Origin: a virus
Virus record (IMG/VR): IMGVR_UViG_3300032163_000005
Coordinates: 30,024 to 94,023 of that record
Length of the DNA stretch: 64,000 bases
Strand: one strand, 5' to 3'
Shown: in pieces, positions 1 through 64,000 of the stretch
How positions within the stretch are numbered: the stretch's first letter is position 1
Layout: each line of letters opens with the position of its first letter
Position numbers and translations under genes: made by a program
Notes under the pieces: model-generated
What the model was told of the DNA's origin: nothing
Databases searched by the model: none
Seen by the model: the letters and a program-made list of their open reading frames with translations, nothing else

Positions 1-21
1 CTGCTCGAAGACGCGGTACCT

Positions 22-702
22 GTGACCGAAGCAGCGAGGATCGCTGCGAGCTGGCGGAGCTTGGTACTCACCCGCACCAATGATGCTGATCCAAAGCGTG
101 TGGAGAGCTTCCCGAAGATCAATTCTGATGGCACGGGACGCACGTGCGCATTACCACTTGGCGCTGGTCATAGGCTCGTTGGACGCGACATCACCAAGCC
201 TTGCTCACATCTTCGCGCCATCGAGATTGAGCGCGTCGTGGGTGGTTCAGGACTCGTGAACGTGAAAGCGCTTTGGGATGTCCTTACGCCACACATCACA
301 CCCGTTGCCATTGAAACGATCCGACCGTCCGATGCTGTTCTTTGCGGATCGGCGTTCGTTCTCGAAGTGCTTCGACTTCTCGAGCAAGGCATGGACGATG
401 ATGAATCATGGCCCGCCATCCGGATCCTCGTTGCGGCGTGTTGCTATCGGGGTCTGACGCGCGACGAGACGATACGCGCAATGAAACGGTATGTGCGGTG
501 TGGGATCCATCGCGCGACACACTGCCAAAGCGAGCGTGGAATGAGGCAGCTCGATGCTGTCGTGCGTTGCCAGATCAACCACTTCGAGCGCGGACTTGGC
601 GAAGGAACCTATCGAGCTGGGATAAAATCTCGAGAGCTCAATCCGATGCTCGATGAGCTCGCTTCTCTTTCAGAGGTTGACCAACCTCGAGTGGCTGCAT
701 AG
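22..702 (+). CDS. hypothetical protein (start uncertain, may be truncated by window edge)
   Basis: 226-aa ORF, no recognisable motif. Confidence 0.35.
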   Translation: MTEAARIAASWRSLVLTRTNDADPKRVESFPKINSDGTGRTCALPLGAGHRLVGRDITKPCSHLRAIEIERVVGGSGLVNVKALWDVLTPHITPVAIETIRPSDAVLCGSAFVLEVLRLLEQGMDDDESWPAIRILVAACCYRGLTRDETIRAMKRYVRCGIHRATHCQSERGMRQLDAVVRCQINHFERGLGEGTYRAGIKSRELNPMLDELASLSEVDQPRVAA

Positions 703-978
703 ATTCGCGTTGGGACCAATCGCGTGGGGCATACACGCAAAACGCACTCACACTGCGTTTCCTTAGGGTGGAAACCACAACGCCCCGCACACTCGGTTCC
801 CAGCTAAAGGCTGCCCTCTCGAAGGGTGGCCTTTCTGCGTTGGAGCATCACGTGTGCTGTTCCCTTGCCCACTTCCACCACCCGTGTGGGATGCCGTGGT
901 GTCAGTGTCTCGTTGCGGACCTGCCGGTCAAGCACCGTTGCCTATGCATCTCAAAGGGATCTGAGCTATCCGTGCGAT

Positions 979-1239
979 ATGAATCCTAACACCACGAATC
1001 CCCTCATGCGCATCCTTGGCTCTTCTAAAGCTCTCATCGTGCTTGCTGTTGTGACTGCTGCCTTCGGAGCGTTCTTCGCCGGCAAAGCCCAGTGGGACCA
1101 AGTCGAGAGCATGGTGAAGTATCTCGTTGGTGCGCTCATCCTCGGGCAGAGCGCAGAAGACGCCGCCAAGCACATCGCCGGACGTGGCTCTCCCGTTGCC
1201 GCTCACAAGCCAACGCCTGACGAAACCGTGAAGCCTTAG
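979..1239 (+). CDS. small two-TM membrane protein, holin-like
   Basis: From ATG 979, 86 aa with two hydrophobic segments (ALIVLAVVTAAFGAFFA; YLVGALILG) and a charged C-terminus. Confidence 0.45.
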   Translation: MNPNTTNPLMRILGSSKALIVLAVVTAAFGAFFAGKAQWDQVESMVKYLVGALILGQSAEDAAKHIAGRGSPVAAHKPTPDETVKP

Positions 1240-1637
1240 CGCTTGGGCGGGAGCTCAGAAGGATCGACGCGCCCAATGGCAGGTGGCGTGTATCGGCGCC
1301 CTTCGATCTTCTGCAGAATCTGATCGGTCGTTCGAATCAGGTGTTGGAGCTCCACCTTTGTCACCATCGTCCGCTTGATCTCTTGGACATCATCGTCGAT
1401 GTTGCCGTGCGTCTGCTTCACGAGTGAGATCTCACCATCCTGACGAATGGTCGCTTTCTCTTCGGTGTGAAGGCGTGTGTCGACCGCAGCCGCGAGGGAT
1501 CGAACGTCTTCGATGCGACGATCGATGTCCTTCTCTCGGTTCGACCATGCGTAGCGCGCAGTCGTGAGCCAAGCTGCAAAGCCGAGTGACGCGATGGTGC
1601 TCAGAACACTGAGTACCGTGGTGAGATCAACCTGCAT
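1236..1637 (-). CDS. membrane-anchored coiled-coil protein (possible lysis accessory)
   Basis: N-terminal TM helix followed by a heptad-rich region; last gene of the tail operon. Confidence 0.5.
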   Translation of the reverse strand: MQVDLTTVLSVLSTIASLGFAAWLTTARYAWSNREKDIDRRIEDVRSLAAAVDTRLHTEEKATIRQDGEISLVKQTHGNIDDDVQEIKRTMVTKVELQHLIRTTDQILQKIEGRRYTPPAIGRVDPSELPPKR

Positions 1638-1642
1638 CTCCA

Positions 1643-3493
1643 CTAAGTACAAGGTTCATCGATGAGGTACAAATCGAAGCCCACACCGCCCGCTTTTACC
1701 TGATTGAGAGCTTGTCTTGCACGCCCATAAATCGCTGACGCGCCCACAGGAAACCCATCAAAGAAGATAGGAGCTCCCCATGCGTTATTCGGGCCCGCAT
1801 CGAACGCGAATCCAAACTCTCCGACACTGAGATTCGTGAGTCCTACGAGAAAATACGCTCGGAACGAGGCGTAATCGAGGACGTATCGGAATCGGTTGTC
1901 GACGATTCCCGCCCCAATGACCGGACTTGCCGAGCAAACGAACATGGCGCCGCTCGTGAGCCCACGAACACGGTACGAACCGGGTGGTGTGAGTACGGTT
2001 GGCGGTTTGTTCTGCGTTGCAATGAACGAGAGAACGCCGCCGAGGATCCCACCGAAAAATCCGCCCACCACGAAGAGGAGTGGTCCCGCAGGAATGAACT
2101 GCTCAAGCACGATGCGTTCATTGGCGAGGAATGTTCCTGTGAGCACACCCGCGATAGTGAACGTGTCCGTGTCGAGTGCATCTTGATCAAGGAAGAATCC
2201 GGGAAGCTTGGACGTGCCGACTTCTCGAAAGCACCAAGGAATGGTGCCAAGAGAGCGATTGAGGGATCTCTTGATGGCATTGGGCGTCACGACGTCTGCA
2301 GGAACAGCAATGCGCTGCCTGTAGAGCACATCTGATTCTTTGGTCGCGCGATCGATCGCGCGTTCAGCTCCGAGCTCATCGAGCCACCCTGCGAGACCAC
2401 CATCAGGCGCCAACACGTTGGTGACCGTGAGATTCCAATCGGCTTCCCACTGCAAGATGCGCCAGGCAGCCGTCCCTGTTTCACCCACCCACGTTTGCGG
2501 GAAGATCAGGGACGCAACCGTCAAGGTCGCCGCGCTCACAACTCCGGTGACCAGCGTGGTGGCAATGACAGACGCCGGATTGCCTCTCAGAACGACGAAC
2601 GTAAGGTTTTTGACACCTCCCACGGTCCGGAAGCCCAAAAGCCGTCCACGAAGCACCTCAGGACCGCCATTGGTGAAAGAAATCTCCTCCCCAACCTGGA
2701 ACGTTCCCGCGAATGCCGATCCTTGAACCGATTGGGTGAATTCAAGCTCCACCATCGAGCCGAGCCCATTGGGCACATCGGGCGGATAGAACGTCTTGAT
2801 GCGCGCAATGTTGCCGGCGTTGGCGCCCACAGTGAGAAGCAATTGCTGTCCAACGTGCTCCGACACAAACATGTCGGCCTGGTTGGCTGCGCGGATGAAG
2901 ACACCACAGACCTGCGGAGCGACGAGCCCCACGGGCGTCACGAAGAGAACATCTGCCAGATCGTTCTCGAAGTTGTACCCAACTTGCGGGATGACGACGA
3001 TCGTATTGGGTTGAGGGTCATTGTAGCTGTACCCCGCCTTTTCGGCTTCGGCAGGGATTGTGAACGGTCCACTGTCGCCAGGCTGGAAGACGAGATCATC
3101 CGTTAGGACGTACAGAAGCCCCGTGAGAACTTCTTCGCCAATGTTCTCACCCCAATCAACGATTTGATGCGCGGCGAAGATTGTTCCTGCTGCGAGCCTG
3201 AGAGGAGCTCGTTGCAAGAGCGTTCGCGCGAACGTAAGCGTAACAGTTGCCTTGGCCTCTCCCGCCGCTGATGGGTTGGTCTGTCCACTCCAAGGCAGGA
3301 TGAACATGGCTTGCGTGGTGATATCGATGGCGCGTGAGATGCGTTCGAAGACGTGCCACGCTTGCGCAAAGACCTCGATGCCGTGCCCATCGCCCGCGCG
3401 CTCGAGTGGTTCACGGTACTCACGATCGACGATGCTTCGCCAAATCGCCTGGAAATCATCGAACGTCAGAGCTCCGGTTTTGGGGGTCGTCAT
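1643..3493 (-). CDS. baseplate wedge / tail protein
   Basis: 616 aa directly downstream of baseplate J; WLDELG..R.I.R...ESD..YRQRI motif typical of wedge proteins. Confidence 0.65.
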   Translation of the reverse strand: MTTPKTGALTFDDFQAIWRSIVDREYREPLERAGDGHGIEVFAQAWHVFERISRAIDITTQAMFILPWSGQTNPSAAGEAKATVTLTFARTLLQRAPLRLAAGTIFAAHQIVDWGENIGEEVLTGLLYVLTDDLVFQPGDSGPFTIPAEAEKAGYSYNDPQPNTIVVIPQVGYNFENDLADVLFVTPVGLVAPQVCGVFIRAANQADMFVSEHVGQQLLLTVGANAGNIARIKTFYPPDVPNGLGSMVELEFTQSVQGSAFAGTFQVGEEISFTNGGPEVLRGRLLGFRTVGGVKNLTFVVLRGNPASVIATTLVTGVVSAATLTVASLIFPQTWVGETGTAAWRILQWEADWNLTVTNVLAPDGGLAGWLDELGAERAIDRATKESDVLYRQRIAVPADVVTPNAIKRSLNRSLGTIPWCFREVGTSKLPGFFLDQDALDTDTFTIAGVLTGTFLANERIVLEQFIPAGPLLFVVGGFFGGILGGVLSFIATQNKPPTVLTPPGSYRVRGLTSGAMFVCSASPVIGAGIVDNRFRYVLDYASFRAYFLVGLTNLSVGEFGFAFDAGPNNAWGAPIFFDGFPVGASAIYGRARQALNQVKAGGVGFDLYLIDEPCT

Positions 3494-3516
3494 GCGCTTC
3501 AGTCCACCTTAGAGAT

Positions 3517-3540
3517 TTTAGACAGATCGATCTGTCTAAA
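3517..3540. repeat. 24-bp perfect palindrome TTTAGACAGATCGATCTGTCTAAA, copy 1
   Basis: Exact palindrome, intergenic between baseplate genes. Confidence 0.95.
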
Positions 3541-3564
3541 CCTGTAACTCTACGAAACCACGAA

Positions 3565-4680
3565 TCAAACCACCGTAATATTGGCCAAAGTCGTTCGGAT
3601 CGTCTGCCCTGTTGTGGGCACGAGGTCACCGGTTGGCGTGACGATGGTGCTGTCGTTCACGATGAGTCCATCCTCGACGTAACGCTGCAAAACAGAGTTG
3701 AGCTCCGCGCGGTAGAGCGTCCCATTGACCGGAAGGCTGTTCACGAAGACTTCAACAGCGGCTTTGATGTTGTCAGTGAGTGTCGCTGTGTCGATGTTGG
3801 CGCGGAATGTCAGATGAAGGCTGATGTTGACGATGAGCGGAACAGATGTGGACACGAGAACCTGGATGCCCCCCGCGCGATATTCGTTGAGCGCGGCGTA
3901 AACGAGACTCGCGAGTTGATCAGAAGCAACGCCCGACGAATCAGAGATGAAGAGCTGAACAAGTCGCGCTGGCTGCCCGCCTGTCGACAAGACTTCGATC
4001 GCCATCGCTGAGACGACACCAGGAACCGTCTTCGCACCAAACTCGATGGCTGCGAGAATCCCGCGTCGTGCGGTCCGCCAGAAATCTCGCAAACGGTTTT
4101 TGAACGTCTCGTTGTCTTCGGCATCTTCACCACCCGCTGTCGCCGCTGCGTTGATGACAGTGAGCGTGCGATCGAAGAGATCACCGGGACTCGAGAACCG
4201 TCGAATGTTCTCTTTGTCGACCTGCGTTGCTTTACCTGCGACCACGGCGCGAACATCGGCGCGTGATACAAGATCCAACACACCAAACGATGCCGTCGTT
4301 GTGGTGATGTACTCAACGCCTGTAAGCGTTCCAAGCTTCGTTCCAATGGGAACCGACCCTGCTCCACCCGCCACTGTCACGCGCGAGATGGTGACCTCTC
4401 CAAGCGCAGGAGAGGCGCCCTTCCTGAGCTCTTGGTAGCGATCAAACGCGTACCGATCCAGGTCTTCATCCGTCTCGCACCCATCGAGCGTGAGAGCGGC
4501 TGTTCGTCCACCGAGTTGCGCGATGCACGCCGCTGCGAGGATGGCTGAAGTCCCCGCGATGATGTTGGACTCCGAGCCTTCGATGTTGACCTGGTTGGGA
4601 TCGATCTTTGTGTTGCGCGACGTGACATAGTCACGTGCGAGCGTAAATAATTGGCTGCGCGTCGGAAGGTCGGGAGGCAT
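3565..4680 (-). CDS. baseplate J-like protein
   Basis: GGEDAEDNETFKNRL and VPGVVSA motifs, 371 aa, synteny. Confidence 0.9.
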   Translation of the reverse strand: MPPDLPTRSQLFTLARDYVTSRNTKIDPNQVNIEGSESNIIAGTSAILAAACIAQLGGRTAALTLDGCETDEDLDRYAFDRYQELRKGASPALGEVTISRVTVAGGAGSVPIGTKLGTLTGVEYITTTTASFGVLDLVSRADVRAVVAGKATQVDKENIRRFSSPGDLFDRTLTVINAAATAGGEDAEDNETFKNRLRDFWRTARRGILAAIEFGAKTVPGVVSAMAIEVLSTGGQPARLVQLFISDSSGVASDQLASLVYAALNEYRAGGIQVLVSTSVPLIVNISLHLTFRANIDTATLTDNIKAAVEVFVNSLPVNGTLYRAELNSVLQRYVEDGLIVNDSTIVTPTGDLVPTTGQTIRTTLANITVV

Positions 4681-4697
4681 GCCCCGACCTTATCAGC

Positions 4698-5579
4698 TCA
4701 CCCCGCTGTGTTGAACGGAACCTCGAAATTGGACGGCGCGCCTTGCTTCGGTGTGACGAAGATCTGAAAGCGCACGATGTTTGGGTTCTGTCGATCGATG
4801 ATGGCTTTCACTGTGGCGTTGGCAACGTCTGGTTCTTGAAGGATCTGCACTTGTGCGTCCGCCTGTACTGCGGCGAGACGTGCAGCGACAAGGAGCTGTT
4901 TGCCGAGATACGGAATGCCCACGCCGTATCCAGGAAGGTGCGCGAAGGCATTCTTCTTCGTGATGAGTCGTCGAATAATGCGCTTGCGCATCTGGTCACT
5001 GCCTTGATCAAACGAGTAGTCACCCGTGGAGTCTGTTCGGAGCGTCCCAAGAAGTGACTCGAGCCCCGGAGCTCCCGAGAGAAGCGTTCCGCCGAGAGAT
5101 TGAGGATTGGCGATGTCGCGTGATTGCTTCGCCGTGTCGAAGCTCGGAGGCACGATTTGTTTGAAGACCGCGGGGATGGAGAGTGTATCGCCAGGGATGA
5201 ATTCGGTGAGATCTTCGTTGTAGACCGCGTTCACATCAAGTGTGTATTGAGCGGGATGTGAGGTGAGCGGACGATCGAGTGTGAGATCAACGTAATGTCC
5301 AACATTGATTGGATCGACATCGCTGAGCTCTACGCGAACGACGGTTGCAAGCCGAGCTACTTGCCCATCTGACCCCATGGTTGATGTGTCAGGAGTTAGC
5401 GACCATTTATTAGGAGTGCTCGCATCGAACGAATCGAGAAGCCCGTTCAGAAAAACACGTTGGTTGAACGCAACGCGAATGACGTTTTCACGGATAGCGA
5501 GGGCGGCAACAAGCGCAAAGGTGGCGTCATCATCTCCCCACGGAAGATCCCCCCACGGACCACTTCCCCAACCTGGCAT
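4698..5579 (-). CDS. baseplate protein with C-terminal gp25/gpW-like domain
   Basis: C-terminal IIRRLIT...HLPGYGVGI...QEPDV pattern; start placed at MPGWGSGPWG. Confidence 0.65.
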   Translation of the reverse strand: MPGWGSGPWGDLPWGDDDATFALVAALAIRENVIRVAFNQRVFLNGLLDSFDASTPNKWSLTPDTSTMGSDGQVARLATVVRVELSDVDPINVGHYVDLTLDRPLTSHPAQYTLDVNAVYNEDLTEFIPGDTLSIPAVFKQIVPPSFDTAKQSRDIANPQSLGGTLLSGAPGLESLLGTLRTDSTGDYSFDQGSDQMRKRIIRRLITKKNAFAHLPGYGVGIPYLGKQLLVAARLAAVQADAQVQILQEPDVANATVKAIIDRQNPNIVRFQIFVTPKQGAPSNFEVPFNTAG

Positions 5580-5581
5580 TG

Positions 5582-5932
5582 TTATTCTGCCATCCGAAAA
5601 CAGATTTTGAGTGTTCGGCTCGAGATCTCTCGAGTCATGATGACACACCGTGGCGCTGTGACTGTCACAGAGATCATCTCTTTTTTTGCGTCGAGACCTC
5701 TGAGCACAGCACACCGCTTCTTGGTTTTTTCCATCTCTTTCTTGGTCGCTTCTTCATCAATCTTGAATCCGGAGTTTAACCAATTCGTCACGGAGCCTCG
5801 GAAGTACCTTTCAGTTTCTTCCGAGCTCGCATCATCATCCACACTGAATCCGCGGTTTTGATGTTCGCTAATAGCCGTATCAAACGTCTCGTGATCTCCG
5901 AAACGATGTTCATCTTCCCAATCAACAGGCAT
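5582..5932 (-). CDS. hypothetical protein
   Basis: 116-aa ORF coupled to neighbours. Confidence 0.5.
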   Translation of the reverse strand: MPVDWEDEHRFGDHETFDTAISEHQNRGFSVDDDASSEETERYFRGSVTNWLNSGFKIDEEATKKEMEKTKKRCAVLRGLDAKKEMISVTVTAPRCVIMTREISSRTLKICFRMAE

Positions 5933-7161
5933 TAGATGCCTCCATTCGTCAGTTCGGCCCAGTCGTACACAACGAAGGCATCAACGGTTTCACCTCCTGT
6001 GGTGAGTGTGGCAACTAGATTCCCATCCGCCCCCGTAACAGAAAATGCGACAACGCCGCCGCTAGATCCAGCGAAGACATTGATCTGTGAGTCTTGGTCG
6101 ATGACACAAAAGCCAGACGTGTCTTGATGAATAGTGAGGATATGTGTCTGCGAAGACTGACCTACCGCATCGGTCCTCTGGAGAACGACCTTCGCGAGAA
6201 TGAGATACATTCTCCCGTATTGTGTTATGAGCTGGCCGCCCAAATTGTCCAAGAGAACGACGGGTGCACCGGTCGATAGGCCTCTGACCATGTATTGCGA
6301 TGCCTGTCGACGTGCGATCGTACTGAGGGGGCCATCGGCATGGGCCATCTCGCCCGAGCGTCTGGCCGTCCCATAGGATCCACCAGGAACACACCCGCCA
6401 GCGTTGGCAATCACACTATTGCCTTGACCACCGCCGACAAACCCCAAAGTTATGGCAACGGTATTACTAGTTCCTCCCGCCACGACGCCGTCCACACCAT
6501 TGCATTCATTCGCACGCCCACCACAAATGGTAGCTCCGGTGGAGCCCGCTTCGTGACGATCACCACCCGATATCGTCACGTAATCGCCTACGGCGCCTGC
6601 TGTCCCACCAGAGCTTCGTGACGCGAAGTTGACGATGCCTGTCTTCGTGTTGTTGATTGGCGACTGATTTGTCTTAGTCGAGCGGAGGTTTTGCTGTGAT
6701 CCGCCGCCATCAAAGATGACAGCCGCTGCACCACCGATGCCGGCAATCAAAAATCGGAGAAGCTCCTCGAGATATTTCGCCCATCCACGCGTCTGCCCCC
6801 CGAAATTGAATGCGGATGCTTTGGCTTCGAAGGGTGGAATGATGTAGCCCGAAGCTTCGGTCACCTGAAAGACGCGGCGATCGGTGGAGGACACCCCTTG
6901 CGCATCTCGGACAGTGAGCTCGAGAAGGTACCCGCCGCGAACATCAGGAGCGAATGAGAATGTTGGCGATGAGGATACGAGCCCCGGTCCTGCGACCGTA
7001 CTGCCTGGCGGCTTGTCGATGACACTCCATGCCCACGTCACCACTCCTGCGTTATTGCCATTTGAGGCAACAACCGTGGTTGTGAGAACTCCGATCAACG
7101 CCTGTCCCGCAGGAGGTGTACTCAATCCTTGAACAAGCTTGATCTGTGCGAGAAGAGCCAT
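5932..7161 (-). CDS. tail fibre/appendage protein with PKD/Ig-like N-terminus
   Basis: TWAWS..DKPPGS...F.PDV.G.Y.L.LTV.D PKD-like motif; Gly-rich GG..N beta-helix-like repeats. Confidence 0.65.
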   Translation of the reverse strand: MALLAQIKLVQGLSTPPAGQALIGVLTTTVVASNGNNAGVVTWAWSVIDKPPGSTVAGPGLVSSSPTFSFAPDVRGGYLLELTVRDAQGVSSTDRRVFQVTEASGYIIPPFEAKASAFNFGGQTRGWAKYLEELLRFLIAGIGGAAAVIFDGGGSQQNLRSTKTNQSPINNTKTGIVNFASRSSGGTAGAVGDYVTISGGDRHEAGSTGATICGGRANECNGVDGVVAGGTSNTVAITLGFVGGGQGNSVIANAGGCVPGGSYGTARRSGEMAHADGPLSTIARRQASQYMVRGLSTGAPVVLLDNLGGQLITQYGRMYLILAKVVLQRTDAVGQSSQTHILTIHQDTSGFCVIDQDSQINVFAGSSGGVVAFSVTGADGNLVATLTTGGETVDAFVVYDWAELTNGGI

Positions 7162-7173
7162 CCCGAAGTCTTA

Positions 7174-7446
7174 TCAGACGTCGGACGAATCAGGTGAGAC
7201 GTCGAAGCAGGCGACCTTCCCACCGCCAAACTCGAGCCCCGCGCTCACGCTGATGGGGGCGGATGGATCGCAGGAGAGCGCAAAGCCAAACTTTGGGAAT
7301 GGGAGCGCAAACGCGGGTAGCGCGAAGTTGAACCCAACCTTGAAGGATGGGAGCTTGATCGAGAAGTTACAGAGCGATGCGTTGACAGATGGTGCGTTGA
7401 ACGATGCATCTGCCGATGGGAGATCACACGCTTTGCCTTGTGCCAT
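7174..7446 (-). CDS. small hypothetical virion protein
   Basis: 90 aa from ATG 7446, downstream of the spike gene. Confidence 0.45.
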   Translation of the reverse strand: MAQGKACDLPSADASFNAPSVNASLCNFSIKLPSFKVGFNFALPAFALPFPKFGFALSCDPSAPISVSAGLEFGGGKVACFDVSPDSSDV

Positions 7447-7465
7447 GCTCCCCAGCGTAGCGCGT

Positions 7466-8581
7466 TTAGTACATGAAGCCGGATCGACCGATACCAGGAA
7501 CGAATCCTGTTGGGTCGATTGACGATCCGCTTGCTTGTGCAGCAAGAGCCGCACTGACCCCACCAAAAATTGGCGTGAAGGTGAGAGGCCACGTGAAGTA
7601 ACTCCCGCCTGCTGTCGTGGGTGTGCTTGGAGTAGGGCTCGCTGCGAGGAGAAGCATCGCAGACAGCGCTGTGTCGAATGCTTGAGGGAACGGACTTGGA
7701 ACGGTGGAAAGAAGCTTGCCCGCCGCTCCGAGCTCAGATGCCAACGTCGTTGATCCTTGGGGACCTGCAAGGAGGATCGTCCAATTGATCAAGAGCGAGA
7801 GAACCTGCTCGAGCGTCACCGCGTGTTGAAGAGCTCCGCCTGGCACAACACCAAGCCCTGACATAACACCAAGCCCTGACGTGCCAATGGAAAGCGTGCC
7901 GCTTGTCGTGAGGATCGAAGAGACCGCATCAAGAAGAAAGCTCGTGACGTTCCCTGCAGTCAGAATGATCTGTTGTTCGGCCACGAGCATTTGCATGCTC
8001 GTTGAACCATCCGCGGTCGACATGCCCACGGCATCCGCGCCCATGAAGAAGCGTGAGCCATCACCATCGTTGAAGATGACCTGTCCCGTTTGGTCGATGC
8101 CGAACTGAGCTCCCGTAACTGCACTCCGAACGAGGTAGCTCGAAGACGTCTCGAGAATGAATGGCGTGCGCATTCGCCTGAACGCGAACGTGTTCTCAGT
8201 GACGTCCTGCCCCGCAACCACGAGCGGAAAGGTGTCGAGCTCGTTGTTGAGGCGTCCGACGATGACGGGCGCTGCGTGCGTGTTGCCTTCTGGAATGACG
8301 ATGATGACTTCATCACCTTGAAGGAATGGCGCCCAGTCAGCCTCTCCAATGCCTCCGACTCCTCCGGCAACACGGCATGTGATGGGGATGCCCGAAGGAT
8401 GAAGCAGAACAGAGATCAGCGGGCCTTCTGGAAACGGCAAGCCTTCTTCGTCTTTGAATCGAACGCTGTGTGAGTCGGGAGAATCTTCAGCGATGGTGCC
8501 GTAGCTCACCCAACTTCTCGTATCGATGCCTGGTCCTTTGACGGCTTGTCGAAGTAGCGCGAGATCGAGGAAGTTGTGCAT
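7466..8581 (-). CDS. baseplate spike / gpV-like protein
   Basis: OB-fold signature P..GDEV....EG.....P.IVG followed by beta-rich repeats; synteny. Confidence 0.75.
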   Translation of the reverse strand: MHNFLDLALLRQAVKGPGIDTRSWVSYGTIAEDSPDSHSVRFKDEEGLPFPEGPLISVLLHPSGIPITCRVAGGVGGIGEADWAPFLQGDEVIIVIPEGNTHAAPVIVGRLNNELDTFPLVVAGQDVTENTFAFRRMRTPFILETSSSYLVRSAVTGAQFGIDQTGQVIFNDGDGSRFFMGADAVGMSTADGSTSMQMLVAEQQIILTAGNVTSFLLDAVSSILTTSGTLSIGTSGLGVMSGLGVVPGGALQHAVTLEQVLSLLINWTILLAGPQGSTTLASELGAAGKLLSTVPSPFPQAFDTALSAMLLLAASPTPSTPTTAGGSYFTWPLTFTPIFGGVSAALAAQASGSSIDPTGFVPGIGRSGFMY

Positions 8582-10296
8582 TACTTCTTGCCTGTCGGCA
8601 TTGTGGTGCCGTCGTCGAGCGGGGCGTCTGCGCGCGCTTCGACGTAGTTGATCCCACTGAGATCAATTGAGACGCCTTCATCGATATCCCACGTCACGCT
8701 CATCTGTTTCAAACGGAAGACACGCTGAAACCCTGCATTCGTGTAGGCCTTTGCTGCCTTCTCCGCGAAGTCTTGCGTGTACCCAATCGATTTGAGCCGC
8801 GTGATCGTGCGTTGTGCGTTCGAGAGATCATCTTCAATGACGCCTTGAACAGTGTAGGGACCACGATCGATGATGATTTTGAAGTTGTCGCCAAACTTCA
8901 TGTCGAGCAAATCAGGATCAGACGCGTCGCCTCCGAAACTCGACATGTTCTTGGTCTTGAGCTGAATGAGGAGCTCGTTACGAAAGACGTTGTTGTAATA
9001 GTCCTCCGCAATGCGCTTGAGTGTCGGTTCGTCTTTGACGCCCGCTACGAGAACCACTTTCCAATGCTGTTCTCCCGCGCCACCAGGCAGAGGATGTGTG
9101 GGACGATCCTTCTTCTCAGGGAATCGCGCTACCAGCGTTTTCTTTCGTCCTGGAAAGGAGCATCGACACTCAATGCCCTTTGCTTCTTGATGCGTGTACT
9201 TGTGGCTCACCTTCATCTCTGAGATGTTGCGACCCCACACGAACGTCCGAACGTCGTAAGCGCCACTCTCTCGAATACGAGGAAAATAGGGATCACCCTC
9301 TCGCGGCGTTGCTCGCCCATCGAGAAGCGACGTCGCACGTTGGATGATGATGTGCAGATCCTCGACACGGATCGTGTGGCCGGTCATCTTGACCACAACA
9401 TCGAGGTAATCCCACACGGTGTTATCGTCACCGCCCCCGCCCTGACTCGGGGGTCCTAGGTTGGCATCGTGCGCAGCATTGTTGAGCACATCTTTGAGAA
9501 CAGGAATTTTTGAACGTTCGAGCTCCGCAGGCCGATACTCCACCGTCATGCCAGCAAGCTGAGGAAACTGCTTCAGGTATTCCGCGATGGCTTCATCGAT
9601 CGGCTTTTTGATGTCGATCTTTCCACCCATGGGCTGTTGTTGCTTCAAGAGAAGTCGCGTGTAGTCCGTACATTTGAGACTGATGATGGGTTCATCGTCC
9701 GTCCAGCTCATCTCCCACTCATCGACCCATCCTCGAAATCGGCGGTTTGATCGAATCACCCCGCGTTGGTCACGGAATGTGTCTTGAATGAGATTCATCG
9801 GAATGTGCGCGCCTTCGGTCGTCTCGCCTTGGATTCCTCTCGCGAATTCATTCGCGGGGATGGTGCCTAGGTAGAAGTCAACCGCGCACGACCGGATGAT
9901 GCGTGGATCAAGCGGCATGTCGAGCCACTTGATCTCAAGATCAAGCTGGTCTCCATTCTGGATCCCATTGACATGCCATGTGGCTTTCTTCGGGATGATG
10001 CCTTGGATGTCGCTCGTGAGCTCGTCGATACTCGTGGTGCCCACAGATGTCTTGGTCGTGGGTGTCGTGGGACCTGCGAGCAAGAATCGTTTGACGCCTG
10101 TTGGCGCGCTTGGATCATCCACAACCTTGAGTGCACCACGTGGGTCCTTGTTGCCCTTGATTTGTGTGATGGGCTTGAGGTCTCGAATCTTCGCGATATC
10201 TGCCGATCCACTGTATTTGAATTCGTCAAAGCGAATCGCAAGCGTGACGCGTGCACTCGGATAAAGGGTCTGTGGTTCGTACTCAAGCGGCGGCAT
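8581..10296 (-). CDS. baseplate hub (gpD/gp27-like)
   Basis: F.GWVDE...I.L.C.DY...L motif; lies between LysM protein and spike. Confidence 0.7.
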   Translation of the reverse strand: MPPLEYEPQTLYPSARVTLAIRFDEFKYSGSADIAKIRDLKPITQIKGNKDPRGALKVVDDPSAPTGVKRFLLAGPTTPTTKTSVGTTSIDELTSDIQGIIPKKATWHVNGIQNGDQLDLEIKWLDMPLDPRIIRSCAVDFYLGTIPANEFARGIQGETTEGAHIPMNLIQDTFRDQRGVIRSNRRFRGWVDEWEMSWTDDEPIISLKCTDYTRLLLKQQQPMGGKIDIKKPIDEAIAEYLKQFPQLAGMTVEYRPAELERSKIPVLKDVLNNAAHDANLGPPSQGGGGDDNTVWDYLDVVVKMTGHTIRVEDLHIIIQRATSLLDGRATPREGDPYFPRIRESGAYDVRTFVWGRNISEMKVSHKYTHQEAKGIECRCSFPGRKKTLVARFPEKKDRPTHPLPGGAGEQHWKVVLVAGVKDEPTLKRIAEDYYNNVFRNELLIQLKTKNMSSFGGDASDPDLLDMKFGDNFKIIIDRGPYTVQGVIEDDLSNAQRTITRLKSIGYTQDFAEKAAKAYTNAGFQRVFRLKQMSVTWDIDEGVSIDLSGINYVEARADAPLDDGTTMPTGKK

Positions 10297-10305
10297 CGCA
10301 CCAAT

Positions 10306-11604
10306 CTAGAGCGAACTGGGGTGATTGCCGAGTGCTGGGATGATGAGCACAGCACCAGGCAGAAATGATGGCTGGTAAAGCGGAAGCTTGTTCGCTCGAA
10401 GGATGTCGGATCCGTGGTCGGGCGTCTTGTAATACTGAATCGAGACCTTCTGAGGTGTGTCGCCTTCATGGCAAACATGGACGCCGAGAACCTGTCCCGC
10501 CCGCGTCGTTTGCGACTCTTGGACCGAGATGACGGGAGCTCCTCCACGCTGCACGAGTGGAGCTCGAAGACGAAGCGCCAGATCTCGCGAAGATTCGGCT
10601 GTGAGTCGTGCTTGCTCGGCAACAGACGCGAAATAACGATTCGCTCGAAGCAGTGATGCCACGCGCGTCTTGTTGGCTTGAACCTCGGGTGGTTGTCGCC
10701 CAAGCGTATCGATCAAGTTGATCGCGATGGACTGCGTGTTTTTCGCAAGATTGATGAAGCTGCCCGTGATGGCCGCTGGCTGCGTTCGAAACGTGTTGAT
10801 GACTGAGCCAAGCTGTTTGATCTGCGAGACGTTCTGTTGGATCTGCCGATTGAACGAATTGACGGCTTGAAGTGGTGCGTTGGCGAGGGCTTCGAATTGC
10901 CCAAGCGAGAATTTGACTGCGCTTTTTCGAACGTCTTTTTTCGCCTTCACGATCGATGACTCAAGCGCGAAATTGATGCCTGCTGCGTTCACAAGAAGTG
11001 CGTTCGAGGCTGCATCGAGATCTTCATCCGATCGAACGCTGACCACGCGGTCTTGAGTGCCGCCACGTGATGCCCAGTTGAATTCAACAGTCCATCCAAT
11101 GTCCGTGTGACGGATGAATGAAAAGTGCGCGTTCTTGATCAGGCCTTCGCGAAGGATCTGCGTGTTCTTGAGTTGAGAAAACCCGCTTGCGCTGTTTCCT
11201 TGGCCTTCGTTCGCATTGACAGACCACGTCACGCGAAGCCGAATACCTGAACGACCAATGAGCTCGAACGCCTCTCGGAGGCCTTGTGGATCGATGATTG
11301 AAACTTCGGCGCCTTGATCGTTGGTGAACCGACATGGGGTTCTGCTGAGACGCGTACGACGCCAATCGCCTTGCCACGTGGAAGGGAGCTCGCGTGGTCC
11401 TAGGTTTTGCTGCGTCGCCTCAACGGGGTTACCTGGATACCATGTGGTGATGACGTTGTTTTCGAAGGCCCACTCCGAGCCCATGAAAGGAAGCCCCGAT
11501 CCCAAGAGCACGATGCGACGTGGCTTCTTTCCCGGTCCTGCAGGACCAGTCTCCTCGATGATCAACGTAGAGTCGTAACCGAGGGTTGTTGGATCGAAGG
11601 GCAC
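10306..11604 (-). CDS. tail initiator protein with C-terminal LysM/gpX-like domain
   Basis: C-terminal EGDTPQKVSIQYY......ILRANKL.....PG.VLIIP. Confidence 0.75.
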   Translation of the reverse strand: MPFDPTTLGYDSTLIIEETGPAGPGKKPRRIVLLGSGLPFMGSEWAFENNVITTWYPGNPVEATQQNLGPRELPSTWQGDWRRTRLSRTPCRFTNDQGAEVSIIDPQGLREAFELIGRSGIRLRVTWSVNANEGQGNSASGFSQLKNTQILREGLIKNAHFSFIRHTDIGWTVEFNWASRGGTQDRVVSVRSDEDLDAASNALLVNAAGINFALESSIVKAKKDVRKSAVKFSLGQFEALANAPLQAVNSFNRQIQQNVSQIKQLGSVINTFRTQPAAITGSFINLAKNTQSIAINLIDTLGRQPPEVQANKTRVASLLRANRYFASVAEQARLTAESSRDLALRLRAPLVQRGGAPVISVQESQTTRAGQVLGVHVCHEGDTPQKVSIQYYKTPDHGSDILRANKLPLYQPSFLPGAVLIIPALGNHPSSL

Positions 11605-11607
11605 GAA

Positions 11608-11814
11608 TCACGCTCCGCGTTCCAACATACTCCGCGCCCACAACTTGAGGGGGTTGGGCTTGCCGCCCTTCACGTTGGGCGCATCCTGACCGGAAGGTGA
11701 GAGGCTTTCGGATTCGTCCTCCAAATCGCTTGGAGAGACGTCTTCATCGAGGGGTTGTCGCGCTCCGCTACGGGGGTTCAGAGCCGTTTTGCCGATCATG
11801 GTGGGCATTGCCAT
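11608..11814 (-). CDS. small protein with C-terminal PLKLWA motif
   Basis: 68-aa ORF between tape measure and LysM genes. Confidence 0.6.
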   Translation of the reverse strand: MAMPTMIGKTALNPRSGARQPLDEDVSPSDLEDESESLSPSGQDAPNVKGGKPNPLKLWARSMLERGA

Positions 11815-11835
11815 ACCCCAAAGCTATCACGTGCC

Positions 11836-13653
11836 CTATGTTGACGTGCGCGCTCCCAGTCGGGCAAGACCGTGTTGCGCGATATCGGTTCGGAACACGA
11901 TGGCCACACGCTCTGGATCTTCGTCTTTGAAATCCTGATTCACATTGATCGAGCCTGTGAAGGTCTGATTGATGTTGGGAGTTTTTCCGATGGGAAGTTT
12001 TGCCTTGGTCGCTTCCGTGCGGCTCGTTTCAACCTGTTCGGCGATGTTGCTCAAACCAAGGGAATTAAGCTTGGCGATGAACGCATCAAGACCTCCCTTG
12101 ACAACATTGTCGCCGCCTTTGACCAATGCATCTTTGAGCTTTTCGCTTCCGTCCAGAAATGTTGCAGCCGCTTTCATGGATTCCGCATCATTGAAGCCGG
12201 ATGCTTCCTCCCATGCTTTGGAAAATGCTGTTGCATTGCCGCCGATCGCCGCACGAGCTTGGGCATTAACGTCTTCCATAATCATCGCGTGATTTTTCAT
12301 CGCGAATTGCATGTCCTTGTCGAAGTCTTCGAGAGCTCCACCTGCATCTGCATAGGCAGCGCGCGCAGATACAACTCCCGCTTTTTTCTCAAACCCAACG
12401 GCACCCTCTTTTGAGCGTACCCCTGCCATCGCAGCTTCTTTGCCTTTGGATAGTGCCTCTTGTTGTGCAGCGGCCTTCCCACCCTCTCCGAGCTTCGAAG
12501 CCTTATCAATCACCGATCCCAAAAAACTGCCCGCTTGCTGAACGCCTTTCACGGTCAGCAACATCACGTCTTTCATGGCCCTAGCAACATCTCTAAAAGA
12601 TTTCGCAAGAAGACCGCGATTGTCATAGATGTATTGAAACGTTGTTCGAAGATCGGCCATTGGTCCTGTCGTGGCGTTCATTTCAATCGCCATACTTTTC
12701 GCGATGCCCATGAGCTCGTCAACAAATGGACCTGCAGCTTTGACTCCGAGAGCCATCGTGTTACCGAAATTCACCGCAATGCTTCCAAGAAGCGCGTGAT
12801 TGTCCTGCAACCATCCATGAACTTTGCCCATAACCGGACCGATGGCTTTGACAATCGGAGCGCCTGCAGCCGCGGCTAGCCGATCAACGAAGAGCTCCAT
12901 TCCCTTGGTCATCTCTCCAATACCAAGAGGAACATCCTTCATCTTTTTACCCATTGCAGCGACAGCCTTTTCCGCCAACTTCATCTGAGCTTCTGGCGAC
13001 ATCTTTTGCATCTGTTGCGCGACAGATTTGGCGTTGCCCTTGAGGAGATGAGTTGCTGAAATCATTCCGACGATTGGATTTTTCGCACGGATGATTCCCA
13101 TCTCAATGGCTTCGAAAGCTTCGGAGATTCCCTCGGCGCCTTGTGGAATGGCGCGACCTGCCGACGCCATGGCTTCTGTGAGCTCGACCGCTTGATCAAT
13201 GGTCTTTCCACCACGTTCAATCACGTTAGTAAATGTCGCCATCATCGCATCTCGAGTTTGTCCCGATGCAAAGGCAACGCTCTCGAGTTGATCTTGAAGA
13301 TCGCCAGCAACGTCCTTCATGTCTTTGAAGGACGTTCCGGACTCATCAAGCAAAGTCAACGTTCCGGCAAGCGCTTTGACTTGAGCAGCGCTCTCCATGT
13401 ACGCGCTTGCAGCGCCAGTCGCGGCACCGATCATTACTGAGCCAGCGGCTACCGCTGCACCTGCGGCAACACCTAATCCGAGCTTCGCGGCGTCACCAAC
13501 TCCACCCCAAATCTTTTTTCCTTCGAGAACGCCGCCATGCCATTTCTTCTGGCTCTTGTTGACATTGGAGATTCCATCTCTGAGCTTTTCAGTCTCCTTC
13601 TTTGCATTGGAGTCAATGACGAGCCGAACGTGAACTTCTGCAGCTTCAGTCAT
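11836..13653 (-). CDS. tape measure protein
   Basis: 605 aa, Ala/Gly/Met-rich helical sequence, follows the tail chaperones. Confidence 0.85.
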   Translation of the reverse strand: MTEAAEVHVRLVIDSNAKKETEKLRDGISNVNKSQKKWHGGVLEGKKIWGGVGDAAKLGLGVAAGAAVAAGSVMIGAATGAASAYMESAAQVKALAGTLTLLDESGTSFKDMKDVAGDLQDQLESVAFASGQTRDAMMATFTNVIERGGKTIDQAVELTEAMASAGRAIPQGAEGISEAFEAIEMGIIRAKNPIVGMISATHLLKGNAKSVAQQMQKMSPEAQMKLAEKAVAAMGKKMKDVPLGIGEMTKGMELFVDRLAAAAGAPIVKAIGPVMGKVHGWLQDNHALLGSIAVNFGNTMALGVKAAGPFVDELMGIAKSMAIEMNATTGPMADLRTTFQYIYDNRGLLAKSFRDVARAMKDVMLLTVKGVQQAGSFLGSVIDKASKLGEGGKAAAQQEALSKGKEAAMAGVRSKEGAVGFEKKAGVVSARAAYADAGGALEDFDKDMQFAMKNHAMIMEDVNAQARAAIGGNATAFSKAWEEASGFNDAESMKAAATFLDGSEKLKDALVKGGDNVVKGGLDAFIAKLNSLGLSNIAEQVETSRTEATKAKLPIGKTPNINQTFTGSINVNQDFKDEDPERVAIVFRTDIAQHGLARLGARTST

Positions 13654-13943
13654 CGCTCCTCCATCAATACATTCTCTTCAGAGACCAATTTCGCAATGAA
13701 ATTCGTTGCCTCAATGAGATCGGTGACTGGGAGATTAGCCCACTGCGTCCACGATTGTCTGCCGTAGCGCGCGCAAAACGCTTTCTGTTTCCTACGTGTA
13801 TTCAAAAGCGCAACGGGATCGATTGCGACTCGCAAATGCCACGACGCATCACTCCACGACTCACACCACGCACCAAAAACAGGCGATGAAAGAAGATCGC
13901 GCTTAGTTACTCGGCCGGCATTGAGATCGTTGAAGTGATGCAA
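13650..13943 (-). CDS. tail assembly chaperone, -1 frameshift extension (gpGT-like)
   Basis: In the -1 frame relative to 13907..14428, no good start of its own, abuts the tape measure gene. Confidence 0.75.
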   Translation of the reverse strand: MHHFNDLNAGRVTKRDLLSSPVFGAWCESWSDASWHLRVAIDPVALLNTRRKQKAFCARYGRQSWTQWANLPVTDLIEATNFIAKLVSEENVLMEER

Positions 13944-14428
13944 TTGGAGAAAAAATCAAGTTGATCATCATCGGGCAACGTGTGGGCCTTGATGTAGTAA
14001 TGAATGACGAGCTTTCTACACGCGCTTCCAATTTCATCCCAGAATGCGCTGATGTTCGCACCCATACCAGGGGTCATGGTCCAATTGACACGCTGCCCAT
14101 CGATGTAGCGAATGCATTGCTTCGCCATCTCGTGAACCATACGACGATCATCTCCACGTGCACGTTGCGCCGCTTGATGCTCTTCGAGCTCCGTGAGTTG
14201 CCAACACACAATTTGGCGTTCACCCTTTTCAGGAGCAAGTGTCCATGAAGGACGAAATCGCATGATGACGATCTTCCGACCTGGTGGCGCTTTCATCTGA
14301 GCAGGTGTGACAAACCACTCAGGTATGACGTTACTCGTATCTTTCGTTAGAGCGGTTCCCATCCGTTCGAGAGGCGATTCCTCTTCCGGCATGTCCGCTT
14401 GCCCGTTCTCTTCGACTTGTTCGACCAT
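13907..14428 (-). CDS. tail assembly chaperone (gpG-like)
   Basis: Between tube and tape measure; contains in-frame GAT TTT TTC near its end. Confidence 0.8.
   Translation of the reverse strand: MVEQVEENGQADMPEEESPLERMGTALTKDTSNVIPEWFVTPAQMKAPPGRKIVIMRFRPSWTLAPEKGERQIVCWQLTELEEHQAAQRARGDDRRMVHEMAKQCIRYIDGQRVNWTMTPGMGANISAFWDEIGSACRKLVIHYYIKAHTLPDDDQLDFFSNCITSTISMPAE
13949..13955 (-). other. -1 programmed frameshift slippery heptamer T TTT TTC
   Basis: In frame; a -1 slip joins the downstream ORF (..DFFLQLHHFND..). Confidence 0.8.
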
Positions 14429-14548
14429 GAGTCCCTCCGTAGCGAAGGAACCTTATCATGCACGTTTTCGATGAGGGCCTTTCTTCCGAATGGGCTGCGT
14501 GAACGCTCGTTCGATTAACCAACCAACAGCACTCGGTTGGGTTGTTGA

Positions 14549-14989
14549 CTAACTAGAAGTGGCTATGGCCCTTTCACATTCGAAGTCGAGCTTGACCGAG
14601 ACGTACTCGGCGCGATCCGGGAAGTCGTGTGGAATCTCCCCAAACTTCACGTCCGCAAACAAGAAGGTCGGCGTCTGTCCGTTTGGGAACGAGAGGACCG
14701 ACGTGATGTTGAAGATGACGTCGGGTGTGTTTCGTTGCGCTCGATCAAGGATCGCTTGCTCGAATGCGATGAATTCTTGGTTATGGAGGTGAAGCTCCAT
14801 CGAACCCTTCACGCCCTTGTAGATCTCATCTTTGCGTTCTGACTTCTCACCAAGGTAACCCTGAGACTGAATCTCGAGTTGATGTGCGAAGTTGAAGTTT
14901 CGAACATCCACGAGTGAGGCTTCGAGAGCCCCATCTCGAACGATGAGCACAGAAGTTTCTTGTCCTCGAATCCTACTCTCAGCAGCCAT
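14549..14989 (-). CDS. tail tube protein
   Basis: 146 aa, beta-rich, immediately after the sheath gene. Confidence 0.85.
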   Translation of the reverse strand: MAAESRIRGQETSVLIVRDGALEASLVDVRNFNFAHQLEIQSQGYLGEKSERKDEIYKGVKGSMELHLHNQEFIAFEQAILDRAQRNTPDVIFNITSVLSFPNGQTPTFLFADVKFGEIPHDFPDRAEYVSVKLDFECERAIATSS

Positions 14990-15036
14990 TGATGACCTCT
15001 TATCCTCGGTTCTAGTGCATCTACAACACTAGATGA

Positions 15037-17613
15037 TTAGGCCGCTTGGGGCAGTTGTTCTGTGACCGTGACCGATTCACCAATCTGCGTCTCGAGCACG
15101 AGTGCATCGATGGATGAGAGCGTCCTCACCTTGATGATGAGTCGGAATATGCCGAGCGCCAACGTGTCTGGCGTGTTGCCGCTCTTGGGATCAAGCGTGT
15201 AGCCCGCAATCCGTTGAAACGCCGGATTGTTTGCCGAGAGCAAGCTGTCGAGGAACCCACGAAACTCCGACGTGATGGCTTGGCGCCTTTGGAAGGTGTT
15301 GAGCTTCTTTCCGAATGCTCGGCCCCTTCGTGCAAGCGTGTCCTGGATGAAATCTGCCATACGACGACGCGCGATGTTGCGGAGCTGAGGGAAGGTTCCC
15401 GGATCAACACTCGTGACGCCGCTCTGGAAGATGAGAACGCCATCATCAATGCGTGGTGCACAGATACCGTTTGCTCGGAACAGCTTGTAGTCGTCCACCG
15501 TGTAGTTGGCTGCGTTGGACGAGCTCTCGAGCGCAACAACCGCCGAGGTGAACGATGTGAGCTGGCCGGGGTTCTCTTCCGGCGCGAGCTGACTAAGGAT
15601 CGACGCAAGGAAGCCGTCTGAACCGAGGTCCACAAGACCATCAGCAGTGAAGCCTGCACCACCGCTGAGACCCCGCCGCGCGATAAGCGGAACGAGGGAT
15701 CGGACGCCTGGATACGTGTAAACAACACGTTGATCGCGATACGCGCCCACGCCCGGTTCCGCCACACGCGAGAGTGCTTGCGCTCGAGATGTCCCAAGTG
15801 GTGGTCGGACCATTCCCATTCGCCCAAAGAGATTGCTCGATGCGCTGAGCACATTCTCTCGAACCTTGCGACGAAGCGCGTTCGACTGACGTGCGCTGTA
15901 GATGATGTTCGCTTCGCGTGAAGGCTGTTGTGGATCAAGCGTGGCATCTAGAGCCGTCGCGTACTGCGAATCGATGGCCGCTTCGGAGAGCGCCGCGGTG
16001 ATGAGTTGCGGATTGACGACGTCGAAGCTCCCGAGGTCGGGTGGTTGATCCACCACAACGATGGTGCCTGCTGTTCCTGAAAGCCCCGATCCATCATCGA
16101 GTGCATGACGAACCTTGACCGAGAACGGTCCGGCATTCGCGGTGTAGACCGATCCGATGAGCGTCGGAGCATCGAACCGAAGCGTTTGCATCGTGACGAA
16201 GACGCGCGTGTTGAGCGCATTACGAACGACCGTTCCCGCGGGAATGTTGCCCGCCACGATCGCTGGAACGCTGATGGTCTGAACGATGAGCCCAAGGTCA
16301 GAGAGGACCGAAGCGGGAGCTCCGACCACGCGAACCTGTCCGCCATTCTTCCGACCGCGGAGAAGCATGTGAGTGGCATCGAGCGATGTTGCCATCGTGA
16401 AGCCCGCCGCCGTGTTGATGTTCGCGATGACGGTTGCTTGGGATTGCGCCGCTGCGATCGTCACGTTGAAGTTGGCTTCATCATCCACGCCAAGCGAGAG
16501 CACACCCGTTCCAACAGTCGGGAATGTCTGCGCTGTTGATCGAAGGTTTGCGATGCCATCGTTCGATCCTTCTTGCGTGGCAACGAATCCAAGAGCCGTC
16601 GCTGTCGTGGCCGGTCCCACTTCGATGTAGTCGCCCGAGGCCACGAAGTTTTTGCTGACGCGAAGACGGCCCGAGGAATCTTGTTCGACGGTCGTTCCTG
16701 TGATCGCTGCCTCAACGATCACCTTGATCTCATTGAAGACGACTGCATCGATGTCCGACACATTGCCTGTGCCTGCGGTCGTGGCGAGCGTGAGATTGAG
16801 CGCTGTGAGAACGCTGGCCGTGCCTGCGACGATGCGCACTTGACTGCCCGTTCCGCGCCGAATGGCCGTGAACGTGATGATGTTGCCGCCACCATCCGAC
16901 GCAAACGTGAAGCCTGCATACGCGTTAATGCGCGCGATGACCTGCAGTTTTGTCTGATCCGCTGCGAGAAACGTCACGATGAAGTTGGCCGCCGAGTCGT
17001 ACCCGAGCGTGAGTGTTTCACCACCCGTGAAGAGTGTTGGGTAGACGCCCGCACCGCTGTTGACCGTTGCAGCCGTCGCGCTGAATGTCGCGCTCACTGG
17101 GCCAGCGCCAATGTCGAGAGCAAGAACTTGCGCGGGTTCGAGGTTGTACGCGAACGATGCAAGCCCTGTTACGAACGCGCGTCGTTGAAACTCGACAGCT
17201 CCCACACTCGTGTCCACGCGAAGACAGAGGAGCCTCTTGAACTTCTTTCCGTTGAGCTGAACGAACGCATTGCCGTTCCAGAATTCATCAACAAGAGCTC
17301 CGTCTACGCGACGCTTCCGCGCTGATGGGTTGTTGCCTGGTACACCGCCGTAACGGTATCCGAGCTCCCCAAGGGAGTTGACGAAGTCGGTCGTCCCTGT
17401 TGGTTCGACCATGCGGACGTTGTTGTCCATCCCGTTGGCGTTCCCGCCCGTCGCAAACTCGCCATCTTCGTACTCGCCAGCACAAATGACGGTCCCCGTT
17501 CCGACGCCGGAGATGGACGCAGGAGGGTCCAAATCCAGAATATTTACGGACTCAATTTCGAGAAAGACCTCGTTTCCTGGGTCCGAAAGGAACCTTCTTA
17601 AAAAAACACTCAT
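15037..17613 (-). CDS. tail sheath protein
   Basis: C-terminal GI......G....SGVT.....RNIARRRMADFI sheath motif; 858 aa with inserted domains. Confidence 0.9.
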   Translation of the reverse strand: MSVFLRRFLSDPGNEVFLEIESVNILDLDPPASISGVGTGTVICAGEYEDGEFATGGNANGMDNNVRMVEPTGTTDFVNSLGELGYRYGGVPGNNPSARKRRVDGALVDEFWNGNAFVQLNGKKFKRLLCLRVDTSVGAVEFQRRAFVTGLASFAYNLEPAQVLALDIGAGPVSATFSATAATVNSGAGVYPTLFTGGETLTLGYDSAANFIVTFLAADQTKLQVIARINAYAGFTFASDGGGNIITFTAIRRGTGSQVRIVAGTASVLTALNLTLATTAGTGNVSDIDAVVFNEIKVIVEAAITGTTVEQDSSGRLRVSKNFVASGDYIEVGPATTATALGFVATQEGSNDGIANLRSTAQTFPTVGTGVLSLGVDDEANFNVTIAAAQSQATVIANINTAAGFTMATSLDATHMLLRGRKNGGQVRVVGAPASVLSDLGLIVQTISVPAIVAGNIPAGTVVRNALNTRVFVTMQTLRFDAPTLIGSVYTANAGPFSVKVRHALDDGSGLSGTAGTIVVVDQPPDLGSFDVVNPQLITAALSEAAIDSQYATALDATLDPQQPSREANIIYSARQSNALRRKVRENVLSASSNLFGRMGMVRPPLGTSRAQALSRVAEPGVGAYRDQRVVYTYPGVRSLVPLIARRGLSGGAGFTADGLVDLGSDGFLASILSQLAPEENPGQLTSFTSAVVALESSSNAANYTVDDYKLFRANGICAPRIDDGVLIFQSGVTSVDPGTFPQLRNIARRRMADFIQDTLARRGRAFGKKLNTFQRRQAITSEFRGFLDSLLSANNPAFQRIAGYTLDPKSGNTPDTLALGIFRLIIKVRTLSSIDALVLETQIGESVTVTEQLPQAA

Positions 17614-17630
17614 GTGGATCTCTCCCTAGA

Positions 17631-17651
17631 CGACGAAACGCGGTTTCGTCG
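17631..17651. promoter_or_regulatory. perfect 9-bp stem hairpin just upstream of the sheath RBS
   Basis: CGACGAAAC-GCG-GTTTCGTCG. Confidence 0.45.
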
Positions 17652-17695
17652 AAAGGTACACGTGCTTGGGGGATTGCGGCAATGATCGCGATTCG

Positions 17696-18535
17696 TCACT
17701 CCGAATCCCGCGGTCCGAATGGATCGCAGGGATCGGGAACGAACGGTTTTTCAGCGTCAATCAAGAGCTGAATGCGCGGATCAGTGGGTTGTGGGTCTTG
17801 GAGCTGAATGAGGTCGTTCGTCTGCGGATCAGCATCCACTGCAACTTCGGCCTGAACGGTGACCGGTAGATAGTTGACCAAGCTCACGAGCGTGAACCGC
17901 ATGTCGAGCGTGAGTCTGGCGCGTCGTCGGTTCAGAACATTGTCCGGTTCATCGAAGAGCTCGCGCTGTTCGAGCGAGAACGAAACGAGCTGATTGAAGT
18001 AGTCGGGCACTCGAAACCGAAGGGCGTAGCTCTGCTCAGATGGTGAGAACGCCGCTTCGAGTCCAGCGAGGATGGCGCGTCGTTCCGCCTTTTTTGCACA
18101 CCAAATCTCGATGACGAGATTCTCTATGTACTCGGATTGCCACTGAATTACGGTGCCTTTGGCATAGACATCGCGCGAGTCTTCTTGCAGGTAAGTGGAG
18201 AATCCGATCGTCTCGTACGCAACCGGCACGTTGCCCGAGATGAACGCGATGGATGGGAATCGAAGGTCCGACTCGTTGTCTGGCCACTCGATGTGGATGT
18301 CATCGAGTGGGATCTGAAAGTCGATGGGAGCTCCGCGCTTCTTCGTGGTGCGGTCAACGTCACCTTCACGGAAGAATGTGAGCTCGGAGATGTAGCGTGC
18401 GAGGATGCGAAGACATGCTGTGCGACCATCGGCCGCGGGTGGGGGCGGATTGGGCTTGGGCGGAAATCCGACAGCTCCCCAAGGAGTACCTTGAAAGAGC
18501 TTCAGAAGGCCGTCTGAGAGCTTGGGGATGCCCAT
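17696..18535 (-). CDS. tail terminator/completion protein (putative)
   Basis: FPSIAF and L.IEIW motifs; position before sheath. Confidence 0.6.
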   Translation of the reverse strand: MGIPKLSDGLLKLFQGTPWGAVGFPPKPNPPPPAADGRTACLRILARYISELTFFREGDVDRTTKKRGAPIDFQIPLDDIHIEWPDNESDLRFPSIAFISGNVPVAYETIGFSTYLQEDSRDVYAKGTVIQWQSEYIENLVIEIWCAKKAERRAILAGLEAAFSPSEQSYALRFRVPDYFNQLVSFSLEQRELFDEPDNVLNRRRARLTLDMRFTLVSLVNYLPVTVQAEVAVDADPQTNDLIQLQDPQPTDPRIQLLIDAEKPFVPDPCDPFGPRDSE

Positions 18536-19071
18536 TACTTGAAGCTCTTTCCAAGAGCTCGTTGGAGCTCCTTCTTGAGGTAGCCTTCAAGACCTTGAAG
18601 CCCCTGCTCGAGGATCCGAAGCCCGCCTTTGCCACCTGCCGATCCGCGATTGAAGATGCCCTTTTTCCTCATGCTATGCGCGATGGCGAATGCAACGCCA
18701 CGAGCGGCGTCAGTCGCGCGTTTACCCTTACCTCCAACCAACCCCTTTCGCTTGGCCCATTTCGCGAGCGCATCGATCATCACGCGACCTGGTTTGACGT
18801 TGGCTGCGCGTACGCCGCCCTCGATAAGCGGCGCTTGTACTGACGCGTTGATGATGTCCGCACCTCGTTTGGTAGACCGAACACGCCACGCTGCGCGATA
18901 GATGCCGCGATCTACAGGTGGAGGTTTTTGCGCGGGGATGAGTCGTACCTGTATGTCTTGAACGATGTGAAGAGCTGCAGCATGGATGGCAGTGTGTGCG
19001 GCTTTCTCAAACCCCTTCGTGATGTGGATTTGAATCTGCCCTGCTTCGTTGCTCTCGAACCGCTTGGACAT
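18535..19071 (-). CDS. neck protein (HK97 gp10-like)
   Basis: PPVDRG.YRAAW, A..IE.G, L.KWAKRK, AFAIA.S..KKG motifs. Confidence 0.75.
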   Translation of the reverse strand: MSKRFESNEAGQIQIHITKGFEKAAHTAIHAAALHIVQDIQVRLIPAQKPPPVDRGIYRAAWRVRSTKRGADIINASVQAPLIEGGVRAANVKPGRVMIDALAKWAKRKGLVGGKGKRATDAARGVAFAIAHSMRKKGIFNRGSAGGKGGLRILEQGLQGLEGYLKKELQRALGKSFK

Positions 19072-19102
19072 GGTTCAGAGCATAGCGCGGCATCAATGGG
19101 AT

Positions 19103-19747
19103 ATGAGCAAACGAGAATGTCCGGTTTGCCTTCGCATTCGGCGAGCATGCATTTGTCGTTCAACGCGCTGTGAAGACTGCAACCTTCCCAACCGTGAGTG
19201 TTGGTGCCGTCACTTCGATCCCAACACCAAAATTCTGACATTTGAAGAGTCGGAGAAATTCCCTGCGTTGATCCGAGATTTGTCGGTCATTCAGGTTCAA
19301 CAAATCTCCGATGCTCTCGATCACCATCTCGAGCGCATTCTTGGTCCCGACGTCCGAGGAGCGTGCACCTACGCATACGATGTCGATGGCAACATCACGT
19401 TGCTTTGCTTGTTCTGGATCCAGTGGACTCAATCAGCTTCATCGGTAGAGAACGAGCGAACACTCTCAGTGACTCCCAAAGTTTGGCAAGATCGCAAAGA
19501 GATCATGCAAAAGGAAGGTGTTTCCTACCAACAATCCGCAGGGATCCCATCCGGTGTGCGTGGGTTTTTCGCGCGATCCGTTTTGGGAATCATCGAGAAA
19601 TTCGATGTCACGAATCTCAAACCAACATCGTTCCAAGAGTTGATCGATCTTCTACACGTCCTATACGACGCTTGCGAAGAGACCAAATTCATCGGGCACT
19701 GGCAGGACTCTGTGTTCTCGATTGAAACTGACTGGCATGAGGTCTAG
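19103..19747 (+). CDS. opposite-strand inserted gene with Cys-rich N-terminus
   Basis: CPVC..C.C..C.DC..C.C.H then globular region; fills the gap in the minus-strand operon. Confidence 0.6.
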   Translation: MSKRECPVCLRIRRACICRSTRCEDCNLPNRECWCRHFDPNTKILTFEESEKFPALIRDLSVIQVQQISDALDHHLERILGPDVRGACTYAYDVDGNITLLCLFWIQWTQSASSVENERTLSVTPKVWQDRKEIMQKEGVSYQQSAGIPSGVRGFFARSVLGIIEKFDVTNLKPTSFQELIDLLHVLYDACEETKFIGHWQDSVFSIETDWHEV

Positions 19748-19896
19748 CGCGGCGGATGGATACTCCGCTCGACGACGCTCTTCTCACCCGTCTTCGGATC
19801 GGTTCGTTGCTCGATGACCACGATGGGTGTCTTCGGCTTTGTCTTGATAAAGGCCGGCCGCCGACCTCGACCCCGAATCTCAATCTCACGTCTCAT
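19744..19896 (-). CDS. 50-aa basic protein (not in ORF track)
   Basis: MRREIEIRGRG...SIHPPR, ATGA overlap with the upstream gene. Confidence 0.5.
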   Translation of the reverse strand: MRREIEIRGRGRRPAFIKTKPKTPIVVIEQRTDPKTGEKSVVERSIHPPR

Positions 19897-20192
19897 TGAT
19901 CACCCTTCGGTTGCCACCAATCGGAACAATACGTTGTCGGAGACGCAGGGAGCTCCGCGCCGCCATTCCACTGTTGGAAGTTGGGCTCGTTACACGTTCC
20001 CTGTTCCCCATCAATCGCCACGAACCGACAATTGGAACATGACGATCCGCCTTCTGGGACGTTCATTCCGGGAAGGTGCCCTGCGGGAAGTGTGGCGGTT
20101 CCAAGGTTGACATCTTGTGCCAAAGGAAGACGCGCCTTTGAGTCTTGTGGTCCGCCCACCACCGACGACGCCCATTGCCGAATATCAGGCAT
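19893..20192 (-). CDS. HiPIP-like four-Cys protein with N-terminal DIRQWA motif
   Basis: CSNCRF..x..C...YCSDW pattern. Confidence 0.6.
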   Translation of the reverse strand: MPDIRQWASSVVGGPQDSKARLPLAQDVNLGTATLPAGHLPGMNVPEGGSSCSNCRFVAIDGEQGTCNEPNFQQWNGGAELPASPTTYCSDWWQPKGDQ

Positions 20193-20616
20193 TGCTCACG
20201 CTTTCATCGTACTGCCGTCGATGCATCCCATCCCACGGGCCATTCGATGTTGGGGTGTTGGCAACATACGCCGGAACAGACAATCCTTCACGTTGATACG
20301 CGAGTGCTCGATGATGCCCATCCACTACCGTCACTGTTTTCGCGTTCGGCTTCTGAATGAGGATGATCGGCTTTCTCCAACCATTCCGAATCTTCATCTG
20401 AAACGACTCGACACGCGATGGTTCTTTGGTCGCTGTCCAACTCTCGCGATCGGAGAAGTCGATGTCCGAAAGAGGCACGTTCGTTGGCCCTTTCCACGGC
20501 ACCGATCGCACCCATGAGCGAGCTTCGGGCGGATAGTCTTCAGCCAGCTCGACATAGAGCTTCTCACCAATCGCGTTGGTCTTGGCCGTTGCCCACTTTT
20601 TCAGATCAGATGCCAT
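20185..20616 (-). CDS. ParB/Srx-like domain protein with N-terminal DLKKWA motif
   Basis: PIIL......VVDGHHRALA. Confidence 0.75.
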   Translation of the reverse strand: MASDLKKWATAKTNAIGEKLYVELAEDYPPEARSWVRSVPWKGPTNVPLSDIDFSDRESWTATKEPSRVESFQMKIRNGWRKPIILIQKPNAKTVTVVDGHHRALAYQREGLSVPAYVANTPTSNGPWDGMHRRQYDESVSNA

Positions 20617-21280
20617 CACGCGATTCACTACTCAGATGCCCATCACGTTGCCGATCTTCACTCATGCGTTCGAGCGTGATCATCCATTGAAACTTCCCTG
20701 GATCACGAAATGGCGATGAGAGAAGTCGGAACCGCTTGCGCGTTGAGTTGGGTCTGTCTTCGACAATCTCGTAGAAGAATTCGAAGGGCTCTTCCACGCG
20801 ATCACGAACGCGCACGAATGGCTGCCCAATCATCTCCGAGCTCGTTCGCGCCAGTATGTCGGGTGGGAGTGCTTGCCCCGCGCCGATGTGCGGAGCTCCG
20901 CAAGCATCGAGATAGGGCTGTGGGGGTATCTGCTTGCCCATCAGAACGTCTTCCGTAAGCTGCCCAGTGATTTCCTCAACCCGGACGCTTCCGACTGGCA
21001 GAAGGCCTGCTGAGTAGGCTGAGAGGCTCACGCTGGTCAGATCGATGACCTTGGGCCTTGGGAGAATGGGAACTTGAGCAAGGATGGTTTCGTGGCCTTC
21101 CCCTCGCTCGAGTCCGCCCCATCGCGTCCAAACGAGAAGAACGACGTAATTCCTCAGACCGAAGCTCGTGAAGCGTTGACGAAGCTTGTCGACGGTTGGT
21201 TGCAGCCTCTCAACAAGCGGAGGACCGCACGCGCCACGTGTGGCGATGCAAGTCGTACAAATGCCGCATGCGCAAGCCAC
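20606..21280 (-). CDS. head closure/stopper protein (putative)
   Basis: Position between adaptor and neck; ends W.ITLER. Confidence 0.55.
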   Translation of the reverse strand: MACACGICTTCIATRGACGPPLVERLQPTVDKLRQRFTSFGLRNYVVLLVWTRWGGLERGEGHETILAQVPILPRPKVIDLTSVSLSAYSAGLLPVGSVRVEEITGQLTEDVLMGKQIPPQPYLDACGAPHIGAGQALPPDILARTSSEMIGQPFVRVRDRVEEPFEFFYEIVEDRPNSTRKRFRLLSSPFRDPGKFQWMITLERMSEDRQRDGHLSSESRDGI

Positions 21281-21550
21281 TTAGAACTTCTCCGGACCTT
21301 CGTGACTTGGTGGCCCTGACTTCGACCACAATCGCTGGAATGAAACGGGAACCGATGTTTTTTTGGACTTCGGATTTGCTCGTGGACGTGTGTGATCGAT
21401 TTCGATTTGCGTTCCCGACATCCCGCCGTTTTTTTGAACCGACTCAACGTGAAAATAGATGTCCTTGTCGCTGAAAGATTGGATGTACCACTCTCCAACC
21501 TGCATCGATCCGCCGCTCTGCGCAGCCGCCCATTGTTTGATCGCTGCCAT
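21281..21550 (-). CDS. small protein with N-terminal AIKQWA motif
   Basis: 89-aa ORF, tightly packed. Confidence 0.65.
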   Translation of the reverse strand: MAAIKQWAAAQSGGSMQVGEWYIQSFSDKDIYFHVESVQKNGGMSGTQIEIDHTRPRANPKSKKTSVPVSFQRLWSKSGPPSHEGPEKF

Positions 21551-21552
21551 GC

Positions 21553-21753
21553 CTAAGCCGCTTTCTTCCGACGTTCAGCCCACTGCTTCGCACGTTTGGC
21601 GGGCACGAGCCCATCATCAGCCATCTCGAGGTCGTGTGCCGCTTCTTCTCCCCCGGTCTCTTCACGTTTGGAAGCAGGCTTTCTGGACGTCCAAATGGCG
21701 TGCTTCTCATCAAGTTTTTTGATGGCCTCTGCCCACTTCTTGATCGGAAGCAT
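21553..21753 (-). CDS. small protein with PIKKWA and AKQWA motifs
   Basis: 66-aa ORF, tightly packed. Confidence 0.65.
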   Translation of the reverse strand: MLPIKKWAEAIKKLDEKHAIWTSRKPASKREETGGEEAAHDLEMADDGLVPAKRAKQWAERRKKAA

Positions 21754-21756
21754 GCA

Positions 21757-22044
21757 TCACTTACAGGAAGAATCTGCCCCAGCATCGCGCATTGCGTTTG
21801 CCTTGGCCATTCCCTTCTTCTGAGCTGAAACGAGATCTCGCACGAGCGGCCAAAGATCGTCTGCGAACCCGCACACCTTTTGAAGCTCCACGCCTTCGAT
21901 GGTGGGGTTCTCTGCGATGCACTCAGCGAGAAGCTTCTTCACCACGACATCCGTGATGGCTTTGGCTTCCGGCGAGCATGCGGCATTGCCGATACTCCAC
22001 CCCATCACCAGACCCAAAATCGCCAAGCACCAAAATCGTTTCAT
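21757..22044 (-). CDS. putative lipoprotein
   Basis: Signal peptide ending NAAC. Confidence 0.6.
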   Translation of the reverse strand: MKRFWCLAILGLVMGWSIGNAACSPEAKAITDVVVKKLLAECIAENPTIEGVELQKVCGFADDLWPLVRDLVSAQKKGMAKANAMRDAGADSSCK

Positions 22045-22048
22045 CGCA

Positions 22049-22468
22049 TCACCCCGCTACAGGCACGTTGATCCCACCATCGGCCGACAGAACCCATGCC
22101 CTCTTGTCCCACGGATTGCGAACGATGCCTAAGAGGTTCTCGAGCATGCCCAATCCGATGGAATAATACTGTGCGAGCTCGCGAAGCCGTTTTCGATTGA
22201 TCGTGATGGTGTCGAGCACTTCAACGTCCGCGAGATCAGATCCGCAGAAGACTTGGTTCTCAATCGCATCAAGCCGACAGAGGATCTGGCGAAACTTCTC
22301 AATCGCACCCGGTGTGCTCATGATGCGATCAAGCGCGCCTTCGATCATGAATGACGTCTGCATCGCCGCAGGAACGCCAAGCTGAAACGTCATCACGCTT
22401 TCCACGTTATGATAACCCAAATGGTGGCGTGCTCGGACTTTCTCCTCAGGGGTGACGACGGCCGGCAT
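22049..22468 (-). CDS. head-tail adaptor protein (putative)
   Basis: T.EEK.R.RHHLGY N-terminus; position after the capsid gene. Confidence 0.6.
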   Translation of the reverse strand: MPAVVTPEEKVRARHHLGYHNVESVMTFQLGVPAAMQTSFMIEGALDRIMSTPGAIEKFRQILCRLDAIENQVFCGSDLADVEVLDTITINRKRLRELAQYYSIGLGMLENLLGIVRNPWDKRAWVLSADGGINVPVAG

Positions 22469-22658
22469 TACGAGCTCTCTTTCACCATTGTGCGACCACC
22501 AAGCGAGACATCAAGACTGATGTGATTGATGGATGCACGCAAGAGAATGCGCCGATCGATGACGAGTTGATCTCCTTCGAGATGAAAATGATCCGTCACG
22601 CGCACGAAGTCATCTTCAGGCGTTCCGTAATGCGTGATCTTCTCGAAAGGAAATACCA

Positions 22659-22982
22659 TCACCCGCTCAAGATCTCTTCGAGATGGATGCCCTGTTGTTT
22701 GAGCGCGGCAAGATCGTGCGTGGCCTCTGAGACGCGCGACCCAACGCGGATCTGTACGGGCATCCCGCTCTGAACGAAGCGCCCTCCATTGGTCACACGA
22801 AAGACCTTGGGACGCGGGAGCTTTGCGAGCTCTTCAGGATCGGGTGGTTGGAACTGCGCCGCGAGATGCGATGCCGGCTTGTTGGCTTCGGGTTCTACAC
22901 CTGGCGCGCCACCGGGCATTGATGGAGCGTTCTCTTGCGACTCTTCCGCGACTTCGACTTGTGTTGGGACTCGGCGTGCCAT
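22659..22982 (-). CDS. hypothetical protein
   Basis: 107 aa with GAAGGA RBS. Confidence 0.6.
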   Translation of the reverse strand: MARRVPTQVEVAEESQENAPSMPGGAPGVEPEANKPASHLAAQFQPPDPEELAKLPRPKVFRVTNGGRFVQSGMPVQIRVGSRVSEATHDLAALKQQGIHLEEILSG

Positions 22983-23009
22983 TCCTTCACCTCACGAGGA
23001 ATGTACTCC

Positions 23010-23052
23010 AAAAAAACGAAGGGTGCTCACCCGTGGAGATGAACACCCGTCG
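23010..23052 (-). terminator. intrinsic terminator after the major capsid gene
   Basis: CGACGGGTGTTCA...TGAGCACCCTTCG followed by T7 on the minus strand. Confidence 0.75.
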
Positions 23053-23106
23053 CCCACCTGAACGCGCAACCCAAGGAGGAGTGCTTGGCTTACGCGTGAG
23101 AGTCTA

Positions 23107-24528
23107 CTACGCCGCGAATTCGAGCACCACTGCGCGACGGAATTGCTCCACTCCGTTTGGCGCAAGGATGTCCGAAGGCACAGGGAAGCTCGTGGAAGCG
23201 GTCCACGCGAGACCGACCTTCTGCTGCGCGCGATCGATCGGCGCACGGATGATGAGACGGATCCGTTCGGTCAAGATCTGAATGCCGTTGTTCACGACGG
23301 TGAATTCACCAATCTTGCCCGTGACGCCCGCCTCGCTCATGAACGCCTTTTGCTCATCGAGCCAGCGTTCATAGATCGAGCCACGCCCCGTGATGACGAC
23401 GCGACCAACGTTGATGCCGTTGCCATTGACGACTTCGGCTCCGAGCTCGCGCGCGTACCGCCCGATCGCACCTACGGGAGCTCCCGTTGCAGCAGATGTG
23501 TCGATGAGCTGTCCACTGTTGAGGAGCGCTGGGCTTTCCGTGTTCATGAAGAACATGACGCCAGAGAGCGTGCCGATAAAGCCTTCCTTGTAGATGACGT
23601 GCTCAGGCAAGCTCTGATTGAGGCGCTGGAACACGGGATCTGCGAAGACTTGCGCATTCGCCAGTGGCGAGATGTGCGCGTGGTAGAAGCCGTCCTCATG
23701 CGGCGGAACCGACGCGTTGCGAAGGAACGCAACGGCGTTGATGGCTTGCTGCAAGACGAATGTGTCTGCAGGACCGATGGCATCGATCGAATCGCCGCCC
23801 GATGCACGAACGATCCGAGGCGCCACGAGAGTTTTGATTGGCGTCCGCGTTGCAGCGAATGCCGTGCCGAGTGCCGCGCTGAGAAGCAATGTTCCTGGCC
23901 CATCGAGGTCCGCAGGATCCGCGGGAATGGTACCAATGACGTTCGCAGCCACGGCGCCGACACCAGTGCCCACTCGAATCGCGAGCGGTGACGTGGTGCT
24001 GACGGGGGTTGGACGTGCGCTGACTGTTGGATTCAGGACGAACCGGAACCCGTTGAGCGCAGCCACCTGAATGGTAGTCGCTCCCGCAAGGAGCGCCGTG
24101 TTCGCGACGGTCTGTCCTGAGAGGTAGTTCTTGAAGAGCGCGTTTCGTGCAACACGGTTCATTGTCTGACCTGCATTCAGGCCCAACGTGTGAATCTTGC
24201 GCATGAAGAGCGATGCGTTCGCTGTTGCGCTCGTTGGCATGTCGACGTCATCCGCCGATCCAAACTGATTGAGCTCCGCCGACCATTGCTCGTTGTAGGA
24301 GCTCTGGGGTGTGAGGTCCGCACCTGGTGTGAGTGGACTAACGGCGGGCGCGAGAAGTCCGGTTCGGGTCATGAAGACCTCATTACCGGTGTTCATCGGC
24401 CACTCTTCCGGCGCTGCTTCCGCGCGGAACGCGAGGTTCGGATAGAGCGAATCGTGGAACGCCCTCTCGATGAGACCGCGCTGGTTCAGATCGAGGATGG
24501 CAGGTGGAATGCCGAGAAAAAGAGACAT
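23107..24528 (-). CDS. major capsid protein (N4 gp56-like HK97 fold)
   Basis: 473 aa after scaffold; L.QFG, AGQTMNRVAR, Y.AHISP, G.IG.L.GV.F motifs; followed by a terminator. Confidence 0.85.
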   Translation of the reverse strand: MSLFLGIPPAILDLNQRGLIERAFHDSLYPNLAFRAEAAPEEWPMNTGNEVFMTRTGLLAPAVSPLTPGADLTPQSSYNEQWSAELNQFGSADDVDMPTSATANASLFMRKIHTLGLNAGQTMNRVARNALFKNYLSGQTVANTALLAGATTIQVAALNGFRFVLNPTVSARPTPVSTTSPLAIRVGTGVGAVAANVIGTIPADPADLDGPGTLLLSAALGTAFAATRTPIKTLVAPRIVRASGGDSIDAIGPADTFVLQQAINAVAFLRNASVPPHEDGFYHAHISPLANAQVFADPVFQRLNQSLPEHVIYKEGFIGTLSGVMFFMNTESPALLNSGQLIDTSAATGAPVGAIGRYARELGAEVVNGNGINVGRVVITGRGSIYERWLDEQKAFMSEAGVTGKIGEFTVVNNGIQILTERIRLIIRAPIDRAQQKVGLAWTASTSFPVPSDILAPNGVEQFRRAVVLEFAA

Positions 24529-24708
24529 GTGGATGACCTCCGAGAGTGAAGTGGTCTCCGAGCGACCAAGCTCGGGTCTTCCTTCACGTTCGCGTCACCC
24601 CGTTCCACCTTCTTACCGTGAGGCGTGCCTACGTATTTGGGGTTGTTCGACCGTTTAGCTGACAATCCGGAAGTTACACTCACTTCCGCGTATCGCGCAA
24701 ACGATCGA

Positions 24709-25620
24709 TTAGAAATTCCAACCGTTCTGCCTCTTGAAGTCACGCCATTCCTTGTCGTTGACGCTTCCCGCCTGTCCCGGCGCGAATGTCTTCGGCGCTG
24801 CAATCCCCGCAGGATTCACATTTTGCGGACGCTGAATGTTCGCACCATTCGTCAATGGTTGTCCTGGAATGGGTACTGCGGGAGTGGGTGCTACAACCGG
24901 CCCAGCGCCGCCAATGGCAGATCCGCCCGTTGATGGAATGGCCAACGCTCCATCTTCCGCAACCGCGCGCTGACACCACGCTTGAACCACGGCATCTGGA
25001 TCAGCGAGCTCTGCATCTGAGAGTCCTGAGATGTACTCTGCAAGATTCTTGAGCTCGTGCTTCATGTACCGCGGGTTGATGTGTTGCGCGACGATCGCAA
25101 CGACATGGTGGTCTTGCTCGGCCACTACACGTTCGGTTTGCACCTGTTCCGCGCGCGTCTCTGCTTCGACCGCACGACGTTCAGCCGCCGCAAGTTGTTC
25201 GGTGAGTCGCTGCGTTTCCGTGAGGTCAGCGAGTCGTCTCTCTTCTCGCTCCGCGCGCATGACACGAAGCTCATCGAGGTCCGCTCGAATCTGATCAACG
25301 TTGTCCGTTCCGAATCGCTCGCGAAGTTGTTTTTTCGCGTATCGATCGAGCCGTCCTTTGAGAGCTGTTGGCGGGAGCTCGATGAGATCGGCGTCGTTGG
25401 GGATGTCGTCAGCATCACCAATTAGCTTGCGCGTTGGGACTCGCCCCGCGGGAGCTGGAATGGGAACGGGGATGGCGGGCTGGGCTGGCGCAGCAACGGG
25501 AGGAGAGACGGGAGGTGGTTGCTGCGCTTGCTGTTGAACGGGCGGGGTTGGCGCCTGTTGTGGTGTGCTCGCGCCACCAGGGGGCTGTTGCCCCACTCCC
25601 GTATCTCCTTGCATCGACAT
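24709..25620 (-). CDS. capsid scaffolding protein
   Basis: Pro/Gln-rich termini with central coiled coil, upstream of the capsid gene. Confidence 0.75.
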   Translation of the reverse strand: MSMQGDTGVGQQPPGGASTPQQAPTPPVQQQAQQPPPVSPPVAAPAQPAIPVPIPAPAGRVPTRKLIGDADDIPNDADLIELPPTALKGRLDRYAKKQLRERFGTDNVDQIRADLDELRVMRAEREERRLADLTETQRLTEQLAAAERRAVEAETRAEQVQTERVVAEQDHHVVAIVAQHINPRYMKHELKNLAEYISGLSDAELADPDAVVQAWCQRAVAEDGALAIPSTGGSAIGGAGPVVAPTPAVPIPGQPLTNGANIQRPQNVNPAGIAAPKTFAPGQAGSVNDKEWRDFKRQNGWNF

Positions 25621-25646
25621 GGTTCTCTCCCTCGACTGATTTTGAG

Positions 25647-25670
25647 TTTAGACAGATCGATCTGTCTAAA
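25647..25670. repeat. 24-bp palindrome, copy 2
   Basis: Exact; adjacent 25675..25687 reads AATCAAGAAGTTA on minus, matching the IHF consensus WATCAANNNNTTR. Confidence 0.95.
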
Positions 25671-25696
25671 CTTGTAACTTCTTGATTTTGCGTGGA

Positions 25697-26383
25697 TTAC
25701 TGTGTGCCGGAATCGCCTGTGAGGAGCGCATCCACGTCCGTTGTGGGCACCGTTGAGAACTTCACACGTGCTTGCGTGACTGCATCTGCAGCCGCGAAAG
25801 TCACCGTCGACTTGTCCAGGTTGAGACGCGCTTGTCCCGCCGCGGGAGCTCCTGCACCCGGAACGAGAACGATCTTCTTGCCGACCGACGTGCCGATCGT
25901 CGCCTCGACTTCGAGAAGATTGATGACACCCTGCCCCGTGAACTGCGAAGGGAGCGTGAGGACGTTGGCGGCAACCGCGAGAGTTGTCTCCTGAATGTCC
26001 TGCTTCTCGGGCTGGTAGACAACATCGACGCTCGTGATGGCATCCGCGGCCAACGTAACGATGTCGCCATTGGGGCCGACTGCGATCTGTCCCGTTGCTG
26101 GCGTGGTGCCGTATGCGACCACGGCAAGCTCTCCCTGCCCCGCCGTCGCTGTCCGAGCGTACGCGCGATGAATGTTGTGAGCTTTCGCGTCATCCGGAAG
26201 AACGAGCGCGAGAAGCGTTGCGAGACTGTACGAGCTCGCCACAGGGGTCTTCTTGCGAAGGAATGTTGTGCCTGCACGCAACACAGAGCCAACCTTGATC
26301 GTCCGGAATTTGTCCGGAAGTGTGTTGGGGTTGGCGTTGTCGAGTGTCGACTTGAGAGAAGTTGCGCTGATTCCAATGGTCAT
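25697..26383 (-). CDS. virion structural protein (possible head decoration)
   Basis: 228 aa, Ala/Thr/Val-rich, GGAGG RBS, internal duplication (TPATGQIAV / APAAGQARL). Confidence 0.6.
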   Translation of the reverse strand: MTIGISATSLKSTLDNANPNTLPDKFRTIKVGSVLRAGTTFLRKKTPVASSYSLATLLALVLPDDAKAHNIHRAYARTATAGQGELAVVAYGTTPATGQIAVGPNGDIVTLAADAITSVDVVYQPEKQDIQETTLAVAANVLTLPSQFTGQGVINLLEVEATIGTSVGKKIVLVPGAGAPAAGQARLNLDKSTVTFAAADAVTQARVKFSTVPTTDVDALLTGDSGTQ

Positions 26384-26450
26384 GTGACGGTCCTCCGCGT
26401 GAACGAGAGAGGGATATCACCCGACGCGAGGATCGGGCTAGTGATGTCTA

Positions 26451-26487
26451 GCCGAGAGATGAAGCCCTCTCACTAGCTTTGATCTAC
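26451..26487 (-). CRISPR. solitary degenerate copy of the CRISPR repeat
   Basis: 26454..26479 GAGAGATGAAGCCCTCTCACTAGCTT is identical to the array repeat over 26 nt, followed by TGATCTAC versus GATCCAC; same orientation as the array. Confidence 0.9.
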
Positions 26488-26897
26488 AGGTTACCCGAGA
26501 CAACGTATTCGATGGTGCCCGACCCCTTGGCTTCGAGAAGCAGCAAATAATTCCCTGTTGGGAATTCGATGATGGCGAGACCTTGAACGGGAATGACGGC
26601 CACGACGTCTGGGCCTGAGTCCGCCTTGGTTGTCAGTCGGAGCTGAAATGGACTTGTTGTCCGAAGGAACAGGAAGTTTCCTTGCGTGACAGTTTCGCTT
26701 GTCCCGACACCATCGAGCGCTGCAAATGCCGATGGTGAATCGACTTGTTTCGCCGCAGAAAACGAAGCCGCCGCATTTTTCTGAATGGGATAGCTCGAGA
26801 AAGGAATCGTTGTCGTCCCTGCGGGGAACGCGCAATCACCCGCGCCAAGCGGTCCTTTGACGAGCGTTCCTGAGAGGACGATCGAATCCACGTTCAC
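26484..26897 (-). CDS. virion structural protein (putative)
   Basis: 137 aa, beta-rich, in the head operon. Confidence 0.6.
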   Translation of the reverse strand: MNVDSIVLSGTLVKGPLGAGDCAFPAGTTTIPFSSYPIQKNAAASFSAAKQVDSPSAFAALDGVGTSETVTQGNFLFLRTTSPFQLRLTTKADSGPDVVAVIPVQGLAIIEFPTGNYLLLLEAKGSGTIEYVVSGNL

Positions 26898-27229
26898 TCC
26901 CCCGAGAGCTTGAAGGGTTTCGCCTTCGGCTTGTCGACGATCTGTCCGATCTGCATCCCACGTTCATCATTGTCCGCCGTGTCGTCAGTCTGCTCGAATG
27001 GCAAATCTCCACCATCCGGAACAGAGCTCTCGTTGTAACGATCGGCAGGATCGCCAGCTTCTTGTGGGCGATTCTCTTTGGTGAAGTCGCGTCCACCATC
27101 CGACGTGTTTGATGTTGGCTCTTCAAGGAAGTTGTGAGCTCCCGAAGATGCACCCGTCGCTTGCGTTGCTCCCTTCGAGTCACCGAAAGGGGAATTCGCC
27201 GCATCACCCGGAGTTTTGCCTTCTGCCAT
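26894..27229 (-). CDS. disordered acidic protein ending KPFKL
   Basis: AGGAG RBS before MAEGK. Confidence 0.6.
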   Translation of the reverse strand: MAEGKTPGDAANSPFGDSKGATQATGASSGAHNFLEEPTSNTSDGGRDFTKENRPQEAGDPADRYNESSVPDGGDLPFEQTDDTADNDERGMQIGQIVDKPKAKPFKLSGE

Positions 27230-27280
27230 GTTCGTTCTCCTGTCCTGTCTCAACAGATGTACCCGGAGAATGCCCTCACG

Positions 27281-27490
27281 TCACTTGTTGACCTTGAAAG
27301 GCTTTCCGGATTGCTCGAGTGGCTCTGCTTTTGGCCACGGAATGCGCGGCGGATGATCGGGCACATCATTGATGCACTCTTCGTTGAGATGCCGATCATC
27401 CTTGGCAGGATTGAGATCGGCAATTTGCCGTTGAGGCTCCGCGTTTTGGTTGAGCGGAGCCGGCGTGGTGATCTTAAATGGCTTTGACAC
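27281..27490 (-). CDS. small protein with KPFK at both termini
   Basis: GTG start, SKPFKI...KPFKVNK. Confidence 0.5.
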   Translation of the reverse strand: MSKPFKITTPAPLNQNAEPQRQIADLNPAKDDRHLNEECINDVPDHPPRIPWPKAEPLEQSGKPFKVNK

Positions 27491-27517
27491 ACATCTACGC
27501 AAGCACGAGATCAGCGG

Positions 27518-28207
27518 CTACGCGAGGACGAAGTAGAATACATCCACGGAAAATGCTCCCGCGGTGATGGTTGAGAGGTTCACGGTGCTCGTGATGGTTG
27601 CGATGAGCTGAGCTGCGCTCTTCTTCTGTCCAACCCACCCTGTCGAATCTCCTGCAGGCCCATCACCCGCAGCGCCCACTGTTTTGAGATCAACACCTTT
27701 AATCGCACATTGCGTATCAGCGGCTACGCCGACGTCCACCGAGGTGACATCTGTATCACCTGCATTTTGAACCTTGGTCGCGACATCGACCTGAGCTCCG
27801 AGAAGACGAGCATTGCTCGGAAGCACTGTGTCGATGTTGATGGTCCCAGTCATGAACGCGCCGAGAGCCGCGATCATGGCTTGCGTCACCACCACGGTTT
27901 TCTTTTGAACGCGCGCTGTAATTGCCGGCGATGCCGATGCTGCGTCTGCTGCTTCAGTCGCTTTCTGCGAGGCATCGACCGCCGCTTGCATGATGTTTTG
28001 CATATCGGTTTCATTGATGCCCCGATTGACATGCGCGTTCGTTGCATTCGTTGCTGCAGTTGCAACCGTCGCATCTGAGCTCGGCCAAAGGAGAGCGCCC
28101 GCTGCCTGCAGTCCTGGAACGTCATCGATCGTGCTGTCGATGAGCGAGCCGGGAAGATTCTTCACCCCGGCGAATACGATGGTGTTGATGATGTAGTAGG
28201 TCGCCAT
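27518..28207 (-). CDS. virion structural protein (putative)
   Basis: 229 aa, AGGAG RBS; N-terminus resembles that of 36166..36786 (Y...N.I.F.GV....G......L/M..AG..L). Confidence 0.65.
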   Translation of the reverse strand: MATYYIINTIVFAGVKNLPGSLIDSTIDDVPGLQAAGALLWPSSDATVATAATNATNAHVNRGINETDMQNIMQAAVDASQKATEAADAASASPAITARVQKKTVVVTQAMIAALGAFMTGTINIDTVLPSNARLLGAQVDVATKVQNAGDTDVTSVDVGVAADTQCAIKGVDLKTVGAAGDGPAGDSTGWVGQKKSAAQLIATITSTVNLSTITAGAFSVDVFYFVLA

Positions 28208-28258
28208 GGTCAGAATCTCCTGTTCGAGGGAGAGGTATCAGAATGCGGCAAGAAGGAA

Positions 28259-28420
28259 ATGATGATGAACACGGATGCTCATGGGTGTTTGACCATCACC
28301 TTCTCTCGTGCACAGATCTACGCACTAATGCGCCGTTCGCGTCCTCGCGCAAAACATCGCGTGATCAAGAAATGGGTCAACGCGTTCTTCCGAAACTGCC
28401 AAGGTCCACAGTCGTCATGA
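28259..28420 (+). CDS. putative 53-aa opposite-strand ORF (not in ORF track)
   Basis: AGAAGGAA then ATGATGATG; MMMNTDAHGCLT...VIKKWVNAFF...; leader shared with the cas12 gene. Confidence 0.35.
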   Translation: MMMNTDAHGCLTITFSRAQIYALMRRSRPRAKHRVIKKWVNAFFRNCQGPQSS

Positions 28421-29387
28421 GAGGACGTGGTGGAGCTGCACCCTTTCGTTTCTCAAGCTTCCATCGCGCGTGAATCTCACCATCAGGCCGCCAAGCAAGT
28501 GTTGGCGGAATTGGCCATGATTGACGGTGTGTGACGACGATTTCACGATCGTTGGGACGATTGGGCGGATGTTGCATCAATCCAAACCACGTCTCGAATG
28601 GCTCGTTTGGACGACGGATCTCGCCATGGCACGCGATCGAATCGCTACCCGTCCGATTGTCGAACGTCGCGCAAAGAATCTTCACGAGATCTCCGAGTTG
28701 TTCGTGTGCTTCCTGCGTCGCTTCGAACGTCGCACGCCCATACGCGCCCATCGTCTCTGTACGAACGATGCGCTCTGACCAAGACGCGGGAGCTCCTTGC
28801 AAAAAGGGACTCGCATCAACAATCTGTTTGCGCGTGTCTTCGAACGATGAACGTGTGAGGAGATTCGTTCGAAGAATGTTCTCGAAGTGTCCAACCACGT
28901 TCATTCCGTAACGTTGAAGAATGCCGATTCTGGCTTTGTGCGGCTCGGCATCTGCTCCCTCGGCAGGTGTGCCACTTGAGGCAAGACGTCGGAGCACACT
29001 TGCACGAGCTCCCGATGTCGCGGCATCCATGATCGAGGATTCGTCGAGCGCGAGAGCTTGTGTCCCGATGCCCTTGTATTGCCGCTCGGCTGCGTTGAGG
29101 TAATCGACTGTTCCTGTAGCTGCGACGCTTGCCGCTTGCTCTGCGCCATCGATTGCGAGATCACGCATTCCAGGAAGCACAAGCCCACGAAGCACATCTC
29201 GAATCTGCGCCAACGTCGCGCGCATTCGAATTTCCGTGAACGTGCCTGTTGGAGGCATCGCACGAAGCCGCTCCACGAGTTGAGTCTCAGCATCTTTGAG
29301 CATTCCTCGCGTGTTGGTTGTTCCAACCCGTTGCGCAATTCGAATCGCCGTTTCGCGATTAGCTTGGATGGCTCCTAGAACGCTCAC
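28377..29387 (-). CDS. head morphogenesis protein (Mu gpF / SPP1 gp7-like)
   Basis: ERIVRTE..AY, DNRT....A.HG, HPP.RPNDR motifs; follows portal. Confidence 0.85.
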   Translation of the reverse strand: MSVLGAIQANRETAIRIAQRVGTTNTRGMLKDAETQLVERLRAMPPTGTFTEIRMRATLAQIRDVLRGLVLPGMRDLAIDGAEQAASVAATGTVDYLNAAERQYKGIGTQALALDESSIMDAATSGARASVLRRLASSGTPAEGADAEPHKARIGILQRYGMNVVGHFENILRTNLLTRSSFEDTRKQIVDASPFLQGAPASWSERIVRTETMGAYGRATFEATQEAHEQLGDLVKILCATFDNRTGSDSIACHGEIRRPNEPFETWFGLMQHPPNRPNDREIVVTHRQSWPIPPTLAWRPDGEIHARWKLEKRKGAAPPRPLMTTVDLGSFGRTR

Positions 29388-31198
29388 GATTCCTCAGGAT
29401 TGAGTCCTTCGTCTGGAACACCCTGATCCGGCATTACCGGTTGTGGCGGGCCCCCTGGCGCCACAGCGCCACCAATGCCAGGGAACATCTCCGCCTGCTG
29501 CCCCGCCATCTTGGCGCCTTCTTCCTCCATGCGCTTCTTTTCCTCAGTGGGCTGGACTCCAAAGGCCGCCGCTGCGAGCTCCACAGCCGTCTCTTCGCTC
29601 ATAAAGGCTTTTCCGCCAGTCGCCGCAGTGAGATTTGTCACCATCTTGGTTTGATCATCAGGCGTTGGTGGGAAGTAGGGGGGCCATTGAAGATTGACCT
29701 CTCCACCATCGCCAGGCTCACGCGGAATCTTGACAGGACGTGGCGGTAGCGGCGTTCCCGTTACAGGATCAACTAATGGGAGCTTGCTGATTGGATCGAG
29801 TGTCTGTGATTGCTCGATGCGTGGTGGAAGAAGAAGAACCGGAGGTGGTTGAATCGCGGGTTGGCCCATCTCATCGATCACGGGTTGGCCCATCTCATCG
29901 ATCATGGGTTTGGGCTCGCGAAGATTTCGACGTGCAACCTCGCCCATGTTGGTCAGAATGCGTTCAAGCGCTGTTCCATATTGCTCACGAAGTACATCTG
30001 TCTTTGAGAGCATCGGTGCATAGACCACCTTCATCGCGACGCTCGAGACGCCTTGCGCTGCGATGTCTGCAGGATCGGGAACCACGCACTGGGCCGTCTC
30101 GAGCACAGTGCGTCGAAACGATTCAATGAGCTTCGTTCCCGCTTCTAACGATGTGCCTGAGAGCTCGAGATAGTCCGCATCACCAGACTCGCCAACGACG
30201 AGCGCATGCTCAGATCCTTTGAGCACGCCGGAACGCGAGACGAGCTCAGGATCAAGTTTCAACTTGAGCGTTGGATCGAGATTGAGTGTGGCGCCTTTGA
30301 GCACAACAGACATGAGAATGTCCATTGCATCGAATTCCTGAAGGAGGCCTTCGTAATCTGGGAACCCATCAATCTCGTCAGAGGGAAGATTCTGAATCCA
30401 CTCGAAGTGAATGACACCATCGCCATGCGCGATGCTCTTTTGCTCGTCAATTTCCCAGAATGGATCCTTGTCCTTTTCGTAGAGCGCATCTTTGAAAATG
30501 ATATCAGCGTCGGGCGTCCAATCGCGACGAAACCAATAGTAGACCTTGATGAATTCCTTCTTGGAGCCATCCCATTGCACGCGAAAGAATGTGTAGATCT
30601 CCGTCACGTGATCAGGAATGAGAAGGCACCGATCGGCCCACGCGTGAACGTAGAGGTTCTTGGCATTGTGGACCTCGAACCGAGGGCGGCCTTTGTAGAA
30701 TGCCCACGACACACCCACCGTGCCCATGGATCCTCCGAGCGTGCGAGCTCGGATCATGTGCATTGGAAGTCGGCCTACGCGCGAAACAGTCTGCAAAAAG
30801 TCTTCGTCACGTTCGTCGCCATCAACATGGATCTGCGGAAACCGATTCTCGCCAAAGATGAGGCTCGTGAATGAGTCAACGATGACTTTCGAGAGGTGGT
30901 ACCGCGCGCTTGGGCGACGTGACGCGAGCGGAACAAATTGGTGAAACTTCTCCGCGCTGATGATGGGAACTGTTGATTGCGGACTGAAGACACGACCCTC
31001 GAAGTCGAAGCCCTTGTGATTGTGCTGCGAGCCTCGATAGTGCGCTTCGAGACGATCGAGCTCGTAGTACCGCTCACCCACGAGAAGAGACCGGGGCTGA
31101 ATGCCCGGCATCGTGGTGTTGCGAGCTCCGAAGCTTGAGAACGCGAGTGCATTCTTGCCATCGATCGCGATTGCGCCGGCTTGCGAGAGATTCGCCAT
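29384..31198 (-). CDS. portal protein (SPP1 gp6-like)
   Basis: HYRGSQ, SKVIVD.FTSLIFG, SSVAMK..Y.P...K, MS.ETAV motifs. Confidence 0.85.
   Translation of the reverse strand: MANLSQAGAIAIDGKNALAFSSFGARNTTMPGIQPRSLLVGERYYELDRLEAHYRGSQHNHKGFDFEGRVFSPQSTVPIISAEKFHQFVPLASRRPSARYHLSKVIVDSFTSLIFGENRFPQIHVDGDERDEDFLQTVSRVGRLPMHMIRARTLGGSMGTVGVSWAFYKGRPRFEVHNAKNLYVHAWADRCLLIPDHVTEIYTFFRVQWDGSKKEFIKVYYWFRRDWTPDADIIFKDALYEKDKDPFWEIDEQKSIAHGDGVIHFEWIQNLPSDEIDGFPDYEGLLQEFDAMDILMSVVLKGATLNLDPTLKLKLDPELVSRSGVLKGSEHALVVGESGDADYLELSGTSLEAGTKLIESFRRTVLETAQCVVPDPADIAAQGVSSVAMKVVYAPMLSKTDVLREQYGTALERILTNMGEVARRNLREPKPMIDEMGQPVIDEMGQPAIQPPPVLLLPPRIEQSQTLDPISKLPLVDPVTGTPLPPRPVKIPREPGDGGEVNLQWPPYFPPTPDDQTKMVTNLTAATGGKAFMSEETAVELAAAAFGVQPTEEKKRMEEEGAKMAGQQAEMFPGIGGAVAPGGPPQPVMPDQGVPDEGLNPEES
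29857..29904. repeat. 24-bp tandem duplication inside the portal gene
   Basis: CGGGTTGGCCCATCTCATCGATCA x2, encoding IDEMGQP twice. Confidence 0.9.
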
Positions 31199-31223
31199 AA
31201 GCCCACTCTAACGCAGAATGGGT

Positions 31224-32156
31224 TTAGTCCGCGGTCACTTGGCAATACGCATGATTGATGGCCGTCGTGTTCGACGGAATGGCCAAGTGTTGGACGTTCG
31301 TGAGCTTGCATGAGTCGGCGTCTGGATCGAGCGTGTAGTTTCCAGAACCCGAGCAATTCAGATCGTCACCTTGCTGCGTTTGCGGATTGAGGATGTAGAA
31401 GGCCGTGCACCACGGAACGACCGTCTTATCTCCCGTCGAGAGGATCGCATCGTAGTGCACAGGTCCAAGCGCACTCGCGTTGGGCGTTTCATCGTTTGAC
31501 CCATCGCCTTGTGGTGAGACACCGTTCAGCTTGTGCATGAAAGCAGAATCCGGGCAGTCTTCGGGATTCACGCCAGTACACGAGCCAGCGAGCGTGCAAT
31601 TGGTGATGCCGTTGTTGGGTGAGGCCATGACCACGAAGTCATTTACCTGCCGTGGTGGCGAACCTGCACCTGCAAGGAACCGCGCGTAGTATCTCCCCAC
31701 GATGCCACCTTGCGAATGCGTGACGATGTCGATGTCTGGGCATGTCCCCGCGTCCGCATCACACGGCACTTTTTCGTCGATGTACCTCTTGAGACACGCT
31801 GCGTAGCTCTCGTTTACGTACGTTGCACCCGTCCCATCGGGAGCGGGAAGCATTGCGCAAAACGTGTTCGATGTGCAGTACGCCGCGAGATCGATCCGGA
31901 AGAGATTTGTATTTTCAGTGAAGCCGCGTGAGCTCCAACTCGTGACGAGAGTGTTCCATCTCGAAGGGCTGTCGTTTCGGCCATGCACAAGAATGACTTT
32001 GTGTTGGGGCGTGACGTCCGGGCACGTCTTGCATGACGTTGAACCAGAGACGACTCGGCCAGTGGGTTCAGGGATCGTTCCGCGATTTCCACTCGCACAC
32101 GCAATCATCGTGATCATCGTGATCAACGCGATGAAGTAGATGAAAAAACGATTCAT
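31224..32156 (-). CDS. exported alpha/beta-hydrolase (lipase/esterase), probable lipoprotein
   Basis: Signal peptide ending MIAC; VILVHG; nucleophile elbow THSQGG; D.TV and QH catalytic candidates. Confidence 0.85.
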   Translation of the reverse strand: MNRFFIYFIALITMITMIACASGNRGTIPEPTGRVVSGSTSCKTCPDVTPQHKVILVHGRNDSPSRWNTLVTSWSSRGFTENTNLFRIDLAAYCTSNTFCAMLPAPDGTGATYVNESYAACLKRYIDEKVPCDADAGTCPDIDIVTHSQGGIVGRYYARFLAGAGSPPRQVNDFVVMASPNNGITNCTLAGSCTGVNPEDCPDSAFMHKLNGVSPQGDGSNDETPNASALGPVHYDAILSTGDKTVVPWCTAFYILNPQTQQGDDLNCSGSGNYTLDPDADSCKLTNVQHLAIPSNTTAINHAYCQVTAD

Positions 32157-32641
32157 GGCCGTTCCTCGGTGTAGACGATGCCAACTTTGTGCGTCGACGT
32201 GTTGCTCTCGATTTGCTTCAGATAGAAGCCTTCACCCGGATGTAGCACCACTGGCTTTTCTTCTGGGTATCTTGCGAGATCGAACCGGCACGCGTCTGGT
32301 GCTTGGAAAGCATTGGTTTGCACCACAACGGTTTCAACGAGTGGCTGCGAAGGATCTGTTGGCGTGATGGTCGTCGCGCCAGTCACACACGATGCCGCAC
32401 TCGCAGCATCATTCGAGTCCGCTTTCGTGGGCGTCTGTGCTGTTCCGCCCGCGAGTGCTGTCGCCATCCGAGCTTCCCAGCTCACAACCACCGTGGTACC
32501 CGATGAGTTGGGAATGTAGATGCTGAACCGTGTGATGCGAATGACGACGTTCGACCCCGCGGGGTTCATCACTCCGAGCATCACCTTGTTGGCGGCACCC
32601 GCAAGTGATGCTTGGACTCGATATGTGGCTAGAGCTCCCAT
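32153..32641 (-). CDS. virion-type beta-rich protein
   Basis: 162 aa, ends VLHPGEG...YTEE. Confidence 0.6.
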   Translation of the reverse strand: MGALATYRVQASLAGAANKVMLGVMNPAGSNVVIRITRFSIYIPNSSGTTVVVSWEARMATALAGGTAQTPTKADSNDAASAASCVTGATTITPTDPSQPLVETVVVQTNAFQAPDACRFDLARYPEEKPVVLHPGEGFYLKQIESNTSTHKVGIVYTEERP

Positions 32642-32644
32642 GAA

Positions 32645-33862
32645 TCATTGCTCGTAGAAGTCGAAGGACGCGAAGTACGTACGAGTCGATGCCGTGTCAG
32701 GATCAGCATAGGCCGTGATGCGAGAAGGCCCAACAACCTCAATCGATGTTCCATACACCCGATTGGATTGCGACCCCGTTGGTACTCTCAACGCGTCGCT
32801 GATCTGAATCTCTGCGCTGTTTGCGTTCGTGGGGTCTTTAGCTCGCAGGAAGAACCCTGTCGTGTCGTTGCCACCTTTGATCCCACCCACGAATCCTGTG
32901 ATGTTGGCCGTCTTGCCATTGGGAACGTAGTGGTGTGAGCCGAACGTCTTGTTATCACCAACCGCGACACTCCAAACAGCAACACCGCCGCCGCCTGTCG
33001 CTGACATAAGCGAGATGACGCCTGCGTTACTTCCTCCCGATCCAACCGTGAGGACTTCGATCTTCTCGATGAAGCAAATGTTGGTTGCGATCGTATTGAC
33101 GAAAGTGACGCCGTTGAGTGAAATCGTCTCAGTAAATGGCCCAGTAACGACGCCCGCCGCCAACGCATAATAAGTGACACGGACGGTTCGAGCTCCCGTT
33201 CCTGCAGCAGCATCATTGGCACTGGTTGAAAGGATCGAGCGCTGTGCGTTCGCTGTTTGTTCGGTGTAGGTTGTAGCGCGCACCGCAGTGACCGCGATGG
33301 CTGAGAGAACGACCTTCCCATCCGAGAATCCCTTGGTCGTTGCGACCGAACCAGGTGGGGCGATCTGGAATCGATTCGAGTTATCGAGTCCAACCGTTCC
33401 GTAAGCCCCATCCGTCCGCTTCCCCGTGATGACTGCTTGAATGAGCTGAGCAAAACTATCATCCGTGATGACGGTGCTGATTGGCTTCGTGATGGTGCCG
33501 ACGCCGCTCTGATGAAAGACCGTGTTCAGTCGGAAAGCTGTCTGCGCAACAACACCATTCGTGTAGACGATGCGGAAGTAGCGAGCGCGAACGGTGAGCG
33601 CGAATGATCGACCCGTGTTTGCGAGCACGTTCGAAATGTCGCTTTGATCAACATTCACACCATCACTTGACCACTGAAACGTGAGTCCGTTCGATGCCGA
33701 TGCCTGATCTGCGATGATTGAGACCGCGATGAACGCAAAGTCAGTCATCTCCTCGAATGCGCCAGTGAAGACGCCGCTGATTCCGAGGTTTGCTGTCGAA
33801 GAGTTGGCTGTTGAAACAGATCCTCGAATAGCTACGGGCTGTGTTGTACTTCCTTGCCCCAT
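32645..33862 (-). CDS. virion fibre/appendage protein (putative)
   Basis: STSANDAAAGTGARTV and YVPNGKT motifs; 405 aa. Confidence 0.6.
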   Translation of the reverse strand: MGQGSTTQPVAIRGSVSTANSSTANLGISGVFTGAFEEMTDFAFIAVSIIADQASASNGLTFQWSSDGVNVDQSDISNVLANTGRSFALTVRARYFRIVYTNGVVAQTAFRLNTVFHQSGVGTITKPISTVITDDSFAQLIQAVITGKRTDGAYGTVGLDNSNRFQIAPPGSVATTKGFSDGKVVLSAIAVTAVRATTYTEQTANAQRSILSTSANDAAAGTGARTVRVTYYALAAGVVTGPFTETISLNGVTFVNTIATNICFIEKIEVLTVGSGGSNAGVISLMSATGGGGVAVWSVAVGDNKTFGSHHYVPNGKTANITGFVGGIKGGNDTTGFFLRAKDPTNANSAEIQISDALRVPTGSQSNRVYGTSIEVVGPSRITAYADPDTASTRTYFASFDFYEQ

Positions 33863-34194
33863 CAGGAAGTGACCTCAGCGCCGAAGAGATTGAACGATAC
33901 GTTCACCGCGTCAGCTTGAACGCGAACAACATCCGCCGCGCCAAGTGAGATGCCGAGCACTGCGAGAAACGTATCGTTCTTGCCCAATGTCACGTCGAAG
34001 TAGAGATACTGCTTCGTCGCATCCGCAGCACCTGCAACGGCAACCGATACGCGAAACTTGATGGGGGCTGCAGTTTGGTTGCACACCGCAATCGATGAAC
34101 ACGCCACCTGCGTCAGAGCTGGAACGGTGTAGAGGTCCGTGAGCGTGTTCGCCGCTGGCGAGCTCTGGCCAAGAACCTTGAGAGTCTCACCCAT
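33862..34194 (-). CDS. small virion protein
   Basis: KVLGQ..P.A.T.T.LYTVP...FG.E pattern. Confidence 0.65.
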   Translation of the reverse strand: MGETLKVLGQSSPAANTLTDLYTVPALTQVACSSIAVCNQTAAPIKFRVSVAVAGAADATKQYLYFDVTLGKNDTFLAVLGISLGAADVVRVQADAVNVSFNLFGAEVTS

Positions 34195-34197
34195 CGC

Positions 34198-34482
34198 TCA
34201 ACCTCCCATCATGAGGAACGAACGACGAAACCCCGGCACAATAGAAACGAGCGTGACCGGCGTGGTGACCTTCTGATCTCTGAAGCGCATGTCTTGCCCA
34301 TTGCGTTCGATCCAGACGTTCTCATCTCGATTCGAACCATCCTGCAGATACACGCCCGCCGTCTCGATTGCATCTGTTTGCGCTGCAATGGGCTCGAGAT
34401 AGTCGACATCATCCGCAGGATCGCCTCCAAGAGCCGCAGACTCTCGCTTGAGGACTTGGACGCGATCCGGACCAACAGCCAT
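34198..34482 (-). CDS. hypothetical protein
   Basis: 94 aa ending FLMMGG. Confidence 0.6.
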   Translation of the reverse strand: MAVGPDRVQVLKRESAALGGDPADDVDYLEPIAAQTDAIETAGVYLQDGSNRDENVWIERNGQDMRFRDQKVTTPVTLVSIVPGFRRSFLMMGG

Positions 34483-34494
34483 GAATTCAGCCTG

Positions 34495-35745
34495 CTACGC
34501 CGCTTTTTTGCCCAAATCGGCAATGTCCACGAAAAGATCCGTCGCATTCTTCGCAAACCCAATGCGGATGACTCGCTTGTTTGCGGTAATGGCGGCGAAC
34601 GTTCCTACGCCGCCCGTGTCCTGCAAGTAGAAGGGGTCACCTGCAGTAGCCGCTGCGATAACGCCGGTTGCCACGCCCTCAGACACAATGGCGAGTGTAT
34701 CGTTGAGTGCCGCAGCCGCTGTTCGCGCAATGCCGACGATGCGTGATTTTGCATCGGAGTCCGCGCGACCTTTGGCAAGCTTGTCGTTGACACCCGCAGC
34801 CCACGCTACAGGGCTTCCCACCGTGATCGCCTCATTGGCGATGTAGTTCTCTTCCGTCTTCGGAGCTCGAATGACCTTCTCACCTGCAGCCGCCGATGAA
34901 AGCGATGGGTTGTTGCCCGCTGTGTTGGCAAGTGGGTCATTGAGAATCGCGAGTCCCGTTGCGCTGCGCTGCAAACCACCTGTTGCATCGACGGCCGCTC
35001 GAAGTTTACCCGCCGCCGTGTTGACATCGAATTCAAGACCCGACGAACCTCCTGCGGCACCTGCTGTCTGTGCAGCCGCTGCAGTATCGAGCTCCACAGT
35101 AATCGAGTTGGCCGTGTTGAGAAGGCCTTGATCGAACGTGAAGTTGGTTTGCGTCGTGAACTGCGTGAATTGAAGAGCCGTCGTATCGACGACGATAGGA
35201 TCGTTGGTGACGAGCACCCATCCGGTATCTGCGGATGTTGTTCCTTCAGTCACGAAAGTGAACATGCCCGCCGTGACTTCGGCGTTTTGATCGGCGTCGG
35301 TTGCGCGTGTGAGAATCGTTGAGAGTGCAGCGCCGTCCGCAAGCTGAGTGACAGTGTAGATGCCGTTCGAGAGATCAGGCGTGGTGTCCGTACCGCCATG
35401 CCCAGTAACAAGCACACGGTTGCCCACTGCGACCGTGACGCTGGTGTCAAAGTCGTTGTTGGTAACTGCTGTTGTGGGGCTCGTGAGCGTCTTTCCAACG
35501 CCTCCACCCGCAGCCGTCCACGTCGCGTAGCTGCCCGCCGTTTTGACGCGCACCGATTGTTTGATGTCCAAGCCTGTCGCAACACTGTCGACGTAGAACT
35601 TGGTTGCGGCATCTTGTGCGGCTGTTGGGTCCGCCATGTTGACGATCTTGCTCGTTCCCATGTCGAGCGAGTCAGCGCCACCACTCGTGAATTCCTCGAA
35701 GAAGCCTTCGGTCTGATTTTGGAAGATGAACTTACGCAATGCCAT
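34495..35745 (-). CDS. head/tail fibre protein
   Basis: ADPTAAQDAATKFYVD, GLDIKQSV, NGIY, LTRATDAD, FTFVTEG motifs; cement-like C-terminus. Confidence 0.7.
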   Translation of the reverse strand: MALRKFIFQNQTEGFFEEFTSGGADSLDMGTSKIVNMADPTAAQDAATKFYVDSVATGLDIKQSVRVKTAGSYATWTAAGGGVGKTLTSPTTAVTNNDFDTSVTVAVGNRVLVTGHGGTDTTPDLSNGIYTVTQLADGAALSTILTRATDADQNAEVTAGMFTFVTEGTTSADTGWVLVTNDPIVVDTTALQFTQFTTQTNFTFDQGLLNTANSITVELDTAAAAQTAGAAGGSSGLEFDVNTAAGKLRAAVDATGGLQRSATGLAILNDPLANTAGNNPSLSSAAAGEKVIRAPKTEENYIANEAITVGSPVAWAAGVNDKLAKGRADSDAKSRIVGIARTAAAALNDTLAIVSEGVATGVIAAATAGDPFYLQDTGGVGTFAAITANKRVIRIGFAKNATDLFVDIADLGKKAA

Positions 35746-36160
35746 GACCGACTCTCCTTCGTTTCTTACTTGGCTTCACGGCAGTCCGTTGGCCATCCGC
35801 CGTCAGATTGTAGAGCCTTCCCGTCTTATCGTCGAAAGCGCATTCTTTGAGCGAAACGCCGAACGCCTTCTCAATCTCAGCTTGGACGTTTACGAGCTCC
35901 GCATGGGATATGGAAATGGTGCTCAACATCTCCTTTTGCTTGGCAAGGAGTGTCGGGAGCTCGGGATGTTTGGCGATTTCCATTTGGATGCGTTGGCTCA
36001 CCATACTGAGCTCCACATTCGCCGCCCGATGCTCTGCTTCAAGAGCACGCCACTTCCAAAGCTGATCGCCCTTCAAACAAAGAAACCCGTCTTCGTCTGT
36101 CGTGCTCTCTGAAACCTTCGCGGTTCCATTCGCTTTGGCGATCTTCTTCTTGGCGACCAT
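35732..36160 (-). CDS. coiled-coil protein (possible fibre chaperone)
   Basis: 142 aa, helical. Confidence 0.55.
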   Translation of the reverse strand: MVAKKKIAKANGTAKVSESTTDEDGFLCLKGDQLWKWRALEAEHRAANVELSMVSQRIQMEIAKHPELPTLLAKQKEMLSTISISHAELVNVQAEIEKAFGVSLKECAFDDKTGRLYNLTADGQRTAVKPSKKRRRVGHGIA

Positions 36161-36165
36161 GGGGA

Positions 36166-36786
36166 TCAGGGAGTGAGCTTAGTGTACGTGATCGATGGTT
36201 TCACAAGAAACCGAGTGTCGTCGAGAGCCTGGCCTACGGATTGAAGGAAGATCGGTCGCGTTGCCGGAACACTTGGCATGATCTGACTCGTCGTATCAAG
36301 AAAATAAACTTTCTGCGGGGTGAGGGCGAGTCCAGGCACGACGATACCCCAGAGCATCACAGAGCACGTGATTGGATCCGACTTGCTGATGATGATTCCA
36401 ATCGCCGGCATTTTTGCCGAGCTGGCGACGTCCACCTTCGCCACTTGCGCGAGCCCAGCGACCGCAGGGCCAGTGACATATACCCAATCGTTCACGACAT
36501 CCGTGACCAGACAATTCGCTGAGATGATCAGAACGCCGCTAACCGACGTCGCCATGAATTCGGCGATGGCCGCGACGATGATGTCAATCTCCGCCTCACG
36601 ACGTCCGTGTGCGGATTGCTTGAGCGCGATCTTTGCGCGCGCTTCGACTATCGGATTAGGAAGCGGAATGAGTACGCCGCCCGCTTGGCGCATTCGCTCC
36701 GCGGTAACATCGTCGGTGACTTCACGTCCTGCTTTGAGCTCGACGCCTTCGAATGGAATTCGATTGGCGAGGATGTAGCGAGCCAC
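36166..36786 (-). CDS. virion protein with cement-like C-terminal domain
   Basis: MPAIGII...LTP..VYFL...QSVG.A motif. Confidence 0.6.
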   Translation of the reverse strand: MARYILANRIPFEGVELKAGREVTDDVTAERMRQAGGVLIPLPNPIVEARAKIALKQSAHGRREAEIDIIVAAIAEFMATSVSGVLIISANCLVTDVVNDWVYVTGPAVAGLAQVAKVDVASSAKMPAIGIIISKSDPITCSVMLWGIVVPGLALTPQKVYFLDTTSQIMPSVPATRPIFLQSVGQALDDTRFLVKPSITYTKLTP

Positions 36787-36805
36787 TTCTTCTCGCTATC
36801 ACGGA

Positions 36806-37075
36806 TTAGAAGCCGCCTCGACGCCGACGTGCTTCTTCGATCCGTGCGTATGCGCTGCCTGCTGGAAACGCTTCTCGTGGTGGTGGTGGAGTTGGTGGCG
36901 AGTTTCGAATCTCGTTCACCATGCGTTGCGCTTCAGGGCTCAATTTCACCGTTGGAAGAGGTTGATTGTCCTCTGAATCCGAGGACTTCTGAACTTTAGA
37001 CAGATCGATCTGTCTAAAATCCAAAAGCCACTCTCCAAGGGCGATGAGCTTCGATCCAAACCACATGCGAAGCAT
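36806..37075 (-). CDS. hypothetical protein containing palindrome copy 3 in frame
   Basis: 89 aa, contains FRQIDLSK. Confidence 0.5.
   Translation of the reverse strand: MLRMWFGSKLIALGEWLLDFRQIDLSKVQKSSDSEDNQPLPTVKLSPEAQRMVNEIRNSPPTPPPPREAFPAGSAYARIEEARRRRGGF
36995..37018. repeat. 24-bp palindrome, copy 3
   Basis: Exact. Confidence 0.95.
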
Positions 37076-37076
37076 G

Positions 37077-37547
37077 TCACACCGCGAGCGTGGTCAGATC
37101 TGCACCGATCCCAAAGATGTACTCACCATTGGGCGTCGCGTTGTCTTGGATCTTGATGAAGACCTCGATGGCTCCACTCGACGGCTCTTGGAGTGATGCT
37201 TGTGTCGGTGCTTGATCGATCAAACTGATGGCATCGAAGAAGGTCACCTGATTGAGCTTGAGCGTCTTCGAAGCTTCAAGGAGATACCACTTGCCCGCCG
37301 CATGATCGAAGAACCACGCTTCGCACGGGAGGTCCGTGCCCACTGCACCTGATGTTGATGCGTACGAGACAGCGATGCGATGCGATGGCCACCCCGAGTT
37401 TGAGTAGGGCTTGATCGAAAGCGCGTTGTCACGCCCGCCAGGTGGTTCCGTGGGCGGATTCGCAGCACCCGCTGATCCATCGTTGCCGATAACGGGAACA
37501 GCTCCCGCCCCGCCTTTTCGTCGAAGAAATACTTTGCTGAACTTCAT
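37077..37547 (-). CDS. hypothetical protein
   Basis: From MKFSKVF with GGAG RBS; overlaps the upstream stop. Confidence 0.6.
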   Translation of the reverse strand: MKFSKVFLRRKGGAGAVPVIGNDGSAGAANPPTEPPGGRDNALSIKPYSNSGWPSHRIAVSYASTSGAVGTDLPCEAWFFDHAAGKWYLLEASKTLKLNQVTFFDAISLIDQAPTQASLQEPSSGAIEVFIKIQDNATPNGEYIFGIGADLTTLAV

Positions 37548-38116
37548 TGCATTGTCTCCAACACTGAGATGGCCGCCCAAGCAACGCGGAGTCCAGGGCA
37601 CGAACCGAAGAGCGCGAAGCCATAGTGTCCATCTTGTACCGGATGAATGTTGGCTGTGCCGCCAATCGTCCACCCATCGTGCTTGTCGACTCGTCCGAGC
37701 TGACGAGCATCGGTGAAGGGAGCTCCGGGGGATAGCGCGGCTTGGTGCGTTGTCGCTTGCGATGAATCGTTCGCAAGACGAATCATCCCCACAAGGTCAA
37801 GTCCTTGTTCTCGAGCTCTTGGAAGCTGGGATGGTGGAGGAAGCACACGCGCCATCCAATTAATGATGCGGTTTGCCGGTCCTGCCCAAATGGTGAGCGG
37901 ACAGAAGAGACTTGGGTGAGAGGTCTCGAGCGGCCAGCCCGCACCCCACCCACGACGCATGTATCCACCAATGCCCGATCGCCTGAAGAGCGACGGTTGG
38001 CACGGGAGAAGGCAAACACCTCTCGCTTTGAGCGATTGCGCCTGCTGTTGATCGACGACTGAACCTTCCCAGAAGATGTCTTCTGGGTCCCACACAACGA
38101 CTTGAGGAGTGCCCAT
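37544..38116 (-). CDS. hypothetical protein
   Basis: 190-aa ORF in operon. Confidence 0.55.
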   Translation of the reverse strand: MGTPQVVVWDPEDIFWEGSVVDQQQAQSLKARGVCLLPCQPSLFRRSGIGGYMRRGWGAGWPLETSHPSLFCPLTIWAGPANRIINWMARVLPPPSQLPRAREQGLDLVGMIRLANDSSQATTHQAALSPGAPFTDARQLGRVDKHDGWTIGGTANIHPVQDGHYGFALFGSCPGLRVAWAAISVLETMQ

Positions 38117-38128
38117 GTGGGCACACTA

Positions 38129-38683
38129 TCACGGCGATGTGATTTGCTTGAACAGCCAAAGGGCTTTCAGCACGCGGTGTCGTGACTTCTTCGTGGCATC
38201 CTCATTGGTCGGGCATCCTTCACCACCACCAGCGTAATGCGCGAGTCGTTCTTCAAGAGGGCGAGCTCGGCAAACGGCAAACGAGATGTGCATGAGGCGA
38301 AGTCCAGATCGAATACACACATCGATGTCTGTCTGTACTGACTCACGTGTGATGCCGAGCTCTTTGAAGTTGGATTCGTTCACTTGCAACGCGCAAAACG
38401 AATGGGGCTTGGATCCTGTTGGGCACACACCAACCTTTGAGGGCACGAGCTTTCCATTTGCGATGCAATCACCTTCCGCATCTGGAATGAGACCCGACTC
38501 GAAGTCAGCGACCGATGCGATCAAGTCAGCAGTCTTCTCAGCTCCATGATCACCGCCAAAGAGTGGTGATGCGTTGGATGCATCGGCGATGGCCTTAGCT
38601 GTTCGTTCAAATGTCGAGCGATGCAATGCGTGTGGTTCGAGCTTCAACAAAGCCGCAAGAACCATTGCTTCTGTAACAGCCAT
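38129..38683 (-). CDS. lytic transglycosylase/lysozyme-like protein (putative)
   Basis: VA.FESG...A.G, LQV, L.HYAGG resemble SLT motifs. Confidence 0.5.
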   Translation of the reverse strand: MAVTEAMVLAALLKLEPHALHRSTFERTAKAIADASNASPLFGGDHGAEKTADLIASVADFESGLIPDAEGDCIANGKLVPSKVGVCPTGSKPHSFCALQVNESNFKELGITRESVQTDIDVCIRSGLRLMHISFAVCRARPLEERLAHYAGGGEGCPTNEDATKKSRHRVLKALWLFKQITSP

Positions 38684-38805
38684 AAATGATTCCGATGTTT
38701 AGAGCGCAGACCAGAAGTGAGGGCACTAGTCGGTCGAAGGCGGCTAGCAAGAAGGTCCTTCTGGTCTGCACGCCAAGAGCATTATCACGCTAGGCTTCCA
38801 GCATC

Positions 38806-39558
38806 ATGAGAGATGCCGTTCGAGATGCTTTCTATCGATTTAACGCGCCCATGGAAGGAGAAGTCCCGCATCTCTACGTGGACGTCAAAAATCTTGTGAG
38901 CATCGGCGTTGGCGCTCTCGTTGATCCGTTAGCTCTCGCACTTCACCTTCCGCTCAAACGAGCTGATGGATCGTTGGCAACGCGCGAAGAGATCATCACG
39001 GATTGGAATGCAGTGAAGAACGGGCCGGACTTCGCGCGTCTGGGCTATCGAGCCGCCGCAAAAGTGGTCAAGCTTCATCTCGAGCCTTTGGACCTCGAAC
39101 AGCTTCTCTTGGGCAAGCTCGCGCAAAACGATGCCTACCTCGCGCATCGATTCTCTGCGTCGAATAATGGGAACGAGCTCGGATTCGAAGCATGGCCAGC
39201 AGATGCCCAGCTTGGTGCGCACTCCCTTTCATGGGCATGTGGCCCGGCGTTCAAGTTTCCAAACCTCGAAGCAGCGTTACGCGTGATGGACTTCGAGACG
39301 TCTGCGATCGAATGCTTCATGCCCGAAGAGAAGACCATCAGTGGACTTCGACCACGCAACCGAGCCAACAAGTTGCTCTTTCAGAATGCGGCAATCGTGC
39401 TTGCAGAGCACCTTGATCCAGACGTCCTCTATTGGCCTCGTGATCTGACGAAACCAAGTGTCGATCCACAAGCGGACACGGAACCCGTGCCGTCCGTGAA
39501 GGTTGTTGACCAACCCATTGTTCATCCACGCGTGCCGCTTGGTGAGGATGACGATTAG
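38806..39558 (+). CDS. phage lysozyme-like endolysin (GH24-like)
   Basis: EG....LY.D....VSIGVG motif and ..RN.A..LF C-terminus. Confidence 0.65.
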   Translation: MRDAVRDAFYRFNAPMEGEVPHLYVDVKNLVSIGVGALVDPLALALHLPLKRADGSLATREEIITDWNAVKNGPDFARLGYRAAAKVVKLHLEPLDLEQLLLGKLAQNDAYLAHRFSASNNGNELGFEAWPADAQLGAHSLSWACGPAFKFPNLEAALRVMDFETSAIECFMPEEKTISGLRPRNRANKLLFQNAAIVLAEHLDPDVLYWPRDLTKPSVDPQADTEPVPSVKVVDQPIVHPRVPLGEDDD

Positions 39559-40022
39559 GCCGCGAGCATCACTTGGAGGCGAGCTCGGATAGCGTTTCGT
39601 TTGCGTGCAAGATCCTTCATCGTGACGTCGTCCGGATCAATCTCGATGTCGATGCCATCAGGGTCGACGGCAATGCGGAGTACATCGCCTATTGCACTCA
39701 CCATTCGAACCACTTCCGAGACCATCTTTCCAAGTTGAGATGGATCGGCTTGAAGTGGAAGTGTGAGGTCGATTCGAAGCACAATACAAATCCCGTCGAA
39801 GGATGATGCTTCAGATGAGATCTGATCGGGCGCGAGCTTCATCGGCACCATGACTGCACTCGGGGCAGGAACAGTGTTGACTTCACGTCCCATAAACGCT
39901 GGATTCTGGTCCATGCGTTCTGCACCGTGAGGCTTGCCGGCGATGGGTGCATGTCCAGCACTCCTCAAACGCTCCCATGTCGATTCCGTGACCGGATCAA
40001 ACTTGCGTCGTTTGCTCGCCAT
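39555..40022 (-). CDS. hypothetical protein
   Basis: 155-aa ORF. Confidence 0.55.
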   Translation of the reverse strand: MASKRRKFDPVTESTWERLRSAGHAPIAGKPHGAERMDQNPAFMGREVNTVPAPSAVMVPMKLAPDQISSEASSFDGICIVLRIDLTLPLQADPSQLGKMVSEVVRMVSAIGDVLRIAVDPDGIDIEIDPDDVTMKDLARKRNAIRARLQVMLAA

Positions 40023-40025
40023 TGC

Positions 40026-40565
40026 TCATTCTCCTTCAAACGTCATCGCTACACCGCCGCACGTCATGAGCAAATGATTTGCGATCACCATCGCGTCAAT
40101 CTCGTCATCCGTCCATGTCTTGGTGACGCCGCCAAGACGCCTCACATTGCGAAGGGTGTACTCCTTCACTTTCTTGCGTGGGAGTTTTTGGAGAAGCGTT
40201 TTTCGTGCTTGGCTCGCCACAATGCTCTCAGTGACGATATCGAGGTGATCGAGGAGCCTGGTCTTGACCACTCCTCCGAGCTCTGCGAGCGCGTGTGCTG
40301 ACGATGAACGCGCTGCGAACGCATAAGCCTCGGTCGCCACATGCGTTGCCTTGTGGTGGATGCAAAAGAGCTCGATGTCATGCGCGATCTGAATCAAGCG
40401 CTCGAGTCGATCACGTGTTGTTGCATCTTGCGTGAGCGATGCTCCGAAGACCGCTGTGACAACCTTGGTGAGATCTTGCCCCCATCCAATAGGAATGGCG
40501 CACACGGCGGCTGCGCGGAGCGAGAGATCAAGACCGACCACCACTTCTGTTCGGAGTTTTCTCAC
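40026..40565 (-). CDS. RuvC-like Holliday junction resolvase
   Basis: VVGLDLSL, ATE.Y, LAELGGVVK, DEIDA motifs. Confidence 0.85.
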   Translation of the reverse strand: MRKLRTEVVVGLDLSLRAAAVCAIPIGWGQDLTKVVTAVFGASLTQDATTRDRLERLIQIAHDIELFCIHHKATHVATEAYAFAARSSSAHALAELGGVVKTRLLDHLDIVTESIVASQARKTLLQKLPRKKVKEYTLRNVRRLGGVTKTWTDDEIDAMVIANHLLMTCGGVAMTFEGE

Positions 40566-40776
40566 GACTTGCCGATTCTCTCGTATCGCGTCTTTGGATG
40601 AAGTCCCACCGAAAGTCCCTCACTTTGAAGGCACGTGAGCGCAAAGTCTTTCATTTGGCATCCGGCGCACACGGGAATCTTGTACGTCGTGTCTTGGAAA
40701 CTCGTTGGAATGTTGCACAACCGAAGATCATCTTCGGTGACTTGAACGCGGCATCGGGCTCCGACGAGTCTTCGCA

Positions 40777-41268
40777 TTACCGGGGATTCCGCGTCAGATG
40801 CTTCCACATCTCCACTTCGGTCTTCAACGCAGCGATTGCGCCACATGCAATGCCGTACTTGTTTTGAAGCTCTCGAAATTCCGAAGCCTCAATCAATGCA
40901 GATCCGACCGTTCCATCACTACCAAGAGCAAACGCCAAAGGCTGTGCACGTTCAGCGATCTGCACCGCAACATCGATGACATGACGTTTCCATGCACGTA
41001 GCTCTTTGAGCTCGTGAAGCCATCCCGGCTCACCATTGCGCGGTCGTTCATTGGGTCGGTTTCGCTCAACCCAATCCTCCATGTCGCCAGCGCACTTTCG
41101 AGCTTCCGCGACCTTGGCAGGATTCTCTTTCTGCTCTTCACGAATGTTGGCCCACTCCCTCACGAGAAGAGGTGCGTGTCGATCACGAGCGAGGAGCACG
41201 AACATCGGCTCATCAGGAGCAGCGTTGGCGTAACAGTCAAACGAGCCTGGATTGTTCTTCGTTCCCAT
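40777..41268 (-). CDS. conserved phage hypothetical protein
   Basis: DEPMFVLLARD..AP..V..WA motif. Confidence 0.65.
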   Translation of the reverse strand: MGTKNNPGSFDCYANAAPDEPMFVLLARDRHAPLLVREWANIREEQKENPAKVAEARKCAGDMEDWVERNRPNERPRNGEPGWLHELKELRAWKRHVIDVAVQIAERAQPLAFALGSDGTVGSALIEASEFRELQNKYGIACGAIAALKTEVEMWKHLTRNPR

Positions 41269-41426
41269 GCTCGGTCATTGCCGCCACATCACGAGCCCAC
41301 TTCTCATCGAGACGATTCTCTATCCACGATGCGCACCAACCAACAATCTCACGTGATTCTGATGAGAGGACGGTTCCAATTTGCATCGTTGCGCAATGCC
41401 GCAAATAACAAACAATGTTTTCACGT

Positions 41427-41594
41427 TCATTTGCCATGTTTGGCTTTCGCCCACTGTTTTATGGGCTTCACCTTCTCAGGAAGCTTCTTTCCCTTCGATG
41501 CCTCATCGAATTCATCGATGACATCTTGAGGGATCTCACCCGCGTCTGCTTTGGCGTGCATTGCGGCGGCTTGTGCCTTTGATTTGTACGGCAT
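41427..41594 (-). CDS. 55-aa protein with C-terminal PIKQWA (not in ORF track)
   Basis: MPYKSKAQAAAMHAK...KLPEKVKPIKQWAKAKHGK. Confidence 0.7.
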   Translation of the reverse strand: MPYKSKAQAAAMHAKADAGEIPQDVIDEFDEASKGKKLPEKVKPIKQWAKAKHGK

Positions 41595-41598
41595 GAGG

Positions 41599-41838
41599 TC
41601 AGTCGTCTTTGTCGACGCCCGCCGCCTCCATGAATTTCTTCCGCTTCAACCCCGATGCCTTGAGCGCGCTCTCTGCCTGTTCGAGTTTTTTCTTGGTCGC
41701 GTCTGTTGGAGCTGCAGTGTGCGCTGCGTGCGCATCGACATACCGCGAGTGGAGCTCCTTGTGCGCGGCTTCACCGGGCATCTCGCCCCCTGCTCTGTAT
41801 GCCGCCCACTTCTTGATGTCACTTGGCATTGGATACAC
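41599..41838 (-). CDS. small protein with N-terminal DIKKWA motif
   Basis: 79-aa ORF. Confidence 0.65.
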   Translation of the reverse strand: MYPMPSDIKKWAAYRAGGEMPGEAAHKELHSRYVDAHAAHTAAPTDATKKKLEQAESALKASGLKRKKFMEAAGVDKDD

Positions 41839-42241
41839 ATCTCACTGTGCCACATGCGCGGATTTCCGCGATCCCTGCAGCGGCTGCGATGCATGCTGGT
41901 TTGAGCGTGTACTTGCCGGAATTCTCAGCATCGCGACATAGCGCATAGCAAGTCTTCCCACCTGTTGGCGTGTTGGCTTCGGGACATGGCGCCGCTTTGA
42001 GCTTGGCGCATGCCCTCACACAATCCGGAAACTTGGCCTGTCCAACCGTTGGGTCTTCACCGTCTGACGCGTCCTGCGTGACGATGGGAAAGCCCCCATC
42101 GTCCGAAGGTTGAACGACGGGAGGTTGTGGATCGGGACTGTTTCCGGGACATCCCGCGCATCCAGCGATGATTATCGCTATGAAAACGAAGAGTTGTGAG
42201 TTTAGACAGATCGATCTGTCTAAACGGCTTGAGGATGCCAT
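41819..42241 (-). CDS. Cys-rich lipoprotein; palindrome copy 4 lies in its 5' end
   Basis: Hydrophobic stretch ending IAGC; eight further C-terminal Cys. Confidence 0.6.
   Translation of the reverse strand: MASSSRLDRSICLNSQLFVFIAIIIAGCAGCPGNSPDPQPPVVQPSDDGGFPIVTQDASDGEDPTVGQAKFPDCVRACAKLKAAPCPEANTPTGGKTCYALCRDAENSGKYTLKPACIAAAAGIAEIRACGTVRCVSNAK
42201..42224. repeat. 24-bp palindrome, copy 4
   Basis: Exact. Confidence 0.95.
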
Positions 42242-42807
42242 TAGAACCTCGGGGGACCGGGATGGGGCGGAGGTGGAGCGCCTCCTGCGGGTGGAGCGCC
42301 AGGGGCTGGTGGAGCGCCAGCAGGAGGCATTCCAGGTGGCATCGCTGCTTTCGCTGTTTGTTCGGCTTGATGGACGAAGAACGTCGCGACCGCACGCGGC
42401 TCAGGCAACGTTTGCCAGGCTTGGCCGATCTGCACCTTGGCCTGTTCCCACTTCATGGGATCGATCCACGTGGGTGGCGGATCAGGCGCATTGCCTTGGA
42501 GCTCGGCTTGCTGTTCGGGTGTGAGCCACGTGAGCTGTGCGACTCGAATGTCTGGCGGCGCTACGGGTGCGGCTGTTGGCGGTGGATGCGGAGCGGGAGG
42601 AGCGGGAGGAGCGCCCGGTGGAAGAGCAGCGGGATGAGATGGAGGAGCTCCGCCTGGTGGTGCAGCGCCCATGGGTGGCTTGGGTGGCCCACCTGGTGGA
42701 GGAGCTCCGCCTGGCGCGGGTGGTCCGCCAGCCTTGGGAGGGAACCCCTTTCCAGGTGGCTTCTTGCCAAGCTTCGCGTTTGCCCACTGCTTCAACGGAT
42801 CGGCCAT
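42241..42807 (-). CDS. Pro/Gly-rich protein with N-terminal PLKQWA motif
   Basis: GGAPP repeats flanking a P.W.D..KW..AK core; AGGAG RBS. Confidence 0.7.
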   Translation of the reverse strand: MADPLKQWANAKLGKKPPGKGFPPKAGGPPAPGGAPPPGGPPKPPMGAAPPGGAPPSHPAALPPGAPPAPPAPHPPPTAAPVAPPDIRVAQLTWLTPEQQAELQGNAPDPPPTWIDPMKWEQAKVQIGQAWQTLPEPRAVATFFVHQAEQTAKAAMPPGMPPAGAPPAPGAPPAGGAPPPPHPGPPRF

Positions 42808-42842
42808 TTGAGCTCCTTCGGATTCGTCTCAAACGATTGCTA

Positions 42843-43715
42843 TCACACCGCGCCGACTTGAACGACGTAACAGTCACTCACGACGTCTTGCGCGAGCCAT
42901 TCTTCGTCCGCGAAGAAGTAACCGTTGTTGCCCCATCCAGGACCCCACGAGTTAAGGATCTTGAATCGACGACGACCATCCGGAAGCGTGGTGTACCCGA
43001 TCGCCAGAAGCATGTGTCCGCCAACAGCCTTGCTCGCGTCGTAGAACGGCATCGGATCGAGACAGTTGTGATTCTCTTCGCTGGGCTCCCAACCCATGAA
43101 CGTGCCATCCACGAGCGTGGCGAATGGCACGGGGTAGCCTTGATCGATTGCGTGCGCCATCTCTACGGTTCGCGCGAGTCCGCTTGGAACAATGCGCCAC
43201 CACGAGCTCAATCGAAACGCGCTCGCTTGTTGGAGCACATCCCAAGGGAGCTCCTTGTTGACCATTTTGAGATCAAAGGGCCACTTGGCCTCATCGATCA
43301 CACCAATGTCGCGAAGCGTCTTGAACGCGAGACGTGGCATCGAGCCACCATCCGTGAGGGGATCCTTCTCTGAGAAGCGACCAAAGACACGCGCCATCGC
43401 ATAGATCGCCAGTCGACTTGGAAATGGAGCGATGAGCCCCATCTTGCGAAGCCTGATGTCAATGGCATTCGCAACCGCGTTGGCTACGCACGACGACGAA
43501 TCGAGTTGATCGCAAATCGTGTGCACCCACTGCTCGAGTGAAGCTTCACCCGAGAGATTTCGTGGAGCTCCGAAGAGCGACGTCGCGCGATAATCGCGAT
43601 CGTCTGGCGGATCTGCGATGTGTCCGAGACCGCGTTTCTTCTTGGGCGCGGAGCTGTCCGGAGATGGGTGTTCGGCTTGCTCTGTTTCGCTATCCGGTGC
43701 TTCGTCGATCGCCAT
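42843..43715 (-). CDS. papain-like C1 cysteine protease
   Basis: DQ..SSSCVA (Gln/Cys), GGH (His), ILNSWG..WG..GY (Asn). Confidence 0.92.
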   Translation of the reverse strand: MAIDEAPDSETEQAEHPSPDSSAPKKKRGLGHIADPPDDRDYRATSLFGAPRNLSGEASLEQWVHTICDQLDSSSCVANAVANAIDIRLRKMGLIAPFPSRLAIYAMARVFGRFSEKDPLTDGGSMPRLAFKTLRDIGVIDEAKWPFDLKMVNKELPWDVLQQASAFRLSSWWRIVPSGLARTVEMAHAIDQGYPVPFATLVDGTFMGWEPSEENHNCLDPMPFYDASKAVGGHMLLAIGYTTLPDGRRRFKILNSWGPGWGNNGYFFADEEWLAQDVVSDCYVVQVGAV

Positions 43716-44127
43716 TCGGCGAGCCTACCACGGCTTTCAGGCATTCCTTGATCAGCGTTCGACGCCCATCGGATTCGTCTTCGCCCTTACGAATGGTGTG
43801 CGCGAGTTGATAGGGGATCTTTATCGCTTCCCATCGTCCATTGATGCGTTCGTACTTCTCTTTCGTCCACGTCGCATTGAACGTCACGAAATCCAATCCT
43901 TCGGTGCGTTCTATCTCGAAGTCCGGCCAGAGTGCGCGACATCTCGAGAAGTTGCATCCGGCATTACCCGATTCGCGCGTCATCTTCGCGAGCTGTTCTT
44001 GGCGGTACTTCTCCCAACGTTCGAAACCGACCTTCGTGCTGTACGACGTGGGATCATCATGCGCGATGGTCTCTCGCTTGTTGAACGCCAAGAGCGATCG
44101 ATCGGGGAAGTAGCCTTTTTCGGTCAT
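43690..44127 (-). CDS. hypothetical protein
   Basis: 145-aa ORF in operon. Confidence 0.5.
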   Translation of the reverse strand: MTEKGYFPDRSLLAFNKRETIAHDDPTSYSTKVGFERWEKYRQEQLAKMTRESGNAGCNFSRCRALWPDFEIERTEGLDFVTFNATWTKEKYERINGRWEAIKIPYQLAHTIRKGEDESDGRRTLIKECLKAVVGSPNGDRRSTG

Positions 44128-44471
44128 GTGATTCCGTGGATGCTCCGCTCAAATTCCTTCGTGAACCATGCGAGCTCTTCAGACGTTGGAAGTCCATCTT
44201 CAGGATGCTGCGCTTGGAAGTGGAGCTCGAAGATCTTCACTCCGCCAGGTGCAAAAGCAAGGCACGCGATGCCTTCCGCGAGATGGTTGAACACAACGGC
44301 CGTTTGACCAGGCTTCTTTGATCGAAACAGGATGATGTCGCCCTTCTCAGCCACGACTTGAGCACACTCTCGAGCCCGCACAAGAATGCGCGACCACGGC
44401 TCTTGAGCAAGCCTCGCCATGTAGAGAGGCACGCTAACTTGAAGTGCCGTTCGGAGAAGCGTGAGACTCAT
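44124..44471 (-). CDS. hypothetical protein
   Basis: 115 aa, ATGA-coupled. Confidence 0.55.
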   Translation of the reverse strand: MSLTLLRTALQVSVPLYMARLAQEPWSRILVRARECAQVVAEKGDIILFRSKKPGQTAVVFNHLAEGIACLAFAPGGVKIFELHFQAQHPEDGLPTSEELAWFTKEFERSIHGIT

Positions 44472-44682
44472 CGATGCATTTCCTCTTCATGAAAATCACA
44501 CACACCGTCTGTCGTGGCTGGACGGCGACATTTCGGTTTGAAACATCGCGTGTTTCGCCATCGTACCCACGCTGATCGATTCGATTCTTGTGCGACTCGC
44601 TGCAACATTTCCGGAGCATAGCCGCCGTGGCTTTTGAGGAATTCAACATAGCTCGGGTTTTCTCGTCCGCTTGATCCACGTT

Positions 44683-45183
44683 TCATCGGATTGACTCCCG
44701 AAGATGACCGATGCCATCCGGAAAATGATGTCTGTAGAAAACGCCAAATGGCTCTGTCTTTTGGAGCTCCTCAAGTGTCATCCAAGAGATCTCCGTTCCC
44801 TTTTCGACTTGTCGCACCTCGCCACGAAGTACCGATCCAAAGAAACAGTGAACCTCACGTCCACTCTCGCTCGCTGAATAGCCTCGAAACATCCATACAA
44901 GCTCGATAACGTCGAGTCCGGTCTCTTCGCGGAGCTCGCGTGCAGCGGCTTGCCGTGGTGACTCACCCACTTCGACTTTGCCACCCGGAATGCAGTACCC
45001 GCCGTAGTTGCGATTCGAAACCGCGAGGATTTCACGGAATGGATTGATGACAAGCACGATGCCGGATTGCTTCACGCAATTCACGCAATGGGTCATGCCG
45101 CCAAAAGTCACGTACTCGCCCGTTCCACCGCACTGTTGGCAGACCTTTAAGATGTGATTGGCGATGTGTAATTCATCAAGCAA
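44683..45183 (-). CDS. Nudix hydrolase with N-terminal Zn-finger-like Cys pairs (start uncertain)
   Basis: Nudix box GGKVEVGESPRQAAARELREETGL. Confidence 0.88.
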   Translation of the reverse strand: MLDELHIANHILKVCQQCGGTGEYVTFGGMTHCVNCVKQSGIVLVINPFREILAVSNRNYGGYCIPGGKVEVGESPRQAAARELREETGLDVIELVWMFRGYSASESGREVHCFFGSVLRGEVRQVEKGTEISWMTLEELQKTEPFGVFYRHHFPDGIGHLRESIR

Positions 45184-46042
45184 TGAACGCCTCCGTATTC
45201 TCGAGACGCATTTCAGAAATCTTGATGGCAAGCTTGCTCGAGTCGATTCCAATCGCTCGCCTTCCCATGCTCTTTGCCGCCACAAGTGTGGTTCCAGATC
45301 CACAGTAAGGATCAAGCACCGTGTCACCTTCATACGTGAGCGTCCCGATGAGTTGTCTGAGAAGTTTGAGCGGCTTCTGTGTTGGGAATCCCGATCGCTC
45401 TGTTGAAACCGGAGCTATCACACCGATGTCCCAAACGTCACCCAACGGAACACCTTTCGAGGGTTCGCTCGTCTTGGAGCTCTTGGTGCGGTGACCGTGC
45501 TCATCAAAGAGCGCTTGCTGCTTCGTCGTTCCCCATTGCTCGAGTGTGGATGGCGCGAGTGGTTCATAGAACTGAACGAATCGAGGTGGCGTGGTGATGT
45601 CCTTGCGATACCTGAGAAGCACATCATGCACACGTTGGAAGTTGGGCGTCTTCGTGGGCCATCGGCGGTAGCGCCAAATGATCTCGCTCGCGAAATGGTC
45701 CTCACCAAAGATCTCATCGCAAAAGCACTTGATGTAGTGGCTCATCTTCGGATCGCAGTGGATGACCATCGAGCCATCGTGCGAGAGGAGCTCCCAAATG
45801 AGCCGTACCCGTTGGGTCAAGTGATCGAGGTAATGTCCACGATCGAGCCAACGATCATCAAACGCGAGTGACCCGTCCTCCATCACATACTTCTTCTGAC
45901 TCATGAACGGCGGATCGAGGTAAACGAGCTGAGCTCGCGTTCCCTCTTTGAGCATTCGCGTCATCGCTCGGATGTTGTCCCCGTGAATGAGTATTGGGGT
46001 CGTGATTTCGATTCCTTTGGTCGCAAGAAGTCGTCTGGTCAC
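45176..46042 (-). CDS. DNA methyltransferase (N6-A/N4-C, beta class)
   Basis: YLDPPF, FPTQKP, LDPYCGSGTT in beta order. Confidence 0.92.
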   Translation of the reverse strand: MTRRLLATKGIEITTPILIHGDNIRAMTRMLKEGTRAQLVYLDPPFMSQKKYVMEDGSLAFDDRWLDRGHYLDHLTQRVRLIWELLSHDGSMVIHCDPKMSHYIKCFCDEIFGEDHFASEIIWRYRRWPTKTPNFQRVHDVLLRYRKDITTPPRFVQFYEPLAPSTLEQWGTTKQQALFDEHGHRTKSSKTSEPSKGVPLGDVWDIGVIAPVSTERSGFPTQKPLKLLRQLIGTLTYEGDTVLDPYCGSGTTLVAAKSMGRRAIGIDSSKLAIKISEMRLENTEAFIA

Positions 46043-46382
46043 GTTGAAGCCTCCGCTCTTCCTTCTTTGCCGCCGCTCGCAGAGAACTTCGTATGCGTTC
46101 GCGAGCTTTCACATCTTCGCGTGCTCTGTATTCGTGATGGCGTTCGAGCTCTCGAGCATGATGCCGCGTGCGATAGGTCGCATCGGTGAGCTTCTTTGCT
46201 TCGAAGTCTCGTCCTTCGCGACGCGTCTTCTCGAAAACCTTGGGCCCGACTGCTTTGGTAATGGCGTTCGCATGCCTGTTCCCAAGATGCCCGAGGCATT
46301 CGTACGTGGGAACAATGAGCGGCTTAAACATCGCCGCAATCTCTTCGATGTCGAGCATGTGGTGCGCGGAGCTTAGCCCAGG

Positions 46383-46682
46383 TCATTGCTCGAATCGTTG
46401 CCGCGCTCGTTGCATGTCTTCCTGAAACATGCGGGAGATTTCGTCAGGGTCGGTCGTTTTCATCACGTGATTGATGACGAATTTCATCTTGGGATCGAAG
46501 GCCGATTGCTTCTTTCGCTCGTCGTCTTGCCGCATGCTGCGAATCCAATTGGAGATCCCCCATCCCACAACGAGAAGTGCCAAGATCCACGTCACGCCGA
46601 TCGCACGAGCGAGGTAGCCAAGCATCGCTGCTTCGATGCAACTTCCAACGAAGATGAGAGACCATCGTTTCCACGAGCTCAT
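46383..46682 (-). CDS. two-TM membrane protein
   Basis: Two hydrophobic helices. Confidence 0.55.
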   Translation of the reverse strand: MSSWKRWSLIFVGSCIEAAMLGYLARAIGVTWILALLVVGWGISNWIRSMRQDDERKKQSAFDPKMKFVINHVMKTTDPDEISRMFQEDMQRARQRFEQ

Positions 46683-47203
46683 GTGCCGTTATTACCGCCA
46701 TTCATTGGTTGATCGGGAACTTTCCAGCCCGCTGCATCAAGATCCACCACGCGAGCTCGAATTGAAGGCTGGCCTCGAAGATGTGCGGCGGTAGCGCGGT
46801 GATGTCCATCATGCGCAAACAAGCGTCCTCCGACACGAACAATCGTGGGCACGTCCACAAGCCCACCGTGACCAGGCGCACGAGTCCCCATCGGAATGAG
46901 TCCAGGATTGTCGTAGTGCGCCTGTAACCGTTCAGCGTTGACGTGCCGTTGAAGCCCATAGAGCTCCGAGAGCTTTACGTCTTGGATGGCTGCTTCTTCG
47001 GCGCGTTTGAAGATGCCTGAGCCTCTGATCTGCCTCAGGTACTCATTGCGATCGGCAAGCTTGAACGGATGCCTGACGATGCCTGGTTTGTCACCAGGTG
47101 AGAGAGTGAGCGTGGGATCAGGACGATAGTTCTGAACCGTTGCCCGAGCCCACGTCCTGAGCTGTTGTGCCCTCGAGATGCCTTCTTGTGTCCCCTGATT
47201 CAC
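46679..47203 (-). CDS. ParB/Srx-like protein with N-terminal QLRTWA motif
   Basis: P.IVR......HDGHHRATA. Confidence 0.7.
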   Translation of the reverse strand: MNQGTQEGISRAQQLRTWARATVQNYRPDPTLTLSPGDKPGIVRHPFKLADRNEYLRQIRGSGIFKRAEEAAIQDVKLSELYGLQRHVNAERLQAHYDNPGLIPMGTRAPGHGGLVDVPTIVRVGGRLFAHDGHHRATAAHLRGQPSIRARVVDLDAAGWKVPDQPMNGGNNGT

Positions 47204-47243
47204 AATTCACGAGTGTGGCCGCGAATCACGAAGGCTTCAAGAG

Positions 47244-48878
47244 TCAGAGCTCGATTCCTTGCACCCACGCCTGATAGTTCGCCAACGTCGCGCTGTACGC
47301 GGTGATACCCACGCCGTGAATGGGCGAATCACCAACCTGCCATCGAAGCCGCCGCGTAACAACGCTCGCAGGATAGGGAAACGAGAACGGAATCCAATCG
47401 GTGACTCTGTACGTCGCTCCAAGTGTGACAGGCGCACCCGAGCTGTTCGCTAGCAACCCGCCAGTCACTCTTGGGCCAGCATAGGGACCTGTTTCTGCGA
47501 CGTTGGCGTACGAAATAAACCGATGGTCGATCACTGTGGTGGTCGTCGCCCCAATCGTCGCTCCCAAAACTTCAATTTGAATCAGCGCAGAGTTGACGTT
47601 CGCCGGAAGCAATGTCGTTGGATAGTCCCAGCGTGCGTTGCCGACTCCTGCGGTCGTTGCGTCGAGCGTCGCAGACAAATCACCGAACACGATCTTCTTG
47701 TGCGCCGCAAAGAAGTGATTCCAGGTGGTTCCGCTCGAAGGAATCATCACCGCAACGCAAACGGCTTCTTCCGTGAGGACGGTTCCTCCAAGTCCCGCCG
47801 CTGTTGGAATGGCGATGGGCGCCAGTGGAGCTCCGAACACATCAGGCTCTTGATACGAGACGACGAGCATTCCTTTGAGGCCACGACTTGGAAGGCGAGC
47901 ACTTGGATGAGCCGCGTACATCGACCAACGCGGAAGTCCCTTCGGAACGCACACGTAAACGAACACGTTTCCGGTCAACGCTTCAGTGATGGCTGTTGAC
48001 TGATTCGTTCCACCACTCGCGATGTCGATTTCCGAATTGTCGACGCCCGTGCCCGTGTTGCCACGTCGAAACTTGCCACCCAAAATGCGCCCGTTGATTT
48101 GAGCTCGAAACCATCCCGTGATGAGAAAGCTCGTGGCTGAAACACGAACACCCGACGCTTCGAGACTGTCGAGATACGGCGTGCTGAATCCCGGTGCTTC
48201 ATTGCGAAGCGCGTGAACGCGATCCTCAGCAAGCGGCCGAACATCCCAAAATGTGATGTCATTGTTGCTCGCGGCTGCATTAGGGACACTCGCAACACAT
48301 AGCTGTGTCCAGCCAACGACCGCTGCAGGATAGCCCGCACCACCAACACCCGCGCGCACACGAAACTCGAATCGATCTTCGCTCTCCTTCGTCACAACAG
48401 CAGGCGTGAAGAGCTCAGTGATGGTGTTGTAGATGTCGCGCGAATCCGTGACTGTCGTTGGAACAGGATTCACTCGGCACTCGATGACATCGATGCGAAT
48501 CGATCCAGAGACGTTGGGTGTGATGACCAGCACGCCAGCACCAACACCCGTGACCTCACGAACGAGCTTGTAGTTGCTCGAGTCCGTCGATCCATCACTA
48601 TGAAGGAAGCACGCCACGCCAGGATCGATCTGAATCTCGAATGAACCCGTTTGAGGTTTCACCAGAAGACCGCCGAAGATCTCCATTGAGGTTGGAAGTC
48701 CATCTGGCGCGGGAAGGAAGCTGAGAGACGGATCAATATCGCCTCCCTGCTTCACCGCGAAGAGACGAAAGAGCGCCTCTGAAATCGATCGCTGTTGGAA
48801 ACTCTGCGCTCGATTGAGGTCAGTCGAGATTGCGCGTTCAAGGTTGTTGTAAACGAGCGAGCGGCCACCGGATGACAT
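47244..48878 (-). CDS. virion structural/fibre-like protein
   Basis: 544 aa, beta-rich; N.SG..RID.I...I.DVR pattern typical of fibre attachment regions. Confidence 0.55.
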   Translation of the reverse strand: MSSGGRSLVYNNLERAISTDLNRAQSFQQRSISEALFRLFAVKQGGDIDPSLSFLPAPDGLPTSMEIFGGLLVKPQTGSFEIQIDPGVACFLHSDGSTDSSNYKLVREVTGVGAGVLVITPNVSGSIRIDVIECRVNPVPTTVTDSRDIYNTITELFTPAVVTKESEDRFEFRVRAGVGGAGYPAAVVGWTQLCVASVPNAAASNNDITFWDVRPLAEDRVHALRNEAPGFSTPYLDSLEASGVRVSATSFLITGWFRAQINGRILGGKFRRGNTGTGVDNSEIDIASGGTNQSTAITEALTGNVFVYVCVPKGLPRWSMYAAHPSARLPSRGLKGMLVVSYQEPDVFGAPLAPIAIPTAAGLGGTVLTEEAVCVAVMIPSSGTTWNHFFAAHKKIVFGDLSATLDATTAGVGNARWDYPTTLLPANVNSALIQIEVLGATIGATTTTVIDHRFISYANVAETGPYAGPRVTGGLLANSSGAPVTLGATYRVTDWIPFSFPYPASVVTRRLRWQVGDSPIHGVGITAYSATLANYQAWVQGIEL

Positions 48879-48890
48879 GGGGCGAGCCTA

Positions 48891-49640
48891 CTAGGGATCG
48901 ATCGTTTCGTCGAAGAGCTTCATCGTCCGTGGGTGGAGCTCACTCAAGATGCCGTGGAGTGCGTTCGCGTACTGCCTGATTTCCCATTGCGCGTGCTTGT
49001 CCATCCGAAGCTTGAGGAAGCCGAGCCACCCGCGAAGGTTTCCTGTCGCGCGCATCTTCGAGTAGCGACCAACGGGAAGAATGCATCGCGCGAGCTCCTT
49101 TGGGATGCCATTGTCGAGCGCATCTTTGTAGAGGTCTTCACATTCTTCGTACGTCGACTGCAACGCATCGCGGAAATCTTGCGCGCCTTCTTCCGTAATG
49201 ACATTCGATCCATAGACCGATGCTTGTTGTTTGTTGAGGCGAGCACCTTCAAGCATCAACCGCTCGATTGTCGGGATGTAGTTCAGATCGGGAAGTGGCG
49301 CGTAGCGAGCACTCGCCTCGTTGTACCCAAATGGGACTCTGTGACGATGCCACTCACGGAACACGAAGATGGGTGCTTGCACTTCGATGGTGACGCCCGC
49401 CATTTCGAAAGGCGTCTCATGTTTGTTCTTCCAAAGATACGCGAGGAGCTTCTCATCACCTGCAACCTGTTGCGTGACCATGCGCCCTTGTGGTCCTGCC
49501 ACATTCTCTGTTTTCGGACCCCAACCCTCAAACCCCTTCTGTGTGCTCATACGCGCCGCTTCAATGATGCTCTCGTCTGAACCCCATCGATCCACGAGCG
49601 AGATGTATCCATGATCGAGGATCTGAATCTTGTGCATCAT
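48891..49640 (-). CDS. thyX: FAD-dependent thymidylate synthase
   Basis: HETPFE, REWHRHR...NEASARY, ELAR..LP, LR...HAQWEIR. Confidence 0.95.
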   Translation of the reverse strand: MMHKIQILDHGYISLVDRWGSDESIIEAARMSTQKGFEGWGPKTENVAGPQGRMVTQQVAGDEKLLAYLWKNKHETPFEMAGVTIEVQAPIFVFREWHRHRVPFGYNEASARYAPLPDLNYIPTIERLMLEGARLNKQQASVYGSNVITEEGAQDFRDALQSTYEECEDLYKDALDNGIPKELARCILPVGRYSKMRATGNLRGWLGFLKLRMDKHAQWEIRQYANALHGILSELHPRTMKLFDETIDP

Positions 49641-50038
49641 TTGGCAGCCTCCTTCTCCATCCTTGCCGCCCTGAGCTCGTGCGCCTTCTTCATCGCATTC
49701 TCGAATCGTTCGTCAAACGCATCCTTGTTCTGGAACGATTCAATCTGCAGCAAAAAATGAAGACAACACAGCGCATGGGCAAGATGTGAGAGACCCGATT
49801 CTTCATCCACTGAATCAGCACCATCTAACGACGACTGTTGTTGTATCCGATAGGCCGAGAGATGCCTGAGGAGAGCTCCGTAGTAACGTTCTTGAGCATC
49901 GGAAACTGTGCGCCAGTTGCCTGCTTCGTACTTGATCGCGCCATACGTGAGGACTGCGACGAGCTCTCGTTGTGCATGCTCTCCGATCAAATCATAGCGG
50001 AGCTTATCTTGGTCGTGCTTCATTCCTTCGGTGCTCAT
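49637..50038 (-). CDS. dATP/dGTP diphosphohydrolase (DUF5664-like)
   Basis: K.D..K.RYDL, GA.KY...NW, A..RH, D.ESGL.HLAHA. Confidence 0.85.
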   Translation of the reverse strand: MSTEGMKHDQDKLRYDLIGEHAQRELVAVLTYGAIKYEAGNWRTVSDAQERYYGALLRHLSAYRIQQQSSLDGADSVDEESGLSHLAHALCCLHFLLQIESFQNKDAFDERFENAMKKAHELRAARMEKEAAK

Positions 50039-50833
50039 GAGTCGAGTCTCCCGCTCTTCATCGATGCATCCCAAAGAGCAGCGAGCTTTCGTTGGAGACC
50101 TTCGAGATTCGATGGCCACTCACTAACATCGTGCCCCGCTCTGAGCTCTACATCGTGCAAGTAGACAAACGCGTTTATGGACGTGGTGAACATCGAGATG
50201 GCCGCCGAGTGCATTGCGAGTCCGACGTCTGGTTGGTGGTTGCTGTTCGCAATCTCAGTGAGCTTCTCGAGCATGCCTTCCGCGTGATCCTTGAGCTCTT
50301 GGTACATTGCGATGGCTTCTTGATCCGTCATGGCGCTTTCCATCCTGGATTCTTCCAACCCGCACACGCTTGAATCTCGAGAATCTGATCAATCGAAAGC
50401 TGTCTCACATCAGTCGGCCAGCCTTTGAGCAATGCGTAGGCACGCGTGAAGTTGAATCGGTGTTGGATGATCTTCTGTTGCGCCTCCATCTCCTCCTGCG
50501 TGCCACTGAAGAAGATCCGTTCGCCTGTTGGCAATGTGTAGATCGGCATGTCCGAATCATTGCCGCTTCGGGATCGGTGAGAAGCCGTCACGATGCGTGT
50601 GCACTGTCGCGAATCTGAGGATCCATTGTCTGACCGCACCTGTTGGACAGCTCACTTGATGCGTGGCGTTACAGATTGTGCATCGCATCCTCACCATCTG
50701 CGGTTCAGCCTCACCAGTTTGTGGATCGACCTGCCGTTCATCGTACTGACCTTCAACATGCGGCGCCCAATTTGGCGAATATGAGCCCATTTTATGTCGT
50801 TTCCGTAATTCGAGATAGATGCATCATGCACGA

Positions 50834-51433
50834 TTAGCCCACGTGATGCTTGGCCCATTCGTGAGCTTGCCTTCTCAGATCGATGTTGAATCGATCATCA
50901 CGATAAGTGGGGTGCATGATGAACGTCTTCAACGTGAGAAGGTCATACTCGAGAAGCGCATCCCTGAGAACCTCGAGAAGACTGTGTCTGCACTCATGGC
51001 AAGCACACGTCTCTTTGGTCGGATCAAAGCCTTCCTCATGACGATCTGGAAACAAGCGTCGTGGAAGCGTCTTTTCCATTCTCATAAACTGCTGTGCGAG
51101 CTCATCGAGATGTTTGGGTACCGGCCACGCCGTGACAGTGATGTGGGTCGTGGATAACAGAAGCTCATTCGTGTACACCGCAGCCACGAGCTCCGCTTGA
51201 AGCTTCTCAAGAACGTTTGGTGAGATGATCTTGAGCGCGTGGAAATGAATGGTTGCTTGTGAACCAAACACACAAAGAAACCCGACACCCCTCGAATAGA
51301 CCCAGTACGCCTCTTGCCCGAACCACTTCTTAAGTGACGTAGTGAGAATGTGGATGGCGTGGTCGAGTGGTTGGATACGCGTCACTTCGAAAACTTTTGC
51401 CGCACTACACGTCCAAGCTTCGTGGGGATCCAA
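50834..51433 (-). CDS. hypothetical protein
   Basis: 199-aa ORF. Confidence 0.5.
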   Translation of the reverse strand: MDPHEAWTCSAAKVFEVTRIQPLDHAIHILTTSLKKWFGQEAYWVYSRGVGFLCVFGSQATIHFHALKIISPNVLEKLQAELVAAVYTNELLLSTTHITVTAWPVPKHLDELAQQFMRMEKTLPRRLFPDRHEEGFDPTKETCACHECRHSLLEVLRDALLEYDLLTLKTFIMHPTYRDDRFNIDLRRQAHEWAKHHVG

Positions 51434-51925
51434 TCACCTTGCGCCTATCTTGGCAGGATGGGGCTTACGTACGGCACAATCTCTTTGATCGCCTTCGAGA
51501 GCTGTTCAAGGTGATCCTCGACACTCTCGAGCACGTTGCGCTCACCACTGAATGGCGAGTCGTGCGGTCCTTCGGCTGCTTTGAAGAGCATGCGCGTGAA
51601 CCTGACGTGCCTTTGCGCCTTCTTCAGAGCTCGAACAAGATCTTTCTTGTCCTGCCTCGTGAGATAGCCGTCCTTCTTGCTCATGTGTTCTCTGGTTTCC
51701 CGATGACGCCCACTTGAAGATCAAGCTCCACACCCATCACCTCAACCCAAGCCGTCACGTATTGAGAACGACCGTTGACCTCGGCTTGGATCTTCACACT
51801 CCTCACATCGAATCCGCATGGTTCGACTGTGCCGTCCTCATAAACGAATTCGAGCGTGACATCTTGACCCTTGGGACGAAGAGGCCAGGGAACATCTGCG
51901 GTCCTGATTCGTAGACGGCGCTGCT

Positions 51926-52438
51926 TCAAAATCCGGTTTCCTTTCGACACTCCTCGCAAACCGCGATCTTGACTGGGCCTTGGGTGAATCCGTTGTTGGT
52001 TGCCACGTAGTACGACGCACCGCAACCTGAGCACACGGTGGGTGGGAGATTGGCCTTCTCAAGTGTCTGCTGCGCCTTCTTGATGTCTTTGAGCAAGAGG
52101 GGCTTGTGGCGAGCTCTCTCAAGCCACGCATGCCACCTGAGCCGCCACGTAATGACCCCACGATGGGCTTTTCGAATGAGGGACCACCCTGGACGTCGTT
52201 CCAGGGTCTCAAAGGCCAGAGCAAGCCAATAGAGCTTCTGATGAGGCTGTGAGAGCCTCTTCCAGATCGACTCTTTGAGCGTGAAGTCCACCGCACCCGA
52301 TTTGTGGAGCTGCCTTCGGTGCTTGTTGATGAGCCACGCTGCCGTCTTAGGCCCGAACGCCTCGCGCCAAAGCGTCTGAGCATCGAGCTCGATAGGCTCG
52401 GCTTCTTCGGCTGCGCGCTGAACGAGGTGCTTTCTCAC
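51926..52438 (-). CDS. hypothetical protein with C-terminal Zn ribbon
   Basis: CSGC...CEEC. Confidence 0.55.
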   Translation of the reverse strand: MRKHLVQRAAEEAEPIELDAQTLWREAFGPKTAAWLINKHRRQLHKSGAVDFTLKESIWKRLSQPHQKLYWLALAFETLERRPGWSLIRKAHRGVITWRLRWHAWLERARHKPLLLKDIKKAQQTLEKANLPPTVCSGCGASYYVATNNGFTQGPVKIAVCEECRKETGF

Positions 52439-52628
52439 GCAATCACATCTTCCGCTACATACTTGATGATGAGGACGGTCGTGTTGAAGGTTACTTCCAT
52501 AAGCGTTCTTGCCATTTTAGCCGTCTTGATATCCGAATAAATTGCGGCGGCGGATCCATCACAACGCCGCAACAAATAAACTGTCGGAGGAGCTGGCTTG
52601 AGTCCGAGTTTCTTCTTGGTGGCCATGA

Positions 52629-53627
52629 TCACCCCGACACGAAGCGCGAGCTAACAGGATGCGATTGGCTTGCTTCGAATGCCTCGATGGCATCCTGGAT
52701 GTATCGATAGGGTCCGCCGCCCACGTCACGAACAGTACATCCCGCCGCGTTCGTGTGACCTCCACCGCCGTACTCTTTGCAAAAGGCTTTGCAGTCGAAG
52801 GCGCCTCTCGAGCGAAGGGAGAGTTGGAGATCTTGGTGCCCATCCCACTGATGATCGAACGTCACCACGAGGTCCGCTTGATCGCCAAGTACATCAGCGG
52901 CGTCCGTAGCAAACTCGTTGTGGAAGCCACCCGGCATCGTCCACACCTTGGTCTTCTGAGCTGACTCGAAGAAGCGCGCTTGCTTGACCACGTGATTCAC
53001 ACGATCGAGATGACGTTCTCGAATGCCCATCCCAAGCTTGATCGCATTCCGCCATTCCTTGGCATCATTGAACCGGGGCTCTTTCAACTCCCAGTGGTTC
53101 CACGGCATGAACTGAAGCGCTGCACTGAGATTGCAGGCAGCGGTCCATGTTGGGTGATGGCGTTGCCACGTGTCGCGAATGCCGACGAGCAATGCAAACC
53201 ACTTGGCGTTCTCTTCCGCCTTGAATTCCTCCGAACAAGGTTCGCCCGAAGAATTGGCGTAGAGCGGTTTCCACACGTGCTCGAAGGCGAGCACAGCACC
53301 GCTGACACCAGGATCATCGAATTCGTCCGCGAAGACTCCTCGCTCTCCGAACCGACCGATGAGATCTTTGACGCCCTTGTGATGGTCAAGAACGATGGCG
53401 CCAGCATCGATGAATTCTTGTGCGCGATCCTCAGGAGGAACGATGTCGCAGAAGAGCATGTTGGGTCCAGCGGGCAGAGCTTTGAGCTCCCTTGACTGGT
53501 AGCCCATGAATGCAAGTGCAGCATCAGGGAGGATGTCTTTGAGAAGGATCGCGCTCGCGACGCCATCGGGGCAGTGTGCGTGCGTGATGATGTGCTTGAC
53601 GTTGTTGATCGCTTCGATGGGAATCAT
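52629..53627 (-). CDS. DHH/DHHA1 phosphoesterase
   Basis: H..CPDG..SA, LDHH, SLRS, GGGHTNAAG. Confidence 0.92.
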   Translation of the reverse strand: MIPIEAINNVKHIITHAHCPDGVASAILLKDILPDAALAFMGYQSRELKALPAGPNMLFCDIVPPEDRAQEFIDAGAIVLDHHKGVKDLIGRFGERGVFADEFDDPGVSGAVLAFEHVWKPLYANSSGEPCSEEFKAEENAKWFALLVGIRDTWQRHHPTWTAACNLSAALQFMPWNHWELKEPRFNDAKEWRNAIKLGMGIRERHLDRVNHVVKQARFFESAQKTKVWTMPGGFHNEFATDAADVLGDQADLVVTFDHQWDGHQDLQLSLRSRGAFDCKAFCKEYGGGGHTNAAGCTVRDVGGGPYRYIQDAIEAFEASQSHPVSSRFVSG

Positions 53628-54133
53628 TGTGGAACCAACTCGCGCAAGGGTTTGATCGCATCTTCGACTGCTGTTGTACCAACATCAAACAGTGATTGAT
53701 ATCCATCCCATTGGTGCACAACATCTCTCGCACGTTCGCGAAGCATCACAAGATCAGCAAGAGCTTGATCACGGTCCTGCCGAACAGACGCGAGTGTTAA
53801 TTGCGTGCGTGCATGCTCTTCGGTTTCACGTGCGAATCGATTCATCCAAAGACGAGCACCAACAAGCTCGCGCTTGAGAGCTCGCGCTTCATCGATGAGC
53901 TCAGTGCAGCGTGCTTGTGTCTCTTTGAGCGATTGATGAAGAATGCTAGCCACACGAATGCGCGCACGTTGGCCAAGAACAACCTTGGCAAGCGCGACGG
54001 CCGCTGGATAGTAGCCACGCGCCTTGTCAGCGAGCACTTCTTTGGCGAGCACTGTTGCTTCGTCATCACTGAGGTGCACGATCGTCGTAACCGCGCCGTC
54101 CTCTGTACTGATCACTGATTGCTCTTCGGTCAT
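53624..54133 (-). CDS. coiled-coil hypothetical protein
   Basis: 169 aa, ATGA-coupled. Confidence 0.55.
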   Translation of the reverse strand: MTEEQSVISTEDGAVTTIVHLSDDEATVLAKEVLADKARGYYPAAVALAKVVLGQRARIRVASILHQSLKETQARCTELIDEARALKRELVGARLWMNRFARETEEHARTQLTLASVRQDRDQALADLVMLRERARDVVHQWDGYQSLFDVGTTAVEDAIKPLRELVPQ

Positions 54134-54397
54134 GGTTGCGCATCCCGCCCCGGTTCTTGCCGCTCATCCAGACGCTTTTGCAATTCTTGGAGTTGTTGAA
54201 CGAGGGATTTGTTTTGCTGGATGAGCAAATCGATATGGCGTCGTTGCTGCGCGAGAAGGTTCCCGTACATCGTGGTCATTTGGAAGACCGCGTTGTGAAC
54301 GATCGCAGCATCGAAGTCACTCACCACGGCTGCGCTGGCCTCAGGGAAATCCCCGCTTTTTGTAGCTCTATCCCTAACAAATTCATGAGTTTCTGAG

Positions 54398-54421
54398 TTT
54401 AGACAGATCGATCTGTCTAAA
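54398..54421. repeat. 24-bp palindrome, copy 5
   Basis: Exact; overlaps the stop codon of 54417..54830. Confidence 0.95.
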
Positions 54422-55244
54422 CTTTCCTGCGTGCAATTCGGTGGAATTCTGAGGTGAGAAAGACGTCAATGCGCGCCTCTTGCAAAGGAATCGTTGCCGC
54501 CTGACTCACAAGAATCGCACGCACTCGTTCAATCACTCGTCTGGCCGCCAACACGAACCCGAGCTCATCGCCCGTGAGGATCGCGAATTCTTCCCCCGTA
54601 TCGATGAAGGCATCTCCACTCGCGAGCTCAACGACGATCTTGTCTTCGATGCGTTGTCCTTGTGGATTGACATAGTCGCCCGACCAAATCTCTTTGACTT
54701 GGTCGATGGTGCTTGTTGGCCGATGGAGAACCCAATCATCCGTCTTCATCAAGTCCCCCGGCCAGCACCATGCTTGGCATCCCCGCTGGTCCGTTTTGAC
54801 TGCTTTCATGGAGCATCGTGTAGACAGCACGCATCATCGCGAGCACGTAGATACGTGCATGGTGATCACGCTCGCGACGACGCTCTTTCGCACGGTCATC
54901 CATGTATCTGCTCGTCTGCTTCTTGATGGTTCGAAGTTTCATTCTTCGCATGGGAACATCCCGAGATCTTTGCCAGCACATCATCATCACTCTTTCAAAG
55001 GAGCCACATCCTCAGGTTTAAGAAGAGCGATGCATATGCCGCCGCTCCAAACTTGCCACCATCCTTCGATGGTGTGTGGTCTGAGTCTTGGCGAACCATC
55101 ATGTGGTTCCAAAAGACGTTCAGGAATCCGAAGAGCACATTCTTGAAAATAGGCGAGCTCTTCACCAAAGCGCTTGTATGCCTTCATGATGCGTTCGAAA
55201 TCGAGCTCTGCACGTCGCAATGCTGAATTACCCACGCACCATCA

Positions 55245-55661
55245 TTACCGCTCTTTCGCGCTGGCCTCGACCATCATACGAACCTGTCGATCGTGGAGCT
55301 CATCGATGGTCAGCGTCTCAGGAACCACGCGTCTGAGTGCCTCGGGAAAAGCAACAGGATCGGACTCTCGCCATTTGCGATCGAGCATGTCAGCTATGAC
55401 ATCAGGCGGGAGGTCATCACGAAATGGTTCGGGGTCACGTTCGACGTTCTCGTACCCGCGCACCCATCCTTCACGCCATGATTGCTTTGCGAGGTCTGTT
55501 GTGAAATCAGCCCATTCAGCAATCGTGGCGTTTGGATGAAGAGCCGCGAATGCCAACGCTTCATGCCTGAGTCTCTCAGGTGGGTGCGGGCCTTCGTAGT
55601 ATTGATCGAGTCGTTTCTCAACGAATTTCCGAGCCCACTTCTTGACGCGGTCTGAGATCAC
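55245..55661 (-). CDS. hypothetical protein
   Basis: 138 aa, coupled to the upstream gene. Confidence 0.55.
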   Translation of the reverse strand: MISDRVKKWARKFVEKRLDQYYEGPHPPERLRHEALAFAALHPNATIAEWADFTTDLAKQSWREGWVRGYENVERDPEPFRDDLPPDVIADMLDRKWRESDPVAFPEALRRVVPETLTIDELHDRQVRMMVEASAKER

Positions 55662-56176
55662 TTGACGAAGAAAACACGCCGATTTGATGCCGACCCAATC
55701 GTGCCGATAAATTCGTACCCATCGTCATCGACATGCACGCTGTTGTGCGATCCCAACCGAGTGGGATCTGTCGGCATAGTCATGACAGCTCCACGTTTGA
55801 GATGATCACGAAGATCATCAGGAATGGTCACACACAACCGTTGGAACACCGGATCTTGAAAGAGATCACTGTGTTGCTTCGGCGTGATGTCGACACGCTT
55901 CCATCCGTGGAAGTCTCGCGATGGCCCGTTGATCAGATCTTGAAGCGTACACCCGTGATTCTCGATGGCCGGTCGGAGGAATTTTTCGCGAGTGGCCTCA
56001 TCGTATCGATCGAAATCCTTTCGATTCATTGCGAGAAGACCTTGTCCTTGCGACGTGACGGCAAACAATCGCCATCCGTTTGAAACCGACGTCTCATAAG
56101 CAATGTCAGACCCACGAACCAGTTTGTACACATCCCTACCTGCGAGCTCTTGATCAATCTCTAAAAACATCGTCAT
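55658..56176 (-). CDS. hypothetical protein
   Basis: 172 aa with GAGG RBS. Confidence 0.55.
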   Translation of the reverse strand: MTMFLEIDQELAGRDVYKLVRGSDIAYETSVSNGWRLFAVTSQGQGLLAMNRKDFDRYDEATREKFLRPAIENHGCTLQDLINGPSRDFHGWKRVDITPKQHSDLFQDPVFQRLCVTIPDDLRDHLKRGAVMTMPTDPTRLGSHNSVHVDDDGYEFIGTIGSASNRRVFFVK

Positions 56177-56210
56177 GGAATCACCTCACCTCTTCTATTC
56201 TTTGCCGCCA

Positions 56211-56879
56211 TCACCGCACCTTGCAGCCAAGAAGCGTCGCAATGAGGTCACCCGTCTTCTGACCTGATGTCTCGGCTTTGTCAGCAAGCGTCTTTTTCAC
56301 TGCGTCCCTGAGCCTCACATCGTTGAAGCTAAGACTCAGGGTAACCGAGCTCCCGAACGTCGTTGTGGTGTCTGTGGGGAGCGGGGGAATGGCATCCACG
56401 AGCCTCAGTAGGTTGTCTGTCTCGGATTGCTCGAACCCCATGAACGATGTCTCTTCCAACGTGAGGGGTTTCTCAGTGTGAAGACTCGCGAGAAGCTGCC
56501 CGAGTAGGCGCGCGTCAAATTCACCGCCCACGTTGTTAAGCATCACATTGAGCTTCTTGGCTTCGCGATCCTCAATGTCGAGAACGATGCATGGAATCGC
56601 AGGAACCTGGATCCCCATCTCAACGCAGAGCTCTGTGATGGCCTTCACACGTTGGTGACCGCCGATGATGCCCATTCCCTTCTTCTGCACGCAGATGGGA
56701 TCAAGGAATCCGAATGTCTTGATCGACATCTTGAGCGCGTCGAAATCCTTCTTCGAGATGGTCCTTGGGTTGTAAGCCTGAGGATTGATCTTCCGAGGAA
56801 GGACGAGAACCGGCGTGTGAATCACGATGGCCTCGTTGGTAGGAAGTGCTTCGAGCTTCACGACAGAACGACGGGGCAT
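56211..56879 (-). CDS. ParB N-terminal domain protein (terminase-linked)
   Basis: YNPR, SI..FGF.DPI, IIGGHQR, LN..LN...GEFD. Confidence 0.88.
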   Translation of the reverse strand: MPRRSVVKLEALPTNEAIVIHTPVLVLPRKINPQAYNPRTISKKDFDALKMSIKTFGFLDPICVQKKGMGIIGGHQRVKAITELCVEMGIQVPAIPCIVLDIEDREAKKLNVMLNNVGGEFDARLLGQLLASLHTEKPLTLEETSFMGFEQSETDNLLRLVDAIPPLPTDTTTTFGSSVTLSLSFNDVRLRDAVKKTLADKAETSGQKTGDLIATLLGCKVR

Positions 56880-56898
56880 GCTTCGGTTCTACCGCGCA

Positions 56899-58599
56899 TC
56901 AACGCATGAGGACAGAGCTCAATCCCTGAGCATCCTTCTGTTCTGACGTGAGCAGACCCCATTTGCGCGCCATCTCACGAGCAAAAAACGAAGACATGAT
57001 GACGTCTGGGATGTGGTCATTGTCTGGCTTGTACTGCAGACAGTGATTGATGAATGCTTCCACCTCAGGATGCACACGCCCAAATTCATCGTTGGGGATG
57101 AGCCACGCGCCATTTGAGAATTCCGTGAAGATGGTCTCAACACCGTAAAGCGGATCGGCTTTGCGCTTCGCCGTCGTCACATACGGACGAACAGGAATCG
57201 AGAGGTCACGCTTGCGGATGAATTGTTGGATGAACCCTTGAGCCGCAATGTCCTCTACGACGATGACGCCACCAAAGAGCTTGTGCTTGAGAATGCACTT
57301 TTCAACGATCACAGGACCTGAGAAGTGTCCTGTCTCGATGTCAAGAATACGCCTTCGTCCATCTGGCAGAACCGCGAATGTGAAGAGAGCGGTCTTGTCG
57401 TGGTGCTTCTCTGTCTTCACTGCGAGGTCCACGCCCGTGAAGACTGCAAGCCCCGCTTGCTTTGCATCGTACGCGTTGAGTCCACGTCCAGGTTCAGGCC
57501 ACTCGGTTACAAACCCGTAGACATGGGCTTTACGAGCGGCTTCTTTGCATCGTTCAATCCACTCCACTTTGCATCGCGCTTCTTCGTCTGAGATCGCCGT
57601 GCACATGTACGCGCGGTTCCACTCACGTAGCGGCGTGACGCGTTTGAGCTTCTGAATGTACTCGGGTGAGAAGACCTCAGGCCAGAGTGGAGCTCCTCTC
57701 GCGTGCTCCCGAAGCCTGAGAGTCATATCCTGAGGATTGTCTGTTCGTGGTGCGACGCTTGGATGATCCCAATACTCGAATGGGCGACCAAGCTGTTTGG
57801 AAATAAGCGCATCTTCCGCGTCATCTTGAATGCGAATCGTCCCATCGATGCTCATGCGCATCGTTGCCCAACCGCGCCGCTCAAATTCATGAACCGCATC
57901 TCGTGGGTTCCAAGGTGTATTGAGCGCGAGGACTCTTGTTTCAGCGGATGGCTCAAGTCGCGTTAGGACCGATGAATCGAGCCATGCAATCGTCTTTGAG
58001 CACCCCTCAGACGTGAGCGTGTTCTCTTGGCTGAGAACATCATCGATGACGATCCAATCAAGACGTGATCCTGCAATCGCACCATCAAGCCCAAGAGCTT
58101 TGAGTGAAGCATCGCGAATGCCCGCTGGCCGATCAACAGTGATAGCCGTTTGCGTCCATGGCTCTCTCGTGCGCTGCGACGGCGCTAGATGCGGAAAGAC
58201 CAAGCGGAGCTCAGCCGATTGGATGATGTAGTCGCTCACCATGCCAAGCACCTTGGAAGCCTGCTCTTGTGTGGCCGAGACGATCGCACCGCGAAGAGAT
58301 GGGTTTCTTCCGAGGAGCCAAAGCGTGACCGCCGCAGACATGAACGTCTTCGCATGACGCACTGGCACGATAAGAACCGCGCGCTTGTGGTGGAGCAAAA
58401 ATGAGAGCGCGACCTTTTGGTGCTCTGCGAGTTGGAGAGGCGTGCGCTTTGTCTCGTGCTTCATCACGAGCTCGAAGAACGCGCCGCAATCCTCTCGAGC
58501 GAGACGAGCCCAGAGATCCAACACTGCACGTGCCTTGTGCACGCGCGCAGAATCGATGGTTTGTGGACCGGATTGCGTCATCTTTTCGCGAGGTTCCAA
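56899..58599 (-). CDS. terL: terminase large subunit
   Basis: Walker A variant PVRHAKT, Walker B WIVIDD, NTPW coupling motif, nuclease GVDLA...D.TA; true start may be ATG 58581. Confidence 0.92.
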   Translation of the reverse strand: MEPREKMTQSGPQTIDSARVHKARAVLDLWARLAREDCGAFFELVMKHETKRTPLQLAEHQKVALSFLLHHKRAVLIVPVRHAKTFMSAAVTLWLLGRNPSLRGAIVSATQEQASKVLGMVSDYIIQSAELRLVFPHLAPSQRTREPWTQTAITVDRPAGIRDASLKALGLDGAIAGSRLDWIVIDDVLSQENTLTSEGCSKTIAWLDSSVLTRLEPSAETRVLALNTPWNPRDAVHEFERRGWATMRMSIDGTIRIQDDAEDALISKQLGRPFEYWDHPSVAPRTDNPQDMTLRLREHARGAPLWPEVFSPEYIQKLKRVTPLREWNRAYMCTAISDEEARCKVEWIERCKEAARKAHVYGFVTEWPEPGRGLNAYDAKQAGLAVFTGVDLAVKTEKHHDKTALFTFAVLPDGRRRILDIETGHFSGPVIVEKCILKHKLFGGVIVVEDIAAQGFIQQFIRKRDLSIPVRPYVTTAKRKADPLYGVETIFTEFSNGAWLIPNDEFGRVHPEVEAFINHCLQYKPDNDHIPDVIMSSFFAREMARKWGLLTSEQKDAQGLSSVLMR

Positions 58600-58600
58600 G

Positions 58601-58624
58601 TTTAGACAGATCGATCTGTCTAAA
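58601..58624. repeat. 24-bp palindrome, copy 6
   Basis: Exact; fills the terS-terL gap. Confidence 0.95.
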
Positions 58625-58626
58625 AT

Positions 58627-59313
58627 CTATCCCCGGTGGGCAGCGCCATTTGTTCCGCCGTTTGACATCGTCGAAGGATTGGGAGGTTTGGGCAGGAGAG
58701 TCGTGAGCGGTTCTCCGAGCTCCTTCGCCTTGCCCTCTGCAAGCTCCATGATGCGATCGAATGATTGCTCGTAATGCGCCATCTGCTCAGGCGTGAGGGA
58801 TGCGATCACCTCCGCAATGGCATGACGATGAACAGCGTCCACCTCGATGCGCACAGGTTCGTAGTTGCCCTGGATACGCGCGATCATGTCTTCGTAGCGT
58901 GACCGAGCCATGTGGTCGGGTTTCTCGAGCCACTTGCCATTTGGCCCACGCACGCCTTTGCATTCTCGAAGGGCTTTGGTGATCCTTCGAGCTTGCTGCG
59001 TCTTGGTGTATGGCCGCTCGGTTTCAGCGTCCTCGAGAAGCTTTTGCTGTGCTCGTTCACGTAGCAACGTGACACGATTACGACCGATGACGTGATCGAT
59101 TTTGCCCGCGTTGTAAGCCTCTTCAAAGACCTTCACAATCTCGCGGTCGGTTGCGCCTTCAACCCATGCATCCGTCACAAGCTGCATCTGTCTCACAACT
59201 TGGTGAGCCGTAAACCGCTTCGCAGATTTCTTTTCAGCGACGGCTTTCTGCGCCATCGCACGCGTTGTTTCAACCCGTCGATCGACAGTACCCGGCATCT
59301 TTCGCTTCGACAT
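58627..59313 (-). CDS. terminase small subunit (putative)
   Basis: 228-aa helical protein directly upstream of terL. Confidence 0.6.
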   Translation of the reverse strand: MSKRKMPGTVDRRVETTRAMAQKAVAEKKSAKRFTAHQVVRQMQLVTDAWVEGATDREIVKVFEEAYNAGKIDHVIGRNRVTLLRERAQQKLLEDAETERPYTKTQQARRITKALRECKGVRGPNGKWLEKPDHMARSRYEDMIARIQGNYEPVRIEVDAVHRHAIAEVIASLTPEQMAHYEQSFDRIMELAEGKAKELGEPLTTLLPKPPNPSTMSNGGTNGAAHRG

Positions 59314-59382
59314 GCACTCGAGAACTTACCTCAAACGGCGGTCTTCCGTAAACGACTAGGCCTCCCCCGGTAATCCAGAGCC

Positions 59383-59862
59383 GTTGAGAGATGAAGCTCT
59401 CTCACTAGCTTGATCCACCGGTGTTCCTGTCGAGGGGACCAACTACTTCCACTACTCGTTGAGAGATGAAGCCCTCTCACTAGCTTGATCCACGGATCAC
59501 CCACTCGGGATCGTCCGCGTCGAGCGCAAGTTGAGAGATGAAGCCCTCTCACTAGCTTGATCCACGAAACCCAGTGCGAGGCGAACGTGTGGCGCAGATC
59601 GTGGTTGAGAGATGAAGCCCTCTCACTAGCTTGATCCACCTTCTCGGGCTCGAGCCCCATCGCTTCGGCCTCTTCGCGTTGTTGAGAGATGAAGCCCTCT
59701 CACTAGCTTGATCCACAGATGGATGCTCGCCGCGTTGGTACACGCAATTGCTTGTTGAGAGATGAAGCCCTCTCACTAGCTTGATCCACCCGATTCGCGG
59801 AGTGTCCATCTCTCACCCTCTTGAACGTTGAGAGATGAAGCCCTCTCACTAGCTTGATCCAC
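59383..59862 (-). CRISPR. CRISPR array, 7 x 36-nt repeats GTGGATCAAGCTAGTGAGAGGGCTTCATCTCTCAAC, 6 spacers of 36-41 nt
   Basis: Repeats start (plus coordinates) at 59383, 59458, 59530, 59604, 59681, 59754, 59827. TGAGAG/CTCTCA stem. The single variant repeat at 59383 marks the trailer, supporting minus orientation. Confidence 0.98.
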
Positions 59863-59881
59863 CAGTCCTGCAAATCATTCA

Positions 59882-61375
59882 TCATTCCGCAGCATTCAAC
59901 TCCGGTTCGCGAGAGGTGGCAACCATCCGAAGATGATCCCCCGTTCCGATTCCATCAGCATTCTTTTTCTCTTTTCGTTTTGATACTTTGCGCGTGCGAG
60001 CACGAGGGGGGTTTCCATCACCAATCCACCGCTCGCTTTGATAGCGGAGAACCCGTGCGGCATTTTCATCCTGATGATGCTCGGCCCCGCACTCACATTT
60101 CCAGCGAAGCGCTGGACCAACCTTTTCTGCACGAATCAACCCGCACGATGAACAAGTCATTGTAGTGAATGCACTTGGAAGCCAATCAACACGAGCTGCC
60201 CCAAACCGTTGCAGGATGACGGTTTGGAGAATGTGTATGGCCGCACTCGAGCGCCATCGTTCAAGTGATGCTGTGTCGCCTTCTCCGACCCAAGCTTGCA
60301 TGGGCATGTCTTCAAGTGCGACGTATCGATATTTTCGCGCAAGTGCATCTGCGAATCGTTGGTAGGCATCAAGTCGGCGTCGAATAGCTCGATCTCGGAC
60401 ACCTGCTTCGATGTCTTCGAGATGGCGATCACGTTCCCGCCACCACAGTGCACCTAGATCTTGAGTCGTGAGCGCGATCCGTCGCATGCGCTCTTTGTCC
60501 TTCCAACGAAGCGCATGCTGCGCACCGGGAAGCTGTGCTTCCGATACATGTCGTTTGGCTTCGTCAAAATTGACATCTCGTATGCTCCGGATCGAATCGG
60601 AATATTGGAACGCCCGGATCGTATCGATGTGGAGAGACCCGACATCAACTACACCGTTCTCTTCTCCGTCGTAGGTCGCCACGAGCATGCCGAGCTCACC
60701 ATTTCTTCGCCAACCGACGTCTACACCGACAATGCCCAACCCAATGTCCTTTTTCCTATCAGGCTCAAATTCGATGGTGACCAACGCTTCCCAACGAAAT
60801 CGATGTCCCGAGCGCGTTCGTTGAACAGCAACTTGTTTGACAACAGCGCCATCCGGGAAATCCCGATGAAGTTTGATGGGCCATGTGATCGTTTGGCCAG
60901 CCGCCAGCGCGCCAACATGGATGGTGAGCTCGGCGTGTCGTCTGGCATTGAGGCTTGTGAGAGAAATACGTTTGCTCGTCGTCCAATCCAACGCTGGAAA
61001 TTGAGCTCGCGAATGAATCTCTCCGCCAATGGATCCTGTGCCATCCCAATGCTGCATCTTGATTGGATCAAGACGACTCGCTTTGCTCGCTGAGAGCATT
61101 GCAGCCTCAATAAGCCAATAAGTACCCGCGTCGAGTAGATGACCCCTACGTCGTCGTGCCCCCCGGATCCTCTCATTCTGAGTTTGATGAGTGAACGCCA
61201 TGACATGAGATGCATCATCCTTGCTCTCAAGGAGTGTGCGAAAATCTCGTTTGGCCGCGTTGTAAATCCGTCGCAACTCTTCACGATAGAGCCACGCTTG
61301 CCCGAGCAATTGAAGGGCCCGGTCCATTTCTTTGGGAGCCCGGCATCCGAATTTGTAGACCCTATTTTCAATCAT
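59882..61375 (-). CDS. cas12: compact type V CRISPR effector, Cas12m (V-U1)-like, 497 aa
   Basis: RuvC-I VGVDVGWR, RuvC-II VALED, Zn finger CSSC...CEC, RuvC-III QDENAA; WDGTG and LHR.FP motifs recalled from Cas12m; AAGGA RBS before ATG 61375; array 19 nt downstream. Confidence 0.85.
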   Translation of the reverse strand: MIENRVYKFGCRAPKEMDRALQLLGQAWLYREELRRIYNAAKRDFRTLLESKDDASHVMAFTHQTQNERIRGARRRRGHLLDAGTYWLIEAAMLSASKASRLDPIKMQHWDGTGSIGGEIHSRAQFPALDWTTSKRISLTSLNARRHAELTIHVGALAAGQTITWPIKLHRDFPDGAVVKQVAVQRTRSGHRFRWEALVTIEFEPDRKKDIGLGIVGVDVGWRRNGELGMLVATYDGEENGVVDVGSLHIDTIRAFQYSDSIRSIRDVNFDEAKRHVSEAQLPGAQHALRWKDKERMRRIALTTQDLGALWWRERDRHLEDIEAGVRDRAIRRRLDAYQRFADALARKYRYVALEDMPMQAWVGEGDTASLERWRSSAAIHILQTVILQRFGAARVDWLPSAFTTMTCSSCGLIRAEKVGPALRWKCECGAEHHQDENAARVLRYQSERWIGDGNPPRARTRKVSKRKEKKNADGIGTGDHLRMVATSREPELNAAE

Positions 61376-61433
61376 CACATTCCTTCTTGCCGCATCATTT
61401 ATTTCGTCGTACCAAGCTTGATCTTGATCGCTC

Positions 61434-61622
61434 TCACTCTTCCGCCTCCTGCATCTTCGCTTCGAAGTCCCTGAGCTCCGGTGCTGGCTTGTGATTCGTT
61501 TTGAAGATCTCGCAGATCCACTCGAACGCATCTTGATAGGTGCCATCACCCGCACGAACAATGTCTGCGACTCGCGCCCATGCTTTGGCGTTACCACTGA
61601 GAATGCGCTGTTCAAAATTCAT
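61434..61622 (-). CDS. small hypothetical protein upstream of cas12
   Basis: 62 aa, ATG start. Confidence 0.55.
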   Translation of the reverse strand: MNFEQRILSGNAKAWARVADIVRAGDGTYQDAFEWICEIFKTNHKPAPELRDFEAKMQEAEE

Positions 61623-61761
61623 GGTGTGTCATTCGCTAGGGGGAAAAGGGACTTCACGAATTGGAGATCCGCGAGATATTCGACGTCGCGTTTGACGTCC
61701 TCTCGCGTTGTCGCGAGCACACGTGTCCACGGTGTGGCTACAAGAACGTGGGAGGCAAGAA

Positions 61762-61968
61762 ATGAAGTTCGTTGTCACGATCGAAACTGAAAACGCCGCG
61801 TACGCACTCGCACCACGCGATCTTGTCCCGCTGCTTCGCGAGCTTGCAAAGAACCTCGGCGAGCAGTCGGACTACGAAGCGGCCAGCATTCACGGATACG
61901 AGGGGCGGATTCGGGACGCTCAGGGCAACACGATCGGTAAGTGGTCCTGGGAAACGGGAAAGCGCTAA
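61762..61968 (+). CDS. small hypothetical protein
   Basis: GGAGG RBS, MKFVVTIETENAAY...IRD.QGN.IG.W. Confidence 0.6.
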   Translation: MKFVVTIETENAAYALAPRDLVPLLRELAKNLGEQSDYEAASIHGYEGRIRDAQGNTIGKWSWETGKR

Positions 61969-62168
61969 GTCAGCAGCAAGAAACTCAGGACGCCTCCGCA
62001 GCGACGATGGCGGCAGCCTCCCAGGGACCGTGGCGATCCGTGTAGTACATGTCGTAACCCCGCATCCGCTCCTTACTGGTCGGCGGACGACCGGCGATCT
62101 CCATAAATTTGTCGAGGAACTCCTGATGATGTCGCTGCATTCGCTGATCGAACGTTTCTCCTCGCCCT

Positions 62169-62561
62169 TTACTTCGTATTTTTCGCATCACGATTCCTTT
62201 CCACGATGAGGCGATCACGCCACCGGGCAAGCGGCTCGCCAGTGATCTCGCTCGTGCTCACGTTATCGACGAACGCGAGGGCTTCGGGGCGTGACTCGAA
62301 GTAGTAGCGCTGTCGAGTCAAACGGTCCCGAACACGCCAAGGGCGGTCGGCCGCTCGCGTCGCGCTCGGATCACGTGACGTACGACCATGCGTTCGGAAT
62401 GTTGTCTTCGAACGTGCGCTTTGGAGCGCAATAGAACGTGCCGCGTGAACTTCTGAATCTGTCATCTTTGCCATGACCATCACCTCTCGCTGCCTCTCGT
62501 CTTCGGCTTCTCGCCGCCCGAGAGGGCTTCGTGGCGCGGGGGCAACCCGCTTCGTTCTCAT
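62169..62561 (-). CDS. early hypothetical protein (start may be downstream at about 62480)
   Basis: Follows the promoter at 62577..62604. Confidence 0.5.
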   Translation of the reverse strand: MRTKRVAPAPRSPLGRREAEDERQREVMVMAKMTDSEVHAARSIALQSARSKTTFRTHGRTSRDPSATRAADRPWRVRDRLTRQRYYFESRPEALAFVDNVSTSEITGEPLARWRDRLIVERNRDAKNTK

Positions 62562-62576
62562 CTCTCCCACACCACT

Positions 62577-62604
62577 ATGATAGCTCACCCTAGGTTTCTG
62601 TCAA
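62577..62604 (-). promoter_or_regulatory. sigma70-like early promoter
   Basis: TTGACA-16nt-TATCAT, then GTGGGAGAGATG. Confidence 0.7.
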
Positions 62605-63070
62605 GGTTTCTTTTGAGGAGACTTGCGGTCGGTCTTCCGACGCTTTTGGTTTCTGTCTGCGCCGTGCTTGGCGTACCAGCGTGCGAACACCGCAGCCCTG
62701 GCGCACTTGTGCTGGCAATAAATAGGGATCTTCGCAGTTGGTCCGCAGCGCTCCACCGGACGCCCGCATGAAGGACACGGTGGACGTGTACGCGCTCGAA
62801 GGACGCGCTGCTCGAGACGCCGTGCGCGTGTGGCCGCGTTCTCCTTCGCACGCCACGCGGGGGCCGACCTCACGCGCTGGTAGTAGTCGTGCTGCCGCTC
62901 GAGTCGACGCACGCCCGATCGGATCGCCGTGAAGAGCTCTTGCGCCCGCCACGTGATGGCGAGCTCTTCGAAGTCGTCGAGAATGTCTCCCCTCAGATTG
63001 ATCCACGCCATCACGCTGCCTTTTGGAACGCCGCACTCTGGACTCAAATCGAGCTCTGCGAGAACCGATT

Positions 63071-63364
63071 TCACGACCAACCTGCTTTCCAACCCTGACG
63101 AGCTCTGTAAACCGAAAGCCACTTCTCCGCGCGTTCGTACGCCGTCTTGGGGAACACGAAATCTTCGCGCTCATGATTCTCTGGATCGTACGCAAGGTAG
63201 GCGATTGTCTTGCCCTGGTAGGTGCTCACGACCACTTCGACTTGAGCCGAACCAAGCGCACGTGCCATGCCGGCTTTTTCCGCCGCCGCGTAAAGCGCCT
63301 CGTTCGCTTTCTGCTCTGCCGTTTTTGGTGCCACCTTCATCGTCCGAACCGTCTTCATCGTCAT
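63071..63364 (-). CDS. early hypothetical protein
   Basis: GGGAG RBS then MTMKTV; follows a promoter. Confidence 0.6.
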   Translation of the reverse strand: MTMKTVRTMKVAPKTAEQKANEALYAAAEKAGMARALGSAQVEVVVSTYQGKTIAYLAYDPENHEREDFVFPKTAYERAEKWLSVYRARQGWKAGWS

Positions 63365-63379
63365 CTCTCCCACGCATCT

Positions 63380-63407
63380 ATTATGGCCATGGGAGAGTTT
63401 CTGTCAA
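63380..63407 (-). promoter_or_regulatory. sigma70-like early promoter
   Basis: TTGACA-16nt-CATAAT; shares CCTTGACAGAAAC and GTGGGAGAGATGA with the 62577 promoter. Confidence 0.7.
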
Positions 63408-63414
63408 GGATTGT

Positions 63415-63966
63415 TTAGCTAGCGACTTGAAGCGCTTGCGCTCGTCGCGCGTCCCGTGTGGCTTGTTTGCCGTACGCATGCCCGCCGAGTACCAGGTCAA
63501 TTGGCGTGCCATATTTGGCGAATCCAAGAAGCTCGCACATCGTCTCGATGGCCGTTCCCCCGAGGCGTCGTGCCCACACGCCCCATGTCATCTTAGAACC
63601 TTCCGTGTGGCCTTCGTGCCACTTGATCATGGCTTCGAGTAACGTCGGAATCTTCTCCAAGTCCTTGATCGTGTAGCCCTCCTTTTTGAGCCAGTCGCGA
63701 TCAACGTCCGTGAGCTTGCGAGATTTCGCAGCCAAGAAGAGCTCGAACACGAGACCTTGGACGAGCACCGCTTGATGAATCATCGCATCGATGTCTCCTG
63801 CCCAACGCGCGGGCTGCGAGGCTACGTGGCGAGCTTCCGAATGGATGACCGACCCCATGGCCGTCGCGCCGATGTAGATGCACATCGAGGCGACCATACT
63901 ATCCTTACCCGTGTAGGAGTGAGCCACCACGAGCCGACTCGAGAGACGAGCGCCCTCAAGCTCCAT
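63415..63966 (-). CDS. hypothetical protein
   Basis: 183-aa ORF. Confidence 0.5.
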   Translation of the reverse strand: MELEGARLSSRLVVAHSYTGKDSMVASMCIYIGATAMGSVIHSEARHVASQPARWAGDIDAMIHQAVLVQGLVFELFLAAKSRKLTDVDRDWLKKEGYTIKDLEKIPTLLEAMIKWHEGHTEGSKMTWGVWARRLGGTAIETMCELLGFAKYGTPIDLVLGGHAYGKQATRDARRAQALQVAS

Positions 63967-64000
63967 GGGCTCATAGATTTGGCACTCCTCGCGTGGGTGC

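What the first reader, a model, noticed from the sequence alone, without database searches (positions are those of the whole stretch)
11608..47203. Nine or more unrelated small proteins share a terminal [IL]-[KR]-[KQ]-W-A motif: candidate capsid-targeting or docking tag
Seen: PLKLWA (11608, C-term), DIRQWA (19893), DLKKWA (20185), AIKQWA (21281), PIKKWA and AKQWA (21553), PIKQWA (41427, C-term), DIKKWA (41599), PLKQWA (42241), QLRTWA (46679); weaker RVKKWA (55245). The motif is always within about 18 aa of a terminus, the DNA differs between copies, and the attached domains differ (HiPIP-like, two ParB/Srx, Pro-rich, disordered). Knowledge: T4 internal proteins use a short capsid-targeting sequence. 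Inference: a modular short-helix address that loads diverse cargo into the head for injection, or binds one common partner.
Basis: partly seen in the sequence, partly recalled or inferred. Interest (0 to 1): 0.8.

Follow-up and report, generated by a model that had tools for sequence, protein, structure and literature searches.

The report
Portable Trp-Ala docking tag on phage proteins
A 94-kb uncultured sediment phage puts the same ten-residue helix (hydrophobic-Lys-x-Trp-Ala) at the very end of a dozen unrelated accessory proteins, most likely as an address label that docks them to one common partner, probably in the assembling virus particle.

Summary
Strict [IL][KR][KQ]WA occurs 7 times against 0.06 expected. 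The DNA flanks are only 28% identical, so selection acts on the peptide.

The tag reads [P/D/A]-[L/I]-[K/R]-x-W-A-x-A-[K/R]-x-G. It looks like one short capped helix followed by a Gly/Pro/charged linker.

It is portable and conserved across a clade of uncultured ~90-100 kb contractile-tailed phages:
- 49 of 50 ParB-like homologues keep it.
- One orthologue carries it at the C-terminus instead of the N-terminus.
- A small acidic protein after the tape-measure-position gene ends with it in 7 of 8 genomes.
- A second ParB/Srx family has it only in this phage.

The tagged zeta-toxin kinase is telling. Its stand-alone relatives often carry the tag, while 8-16 of its 40 long relatives are fused to portal, MuF or DUF2213 head proteins.

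Best reading (0.45): a non-covalent virion-loading tag, replacing covalent fusion to head proteins. The partner is unknown and nothing shows packaging directly.

The parts
11608..11814 (-). 68-aa acidic, disordered-looking ORF directly after the 605-aa gene in the tape-measure position. C-terminal tag PNPLKLWARSMLERGA* (LKLWA codons 11635-11649).
   Evidence: A syntenic ORF with a C-terminal hydrophobic-x-x-W-[AV] is present in 7 of 8 genomes; the eighth (G005) has LADFV.
19893..20192 (-). 99-aa Cys-rich protein, N-terminal tag MPDIRQWASSVVGG (IRQWA codons 20169-20183).
   Evidence: Orthologues in G002 and G003 start MALGTWARK and ..GLGSWVADS. No Pfam or PHROG family. No homologue in the 5.8-billion set.
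20185..20613 (-). 142-aa ParB/Srx-like protein, N-terminal tag MASDLKKWATAKTNAIG (LKKWA codons 20590-20604).
   Evidence: PHROG ParB-like E 3.8e-4. All 6 homologues found elsewhere lack the tag and begin at the domain.
20606..21280 (-). 224-aa conserved head-tail module gene lying between tagged genes (context only, not tagged).
   Evidence: Homologue next to the 178-aa-gene homologue in G010. A 222-aa ORF sits at the same position in L029/G005. Abuts or overlaps its neighbours by 0-8 nt.
21281..21550 (-). 89-aa protein, N-terminal tag MAAIKQWAAAQSGG (IKQWA codons 21527-21541).
   Evidence: The Atlas model's structural matches start at residues 11-16, that is after the tag, in 4 of 5 rows shown.
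21553..21753 (-). 66-aa protein with two tags and no domain: N-terminal MLPIKKWAEA (21730-21744) and C-terminal AKQWAERRKKAA* (21577-21591).
   Evidence: scores 15.4 and 15.1.
41427..41594 (-). 55-aa protein, C-terminal tag KPIKQWAKAKHGK* (IKQWA codons 41448-41462).
   Evidence: score 17.5. A weak Lsr2_DNA-bd match covers residues 16-32, not the tag.
41599..41829 (-). 76-aa protein, N-terminal tag MPSDIKKWAAYRAGG (IKKWA codons 41803-41817).
   Evidence: It scores only 7.9 with the relatives' matrix because of Y at +3.
42241..42807 (-). 188-aa Pro-rich protein, N-terminal tag MADPLKQWANAKLGKK (LKQWA codons 42781-42795).
   Evidence: Weak G001 homologue starts MASVTRSWAKK.
46679..47203 (-). 174-aa ParB-like (HDGHHR) protein, tag QQLRTWARAT at residues 13-22 (LRTWA codons 47147-47161).
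   Evidence: Of 50 aligned homologues 49 keep the tag. The G004 orthologue has it at the C-terminus. Best PDB match is ParB 4UMK at E 0.15.
55245..55661 (-). 138-aa protein with RVKKWARK near the N-terminus. Doubtful member: part of a conserved helix of its own family.
61434..61622 (-). 62-aa ORF with weak tag-like NAKAWARV at residues 12-19.
   Evidence: (score 12.1). Not followed up.
18535..19071 (-). 178-aa conserved ORF in the neck/tail-completion position with an internal look-alike, MIDALAKWAKRKGL, then a variable-length basic linker and a second conserved helix. Relation to the tag unresolved.
   Evidence: W, A, RKG invariant in the 5 sequences aligned; the same look-alike, with V for A after W in several, read in the 7 relatives. 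PHROG minor tail protein only at E 0.028. Matrix score 11.4.
24709..25620 (-). 303-aa scaffold-position protein. Its C-terminus is a conserved aromatic helix, E-[YFL]-x-x-[WY]-K-x-x-x-G in several orthologues, that resembles the tag but does not match it.
   Evidence: (C-termini of G000 and 7 orthologues).

Best explanation
The hydrophobic-[K/R]-x-W-A peptide is a portable docking tag. It appears to be a single short amphipathic helix with a P/D/S cap before it and a Gly after it. A flexible linker joins it to the extreme N-terminus, or less often the C-terminus, of otherwise unrelated accessory proteins. The Leu/Ile, Trp and Ala would form one face that plugs into a groove on a single common partner.

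I think the partner most likely belongs to the assembling virion: the portal / MuF / scaffold core of the procapsid, or the neck-tail channel. The tagged proteins (two ParB-like proteins, a zeta-toxin-type kinase, a Cys-rich protein and several small proteins) would then be taken into the particle and delivered with the DNA. The tag would do non-covalently what covalent fusion to portal or MuF does in other phages.

Shown: the tag exists, is far beyond chance, is selected at the peptide level, is portable, and is conserved across a phage clade. Inferred: helix formation, a common partner, the virion as destination, and injection.
For: 1. Enrichment and peptide-level selection.
2. Conservation against variable flanks. 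In the 49 of 50 ParB-like homologues that keep the tag, the W position is W in 45 and F in 4, A follows in 46, a hydrophobic residue sits at -3 in 44, and K/R at -2 in 35.
3. Portability. The G004 orthologue of that family ends ..GLQAWAERE* and lacks an N-terminal copy. The family of 20185-20613 has the tag only here, with 0 of 6 other homologues carrying it. A further orthologous pair, genome 25190-25732 and a G006 ORF, both carry it.
4. Anatomy. -4 is P/D/A in 9 of 11, +3 is A in 7 of 11, +6 is G in 6 of 11, and the median number of large hydrophobic residues is 3.
5. Link to the virion.
   a. The tagged kinase has a Pfam Zeta_toxin domain (E 2.3e-23). Among its 150 best representatives, 12 stand-alone forms (283-517 aa) have a tag scoring >=11 bits in the first 35 residues, 8 of them >=13. 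None of the 40 long forms (>=700 aa) does.
   b. Of those 40, 6 hold Phage_Mu_F, 5+2+1 hold portal families and 2 hold DUF2213, so 8 to 16 proteins if the families overlap. PMC5512222 (passages read) says zeta-toxin-like kinases are fused to MuF in phages, and that polyvalent proteins with ParB domains are packaged (P1 DdrB).
   c. The small ORF after the tape-measure-position gene ends in the tag in 7 of 8 genomes.
   d. Five tagged ORFs are packed end to end with a conserved head-tail gene between the capsid and sheath genes, with no promoter-like or terminator-like site on the coding strand inside. The cluster is absent from that position in G005/L029.
6. Precedent. T4 internal proteins are diverse defence proteins sharing only a capsid targeting sequence (PMC3012670, passages read). 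The first 30 residues of P1 DarB direct a reporter into capsids (PMC9024508, passages read).
Against:
- The partner is unidentified.
- About half of the tagged genes lie among non-structural genes (41427-47203 in the window, and genome 5688, 25190 and 26281).
- The carriers best conserved across the relatives examined are in the tail/neck region rather than the head, so 'capsid' may be the wrong compartment.
- No conserved protease site follows the tag, unlike T4.
- Several cargoes have long acidic linkers, which is unusual next to packed DNA.
- The tag matrix does not match the scaffold-position protein's C-terminus.
- The relatives examined carry few copies. G003 and G005 have 0 hits >=13 bits, though weaker variants such as LGSWA occur.
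- The fusion argument concerns one cargo family only.
Confidence: 0.45

Rival explanations
1. Docking tag for a hub that is not part of the virion. The same helix binds a host protein or a phage non-structural protein (for example a replication or partition factory, or a chaperone), bringing accessory enzymes to one place in the infected cell.
For: Portability and conservation fit any common partner. About half of the tagged genes sit among non-structural genes.
Against: It does not explain why the long relatives of the tagged kinase are often tethered to portal or MuF. It also does not explain why a tail-module protein carries the tag in 7 of 8 genomes, or why five tagged genes are inserted into the head-tail operon.
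Confidence: 0.22
2. Degradation or stability tag. A terminal peptide recognised by a host AAA+ protease or adaptor limits the lifetime of potentially toxic accessory proteins (zeta kinase, ParB-like nucleases).
For: The need to be at either terminus is typical of degrons (established knowledge, recalled). C-terminal copies are followed by basic tails, e.g. ..WAERRKKAA* and ..WAKAKHGK*. Several cargoes look toxic.
Against: A conserved tail-module protein is an odd client for a degron. The strict W-A pair with a hydrophobic residue at -3 was not matched to any degron class I could test. The portal/MuF fusions of the kinase relatives are not explained.
Confidence: 0.08
3. Membrane-targeting amphipathic helix. 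The Lys-flanked Trp helix lies on the inner membrane and concentrates the proteins there.
For: Short terminal helices with Trp and Lys at either end of a protein are the usual form of bacterial membrane-targeting sequences (recalled). The position at either terminus fits.
Against: The median tag has only 3 large hydrophobic residues in 11. Near-invariance of A after W and of the -3 residue across 49 homologues points to a specific pocket rather than bulk amphipathicity. Some relatives' tags are acidic, e.g. LLDWAHASET and VLKWAEANDS.
Confidence: 0.07
4. Half of a small DNA-binding helix-loop-helix (SAP/HeH- or Lsr2-like). The helix plus a basic Gly-rich loop would tether proteins to DNA, which could also carry them into the head.
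For: The 178-aa neck-position protein has LAKWAKRKGLVGGKGKR followed by a second helix. Some tags are followed by basic Gly-rich stretches, e.g. KLGKKPPGKG and KHGK. There is a weak Lsr2_DNA-bd match in 41427-41594 (E 0.0057).
Against: That Pfam match is below the cut-off and covers residues 16-32, not the tag. Many tags are followed by neutral or acidic residues. No second helix is conserved after the tags. No SAP, HeH or Lsr2 family was found in any tagged protein.
Confidence: 0.05
5. Not a functional peptide: a DNA/RNA-level element near gene starts, leftovers of duplicated genes, or chance.
For: The motif was defined after looking at the sequence, and most copies lie just after start codons.
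Against: Flanking DNA is at random identity and synonymous codons vary. Copies also lie at C-termini. The motif-blind scan puts it first, p 1.9e-11 among 48,032 patterns. A matrix from other genomes' proteins recovers the copies. The attached domains are unrelated.
Confidence: 0.01

Closest known systems
Capsid targeting sequence (CTS) of phage T4 internal proteins (IPI-III, Alt)
   Same: A short terminal peptide is the only thing shared by a diverse, fast-changing set of accessory/defence proteins of one phage (PMC3012670, passages read). Several of the genes are clustered.
   Different: The T4 CTS is N-terminal only, targets the scaffolding core and is removed by the prohead protease (recalled). 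Here copies also sit at C-termini, no cleavage motif follows, the sequence is unrelated, and packaging is not shown.
N-terminal packaging signal of phage P1 DarB (Dar anti-restriction system)
   Same: An N-terminal stretch of 30 residues or fewer directs a cargo, even a reporter, into the capsid. P1 also packages a ParB-domain protein, DdrB (PMC9024508 and PMC5512222, passages read).
   Different: Here one clear consensus is shared by a dozen proteins and by orthologues across a clade.
MuF- or portal-fused 'polyvalent' effectors of phages (Iyer et al. 2017, PMC5512222)
   Same: Same kinds of cargo domain: Zeta_toxin kinase and ParB. Between 8 and 16 of the 40 long homologues of the tagged kinase hold MuF, portal or DUF2213 domains.
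   Different: Those are covalent fusions. Here the cargo is a stand-alone protein with a ten-residue tag, and the long fused forms lack the tag (0 of 40).
C-terminal coat-binding helix-turn-helix of scaffolding proteins (P22 gp8), used to load foreign cargo into P22 particles
   Same: A short terminal helical element docks to the inside of the procapsid, and cargo fused to it is encapsulated (PMC9962691, passages read). The scaffold-position protein of this clade ends in a conserved aromatic helix of similar shape.
   Different: The tag has A after W where that protein has K/R, and the tag matrix does not match it. The 303-aa protein is called a scaffold by position and composition only.
Cargo-loading peptides of encapsulins, and encapsulation peptides of bacterial microcompartments (recalled, not looked up)
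   Same: Short helices at either terminus, joined by a flexible linker to unrelated enzymes, bind the shell interior.
   Different: Different shells and different sequences. This is an analogy of principle only.

Membership tests
T4-type capsid targeting sequence | One short terminal peptide shared by otherwise unrelated accessory proteins of the same phage | tested here: met
T4-type capsid targeting sequence | Strictly N-terminal and followed by a conserved prohead-protease cleavage motif | tested here: not met
   Three of the 11 copies analysed are C-terminal. No conserved residue pattern that looks like a cleavage site follows the tag; the recurring residues after it are A at +3, K/R at +4 and G at +6.
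T4-type capsid targeting sequence | Tagged proteins present in the virion; tag sufficient to carry a foreign protein in | not testable with these tools
   Uncultured phage. Only two sediment DNA runs hold it. No close cultured relative.
Scaffold-type coat-binding terminal helix | Sequence likeness between the tag and the terminus of the phage's own scaffolding protein | tested here: inconclusive
   C-termini of the scaffold-position protein in G000 and 7 orthologues share E-[YFL]-x-x-[WY]-K-x-x-x-G in several. The shape is similar, but +1 is K/R rather than A.
Polyvalent / MuF- or portal-anchored injected effectors | Cargo domain of a type found fused to MuF or portal | tested here: met
   Zeta_toxin in genome 5688-6674. 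Among its 40 long homologues, MuF in 6, portal families in 5+2+1 and DUF2213 in 2.
Polyvalent / MuF- or portal-anchored injected effectors | Covalent fusion of the cargo to a head protein, or a multi-domain giant protein | tested here: not met
   The tagged proteins here are 55-328 aa with a single domain or none.
Lsr2 / SAP-HeH type DNA-binding helix-loop-helix | Significant profile match that covers the motif | tested here: not met
   Lsr2_DNA-bd E 0.0057, 16.4 bits against a cut-off of 26.9, on residues 16-32 of 41427-41594, which is not the tag. There is no other match.
ParB/Srx superfamily (cargo of 46679-47203 and 20185-20613) | Profile match to a ParB/Srx family above threshold | tested here: inconclusive
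   46679: ParBc_2 E 0.036 and PF23719 E 8.5e-5, both below cut-off. The family profile's only PDB hit is ParB 4UMK at E 0.15, with HDGHHR aligned to its GERR box. 20185: PHROG ParB-like at E 3.8e-4.

The most novel reading that the evidence does not exclude
This phage clade sorts its proteins with a small code of terminal peptides. The Trp-Ala helix routes interchangeable effectors into the particle by occupying the site used by the scaffold-position protein's own aromatic C-terminal helix (or a site in the neck channel). This lets the phage swap injected cargo simply by adding ten residues. A second, unrelated N-terminal tag (MARRL[VI]) routes replication and recombination proteins to a different hub.
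Probability: 0.2. Interest if true: 0.85.

Novelty: new variant of a known kind. Interest (0 to 1): 0.66.

Why it matters
If the tag loads proteins into particles, it would be a natural, sequence-defined, ten-residue virion address that works at either end of a protein and is shared across a whole clade. P1 has a functional signal but no consensus. T4 has a signal tied to protease processing.

It would also show that free-standing effectors with a docking tag are an evolutionary alternative to the giant portal/MuF fusion proteins. That would give a simple sequence rule for listing the injected arsenal of uncultured phages from sequence alone.

Whatever the partner turns out to be, the tag marks a set of at least a dozen unknown small proteins as working at one place. 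That makes them testable as a group.

Tried and rejected
- Nucleotide and protein searches of the cultured-phage collection found nothing near. There was no match for 19000-23000 or for the ParB-like protein. The capsid protein matched only at 27-32% identity, to Streptomyces, Ralstonia and Komagataeibacter phages. No virion proteome of a relative could therefore be consulted.
- Pfam and PHROGs left most tagged proteins and most structural neighbours unnamed. 'Tape measure', 'neck' and 'scaffold' are names by position only.
- The homologue search for the Cys-rich protein found none.
- A single-protein scan of viral contigs with the ParB-like protein found no relative.
- A PDB profile search with the 178-aa protein gave only chance-level rows (E 0.74 and 1.6). 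The second is an APEX nuclease with a similar L-R-A-W-V-K-K-x-G-L helix. This shows that this kind of capped helix also occurs inside ordinary folds.
- The Atlas look-up of 21281-21550 gave only unnamed clusters.
- Sequencing runs: two sediment DNA runs hold the stretch and no RNA holder is listed. I did not lay reads.
- Literature: six pentapeptide forms of the tag were searched in full text. 53 papers hold at least one; the 10 listed are unrelated by title, and I did not open them or see the other 43. A words search on cargo, targeting peptide and ejection proteins listed nothing on such a motif among the 10 of 308 shown. I have found no description of this tag, within those limits. Supplements were not opened.
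- Rejected readings:
  - A DNA-level repeat.
  - An Lsr2 domain.
  - 55245 and 40777 as tags.
  - My first guess that 42843-43715 is a ParB; it matches papain-type Peptidase_C1.
- My 3-of-5 pattern count was too noisy, and I replaced it.
- The scan of relatives required K/R at -2 and so missed the LGxWA variants. Searches corrected that.

Full report
WHAT THE DNA IS. The window is bases 30024-94023 of a 94,023-bp virus record with 55.6% G+C. By my heuristic gene call, 101 of 103 genes lie on the minus strand. Profile matches name a few genes:
- portal, 29384-31198
- MuF-like head protein, 28377-29387 (PHROG 9.4e-6; Pfam Phage_Mu_F 8.7e-4, below cut-off)
- major head protein, 23107-24528
- tail sheath, 15037-17613
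- baseplate wedge protein, 3565-4680

Most other structural genes match nothing. I name them by position only. No cultured phage is close; the best capsid identity is 32%.

Thirty IMG/VR loci encode capsid proteins 46-70% identical. I read five such records in full or nearly so (G001-G005). I also read a 103-kb contig binned in a Methylocystis MAG (G006), one more record (G007) and three more distant fragments (G008-G010; the capsids of G009 and G010 are about 38-41% identical).

A six-frame scan finds ten [ILVM][KR][KQTRE]WA words, all in minus-strand frames.

Statistics:
- Within-protein shuffles give 0.06 strict copies against 7 seen, and 0.32 loose copies against 11 seen. Ten of those 11 lie within 25 residues of an end.
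- A scan that knows nothing of the motif ranks K.WA.A first of 48,032 patterns, p 1.9e-11.
- That matrix gives 14 hits >=13 bits in this genome (three off-frame or on the other strand), against 0.41 per 94 kb in 30 other viral loci.
- Flanking DNA is 28% identical and codons vary, so the peptide is what is kept.

Two corrections. RVKKWA in 55245-55661 is part of a helix conserved within its own family and probably not a tag. VREWA in 40777-41268 is internal.

The genome holds more copies outside the window. There is an N-terminal one on a zeta-toxin-type kinase (genome 5688-6674; Pfam Zeta_toxin 2.3e-23). There is one about 30 residues into a 180-aa protein. A weak one lies at the C-terminus of a helicase-like protein whose sequence has a P-loop-like motif (not scanned against Pfam).

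ANATOMY. Over eleven copies:
- -4 is P, D or A in 9
- -3 is L or I in 10
- -2 is K or R in 11
- W and the following A are invariant
- +3 is A in 7
- +4 is K or R in 6
- +6 is G in 6

From sequence, this reads as one helix of about ten residues with a cap at each end and L/I, W and A on one face. After it come Gly-, Pro-, Ser- or charge-rich stretches, then the domain. In the kinase the Pfam domain starts at residue 95. One 66-aa protein (21553-21753) is nothing but tag, linker and tag.

THE TAG IS OLD, SELECTED AND PORTABLE.
- The ParB-like protein 46679-47203 has 53 homologues in the 5.8-billion-protein set. I aligned 50, leaving out the three shortest. Forty-nine keep the tag. Among those 49, W appears in 45 and F in 4, A follows in 46, a hydrophobic residue sits at -3 in 44, and K/R sits at -2 in 35. 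The residues around it and its distance from the start (W at index 3-30) vary freely. The fiftieth looks like a late start call.
- In G004 the orthologue has no N-terminal copy and ends ..GLQAWAERE*.
- The Cys-rich protein's orthologues in G002 and G003 begin with LGTWA and LGSWV forms.
- A 180-aa protein of this genome and its G006 relative both carry the tag.
- The second ParB/Srx family (20185-20613) has six homologues elsewhere, and none has the tag. Their sequences begin where the domain begins. The tag was therefore added in this lineage.
- G006 has at least four N-terminal and three C-terminal copies. The other relatives read in full have few. This genome, with a dozen or more, is an expansion.

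LINKS TO THE PARTICLE.
1. The small ORF between the 605-aa tape-measure-position gene and the next tail gene is present in all 8 genomes examined. It has a low-complexity middle (acidic or Ser-rich in most) and a C-terminal hydrophobic-x-x-W-[A/V] followed by basic residues in 7. G005 has L-A-D-F-V.
2. Five tagged ORFs at 19893-21753 are packed, with overlaps or gaps of a few bases, around a conserved 224-aa head-tail gene between the capsid and sheath genes. There is no promoter-like or terminator-like site on the coding strand inside. The only strong hairpin follows the capsid gene. The same interval in G005/L029 lacks them.
3. The tagged kinase gives a fusion argument. In the 1.84-billion-representative library its 150 best relatives include 40 proteins of 700-2090 aa. 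Pfam finds Phage_Mu_F in 6 of these, portal families in 8 and DUF2213 in 2, besides NUDIX, InPase, ART and ddrB-ParB. None of the 40 has the tag. Twelve of the shorter stand-alone forms have it within their first 35 residues. Two such stand-alone forms were found on IMG/VR contigs; one contig (G009) carries a capsid gene of this clade, and the other (G008) is a fragment in which none was found.

Iyer et al. (PMC5512222, passages read) describe exactly these architectures as effectors packaged in the head and injected. They name the zeta-toxin-like kinase fused to MuF, and ParB domains such as P1 DdrB. The simplest reading is that the tag replaces the covalent tether.

WHAT IS NOT SHOWN. Nothing here shows that any tagged protein is in a particle, that the tag is a helix, or what it binds.
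- Half of the tagged genes lie among non-structural genes.
- The carriers best conserved across the relatives are in the tail/neck region rather than the head.
- No protease site follows the tag.
- The fusion argument rests on one family.

Two look-alikes remain unresolved. The 178-aa neck-position protein has an internal, well conserved M-I-D-A-L-A-x-W-A-x-R-K-G-L followed by a linker of 7 to about 90 residues and a second helix. The scaffold-position protein ends in a conserved aromatic helix. Either could be the natural ligand of the site that the tags use, or a coincidence of helix design. An unrelated nuclease in the PDB has a similar capped helix.

RIVALS. A hub outside the virion, a degron, a membrane-binding helix and a DNA-binding half-motif are each compatible with part of the data. 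They are weighed in their own sections. A DNA-level element or chance is excluded.

COMPARISON WITH WHAT IS KNOWN. The nearest thing in function is the capsid targeting sequence of T4 internal proteins (PMC3012670), then the N-terminal packaging signal of P1 DarB (PMC9024508). In P1 the authors found no consensus among the Dar proteins. The P22 scaffold's C-terminal helix-turn-helix, to which cargo can be fused (PMC9962691), is the nearest in principle for a helix that works at a terminus. This tag differs in sequence, in working at either end, in lacking a processing site, and in being shared by orthologues across a clade. I found no description of it, within the limits of two literature searches. 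An earlier first-stage note of this scan on the same genome made the same observation and proposal.

VERDICT. The reading as a portable docking tag is well supported (about 0.75 over all partners). Virion loading is the best single mechanism at 0.45. Class: a new variant of a known kind.

Noticed in passing
genome 8630-8845, 12624-13739, 15273-16202 and 23463-24959 (outside the window); window 22659-22982: A second, unrelated N-terminal peptide, MARRL[VI] (or MARRV), opens several otherwise different ORFs.
   Followed up: no
P0063-P0159 (kinase homologues); G006 4833 (C-terminus of a tagged ORF): A motif RD-x-x-G-[RK]-F, usually preceded by W/F-D/N-E..HP and followed by a Gly run, occurs 27 times in 22 of the 150 kinase relatives. 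It lies at N-termini and at domain junctions of the long portal-fused forms. In several stand-alone kinases it sits just before the W-A tag. No copy in this genome.
   Followed up: partly
window 42843-43715 (-): The 290-aa gene just upstream of the tagged Pro-rich protein matches papain-type Peptidase_C1 (E 1.5e-5, 25.6 bits, above the cut-off of 20.7). A cysteine protease next to a tag cluster might process tagged proteins.
   Followed up: no
window 11608-11814 and its syntenic ORFs in G001-G007: Besides the C-terminal tag, this small protein keeps an N-terminal MAFPPK-type start in 4 of 8 genomes and a related MAFPK/MAMP start in three more. The G005 version carries tag-like helices at both ends (ALAQYV.. 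and ..LADFV).
   Followed up: partly
window 23021-23048 (-): A 12-pair hairpin followed by a T run directly after the major capsid gene. It is the only terminator-like site on the coding strand in 17500-23200.
   Followed up: no
whole record against relatives: This genome has 55.6% G+C. Its relatives by capsid have 61-68% (G001-G004, G006, G007) or 43.9% (G005), so the clade probably spans different hosts. One relative is binned in a Methylocystis MAG (L057), a weak host clue.
   Followed up: no
window 18535-19071 (-): Between the two conserved helices of the 178-aa neck-position protein, the linker varies from 7 residues to about 90 (G005). It is basic and Gly-rich.
   Followed up: partly

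What the first reader, a model, noticed from the sequence alone, without database searches (positions are those of the whole stretch)
26390..26487. Solitary CRISPR repeat 33 kb from the array, embedded in the head operon leader
Seen: 26 consecutive nt identical to the array repeat (too long for chance in 64 kb), with an altered 3' end (CTCTCGGC versus CTCTCAAC), between a stop codon and the RBS of the 228-aa gene preceding scaffold and capsid. The sequence following it on minus (TAGACATCACTAGCCCGATC) is complementary to the repeat's 5' half (GATC..GCTAGTGA), so alternative hairpins can form. Inference: (a) a Cas12 processing or binding site that regulates the phage's own late head mRNA, (b) a crRNA mimic (Racr/SRU-like) that titrates or switches off the effector late in infection, (c) a one-guide regulatory crRNA, or (d) an antisense anti-repeat if transcribed on plus. 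Any of these would couple a phage Cas effector to virion morphogenesis.
Basis: partly seen in the sequence, partly recalled or inferred. Interest (0 to 1): 0.9.

Follow-up and report, generated by a model that had tools for sequence, protein, structure and literature searches.

The report
Lone Cas12m repeat before head genes
A 94-kb phage that carries its own small CRISPR protein (Cas12m-like) has one extra, structurally intact copy of that protein's RNA handle between two virion-head genes, so the protein probably also binds or cuts the phage's own late messenger RNA; this has not been tested at the bench.

Summary
At 26451-26487, on the minus strand, lies one CRISPR repeat copy. Its 26-nt core is identical to the 7-repeat array at 59383-59862, it has the array's orientation, and it is the only extra copy in the 94-kb genome (covariance model: 39.6 bits; next best hit 13.7). 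It fills the gap between the stop codon of a 137-aa gene and the RBS of a 228-aa gene, inside the portal-to-capsid gene string. The effector is Cas12m-like. Mapped on the published Cas12m2 crRNA structure, the solo copy keeps the stem, A-24, G-23 and C-1. Its changes fall in the disordered 5' end, in one pair that still pairs (U-A to U.G), and at one conserved base (A-2 to G). None of 35 related phage loci has the element, and 10 related records checked whole lack cas12m. Other Cas12m-bearing phage contigs do carry lone repeat units, often just upstream of start codons and with compensatory stem changes. My best reading (0.45) is a cis-acting Cas12m binding or processing site on the late mRNA. 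A neutral ectopic copy (0.3) is not excluded. I found no target for the adjacent "guide", and no RNA data exist. This scan has already noted dispersed Cas12m repeats in other phages.

The parts
26451..26487 (-). Solitary CRISPR repeat unit (37 nt; positions -36 to -1 of a Cas12m-type crRNA scaffold, with one inserted A)
   Evidence: 39.6 bits, E 4e-8
26454..26479 (-). 26-nt core identical to the array repeat; holds A-24, G-23 and the 6-bp stem with its 8-nt loop
   Evidence: 26/26, E 5e-10; mapped on the Cas12m2 scaffold described in PMC10442227
26484..26486 (-). TAG stop codon of the upstream 137-aa ORF, formed by the first bases of the repeat copy (array GTGG, solo GTAG)
26436..26453 (-). 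Perfect 6-bp hairpin (GGCTAG / CTAGCC, 6-nt loop) made from the altered repeat tail GGC plus the first 15 nt of the flank. Its 3' half also pairs with GCTAGTGA of the repeat, giving an alternative fold.
   Evidence: CTAG is 6-fold under-represented genome-wide, yet occurs 3 times here.
26384..26450 (-). 67-nt 'pseudo-spacer', which is the 5' leader of the 228-aa gene; holds RBS GGAGGA (26391-26396) in a predicted anti-SD hairpin
   Evidence: no second match anywhere
26484..26897 (-). Upstream 137-aa ORF. Its C-terminal motif (IEY..SGN) is conserved at the same junction in relatives.
25697..26383 (-). Downstream 228-aa ORF of unknown function. It belongs to a conserved phage family (more than 250 homologues) and is followed by a 303-aa ORF and the major head protein gene (23107-24528).
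59383..59862 (-). CRISPR array: 7 repeats of 36 nt and 6 spacers of 36-41 nt. The degenerate terminal repeat is at 59383-59418; 69 nt further on is the ATG of the next ORF (59313).
59882..61375 (-). cas12m-like effector gene (497 aa from the ATG at 61375; the open frame extends to a TTG at 61615)
   Evidence: PDB 23vw_A Cas12m, E 2.5e-21; family profile against 23vw_A, E 1.7e-44

Best explanation
The element is a sense-strand copy of the phage's own Cas12m crRNA handle, embedded in the polycistronic late (portal-to-capsid) transcript. It sits exactly in the 100-nt gap between the 137-aa and 228-aa genes. The Cas12m-like effector most likely recognises this handle as it recognises array repeats. 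It would bind the 6-bp stem-loop and flanking bases, and probably cut just upstream of it, next to the stop codon of the 137-aa gene. This would split the late mRNA at that junction and leave the effector on the 5' end of the 228-aa/scaffold/capsid message. Possible outcomes are uncoupled stability or dosage of the downstream head genes, and capture of some effector late in infection. What is shown: the element's identity, uniqueness, orientation and position; that it retains the scaffold determinants; and that similar lone units recur in front of ORFs in other Cas12m-bearing phage contigs. What is inferred: transcription, binding, cleavage and any effect on expression.
For: (1) The effector is Cas12m-like. 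Characterised Cas12m proteins process their own pre-crRNA within the repeat and need no tracrRNA (PMC11013384).
(2) The array repeat fits the Cas12m2 scaffold position for position: A-24, G-23, pairs -22..-17 with -8..-3, A-2, C-1 (PMC10442227). The solo copy keeps all of these except A-2. Its A-3 to G change turns a U-A pair into U.G. Its other changes lie in -36..-29, and -36..-30 is disordered in that structure.
(3) All 5 differences lie outside the 26-nt core. If changes fell at random the probability would be about 0.002.
(4) The stem is under structural selection in the family: 95.5% of cells are paired, 5 of 6 pairs show compensatory changes, and no shuffle of 500 reaches the observed covariation score.
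(5) The copy has the same strand as the array and as every flanking gene. No promoter or terminator is predicted at the junction.
(6) The pattern recurs. L046 (effector 61% identical) has 2 units directly upstream of the cas12m ATG and a 3-unit mini-array upstream of a ParB-like gene. L047 has a unit 38 nt upstream of the cas12m ATG. In the whole record G014, lone units lie 42 nt upstream of cas12m, 11 nt upstream of an integrase ATG, and 6 nt after the integrase stop, with compensatory stem changes. G013 and G011 have units 35 and 58 kb from their arrays.
(7) The element is absent from all 35 related loci, and 10 related records searched whole have no cas12m. Its presence therefore tracks the effector.
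Against: This is a single copy in a single genome, and no close relative could be fetched to test conservation. A-2, which is A in the other 26 units of the family alignment and forms the G-23:A-2 pair in Cas12m2, is G here, so binding may be weakened. The flank can fold with the handle into competing hairpins. Ectopic repeat copies are known to arise and decay in genomes with active CRISPR systems (PMC10120712). The 5 differences could also mean that only the core was ever copied. The RBS lies 50 nt or more from the handle, and masking handle plus guide does not change its predicted accessibility, so no direct translational mechanism is evident.
Confidence: 0.45

Rival explanations
1. Neutral ectopic copy or relic: a repeat, together with a short palindromic flank, was pasted by illegitimate recombination into a poorly constrained intergenic gap. 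It has no selected function, even if the effector happens to bind it.
For: The junction is highly variable among relatives (12-100 nt, unrelated GC hairpins), so an insertion would be tolerated. The element is seen in one genome only. The conserved A-2 is mutated. Excess ectopic repeat-like sequences are reported in CRISPR-positive genomes (PMC10120712). There is no homology between its flanks and the array leader or trailer that would point to a directed origin.
Against: Five changes with none in the 26-nt core is unlikely under neutral decay (about 0.002). The -3 change keeps the pair. The orientation is sense. Lone units recur in front of ORFs, with compensatory stem changes, in other Cas12m phages.
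Confidence: 0.3
2. Racr-like decoy: the abundant late transcript soaks up Cas12m late in infection, either the phage's own or a related host effector, giving a non-targeting complex.
For: It is a solitary repeat in a viral intergenic region, the class from which Racrs come (PMC10651486). The altered junction (GGC) and the absence of any target for the adjacent sequence fit a non-targeting complex.
Against: No promoter is predicted within 250 nt upstream, and it is not a small stand-alone RNA. The matching cas gene and array are the phage's own, and the host and its CRISPR content are unknown. A single site on an mRNA is a weak sponge. I see no evident benefit to the phage from switching off its own effector.
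Confidence: 0.1
3. Trans-acting one-guide crRNA: the handle plus the next 17-20 nt guide the effector to a DNA target in the host or a competitor.
For: The architecture (handle followed by sequence) is that of a crRNA, and Cas12m silences by binding DNA (PMC11013384).
Against: There is no second match of 11 nt or more to the first 20 nt anywhere in the 94-kb genome. There is no exact match of 22 nt in 596 Gb of prokaryote genomes, nor of 20 nt in IMG/VR. Part of the flank is self-complementary to the handle, and part of it aligns with the native leader of relatives, so it does not look like an acquired spacer. At its own locus the PAM position reads GGC, whereas the spacer-4 protospacers have TTC, TTT or ATC.
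Confidence: 0.05
4. Anti-repeat (tracrRNA-like) RNA transcribed from the plus strand.
For: A plus-strand RNA would be perfectly complementary to 26 nt of every crRNA handle.
Against: Characterised Cas12m effectors use a single crRNA without tracrRNA. No plus-strand promoter is predicted here. All neighbouring genes are on the minus strand. The site is 33 kb from the cas gene.
Confidence: 0.02

Closest known systems
Viral solitary repeat units (SRUs) and RNA anti-CRISPRs (Racr; Faure 2019; Camara-Wilpert 2023, PMC10651486)
   Same: A single CRISPR repeat copy in an intergenic region of a phage genome, keeping the repeat's hairpin, with no neighbouring repeat.
   Different: Published SRUs are typically just downstream of their own promoter, are not associated with cas genes, and mimic the host's repeats. 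This one mimics the phage's own array, lies inside an operon leader without a promoter, and sits in a genome that encodes the cognate effector.
Stand-alone repeat-like elements next to effector genes (SRUs upstream of cas12a, CreR/crlRNA mini-arrays; Shmakov 2023, PMC10120712; bioRxiv 10.1101/2023.03.10.532045)
   Same: A degenerate repeat outside the array in a system with a self-processing type V effector. Relatives L046, L047 and G014 do have units right upstream of cas12m.
   Different: Those elements lie within the CRISPR-cas locus, and their spacers partially match cas or cargo promoters. This one is 33 kb away in a structural-gene string, and no target was found.
Type V-M (Cas12m) crRNA handle (MmCas12m2, PMC10442227; GoCas12m and MsCas12m, PMC11013384)
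   Same: 36-nt repeat; 6-bp stem at -22..-17 / -8..-3; A-24, G-23, C-1; effector homologous to PDB Cas12m chains; T-rich 5' flank at protospacers.
   Different: The solo copy has G at -2 and a U.G pair at -22/-3. What follows it is an mRNA leader, not an acquired spacer. The effector family here is shorter (about 500 aa) and keeps a D-E-D RuvC triad.

Membership tests
Type V-M (Cas12m) CRISPR repeat / crRNA scaffold | Cognate effector homologous to Cas12m | tested here: met
   phmmer against PDB 23vw_A 'Cas12m', E 2.5e-21. Family profile A2 against the same chain, E 1.7e-44, with the WDGTG and LHR..PE motifs aligned.
Type V-M (Cas12m) CRISPR repeat / crRNA scaffold | Scaffold geometry: A-24, G-23, 6 pairs -22..-17 with -8..-3, A-2, C-1 (Cas12m2 structure, PMC10442227) | tested here: inconclusive
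   The array repeat meets every position. The solo copy meets all except A-2 (G here), and its pair -22/-3 is U.G instead of U-A. Whether G-2 still allows binding is not testable with these tools.
Type V-M (Cas12m) CRISPR repeat / crRNA scaffold | Stem supported by covariation across related units | tested here: met
   A3: 95.5% paired, 5 of 6 pairs with compensatory changes, 0 of 500 shuffles reach the covariation score. A4 (G014): 100% paired, 2 pairs compensatory.
Type V-M (Cas12m) CRISPR repeat / crRNA scaffold | T- or C-rich 5' PAM | tested here: inconclusive
   The first 24 nt of spacer 4 match integrase genes in 5 viral contigs (3 distinct sequences) with 5' TTC, TTT or ATC. Only one spacer was informative.
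SRU (SRUfinder definition, PMC10651486) | At least 90% identity and at least 90% coverage to a known repeat | tested here: inconclusive
   32 of 36 identical plus 1 indel over full length (89%), or 26/26 over 72% of the repeat. By their rule this is a borderline or 'partial' match.
SRU (SRUfinder definition, PMC10651486) | Intergenic, with no other repeat or partial repeat within 100 bp | tested here: met
   It lies between a stop codon and an RBS. The covariance model finds no second unit nearby. Only an 8-nt inverted fragment lies in the flank.
Racr (RNA anti-CRISPR) | Own promoter within about 250 bp upstream; expressed as a small RNA | tested here: not met
   No sigma-70-like promoter is predicted on the minus strand upstream of the element. 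Other promoter types are not covered by the scan.
Racr (RNA anti-CRISPR) | Mimics the host's CRISPR repeat and inhibits host interference | not testable with these tools
   The host is unknown. The repeat pattern is absent from viral contigs and metagenome contigs.
CreR / crlRNA mini-array | Two repeat-like units flanking a spacer | tested here: not met
   Only one unit scores with model R1. The flank shares only GATC and TCTCTC with the repeat at matching spacing (about 45% identity, near chance).
CreR / crlRNA mini-array | Spacer partially complementary to a cas or cargo promoter; located in the cas locus | tested here: not met
   The best other match in the genome is 14 of 15 nt in the PAM-distal part (E 0.6). 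The element lies 33 kb from cas12m.
tracrRNA anti-repeat | Transcribed antisense to the repeat, and required by the effector | tested here: not met
   No plus-strand promoter is predicted. Cas12m is reported to be tracrRNA-independent (PMC11013384). Transcription itself is not testable, since no RNA run is listed.

The most novel reading that the evidence does not exclude
Phage-borne Cas12m has a second job as a sequence-specific RNA-binding or RNA-processing factor for the phage's own messages. Lone copies of its crRNA handle would act as operators placed at gene boundaries: in front of cas12m itself, integrase or ParB in other phages, and in front of the head-gene block here. The CRISPR effector would then run a small post-transcriptional regulon that reaches virion morphogenesis. 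With one effector, one array and one lone handle, this 94-kb phage would be the minimal and most tractable example.
Probability: 0.3. Interest if true: 0.85.

Novelty: new variant of a known kind. Interest (0 to 1): 0.62.

Why it matters
Solitary repeats in viruses are known as decoys against host CRISPR. Repeat-like units next to cas genes are known as autoregulators. A lone handle that matches the phage's own effector and sits inside a structural-gene transcript fits neither case. If the effector binds or cuts there, a CRISPR protein has been domesticated by a virus to manage its own mRNAs. That would also offer a natural template for protein-guided mRNA processing tags. Because this phage has only one such site, a single stem mutation with a compensatory rescue would give a clean test. 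No paper in the held library describes Cas12m-associated lone repeats in phages.

Tried and rejected
The closest relatives of the 228-aa protein (P0002, 78%, 60-kb contig; P0008) could not be fetched, so conservation in near relatives is untested.
- **No RNA holder** was listed for 23000-29400. The one read-laying run used DNA contigs only. Run X2 (63% of words) has no listed contig over 26214-26815, so it says nothing about the element.
- **The repeat core** is absent from viral contigs and metagenome contigs. The 228-aa protein alone found nothing in viral contigs. Phage GenBank records gave no DNA match. Rfam found nothing in the window.
- **Target search for the pseudo-spacer:** own genome, genome contigs with 22 nt and viral contigs with 20 nt all returned nothing.
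- **Recombination origin:** the solo flanks against the array leader and trailer score no higher than unrelated comparisons.
- **Translational switch:** masking the handle plus 0-24 nt of guide leaves the predicted unpaired probability of the SD at 0.16-0.18. Rejected.
- **Second degenerate repeat (mini-array):** not supported by the covariance model.
- **Extra units in this genome:** none. The 15-nt match in the first 30 kb of the genome and the three GTGGATCAAGCG sites lack the hairpin.
- **Spacer 5:** its partial matches in related phages lie at inconsistent positions and were judged GC-rich chance matches.
- **L047 tRNA:** ARAGORN calls none. Rfam scores the stretch at the gathering threshold only.
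- **Complex prediction and structure prediction** were not used, because no protein-protein claim is made.

Full report
**What is there.** The window is the last 64 kb of a 94,023-bp virus record. A CRISPR array of seven 36-nt repeats and six spacers of 36-41 nt lies at 59383-59862. Directly beside it, on the minus strand, is an ORF (59882-61375 from its ATG, 497 aa). It carries a Cas12f1-like TNB domain. Its best solved relatives are chains deposited as Cas12m: 23vw_A at E 2.5e-21 for the single protein and E 1.7e-44 for a profile of 22 homologues, with the WDGTG and LHR..PE motifs aligned.

Several lines show that the array is read on the minus strand. The gene lies upstream on that strand. 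The one degenerate repeat is at the far end (59383-59418). In minus sense the repeat places its hairpin next to the spacer, as in type V handles. In minus sense, the first 24 nt of spacer 4 match tyrosine-integrase genes in five IMG/VR contigs, with TTC, TTT or ATC immediately 5'.

**The observation.** A short-word BLAST of the repeat against the whole genome returns the seven array copies and one 26/26 match at 26454-26479 on the minus strand (E 5e-10). Read outwards, the copy spans 26451-26487. Position 3 is A instead of G, there is one extra A in the A-run, and the tail is GGC instead of AAC. The G-to-A change creates the TAG stop of the upstream 137-aa ORF. That ORF's C-terminus (IEY..SGN) aligns with its homologues in relatives.

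After the copy, 67 nt lead to the ATG of a 228-aa ORF, with GGAGGA at 26391-26396. The surrounding genes are all on the minus strand:
- portal (29384-31198)
- a Mu F-like head protein (28377-29387)
- several small ORFs and the 137-aa ORF
- the element
- the 228-aa ORF and a 303-aa ORF
- the major head protein (23107-24528)

No promoter or terminator is predicted at the junction. A covariance model built from 27 related units scores the solo copy at 39.6 bits. Nothing else in the 94-kb genome scores above 13.7 bits, so the copy is solitary.

**Is it a usable handle?** Omura et al. (PMC10442227) describe the Cas12m2 crRNA scaffold as follows:
- positions -36..-30 are disordered
- A-24 is flipped out
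- G-23 pairs non-canonically with A-2
- positions -22..-17 pair with -8..-3
- C-1 is read base-specifically

The array repeat here has exactly this layout. The solo copy keeps A-24, G-23, the loop, five stem pairs and C-1. Its -3 change converts U-A to U.G, and G is the family consensus at -3. Its 5' changes fall in -36..-29, which overlaps the disordered stretch. The one real deviation is G at -2, where the other 26 aligned units have A.

All five differences lie outside the 26-nt core. If they were scattered at random the probability would be about 0.002. The stem itself is under structural selection in the family: 95.5% of cells are paired, five of six pairs show compensatory changes, and slid controls reach only 38-53%.

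**The flank.** The first 15 nt after the copy, together with the altered tail, form a perfect 6-bp hairpin. Its 3' half also complements GCTAGTGA in the handle. An 8-nt complement occurs in 3-4% of controls. CTAG, however, is six-fold under-represented in this genome, and three copies lie within these 104 nt. The block of roughly 45-50 nt therefore looks like one unit inserted relative to the nearest fetched relative.

The flank matches nothing else in the genome, in 596 Gb of prokaryote genomes, or in IMG/VR. At its own locus the PAM position reads GGC. I therefore see no support for a trans-acting guide. The SD is predicted to be paired whether or not the handle and guide are masked, so a simple translational switch is not supported either.

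**Relatives of the phage.** The 228-aa protein has more than 250 homologues. In 35 viral loci that keep the same gene junction, the gap is 12-100 nt, often holds an unrelated GC-rich hairpin, and never holds this element. Ten of those records were searched whole, eight of them at least 90% complete, and none has a cas12m homologue. The effector, the array and the lone copy are thus a lineage-specific acquisition.

**Relatives of the effector.**
- *L046 (61% identity)* has two units directly upstream of the cas12m start. An 11-nt antisense copy of the unit's 3' half overlaps the RBS and start codon. It also has a three-unit mini-array 102 nt upstream of a ParB-like gene.
- *L047 (56%)* has an array-like run upstream of cas12m whose last unit is 38 nt from the ATG. 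A tRNA-like stretch sits between two of its units.
- *More distant Cas12m-bearing phage records, fetched whole.* G014 has lone units 42 nt upstream of cas12m, 11 nt upstream of an integrase ATG, 6 nt after the integrase stop, and one inside an exonuclease VIII-like ORF. All of these are paired, with compensatory changes. G013 has two identical units 35 kb from its arrays, and G011 has one 58 kb away.
- *Ends of arrays.* In several of these loci, and in this window, the last array repeat is followed within 18-69 nt by the next ORF's start. This suggests that arrays and downstream genes share transcripts.

Earlier notes of this scan report the same pattern in several jumbo phages. I treat those as leads that agree with what I saw in my own loci.

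**Mechanism.** Characterised Cas12m proteins cut pre-crRNA within the repeat, upstream of the scaffold, without tracrRNA (PMC11013384). My best explanation (0.45) is that the effector treats the lone handle in the late transcript in the same way. It would bind, probably cut next to the stop codon of the 137-aa gene, and stay on the 5' end of the downstream head-gene message. The consequences for mRNA stability or dosage, and for the pool of free effector, are inferred.

The main rival (0.3) is a tolerated ectopic copy. Such copies are reported to arise and decay in CRISPR-positive genomes (PMC10120712), and this one has a mutated conserved base. A Racr-like decoy (0.1) lacks a promoter, and the host system it would mimic is unknown. 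A trans-guide (0.05) and a plus-strand anti-repeat (0.02) are poorly supported.

**Novelty.** This is a solitary repeat unit, which is a known kind, in an undescribed setting. It is cognate to the virus's own Cas12m-like effector and sits inside a structural-gene leader, 33 kb from the cas locus. I found no paper on this in the held library.

Noticed in passing
window 62520-62566 (promoter at 62577-62604, minus strand): On the plus strand this reads as the repeat hairpin split by a 27-nt insert (an exact 11-mer and an exact 9-mer of the repeat). On the minus strand it forms the first ~45 nt of a transcript from an 11/12 sigma-70-like promoter, so that RNA would be antisense to the crRNA stem-loop. 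It may be a regulator or an inverted repeat relic.
   Followed up: partly
window 59566-59603 (spacer 4): The first 24 nt match exactly the HDLRHTFAS box of tyrosine integrases in five IMG/VR contigs (L053-L057), with TTC, TTT or ATC just 5'. The phage's array seems aimed at integrases of other elements, with a TTN-like PAM.
   Followed up: partly
window 44669-44679 (-), 9903-9913 (+), 15930-15940 (+): The first 11 nt of the repeat plus a G (GTGGATCAAGCG) occur three more times in the genome without the hairpin. About 0.05 occurrences are expected by chance for one 11-mer. Unexplained; possibly a coding motif.
   Followed up: no
whole genome (G000): CTAG is about six-fold under-represented (58 seen, 356 expected from base composition). 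Ten of the 58 lie in the seven array repeats and the solo copy with its flank.
   Followed up: partly
L046:385-410: In the closest fetched relative of the effector, GAGAGATGAAG over the RBS and start codon of cas12m is the exact antisense of the 3' half of the repeat unit 12 nt upstream. This could be an autoregulatory hairpin.
   Followed up: no
L047:894-961: A tRNA-like stretch (Rfam RF00005, 29.2 bits against a gathering score of 29; not called by ARAGORN) sits between two Cas12m repeat units upstream of cas12m, as if released by repeat processing.
   Followed up: partly
L072 (G014) 17823-19665: An integrase gene (phrog_1, E 3e-26) is bracketed by two lone Cas12m repeat units with compensatory stem variants. 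The upstream unit abuts the RBS.
   Followed up: partly
L050:8287-9003: An N-terminal 236-aa fragment of a cas12m-like gene (52% identity) abuts an unrelated gene in a 157-kb contig of an Acidimicrobiales MAG. It is a decayed copy and hints at actinobacterial hosts for this effector family.
   Followed up: partly
window 59882-61375: D219, E355 and D436 (the RuvC-I, -II and -III positions) are invariant in 22 homologues of the effector. This clade may therefore be a canonical D-E-D type, unlike the non-cutting Cas12m2.
   Followed up: partly

Follow-up and report, generated by a model that had tools for sequence, protein, structure and literature searches.

The closest described relatives of the locus analyzed here are the type V-M systems, whose Cas12m proteins (MmCas12m2, 8HHL/8HHM/8HIO; GoCas12m, 8PM4; Cas12m, 23vw; UnCas12m4a, 23vu) were the best matches by sequence, profile and fold. 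In these systems a single effector is followed by an array, the protein carries a TNB zinc finger and, in clades 3 and 4, a D-E-D set of RuvC residues (the family also includes NED, HDD, NDD and HEK types; PMC10442227), and the guide consists of a crRNA only, with a 5' handle of stem and pseudoknot ending in (G/A)AC. The same arrangement, zinc finger and D-E-D residues were found here, together with a guide predicted to follow the same plan, but the effector is phage-encoded and only 497 aa long, as compared with 577-614 aa in the named Cas12m proteins. Known Cas12m proteins, including four D-E-D variants, bind dsDNA without cutting it (Bigelyte et al., PMC11013384), and their mature guides are of about 17 nt (preprint 10.64898/2026.03.26.714355).

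A phage-encoded member of the family has been described in myxophage MV-1 (MvCas12m; bioRxiv 10.64898/2026.09.14.751636) and was compared here by description. It shares with the present locus the adjacent array, the D-E-D residues, the lack of cas1, cas2, cas4 and tracrRNA, and the absence of confident protospacers; MvCas12m is, however, a protein of 610 aa with eight spacers from a myxobacterial virus, while the effector described here is 113 residues shorter and belongs to an unrelated sediment phage. Cas12j/CasPhi and Cas12l/CasLambda are likewise phage-borne single effectors with a short array, no adaptation module and a presumed use against competitors, although they are nucleases of 700-800 aa from other Cas12 lineages, and aligned only weakly with the effector (VIA-align, Z 11-12). 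Cas12f (V-F) and TnpB are of similar size and have the same WED-REC-RuvC-TNB core (Z 18-21), but Cas12f needs a tracrRNA and acts as a dimer, whereas the present locus has no anti-repeat, and TnpB relies on a single long omega-RNA and moves together with TnpA, whereas the present locus has an array and no TnpA. Finally, Racr (PMC10651486) and crlRNA/CreR (bioRxiv 10.1101/2024.12.27.630466) provide precedents for a lone repeat-like unit placed outside an array, in an intergenic position ahead of a gene, as was also observed in this phage; unlike in those cases, the cognate Cas protein is encoded in the same phage, and no partially complementary promoter target was found.

Organization of the locus in the phage genome

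The window analyzed (64,000 nt) corresponds to bases 30024-94023 in the 94,023-bp record of an uncultured sediment phage, which has 127-bp direct terminal repeats and is rated as 100% complete. Matches to the PHROGs families of TerL, major head protein, portal and tail sheath confirmed the phage location that had been proposed from the letters of the window. No match to Cas1, Cas2, Cas4, Y1 TnpA or tyrosine integrase families was found across the whole 94,023-bp genome, so that the lack of cas1, cas2, cas4 and TnpA noticed in the window by an earlier, sequence-only reading holds for the complete genome (as regards Y1 TnpA families). No tRNA genes were found, and an Rfam search gave no match. 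The features discussed below are listed in Table 1.

Table 1. Position of the effector gene, the CRISPR array and associated features (window coordinates)
Feature	Position	Strand	Remarks
cas12m-like effector gene, 497 aa (P0001)	59885..61375	-	ORF call; stop codon 59882-59884
Gap between stop codon and first repeat, 19 nt	59863..59881	-	
CRISPR array, seven 36-nt repeats and six 36-41-nt spacers	59383..59862	-	repeat search
Repeat unit, in gene sense	59383..59862	-	GTGGATCAAGCTAGTGAGAGGGCTTCATCTCTCAAC
Integrase-derived spacer	59566..59603	-	sense strand encodes HDLRHTFASHW, box II region of tyrosine integrases
62-aa ORF directly upstream of cas12m	61434..61622	-	no family match
Nearest strong sigma-70-like promoter match upstream of cas12m	62577..62604	-	TTGACA-16-TATCAT, 11/12; consensus match only
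Solitary repeat unit	26451..26487	-	intergenic; hairpin and pseudoknot intact
Gene downstream of solitary repeat, 228 aa	25697-26383	-	located upstream of major head gene

The ATG start of the effector gene, which is preceded by an AAGGA Shine-Dalgarno sequence, was preferred over a longer ORF beginning with TTG because relatives share the starting residues M(A)IENRV; the longer version would overlap the separate 62-aa gene. This small ORF is not conserved beside the cas12m genes of relatives, and is possibly co-transcribed with cas12m in the phage. No conservation was detected among the genes neighbouring cas12m in related loci. A 16-nt duplicate of the cas12m leader, pointed out in the earlier reading, has approximately the length expected by chance in 94 kb, according to our estimate.

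Six of the seven array repeats are identical, the copy most distant from the gene (59383-59418) having one mismatch, and repeats of the array type gave no match in shuffled sequence. The 497-aa RuvC/zinc-finger ORF, the six-spacer array and the distance of 19 nt between stop codon and first repeat were all as first described. The array has the same orientation as the effector gene, and the gap is too short to contain a leader or a promoter of the array's own. Gaps of 19-22 nt were also present in three relatives (L013, L014 and L015), and the array was located directly 3' of cas12m both in these loci and in 7 of 10 distant IMG/VR viral loci.

In its folded form, the repeat combines a hairpin with a 6-bp stem and a pseudoknot. 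Both helices, including the stem of the hairpin noticed earlier, are backed by covariation among relatives: 96.5% of cells were paired (vs. 25-53% when the helices were slid), changes on both sides were present in 8 of 11 pairs, and the observed score was reached by none of 500 shuffles. The plan of the repeat matches that of the GoCas12m and ApCas12m crRNAs (PMC11013384 supplement), and agrees as well with the published Un Cas12m crRNA. A tracrRNA-like anti-repeat was searched for outside the array, and no complementary stretch of at least 12 nt was found within several kb of the locus. These observations are consistent with the absence of a tracrRNA proposed at the outset, and with a predicted crRNA-only guide whose 5' handle, with its stem and pseudoknot, would derive from the repeat.

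Effector family and the compact clade

Searches at the level of sequence, profile and structure assigned the effector to the same family. With phmmer against the PDB, the best matches were Cas12m 23vw (E 1.6e-21) and UnCas12m4a (E 4.5e-13); with a profile built from the clade of the effector, 23vw was retrieved at E 1.3e-46, while Cas12f and TnpB were found at 1e-6 or weaker, the best match other than Cas12m being an AI-designed nuclease (E 7e-10). The top four Foldseek matches of the effector model were Cas12m2 and GoCas12m (E 6e-20 to 7.5e-18), and VIA-align gave Z values of 22-24.2 with 433-448 residues aligned for Cas12m, as compared with Z 21 and only 338 aligned residues for TnpB, and Z 18 for Cas12f. 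The best PADLOC model was Cas12u1 (E 3.7e-39, 133 bits), followed 13 bits below by one Cas12f model (120 bits). Pfam recovered a Cas12f1-like TNB domain only, and the NCBIfam models guided_TnpB and IS607_TnpB scored 35.3 and 30.8 bits, vs. cut-offs of 100 and 350, respectively. The motifs WDGTG, LHR..P and GWR and the W...R.RH. helix, which the sequence-only reading had named as typical of Cas12m, were aligned with 23vw in the HMMER output. The effector is a relative of Cas12m (type V-M / V-U1) by sequence, profile and fold, as originally proposed, with an identity of only about 18% to the Mm and Go proteins.

Within the family, the effector falls in a compact clade that is well separated and comprises 46 sequences of about 500 aa. 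This clade is placed on a long stem branch (support 1.0); its members scored at least 328 bits with the clade profile, the next sequence scoring 242 bits. The RuvC residues (D219, E355 and D436) and the four zinc-finger cysteines (C408, C411, C427 and C429) are invariant in the 29 aligned clade members, and 177 of the 196 aligned family sequences are D-E-D. The strictness with which D-E-D is conserved points to a role in catalysis, and is a feature that a model based on binding only leaves unexplained.

At 497 aa, the effector departs from the typical Cas12m, which measures about 580-610 aa and contains an extended REC1 ('Roof') insertion. Residues 1-162 of the effector correspond to residues 1-256 of 23vw, its REC/WED part at the N-terminus having about 94 residues fewer, as in the compact clade generally; the later part is also about 30 residues shorter than in solved Cas12m, and only three REC helices (residues 17-100) are present in the model. 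At the C-terminus, the members of the clade have an additional conserved tail of about 45 residues, and in the effector the last residues (453-497) are basic and disordered, ending in a conserved AAE. The short length represents a difference of form and not of core fold, since about 445 residues align with Cas12m; nevertheless, the effector may differ in how it reads the PAM and in how strongly it binds, because the 94 or so missing residues belong to the REC/WED region, by which the PAM is contacted in solved Cas12m structures.

As judged from the sequences, the compact clade is distinct from the Cas12m proteins studied so far, a distinction that the earlier reading did not contain. Compared with every characterised Cas12m, the effector is shorter by around 100 residues, and the clade would rank among the smallest array-guided effectors needing no tracrRNA. 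A small effector guided by crRNA only is relevant to repression, base-editing and epigenome tools limited by delivery, and the clade is a natural experiment on the amount of REC1 that Cas12m needs.

Proposed mode of action: binding or cutting

It is probable, in our view, that the locus constitutes a functional type V-M-like CRISPR-Cas module, devoid of adaptation genes and carried by a tailed phage. In such a module, cas12m and the array beginning 19 nt past its stop codon would be expressed as one transcript; the protein would bind the 3' two-thirds of each repeat, folded as hairpin and pseudoknot, and would trim the precursor, without a tracrRNA, to crRNAs in which a repeat-derived handle at the 5' end is joined to a guide at the 3' end; and the resulting ribonucleoprotein would locate PAM-flanked dsDNA matching the guide. 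By analogy with the characterised members of the family, the effector would most likely block transcription or replication through tight binding, and not through cutting.

The same system could instead act as a genuine nuclease, in which case members of the compact D-E-D clade would cut target DNA in the manner of Cas12f or TnpB, and competitors would be destroyed instead of silenced. This seems rather unlikely to us, even though no aligned member of the clade departs from the D-E-D triad or the zinc finger, TnpB and Cas12f are near in fold (Z 18-21), and Omura et al. suggested that D-E-D clades might hydrolyse DNA (PMC10442227): the four D-E-D variants analyzed by Bigelyte et al. (PMC11013384) showed no dsDNA cutting, conversion of HDD to DED did not restore cutting by Cas12m2 (PMC10442227), and the closest solved relatives are named as DNA-binding proteins.

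Spacers, distribution and solitary repeats

The use of the system as a weapon against mobile elements, suggested by the sequence-only reading, is weakly favoured by the origin of one of the six spacers in the box II region of an integrase gene, while on the opposite side no full-length protospacer was found for any of the six, five of them being without a target. The first 22 nt of the integrase spacer were exact in 15 IMG/VR contigs, the matches failing after 22-24 nt; with 6-14 mismatches over 38 nt in each of them, these contigs were rejected as the true protospacer. Seeds of 20 nt from spacers 1, 2, 3 and 6 (gene order) had no match in IMG/VR, and the seed of spacer 5 matched one contig (L032), a match attributed to chance given that 12 of the 16 remaining nt mismatched. 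When the whole array was compared by BLAST with phage and plasmid collections, weak integrase matches only were obtained, and the spacers of the phage and its relatives matched neither the phage nor any related locus retrieved. The presence of an integrase-derived guide in a phage without an integrase points to conflict between mobile elements, and the targets are probably other mobile elements residing in the same host.

Neither the repeat family nor the compact protein clade was present in the genomes of 185,579 species, and the borrowing of host Cas1-Cas2 for spacer acquisition, also put forward earlier, is unsupported. A pattern search in IMG/VR retrieved no further copy of the repeat pattern of this phage. 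Ten further Cas12m loci from IMG/VR were found in this analysis, and Cas12m, previously reported from phages in one preprint, appears to be widespread in uncultured phages. Contigs from three sediment runs were also compared with the locus, the cover of the array being fragmentary only: in a second sediment study, fragments covering about 60% of the cas12m gene showed no differences, nor did the only array piece, a short repeat-spacer-repeat with the same spacer. Among the sequencing runs listed as containing the phage, none was of RNA.

Besides the array, the phage genome contains one intact solitary repeat unit and one decayed remnant, none of them ahead of its own cas12m, and no further significant copies were detected in the 94-kb genome with a covariance model of the repeat. 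The intact unit lies 33 kb from the array and is separated by 67 nt (26384-26450) from the ATG of the downstream 228-aa gene; it has a 1-nt insertion near its 5' end, terminates in GGC and not in AAC, and is followed by an inverted copy of its own 5' half (plus strand, approximately 26428-26443). Genes adjoining solitary repeats gave nothing by Pfam or PHROGs. In related loci, the last upstream repeat adjoins the Shine-Dalgarno sequence and ATG of cas12m (L013 and L016), a lone repeat lies 11 nt ahead of the ATG of a 584-aa ORF (L011), and eight degenerate repeats precede cas12m, with further copies scattered through the same virus record, as far as 58 kb away (L005). These lone repeats suggest that phages may employ parts of CRISPR systems for regulation. 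It appears doubtful, though conceivable, that the array silences integrase-bearing or other competitors while the lone repeats load Cas12m with phage sequence, and similarly doubtful that the effect of the latter would be to determine when late genes and cas12m are expressed, or to restrict their expression, or to exclude close relatives without the insert; if true, a CRISPR protein would be regulating phage genes.

Control of the phage's own genes might even be the main task of Cas12m, which would bind repeats embedded in phage transcripts, array-based defence being secondary. We regard this as unlikely, and hold the same opinion of the suggested route, by which Cas12m would process, repress or stabilise those mRNAs, or load adjacent phage sequence as a guide. 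Both would accommodate a structurally intact solitary repeat in sense orientation within an intergenic gap, as well as the repeats next to cas12m (L013 and L016), the lone unit of L011 and the dispersed copies of L005. The scarcity of such units in this phage and their absence ahead of its own cas12m argue against them, however, as do the lack of any trans target in the phage genome for the sequence following the solitary repeat, the unremarkable stability of the local fold (z -0.86), and the six diverse ordinary spacers and identical repeats, which resemble a defence-type array.

An anti-CRISPR decoy is very improbable. In this reading all of the repeats, those of the array as well as the solitary unit, would imitate a type V-M system of the host and titrate or mis-load its Cas12m in a Racr-like manner, the phage gene being a captured copy. 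Inhibition of host Cas proteins, including those of type V-A, by solitary repeat units of viruses is known, but such units usually occur without cas genes (PMC10651486), whereas this phage encodes its own conserved cognate protein; moreover, none of the 185,579 species' genomes contains the repeat. As for a TnpB/IS200-IS605-type transposon gene, the grouping named in the sequence-only reading as the contrary outcome, or a decaying relic beside chance repeats, the Cas12f1-like TNB domain and the weak NCBIfam matches to TnpB speak in favour, but both are extremely improbable in view of scores far under the cut-offs (35 vs. 100 bits), no Y1_Tnp in the complete genome, a regular seven-repeat array in place of a single omega-RNA, no chance matches in shuffles, an intact ORF with invariant catalytic residues, and cas12m pieces from the second study that were identical to the gene.

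Gene and array layout in a complete phage genome

The 94,023-bp virus record, of which the window forms the right-hand 64 kb, carries 127-bp direct terminal repeats and was rated complete. It encodes a large terminase, a major head protein, a portal and a sheath-like protein, and its TerL shares only 22-24% identity with that of any cultured phage. The phage was found in sediment metagenomes from at least two studies. Since the effector ORF, the array and the phage genes were all seen, and the Cas1, Cas2, Cas4, Y1 transposase and tyrosine integrase families were not found in the whole genome, the observation made in the sequence-only reading (an ORF and an array in a phage setting, with adaptation and TnpA genes absent) was right in every detail. 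Judged from its sequence, this phage locus is a genuine type V-M-like CRISPR-Cas system that lacks adaptation genes and appears intact.

The effector ORF (P0001) starts at an ATG preceded by an AAGGA Shine-Dalgarno (SD) motif; a 577-aa reading from a TTG start was rejected, as it overlaps an independent gene and the relatives all start M(A)IENRV. The array begins 19 nt past the effector stop codon. A gap of 19-22 nt is also kept between stop and first repeat in three related loci (L013, L014 and L015), which argues that cas12m transcripts would carry the array as their 3' part. Six of the seven repeats are identical, suggesting that the array may be young or homogenised. The remaining copy differs at one position and sits at the gene-distal end, where a degenerate repeat would be expected if the leader end were next to the gene. 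Matches to the array repeat occurred in none of 100 shuffled sequences. The array of locus L015, with its diverged repeats, looks less like an acquiring array than like an old, long-fixed guide set without acquisition. In the second sediment study, the recovered contig pieces of cas12m showed no differences from the window; those found upstream represent strain variation in accessory genes adjoining the cas12m module.

Coordinates of the features (window positions unless prefixed with a locus)
Feature	Position	Strand	Remarks
cas12m-like ORF P0001	61375 to 59885	minus	497 aa; stop at 59882-59884
C-terminal tail of P0001	59885-60019		residues 453-497
CRISPR array	59383-59862		seven 36-nt repeats, six spacers of 36-41 nt
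Integrase spacer	59566-59603		encodes HDLRHTFASHW
Independent gene	61434-61622		62 aa
Terminator-like hairpin	61654-61674
Strain-variable region	61409-62394		one contig upstream of cas12m diverges past 61409; 190 other bases replace 61722-62394
Sigma-70-like promoter matches	63380-63407; 62577-62604	minus	near-consensus (11/12); near right genome end, upstream of cas12m block
Solitary repeat	26451-26487	minus	67 nt (26384-26450) to ATG of a 228-aa head-region gene
Inverted copy of the repeat's 5' half	26428-26443	plus	14/16 nt; 7 nt downstream of solitary repeat in gene sense
Decayed repeat remnant	L033:13886-13914	minus	G000 bases 13886-13914 (whole phage record), outside window; about 150 nt upstream of recA-like gene start
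L015 array	L015:11503-12590		15-17 diverged repeats, irregular spacing of 38-123 nt, many compensatory stem changes
Tandem units, distant viral Cas12m-like locus	L010:11484-11702		3 identical 73-nt units (repeat + same spacer)
Upstream repeats	L013:291-384; L016:902-1014		2 or 3 degenerate, short-spaced repeats
Upstream repeat blocks	L014:310-1064; L005:8851-9218		degenerate, short-spaced repeats ahead of cas12m

A compact clade within the Cas12m family

The Cas12m-like identity first proposed from motifs was borne out by sequence, profile, predicted fold and PADLOC. The only Pfam domain recognised in P0001 was the TNB zinc ribbon, and NCBIfam TnpB models scored far under their cut-offs. Among solved structures, the 577-aa Cas12m 23vw was the best match by sequence (E 1.6e-21, residues 163-445), with UnCas12m4a next; once 29 clade members were combined into a profile, 23vw was matched at E 1.3e-46 over residues 52-446, against 1e-6 or weaker for Cas12f and TnpB. 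For the AlphaFold model (pLDDT 84.8), the closest structures were likewise Cas12m2 and GoCas12m, both by Foldseek (E 6e-20 to 7.5e-18) and by VIA-align (Z 22-24.2, 433-448 residues aligned), with TnpB at Z 21 (338 aligned) and Cas12f at Z 18. The best PADLOC model was Cas12u1, the old name of V-M, with one Cas12f model only 13 bits behind.

About 45 metagenomic proteins, mostly of ~490-540 aa, are 45-61% identical to P0001. Members of this clade scored at least 328 bits in an exhaustive profile search and the next sequence 242 bits; beyond lies a continuum of 977 representatives (E <1e-30), mostly of 550-650 aa. In a FastTree phylogeny of 196 sequences, the compact clade (46 sequences) was monophyletic (support 1.0; stem length 0.85 substitutions per site). 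On these comparisons, P0001 is placed in a separate compact clade inside the Cas12m family. Compared with 23vw, it lacks ~94 residues from the N-terminal REC/WED part and another ~30 further on, yet has an extra C-terminal tail beyond the aligned part, which contains a basic stretch and then a terminal AAE nearly invariant across the clade, and is predicted to be disordered.

D219, E355, D436 and the four zinc-finger cysteines are invariant in the clade alignment, and most sequences of the wider family sample (177 of 196) are D-E-D too. It is possible that the effector cuts DNA instead of binding it; most likely, it would perform crRNA-guided, PAM-dependent DNA binding aimed at other mobile elements.

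The locus is not categorically new; Cas12m has already been characterised, and adaptation-less CRISPR systems are already known from phages. A 610-aa phage Cas12m was reported in a September 2026 preprint (bioRxiv 10.64898/2026.09.14.751636). What the sequences indicate as new here is the separate compact clade, whose proteins are ~100 residues shorter, have a short REC1 and end in a conserved tail; the phage also carries the lone-repeat feature.

Repeat RNA and guides

In gene sense, the repeat consists of 7 variable bases, AAGC(C/U), 3 bases, a 5-6-bp stem with a loop starting GGCUU, and (G/A)AC. When pairs for the hairpin and the AAGCY-loop pseudoknot were counted over 37 aligned repeat units, drawn from four related loci as well as this phage, 96.5% of cells paired (25-53% with slid partners), 8 of 11 pairs showed changes on both sides and none of 500 shuffles reached the observed score. 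These figures are inflated, since the alignment contains many related rows and was itself the source of the structure; such inflation leaves the numerous G-C to A-U and G-C to C-G swaps unaccounted for. In all Cas12 systems, the handle lies 5' of the guide. The Go, Ap and Un Cas12m crRNAs used by Bigelyte et al. have the same plan as the phage repeat (supplement, PMC11013384), and their GoCas12m structure contains a triplex and a pseudoknot (PMC11013384). Given this shared plan, and since no anti-repeat of at least 12 nt was found near the locus, the handle in the phage system is predicted to be 5' of the guide. An Rfam search of the repeat RNA gave no matches.

None of the spacers matched the phage's own genome. 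By BLAST, one spacer gave only weak matches, all to phage and plasmid tyrosine integrase genes; its first 22 nt were exact in 15 IMG/VR contigs, all of which diverge beyond (6-14 mismatches), and TTC or TTT preceded 10 of these 15 matches. Characterised Cas12m uses ~17-nt guides and tolerates no mismatch in the first 12-14 nt (preprint 10.64898/2026.03.26.714355). If the clade behaves likewise and its PAM is T-rich, this guide could reach many integrase genes. The other five spacers had no credible match. The suggestion that spacers are acquired through borrowed host Cas1-Cas2 found no support: neither the repeat nor the protein clade was found in genomes of 185,579 species, and the only array piece recovered from the second study has the same spacer.

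Lone repeats outside arrays

A covariance model run over the 94-kb genome detected eight units in all: the seven array repeats and a solitary repeat between two same-strand genes. The solitary repeat retains both hairpin and pseudoknot, and its last three bases are GGC in place of AAC. The nearby inverted copy could pair with and mask its pseudoknot-forming segment; the predicted fold of this region is not unusually stable.

In loci L013 and L016, the last of the upstream repeats directly precedes cas12m's own SD and ATG, which suggests autoregulation of cas12m; no repeat unit lies ahead of this phage's own cas12m. A 584-aa ORF in locus L011 has a lone repeat 11 nt ahead of its ATG, and the L011 and L005 virus records contain repeat copies as far as 58 kb away from the array. 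Lone units are otherwise represented by Racr decoys (PMC10651486) and regulatory crRNA-like RNAs (bioRxiv 10.1101/2024.12.27.630466), neither described for a phage with its own Cas12m. Judging by its sequence context, the lone-repeat feature may have a regulatory use. The decayed remnant retains 15 nt identical to the array's variant terminal repeat (AGTGAGAGAGCTTCA), flanked by ATCAA and CAAC, and has lost the 3' stem strand.

Follow-up and report, generated by a model that had tools for sequence, protein, structure and literature searches.

What does a phage that has no tyrosine integrase gene do with a CRISPR spacer that reads as the catalytic box of one? The question is raised by a 64,000-nt window, the whole stretch of DNA analyzed here, which spans bases 30024-94023 of the IMG/VR virus record IMGVR_UViG_3300032163_000005. 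This record is a complete 94,023-bp phage genome with 127-bp direct terminal repeats and a GC content of 56%, which originates from sediment metagenomes and is referred to below as the sediment phage. On the minus strand of the window lies a CRISPR array (59383..59862) that consists of seven 36-nt repeats, reading GTGGATCAAGCTAGTGAGAGGGCTTCATCTCTCAAC on that strand, with six unique spacers (36-41 nt) between them. The sole non-identical repeat is the copy most distal to the neighboring cas12m-like gene (59383-59418), which carries one mismatch. Spacer 3 by plus-strand count, which is the fourth from the cas12m-proximal end, is a 38-nt guide on the minus strand (59566..59603) flanked by two exact 36-nt repeat copies (59530-59565 and 59604-59639), and frame 1 of its reverse complement was translated as HDLRHTFASHWV. 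This confirms the initial annotation, which had read the minus strand of 59566-59603 as HDLRHTFASHW, box II of the tyrosine integrases. Its statement that the window holds no tyrosine integrase gene was borne out as well, and extends to the whole 94-kb phage genome, in which no match to PF00589 (tyrosine integrase) was found.

Statistically, the motif H-x-L-R-H-[ST]-[FY]-[AG] would arise by chance in any of the six spacers and in any frame with a probability of ~1.8e-6 at the base composition of the window, and spacer 3 is the only six-frame occurrence of box II in the 94-kb genome. Given this probability (P ~2e-6) and the lack of a second occurrence, the integrase motif in spacer 3 was taken as real and not as a product of chance; that one of six spacers falls in a recognizable motif is a post hoc observation. 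Searching the phage genome with the array spacers found no self-targets. Only one other repeat-like copy was found in the phage genome, a solitary one on the minus strand at 26451..26487, 33 kb from the array and intergenic between virion genes. It is direct, not inverted, and has an intact helix and one inserted base.

That the array belongs to the phage is seen from its surroundings: a packaging block (56899..59313) lies directly downstream on the same strand, comprising a 228-aa ORF (58627-59313, minus) and the terminase large subunit gene (56899-58599, minus), so that the cas12m module is embedded in the phage genome. A ParB-like gene and the terminase large subunit gene come after the cas12m/array module on the same strand. 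The terminase large subunit of the sediment phage has just 22-24% identity to isolated phages. Its RecA (12624-13739 of the whole record, outside the window) has 377 relatives at E<=1e-30, and many among the top 120 listed are on contigs of ~40-120 kb, with none above 121 kb, a size range that points to a large group of uncultured 90-100-kb phages akin to the sediment phage. Contigs from three sediment DNA runs were fragmentary, broke inside the array and gave no information on variation among spacers.

Immediately upstream of the array, its stop codon 19 nt away, lies the gene of a Cas12m-like effector of 497 aa (59882..61375, minus; ATG at 61375). The open frame extends further to a TTG at 61615, giving a longest frame of 577 aa; the 497-aa form was preferred because the ATG at 61375 is where the alignment starts for 38 metagenomic relatives (45-61% identity), all of ~500 aa. 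The effector matched the PDB Cas12m 23vw (E=2.5e-21 as a single sequence and 2.3e-47 with the clade profile), PADLOC Cas12u1, an older name for Cas12m (3.7e-39), and Pfam Cas12f1-like_TNB (8e-9), and is thus a Cas12m homologue with a C-terminal RuvC and zinc-finger (TNB) domain. The RuvC residues D219, E355 and D436, together with the four cysteines of the CxxC...CxC zinc finger, showed no variation across the clade. Characterized Cas12m proteins, D-E-D forms included, bind without cutting, use TTN or other short PAMs, need no tracrRNA and read 17-18 bp (PMC11013384, PMC10442227), and none of the assayed D-E-D, H-D-D and N-D-D forms cut (PMC11013384). With its invariant D-E-D triad, the effector of the 497-aa clade may be capable of cutting.

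Neither protein nor profile searches found relatives of the effector in IMG/VR, and four JGI loci with effector relatives were recovered, among which only the gene, and not the flanks, is shared. No significant integrase similarity was found in the spacers of three related arrays. In two of these loci, extra repeat-like copies occur upstream of cas12m: at 291-384 and 3926-4025 in L023, and at 310-1064 in L024, where approximately ten copies are irregularly spaced at 61-124 nt and two units are near-duplicates. In both loci they stand apart from the regular downstream array, and each set could be a second array whose spacers are short, or else serve as regulatory handles. The array of L025 (6503-7491) is degenerate, with repeats varying at many positions and a 6-bp helix kept by compensatory changes; a simple repeat parse gave spacers of ~2 to 133 nt, the longest of which includes unparsed repeat-like copies.

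Which strand of spacer 3 is the guide was evaluated against the known crRNA architecture. In Cas12m2, the crRNA contains a 36-nt repeat-derived scaffold, in which G(-23) pairs with A(-2) and nucleotides -22 to -17 pair with -8 to -3 (Omura et al., PMC10442227), and the complex forms a 17-bp heteroduplex beside a 5'-TTN PAM (PMC10442227), which lies on the non-target strand in both MmCas12m2 and GoCas12m (PMC10442227, PMC11013384). On the minus strand, the repeat of the sediment phage has a G at -23, an A at -2, and UGAGAG (-22 to -17) opposite CUCUCA (-8 to -3). When 25 repeat copies of the sediment phage and three related JGI loci (four loci in all) were aligned, the helix was found to be 96.7% paired, and five of its six pairs showed double (compensatory) changes, 39 in total; none of 500 shuffles was as good as the observed pairing, and every slid register collapsed. 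G-U pairs, which only the minus strand allows, were also present in the helix. In 4/4 loci the array lies downstream of cas12m on the same strand, ~20 nt past its stop, and in the sediment phage the degenerate repeat is the cas12m-distal one. Based on the Cas12m2-like positions, the covariation, the array-after-gene layout and the distal degenerate repeat, the guide is the minus strand, 5'-CACGAUCUGCGCCACACG...-3'. In full, the spacer 3 guide reads 5'-CACGATCTGCGCCACACGTTCGCCTCGCACTGGGTTTC-3', corresponding to the sense strand of box II (HDLRHTFASHWV) of the integrase. Read in this direction, the guide has the same sense as the integrase mRNA and is predicted to pair with the template strand, its PAM side falling at the codon that precedes the first His.

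The source of the spacer was then sought among sequenced genomes. No exact match to the full 38-mer was found in the 185,579 GTDB species genomes, and a 30-nt core of it had 0 matches in both the GTDB species genomes and the JGI metagenomes; likewise, no full-length protospacer with <=2 mismatches was found in IMG/VR, the GTDB species genomes, the JGI metagenomes, isolated phages or plasmids. The nearest match, and the only IMG/VR contig matching the core, is IMGVR_UViG_3300027985_000974, with 33/38 identical positions and a 30-nt contiguous run. It falls in a tyrosine integrase gene (phrog_1, 2e-71; PF00589) at ...ITFHDLRHTFASHWMMGGG, and its mismatches comprise one synonymous change at guide position 3 and four within positions 34-38. 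The same contig was the sole IMG/VR match to a degenerate HDLRHTFASHW pattern in which only CTN Leu, CGN Arg and TCN Ser codons were allowed. Since the guide has 7-19 mismatches to each of 120 sampled HDLRHTF sites and five to this contig, the match reflects kinship with the true source and not luck of codon usage. Among isolated phages and plasmids, the whole array had marginal matches only (E 0.1-0.5), all but one on spacer 3, and wherever the record was annotated beneath such a match the gene was an integrase; the exception was a chance-level match of spacer 2 to an unannotated Burkholderia replicon. Best matches outside tyrosine recombinase genes would have refuted the initial annotation, and there were none: every database match to spacer 3 or to its first 20 nt was in box II of such a gene, and spacer 3 matched box II (HxLRH[ST]FA) of a PF00589 gene at both the nucleotide and the peptide level.

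These nucleotide-level matches also refute the view that the resemblance is accidental and spacer 3 unrelated to integrases. The lack of a perfect protospacer, and nothing more, speaks for that view; against it stand the low motif probability in the six spacers, the 30-nt exact run in an integrase, and the finding that all 19 viral contigs matching the guide seed do so in box II (see below), and we give it practically no credence.

The contig with the nearest match is 42.7 kb in length, with 68% GC and 144-bp terminal repeats, and was assigned to a temperate tailed phage because it encodes a tape measure, a portal, a head protease and the integrase. It has no further sequence or gene in common with the sediment phage, and the other five spacers did not match it. 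Given the mismatch at guide position 3 and the difference in GC content (68% vs 56%), the two phages may or may not have a host in common. In the nearest-match integrase gene, the 22 nt 5' of the protospacer (465-486, GEGYITF) resemble the 3' end of the repeat (59604-59639), with 15 matches and one gap, and the BLAST alignment of spacer 3 to this phage already ran on into the repeat. The score of this repeat-like flank was equaled by 5/12,000 random windows of the nearest-match phage; the resemblance may be due to chance, or may hint at spacer gain by recombination at a repeat-like sequence in an array without Cas1/Cas2.

The integrase of the nearest match has 1,247 metagenomic relatives at E<=1e-20, and the top 120 of these carry the signature [RVT]-F-HDLRHTFASHW-[VM]. 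Exact HDLRHTFASHWV (12/12 residues) was found in 35/120 of these top members, and a Phe codon (TTY) precedes the His in nearly all of them, with three exceptions among those listed. Of the seven named members among these, six are Deltaproteobacteria/Myxococcota/Polyangia MAGs and one is a Limisphaerales MAG; some members are found on contigs of up to 822 kb and are therefore integrated elements. As a separate observation, one plus-strand frame of spacer 1 (59419-59457) reads RCSCRGDQLLPLL, with a 7-aa match to this integrase family, and DQLLPLL and GDQLYPL are present in members of the family (E 0.4-1, small database). The residues upstream do not match, and this resemblance is probably a chance one.

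Could the guide instead act, as a regulator or in attack, on a host gene such as XerC/XerD or some domesticated recombinase, or else on an integrase of the phage itself? Box II is common to all tyrosine recombinases and Cas12m-type binders could serve as repressors, both of which are compatible with such a role. The evidence on the identity of the target points elsewhere, as the sediment phage has neither a PF00589 gene nor a second copy of the sequence, so that its own integrase was rejected as the target. Host XerC/XerD were likewise rejected as the source: the nearest integrase scored 72-80 bits where the XerC/XerD model cut-offs are ~330, and the signature FHDLRHTFASHW[VM] belongs to a phage-integrase family, the peptide HDLRHTFASHWV being the signature of that one family. 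Together with the lack of any match to the 30-nt core in 185,579 species genomes, this makes a host or self target very improbable. The target proposed by the initial annotation was thus upheld in so far as it was integrase box II in a different mobile element, of which a temperate tailed phage is the nearest, and dropped in so far as it was a host Xer.

The 5' flank, which the initial annotation had proposed to read for a PAM, is TTC (a Phe codon) directly before the nearest match, which is TTN-compatible, as read from one spacer and an imperfect match. The predicted PAM of the spacer 3 target is set by the conserved Phe codon of the integrase family.

To how many integrases could such a guide apply? 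The first 20 nt of the guide were found exactly in 19 IMG/VR contigs, which represent ~14 distinct integrases and range in GC from 51% to 68%. In all 19 the match is inside integrase box II (HDLRHTF), and in 11 a TTY lies directly 5' of it. The corresponding 20-nt seeds of spacers 4 and 6 had 0 matches in IMG/VR, so that the number of potential targets is unusually high for spacer 3. Among the 120 sampled HDLRHTF sites, only two (~2%) matched the first 18 guide nt exactly and 19 were one base off, and 37% had a TTN 5' of the site. The initial annotation had anticipated an activity both broad and hard to escape. Breadth was retained for the viral contigs that share the exact 20-nt seed and is limited by the ~2% of sampled sites that match the first 18 nt. 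Difficulty of escape was not retained, because six of the 18 read positions of the guide are wobble sites free to vary, and the nearest match is already synonymously changed at guide position 3. That the effector is of the DNA-binding Cas12m kind was not part of the initial annotation, and it alters the probable mechanism.

The same data bear on a more modest account, in which the spacer does derive from an integrase and its position in box II is incidental, either a random pick or ready-made from an earlier carrier, with no special breadth and in an array that may be a slowly decaying relic within a phage unable to acquire spacers. Several findings fit this account: Cas1 and Cas2 are absent from the phage genome; related cas12m loci have the gene alone and not the flanks in common; the three related arrays have no integrase-like spacer content; the first 18 nt are exact in so few of the sampled HDLRHTF sites; and no exact target was found in the GTDB genomes or the JGI metagenomes. 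Other findings weigh against it. Box II makes up ~0.1% of a 40-kb temperate phage, which renders a random landing there unlikely; the repeats are perfect save the distal one and the clade shows no change in the catalytic and zinc residues of the effector, and this conservation indicates that the system is maintained; and the 20-nt seed matches 19 viral contigs whereas those of two other spacers match none. On balance, we consider an incidental position somewhat unlikely. In a related scenario for its origin, another element could have handed down the array together with the cas12m module, given that the related loci have no common flanks around the gene that they share.

What has been observed comprises the array, the family of the effector, the strand of the guide, its origin in an integrase and a PAM-compatible flank at the nearest match. 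We return to the reading that we consider likely: spacer 3 is a genuine guide derived from an integrase of the F-HDLRHTFASHW[VM] family, with which the phage's own Cas12m would bind a rival's integrase gene as a roadblock. Temperate phages and other integrated elements would be the carriers of this source family. The guide would be read off the minus strand, probably on a transcript running from cas12m through the array, and loaded into the phage's own Cas12m-like protein. The complex is expected to recognize the TTY of the Phe codon as its PAM and then the H-D-L-R-H-T codons, pairing with the integrase template strand. Judging from the characterized Cas12m proteins, it would most likely sit on the rival gene as a roadblock without cutting, lowering integrase expression and perhaps also replication through the site. 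A co-resident temperate element or satellite would thereby be hampered in its integration or excision while the integrase-less phage grows. Binding instead of cutting, the biological effect and the presence of the target in the same host are what we infer.

For dCas9 and dCas12a roadblocks, the effective orientation is that in which RNA polymerase arrives on the PAM-proximal side. A polymerase transcribing the integrase gene would likewise meet the PAM-proximal side of the spacer 3 complex first, which by analogy would be the effective orientation, a weak argument given a single spacer. A bolder version of the roadblock reading, which we consider quite unlikely, would make the non-cutting Cas12m of a virulent phage a natural form of CRISPR interference against mobilization that silences integrases across many members of the family, with spacers gained at repeat-like sequence. 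In that case the conserved Phe codon would serve as the PAM and the 17-18 read bases would be the H-D-L-R-H-T codons of an integrase family common in the hosts, and RNA polymerase, meeting the PAM side first, would leave the integrase of resident or co-infecting temperate elements or satellites switched off.

Compared with known systems, the case is clear but has precedent, being that of a mobile element aiming CRISPR at another mobile element. With the lambda Int/Xer box II (PF00589), spacer 3 shares the encoded H-x-L-R-H-T-F-A, and all of its nucleotide matches fall on this motif; unlike the lambda Int/Xer genes, it is a 38-nt array fragment and not a gene, in a phage without such a recombinase. 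With type V-M Cas12m (MmCas12m2, GoCas12m and MsCas12m; Wu 2022, PMC10442227, PMC11013384), the system shares a homologous effector, a 36-nt repeat with the helix at the same positions, a predicted independence of tracrRNA, a TTN-compatible flank at the nearest target, a lack of adaptation genes and a location on a mobile element. It differs in that the protein of the sediment phage is ~100 aa shorter (497 aa), belongs to a metagenomic clade known from sequence alone and resides in a phage. The first report of a Cas12m encoded by a phage, from September 2026, concerns myxophage MV-1 and gives no spacer target (bioRxiv 10.64898/2026.09.14.751636). MvCas12m of MV-1 is likewise phage-encoded, has a D-E-D triad and lies next to an array without cas1/2/4; MV-1, however, is temperate and integrase-encoding, its effector has 610 aa, and 0/8 of its spacers have a protospacer (bioRxiv 10.64898/2026.09.14.751636), whereas one spacer of the sediment phage could be assigned to a gene family.

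What is new here is that one guide, in the 497-aa Cas12m clade, was assigned to a gene (integrase), a motif (box II), a strand and a PAM-compatible flank. This offers a concrete, testable idea for the role of phage Cas12m, namely interference with rival integrating elements, and a natural set of guide, PAM and target for work on the clade. As Cas12m-type proteins bind rather than cut, the choice of the bound gene matters, which makes an integrase a meaningful one. Conceptually the gain is modest, since CRISPR systems of phages directed against integrative elements are already known from ICP1 and PLE and from the Cas12r of phage Lalka. Like the type I-F system of ICP1 against PLE (PMC5481146, PMC9040626), the sediment phage would direct an array of its own against integrase-bearing elements of the host, and with the Lalka Cas12r against Thermus integrative elements (bioRxiv 10.64898/2026.04.20.719267) it shares a type V effector, a lack of adaptation genes and, as predicted, integrase-bearing targets. 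In both ICP1 and Lalka, the protospacers are spread over the element, those of Lalka lying upstream of the integrase gene (bioRxiv 10.64898/2026.04.20.719267), and the effectors cut or degrade DNA. In contrast, the guide of the sediment phage lies on the codons of the integrase catalytic box itself, and its effector, judged by its relatives, would come from a family of non-cutting binders.
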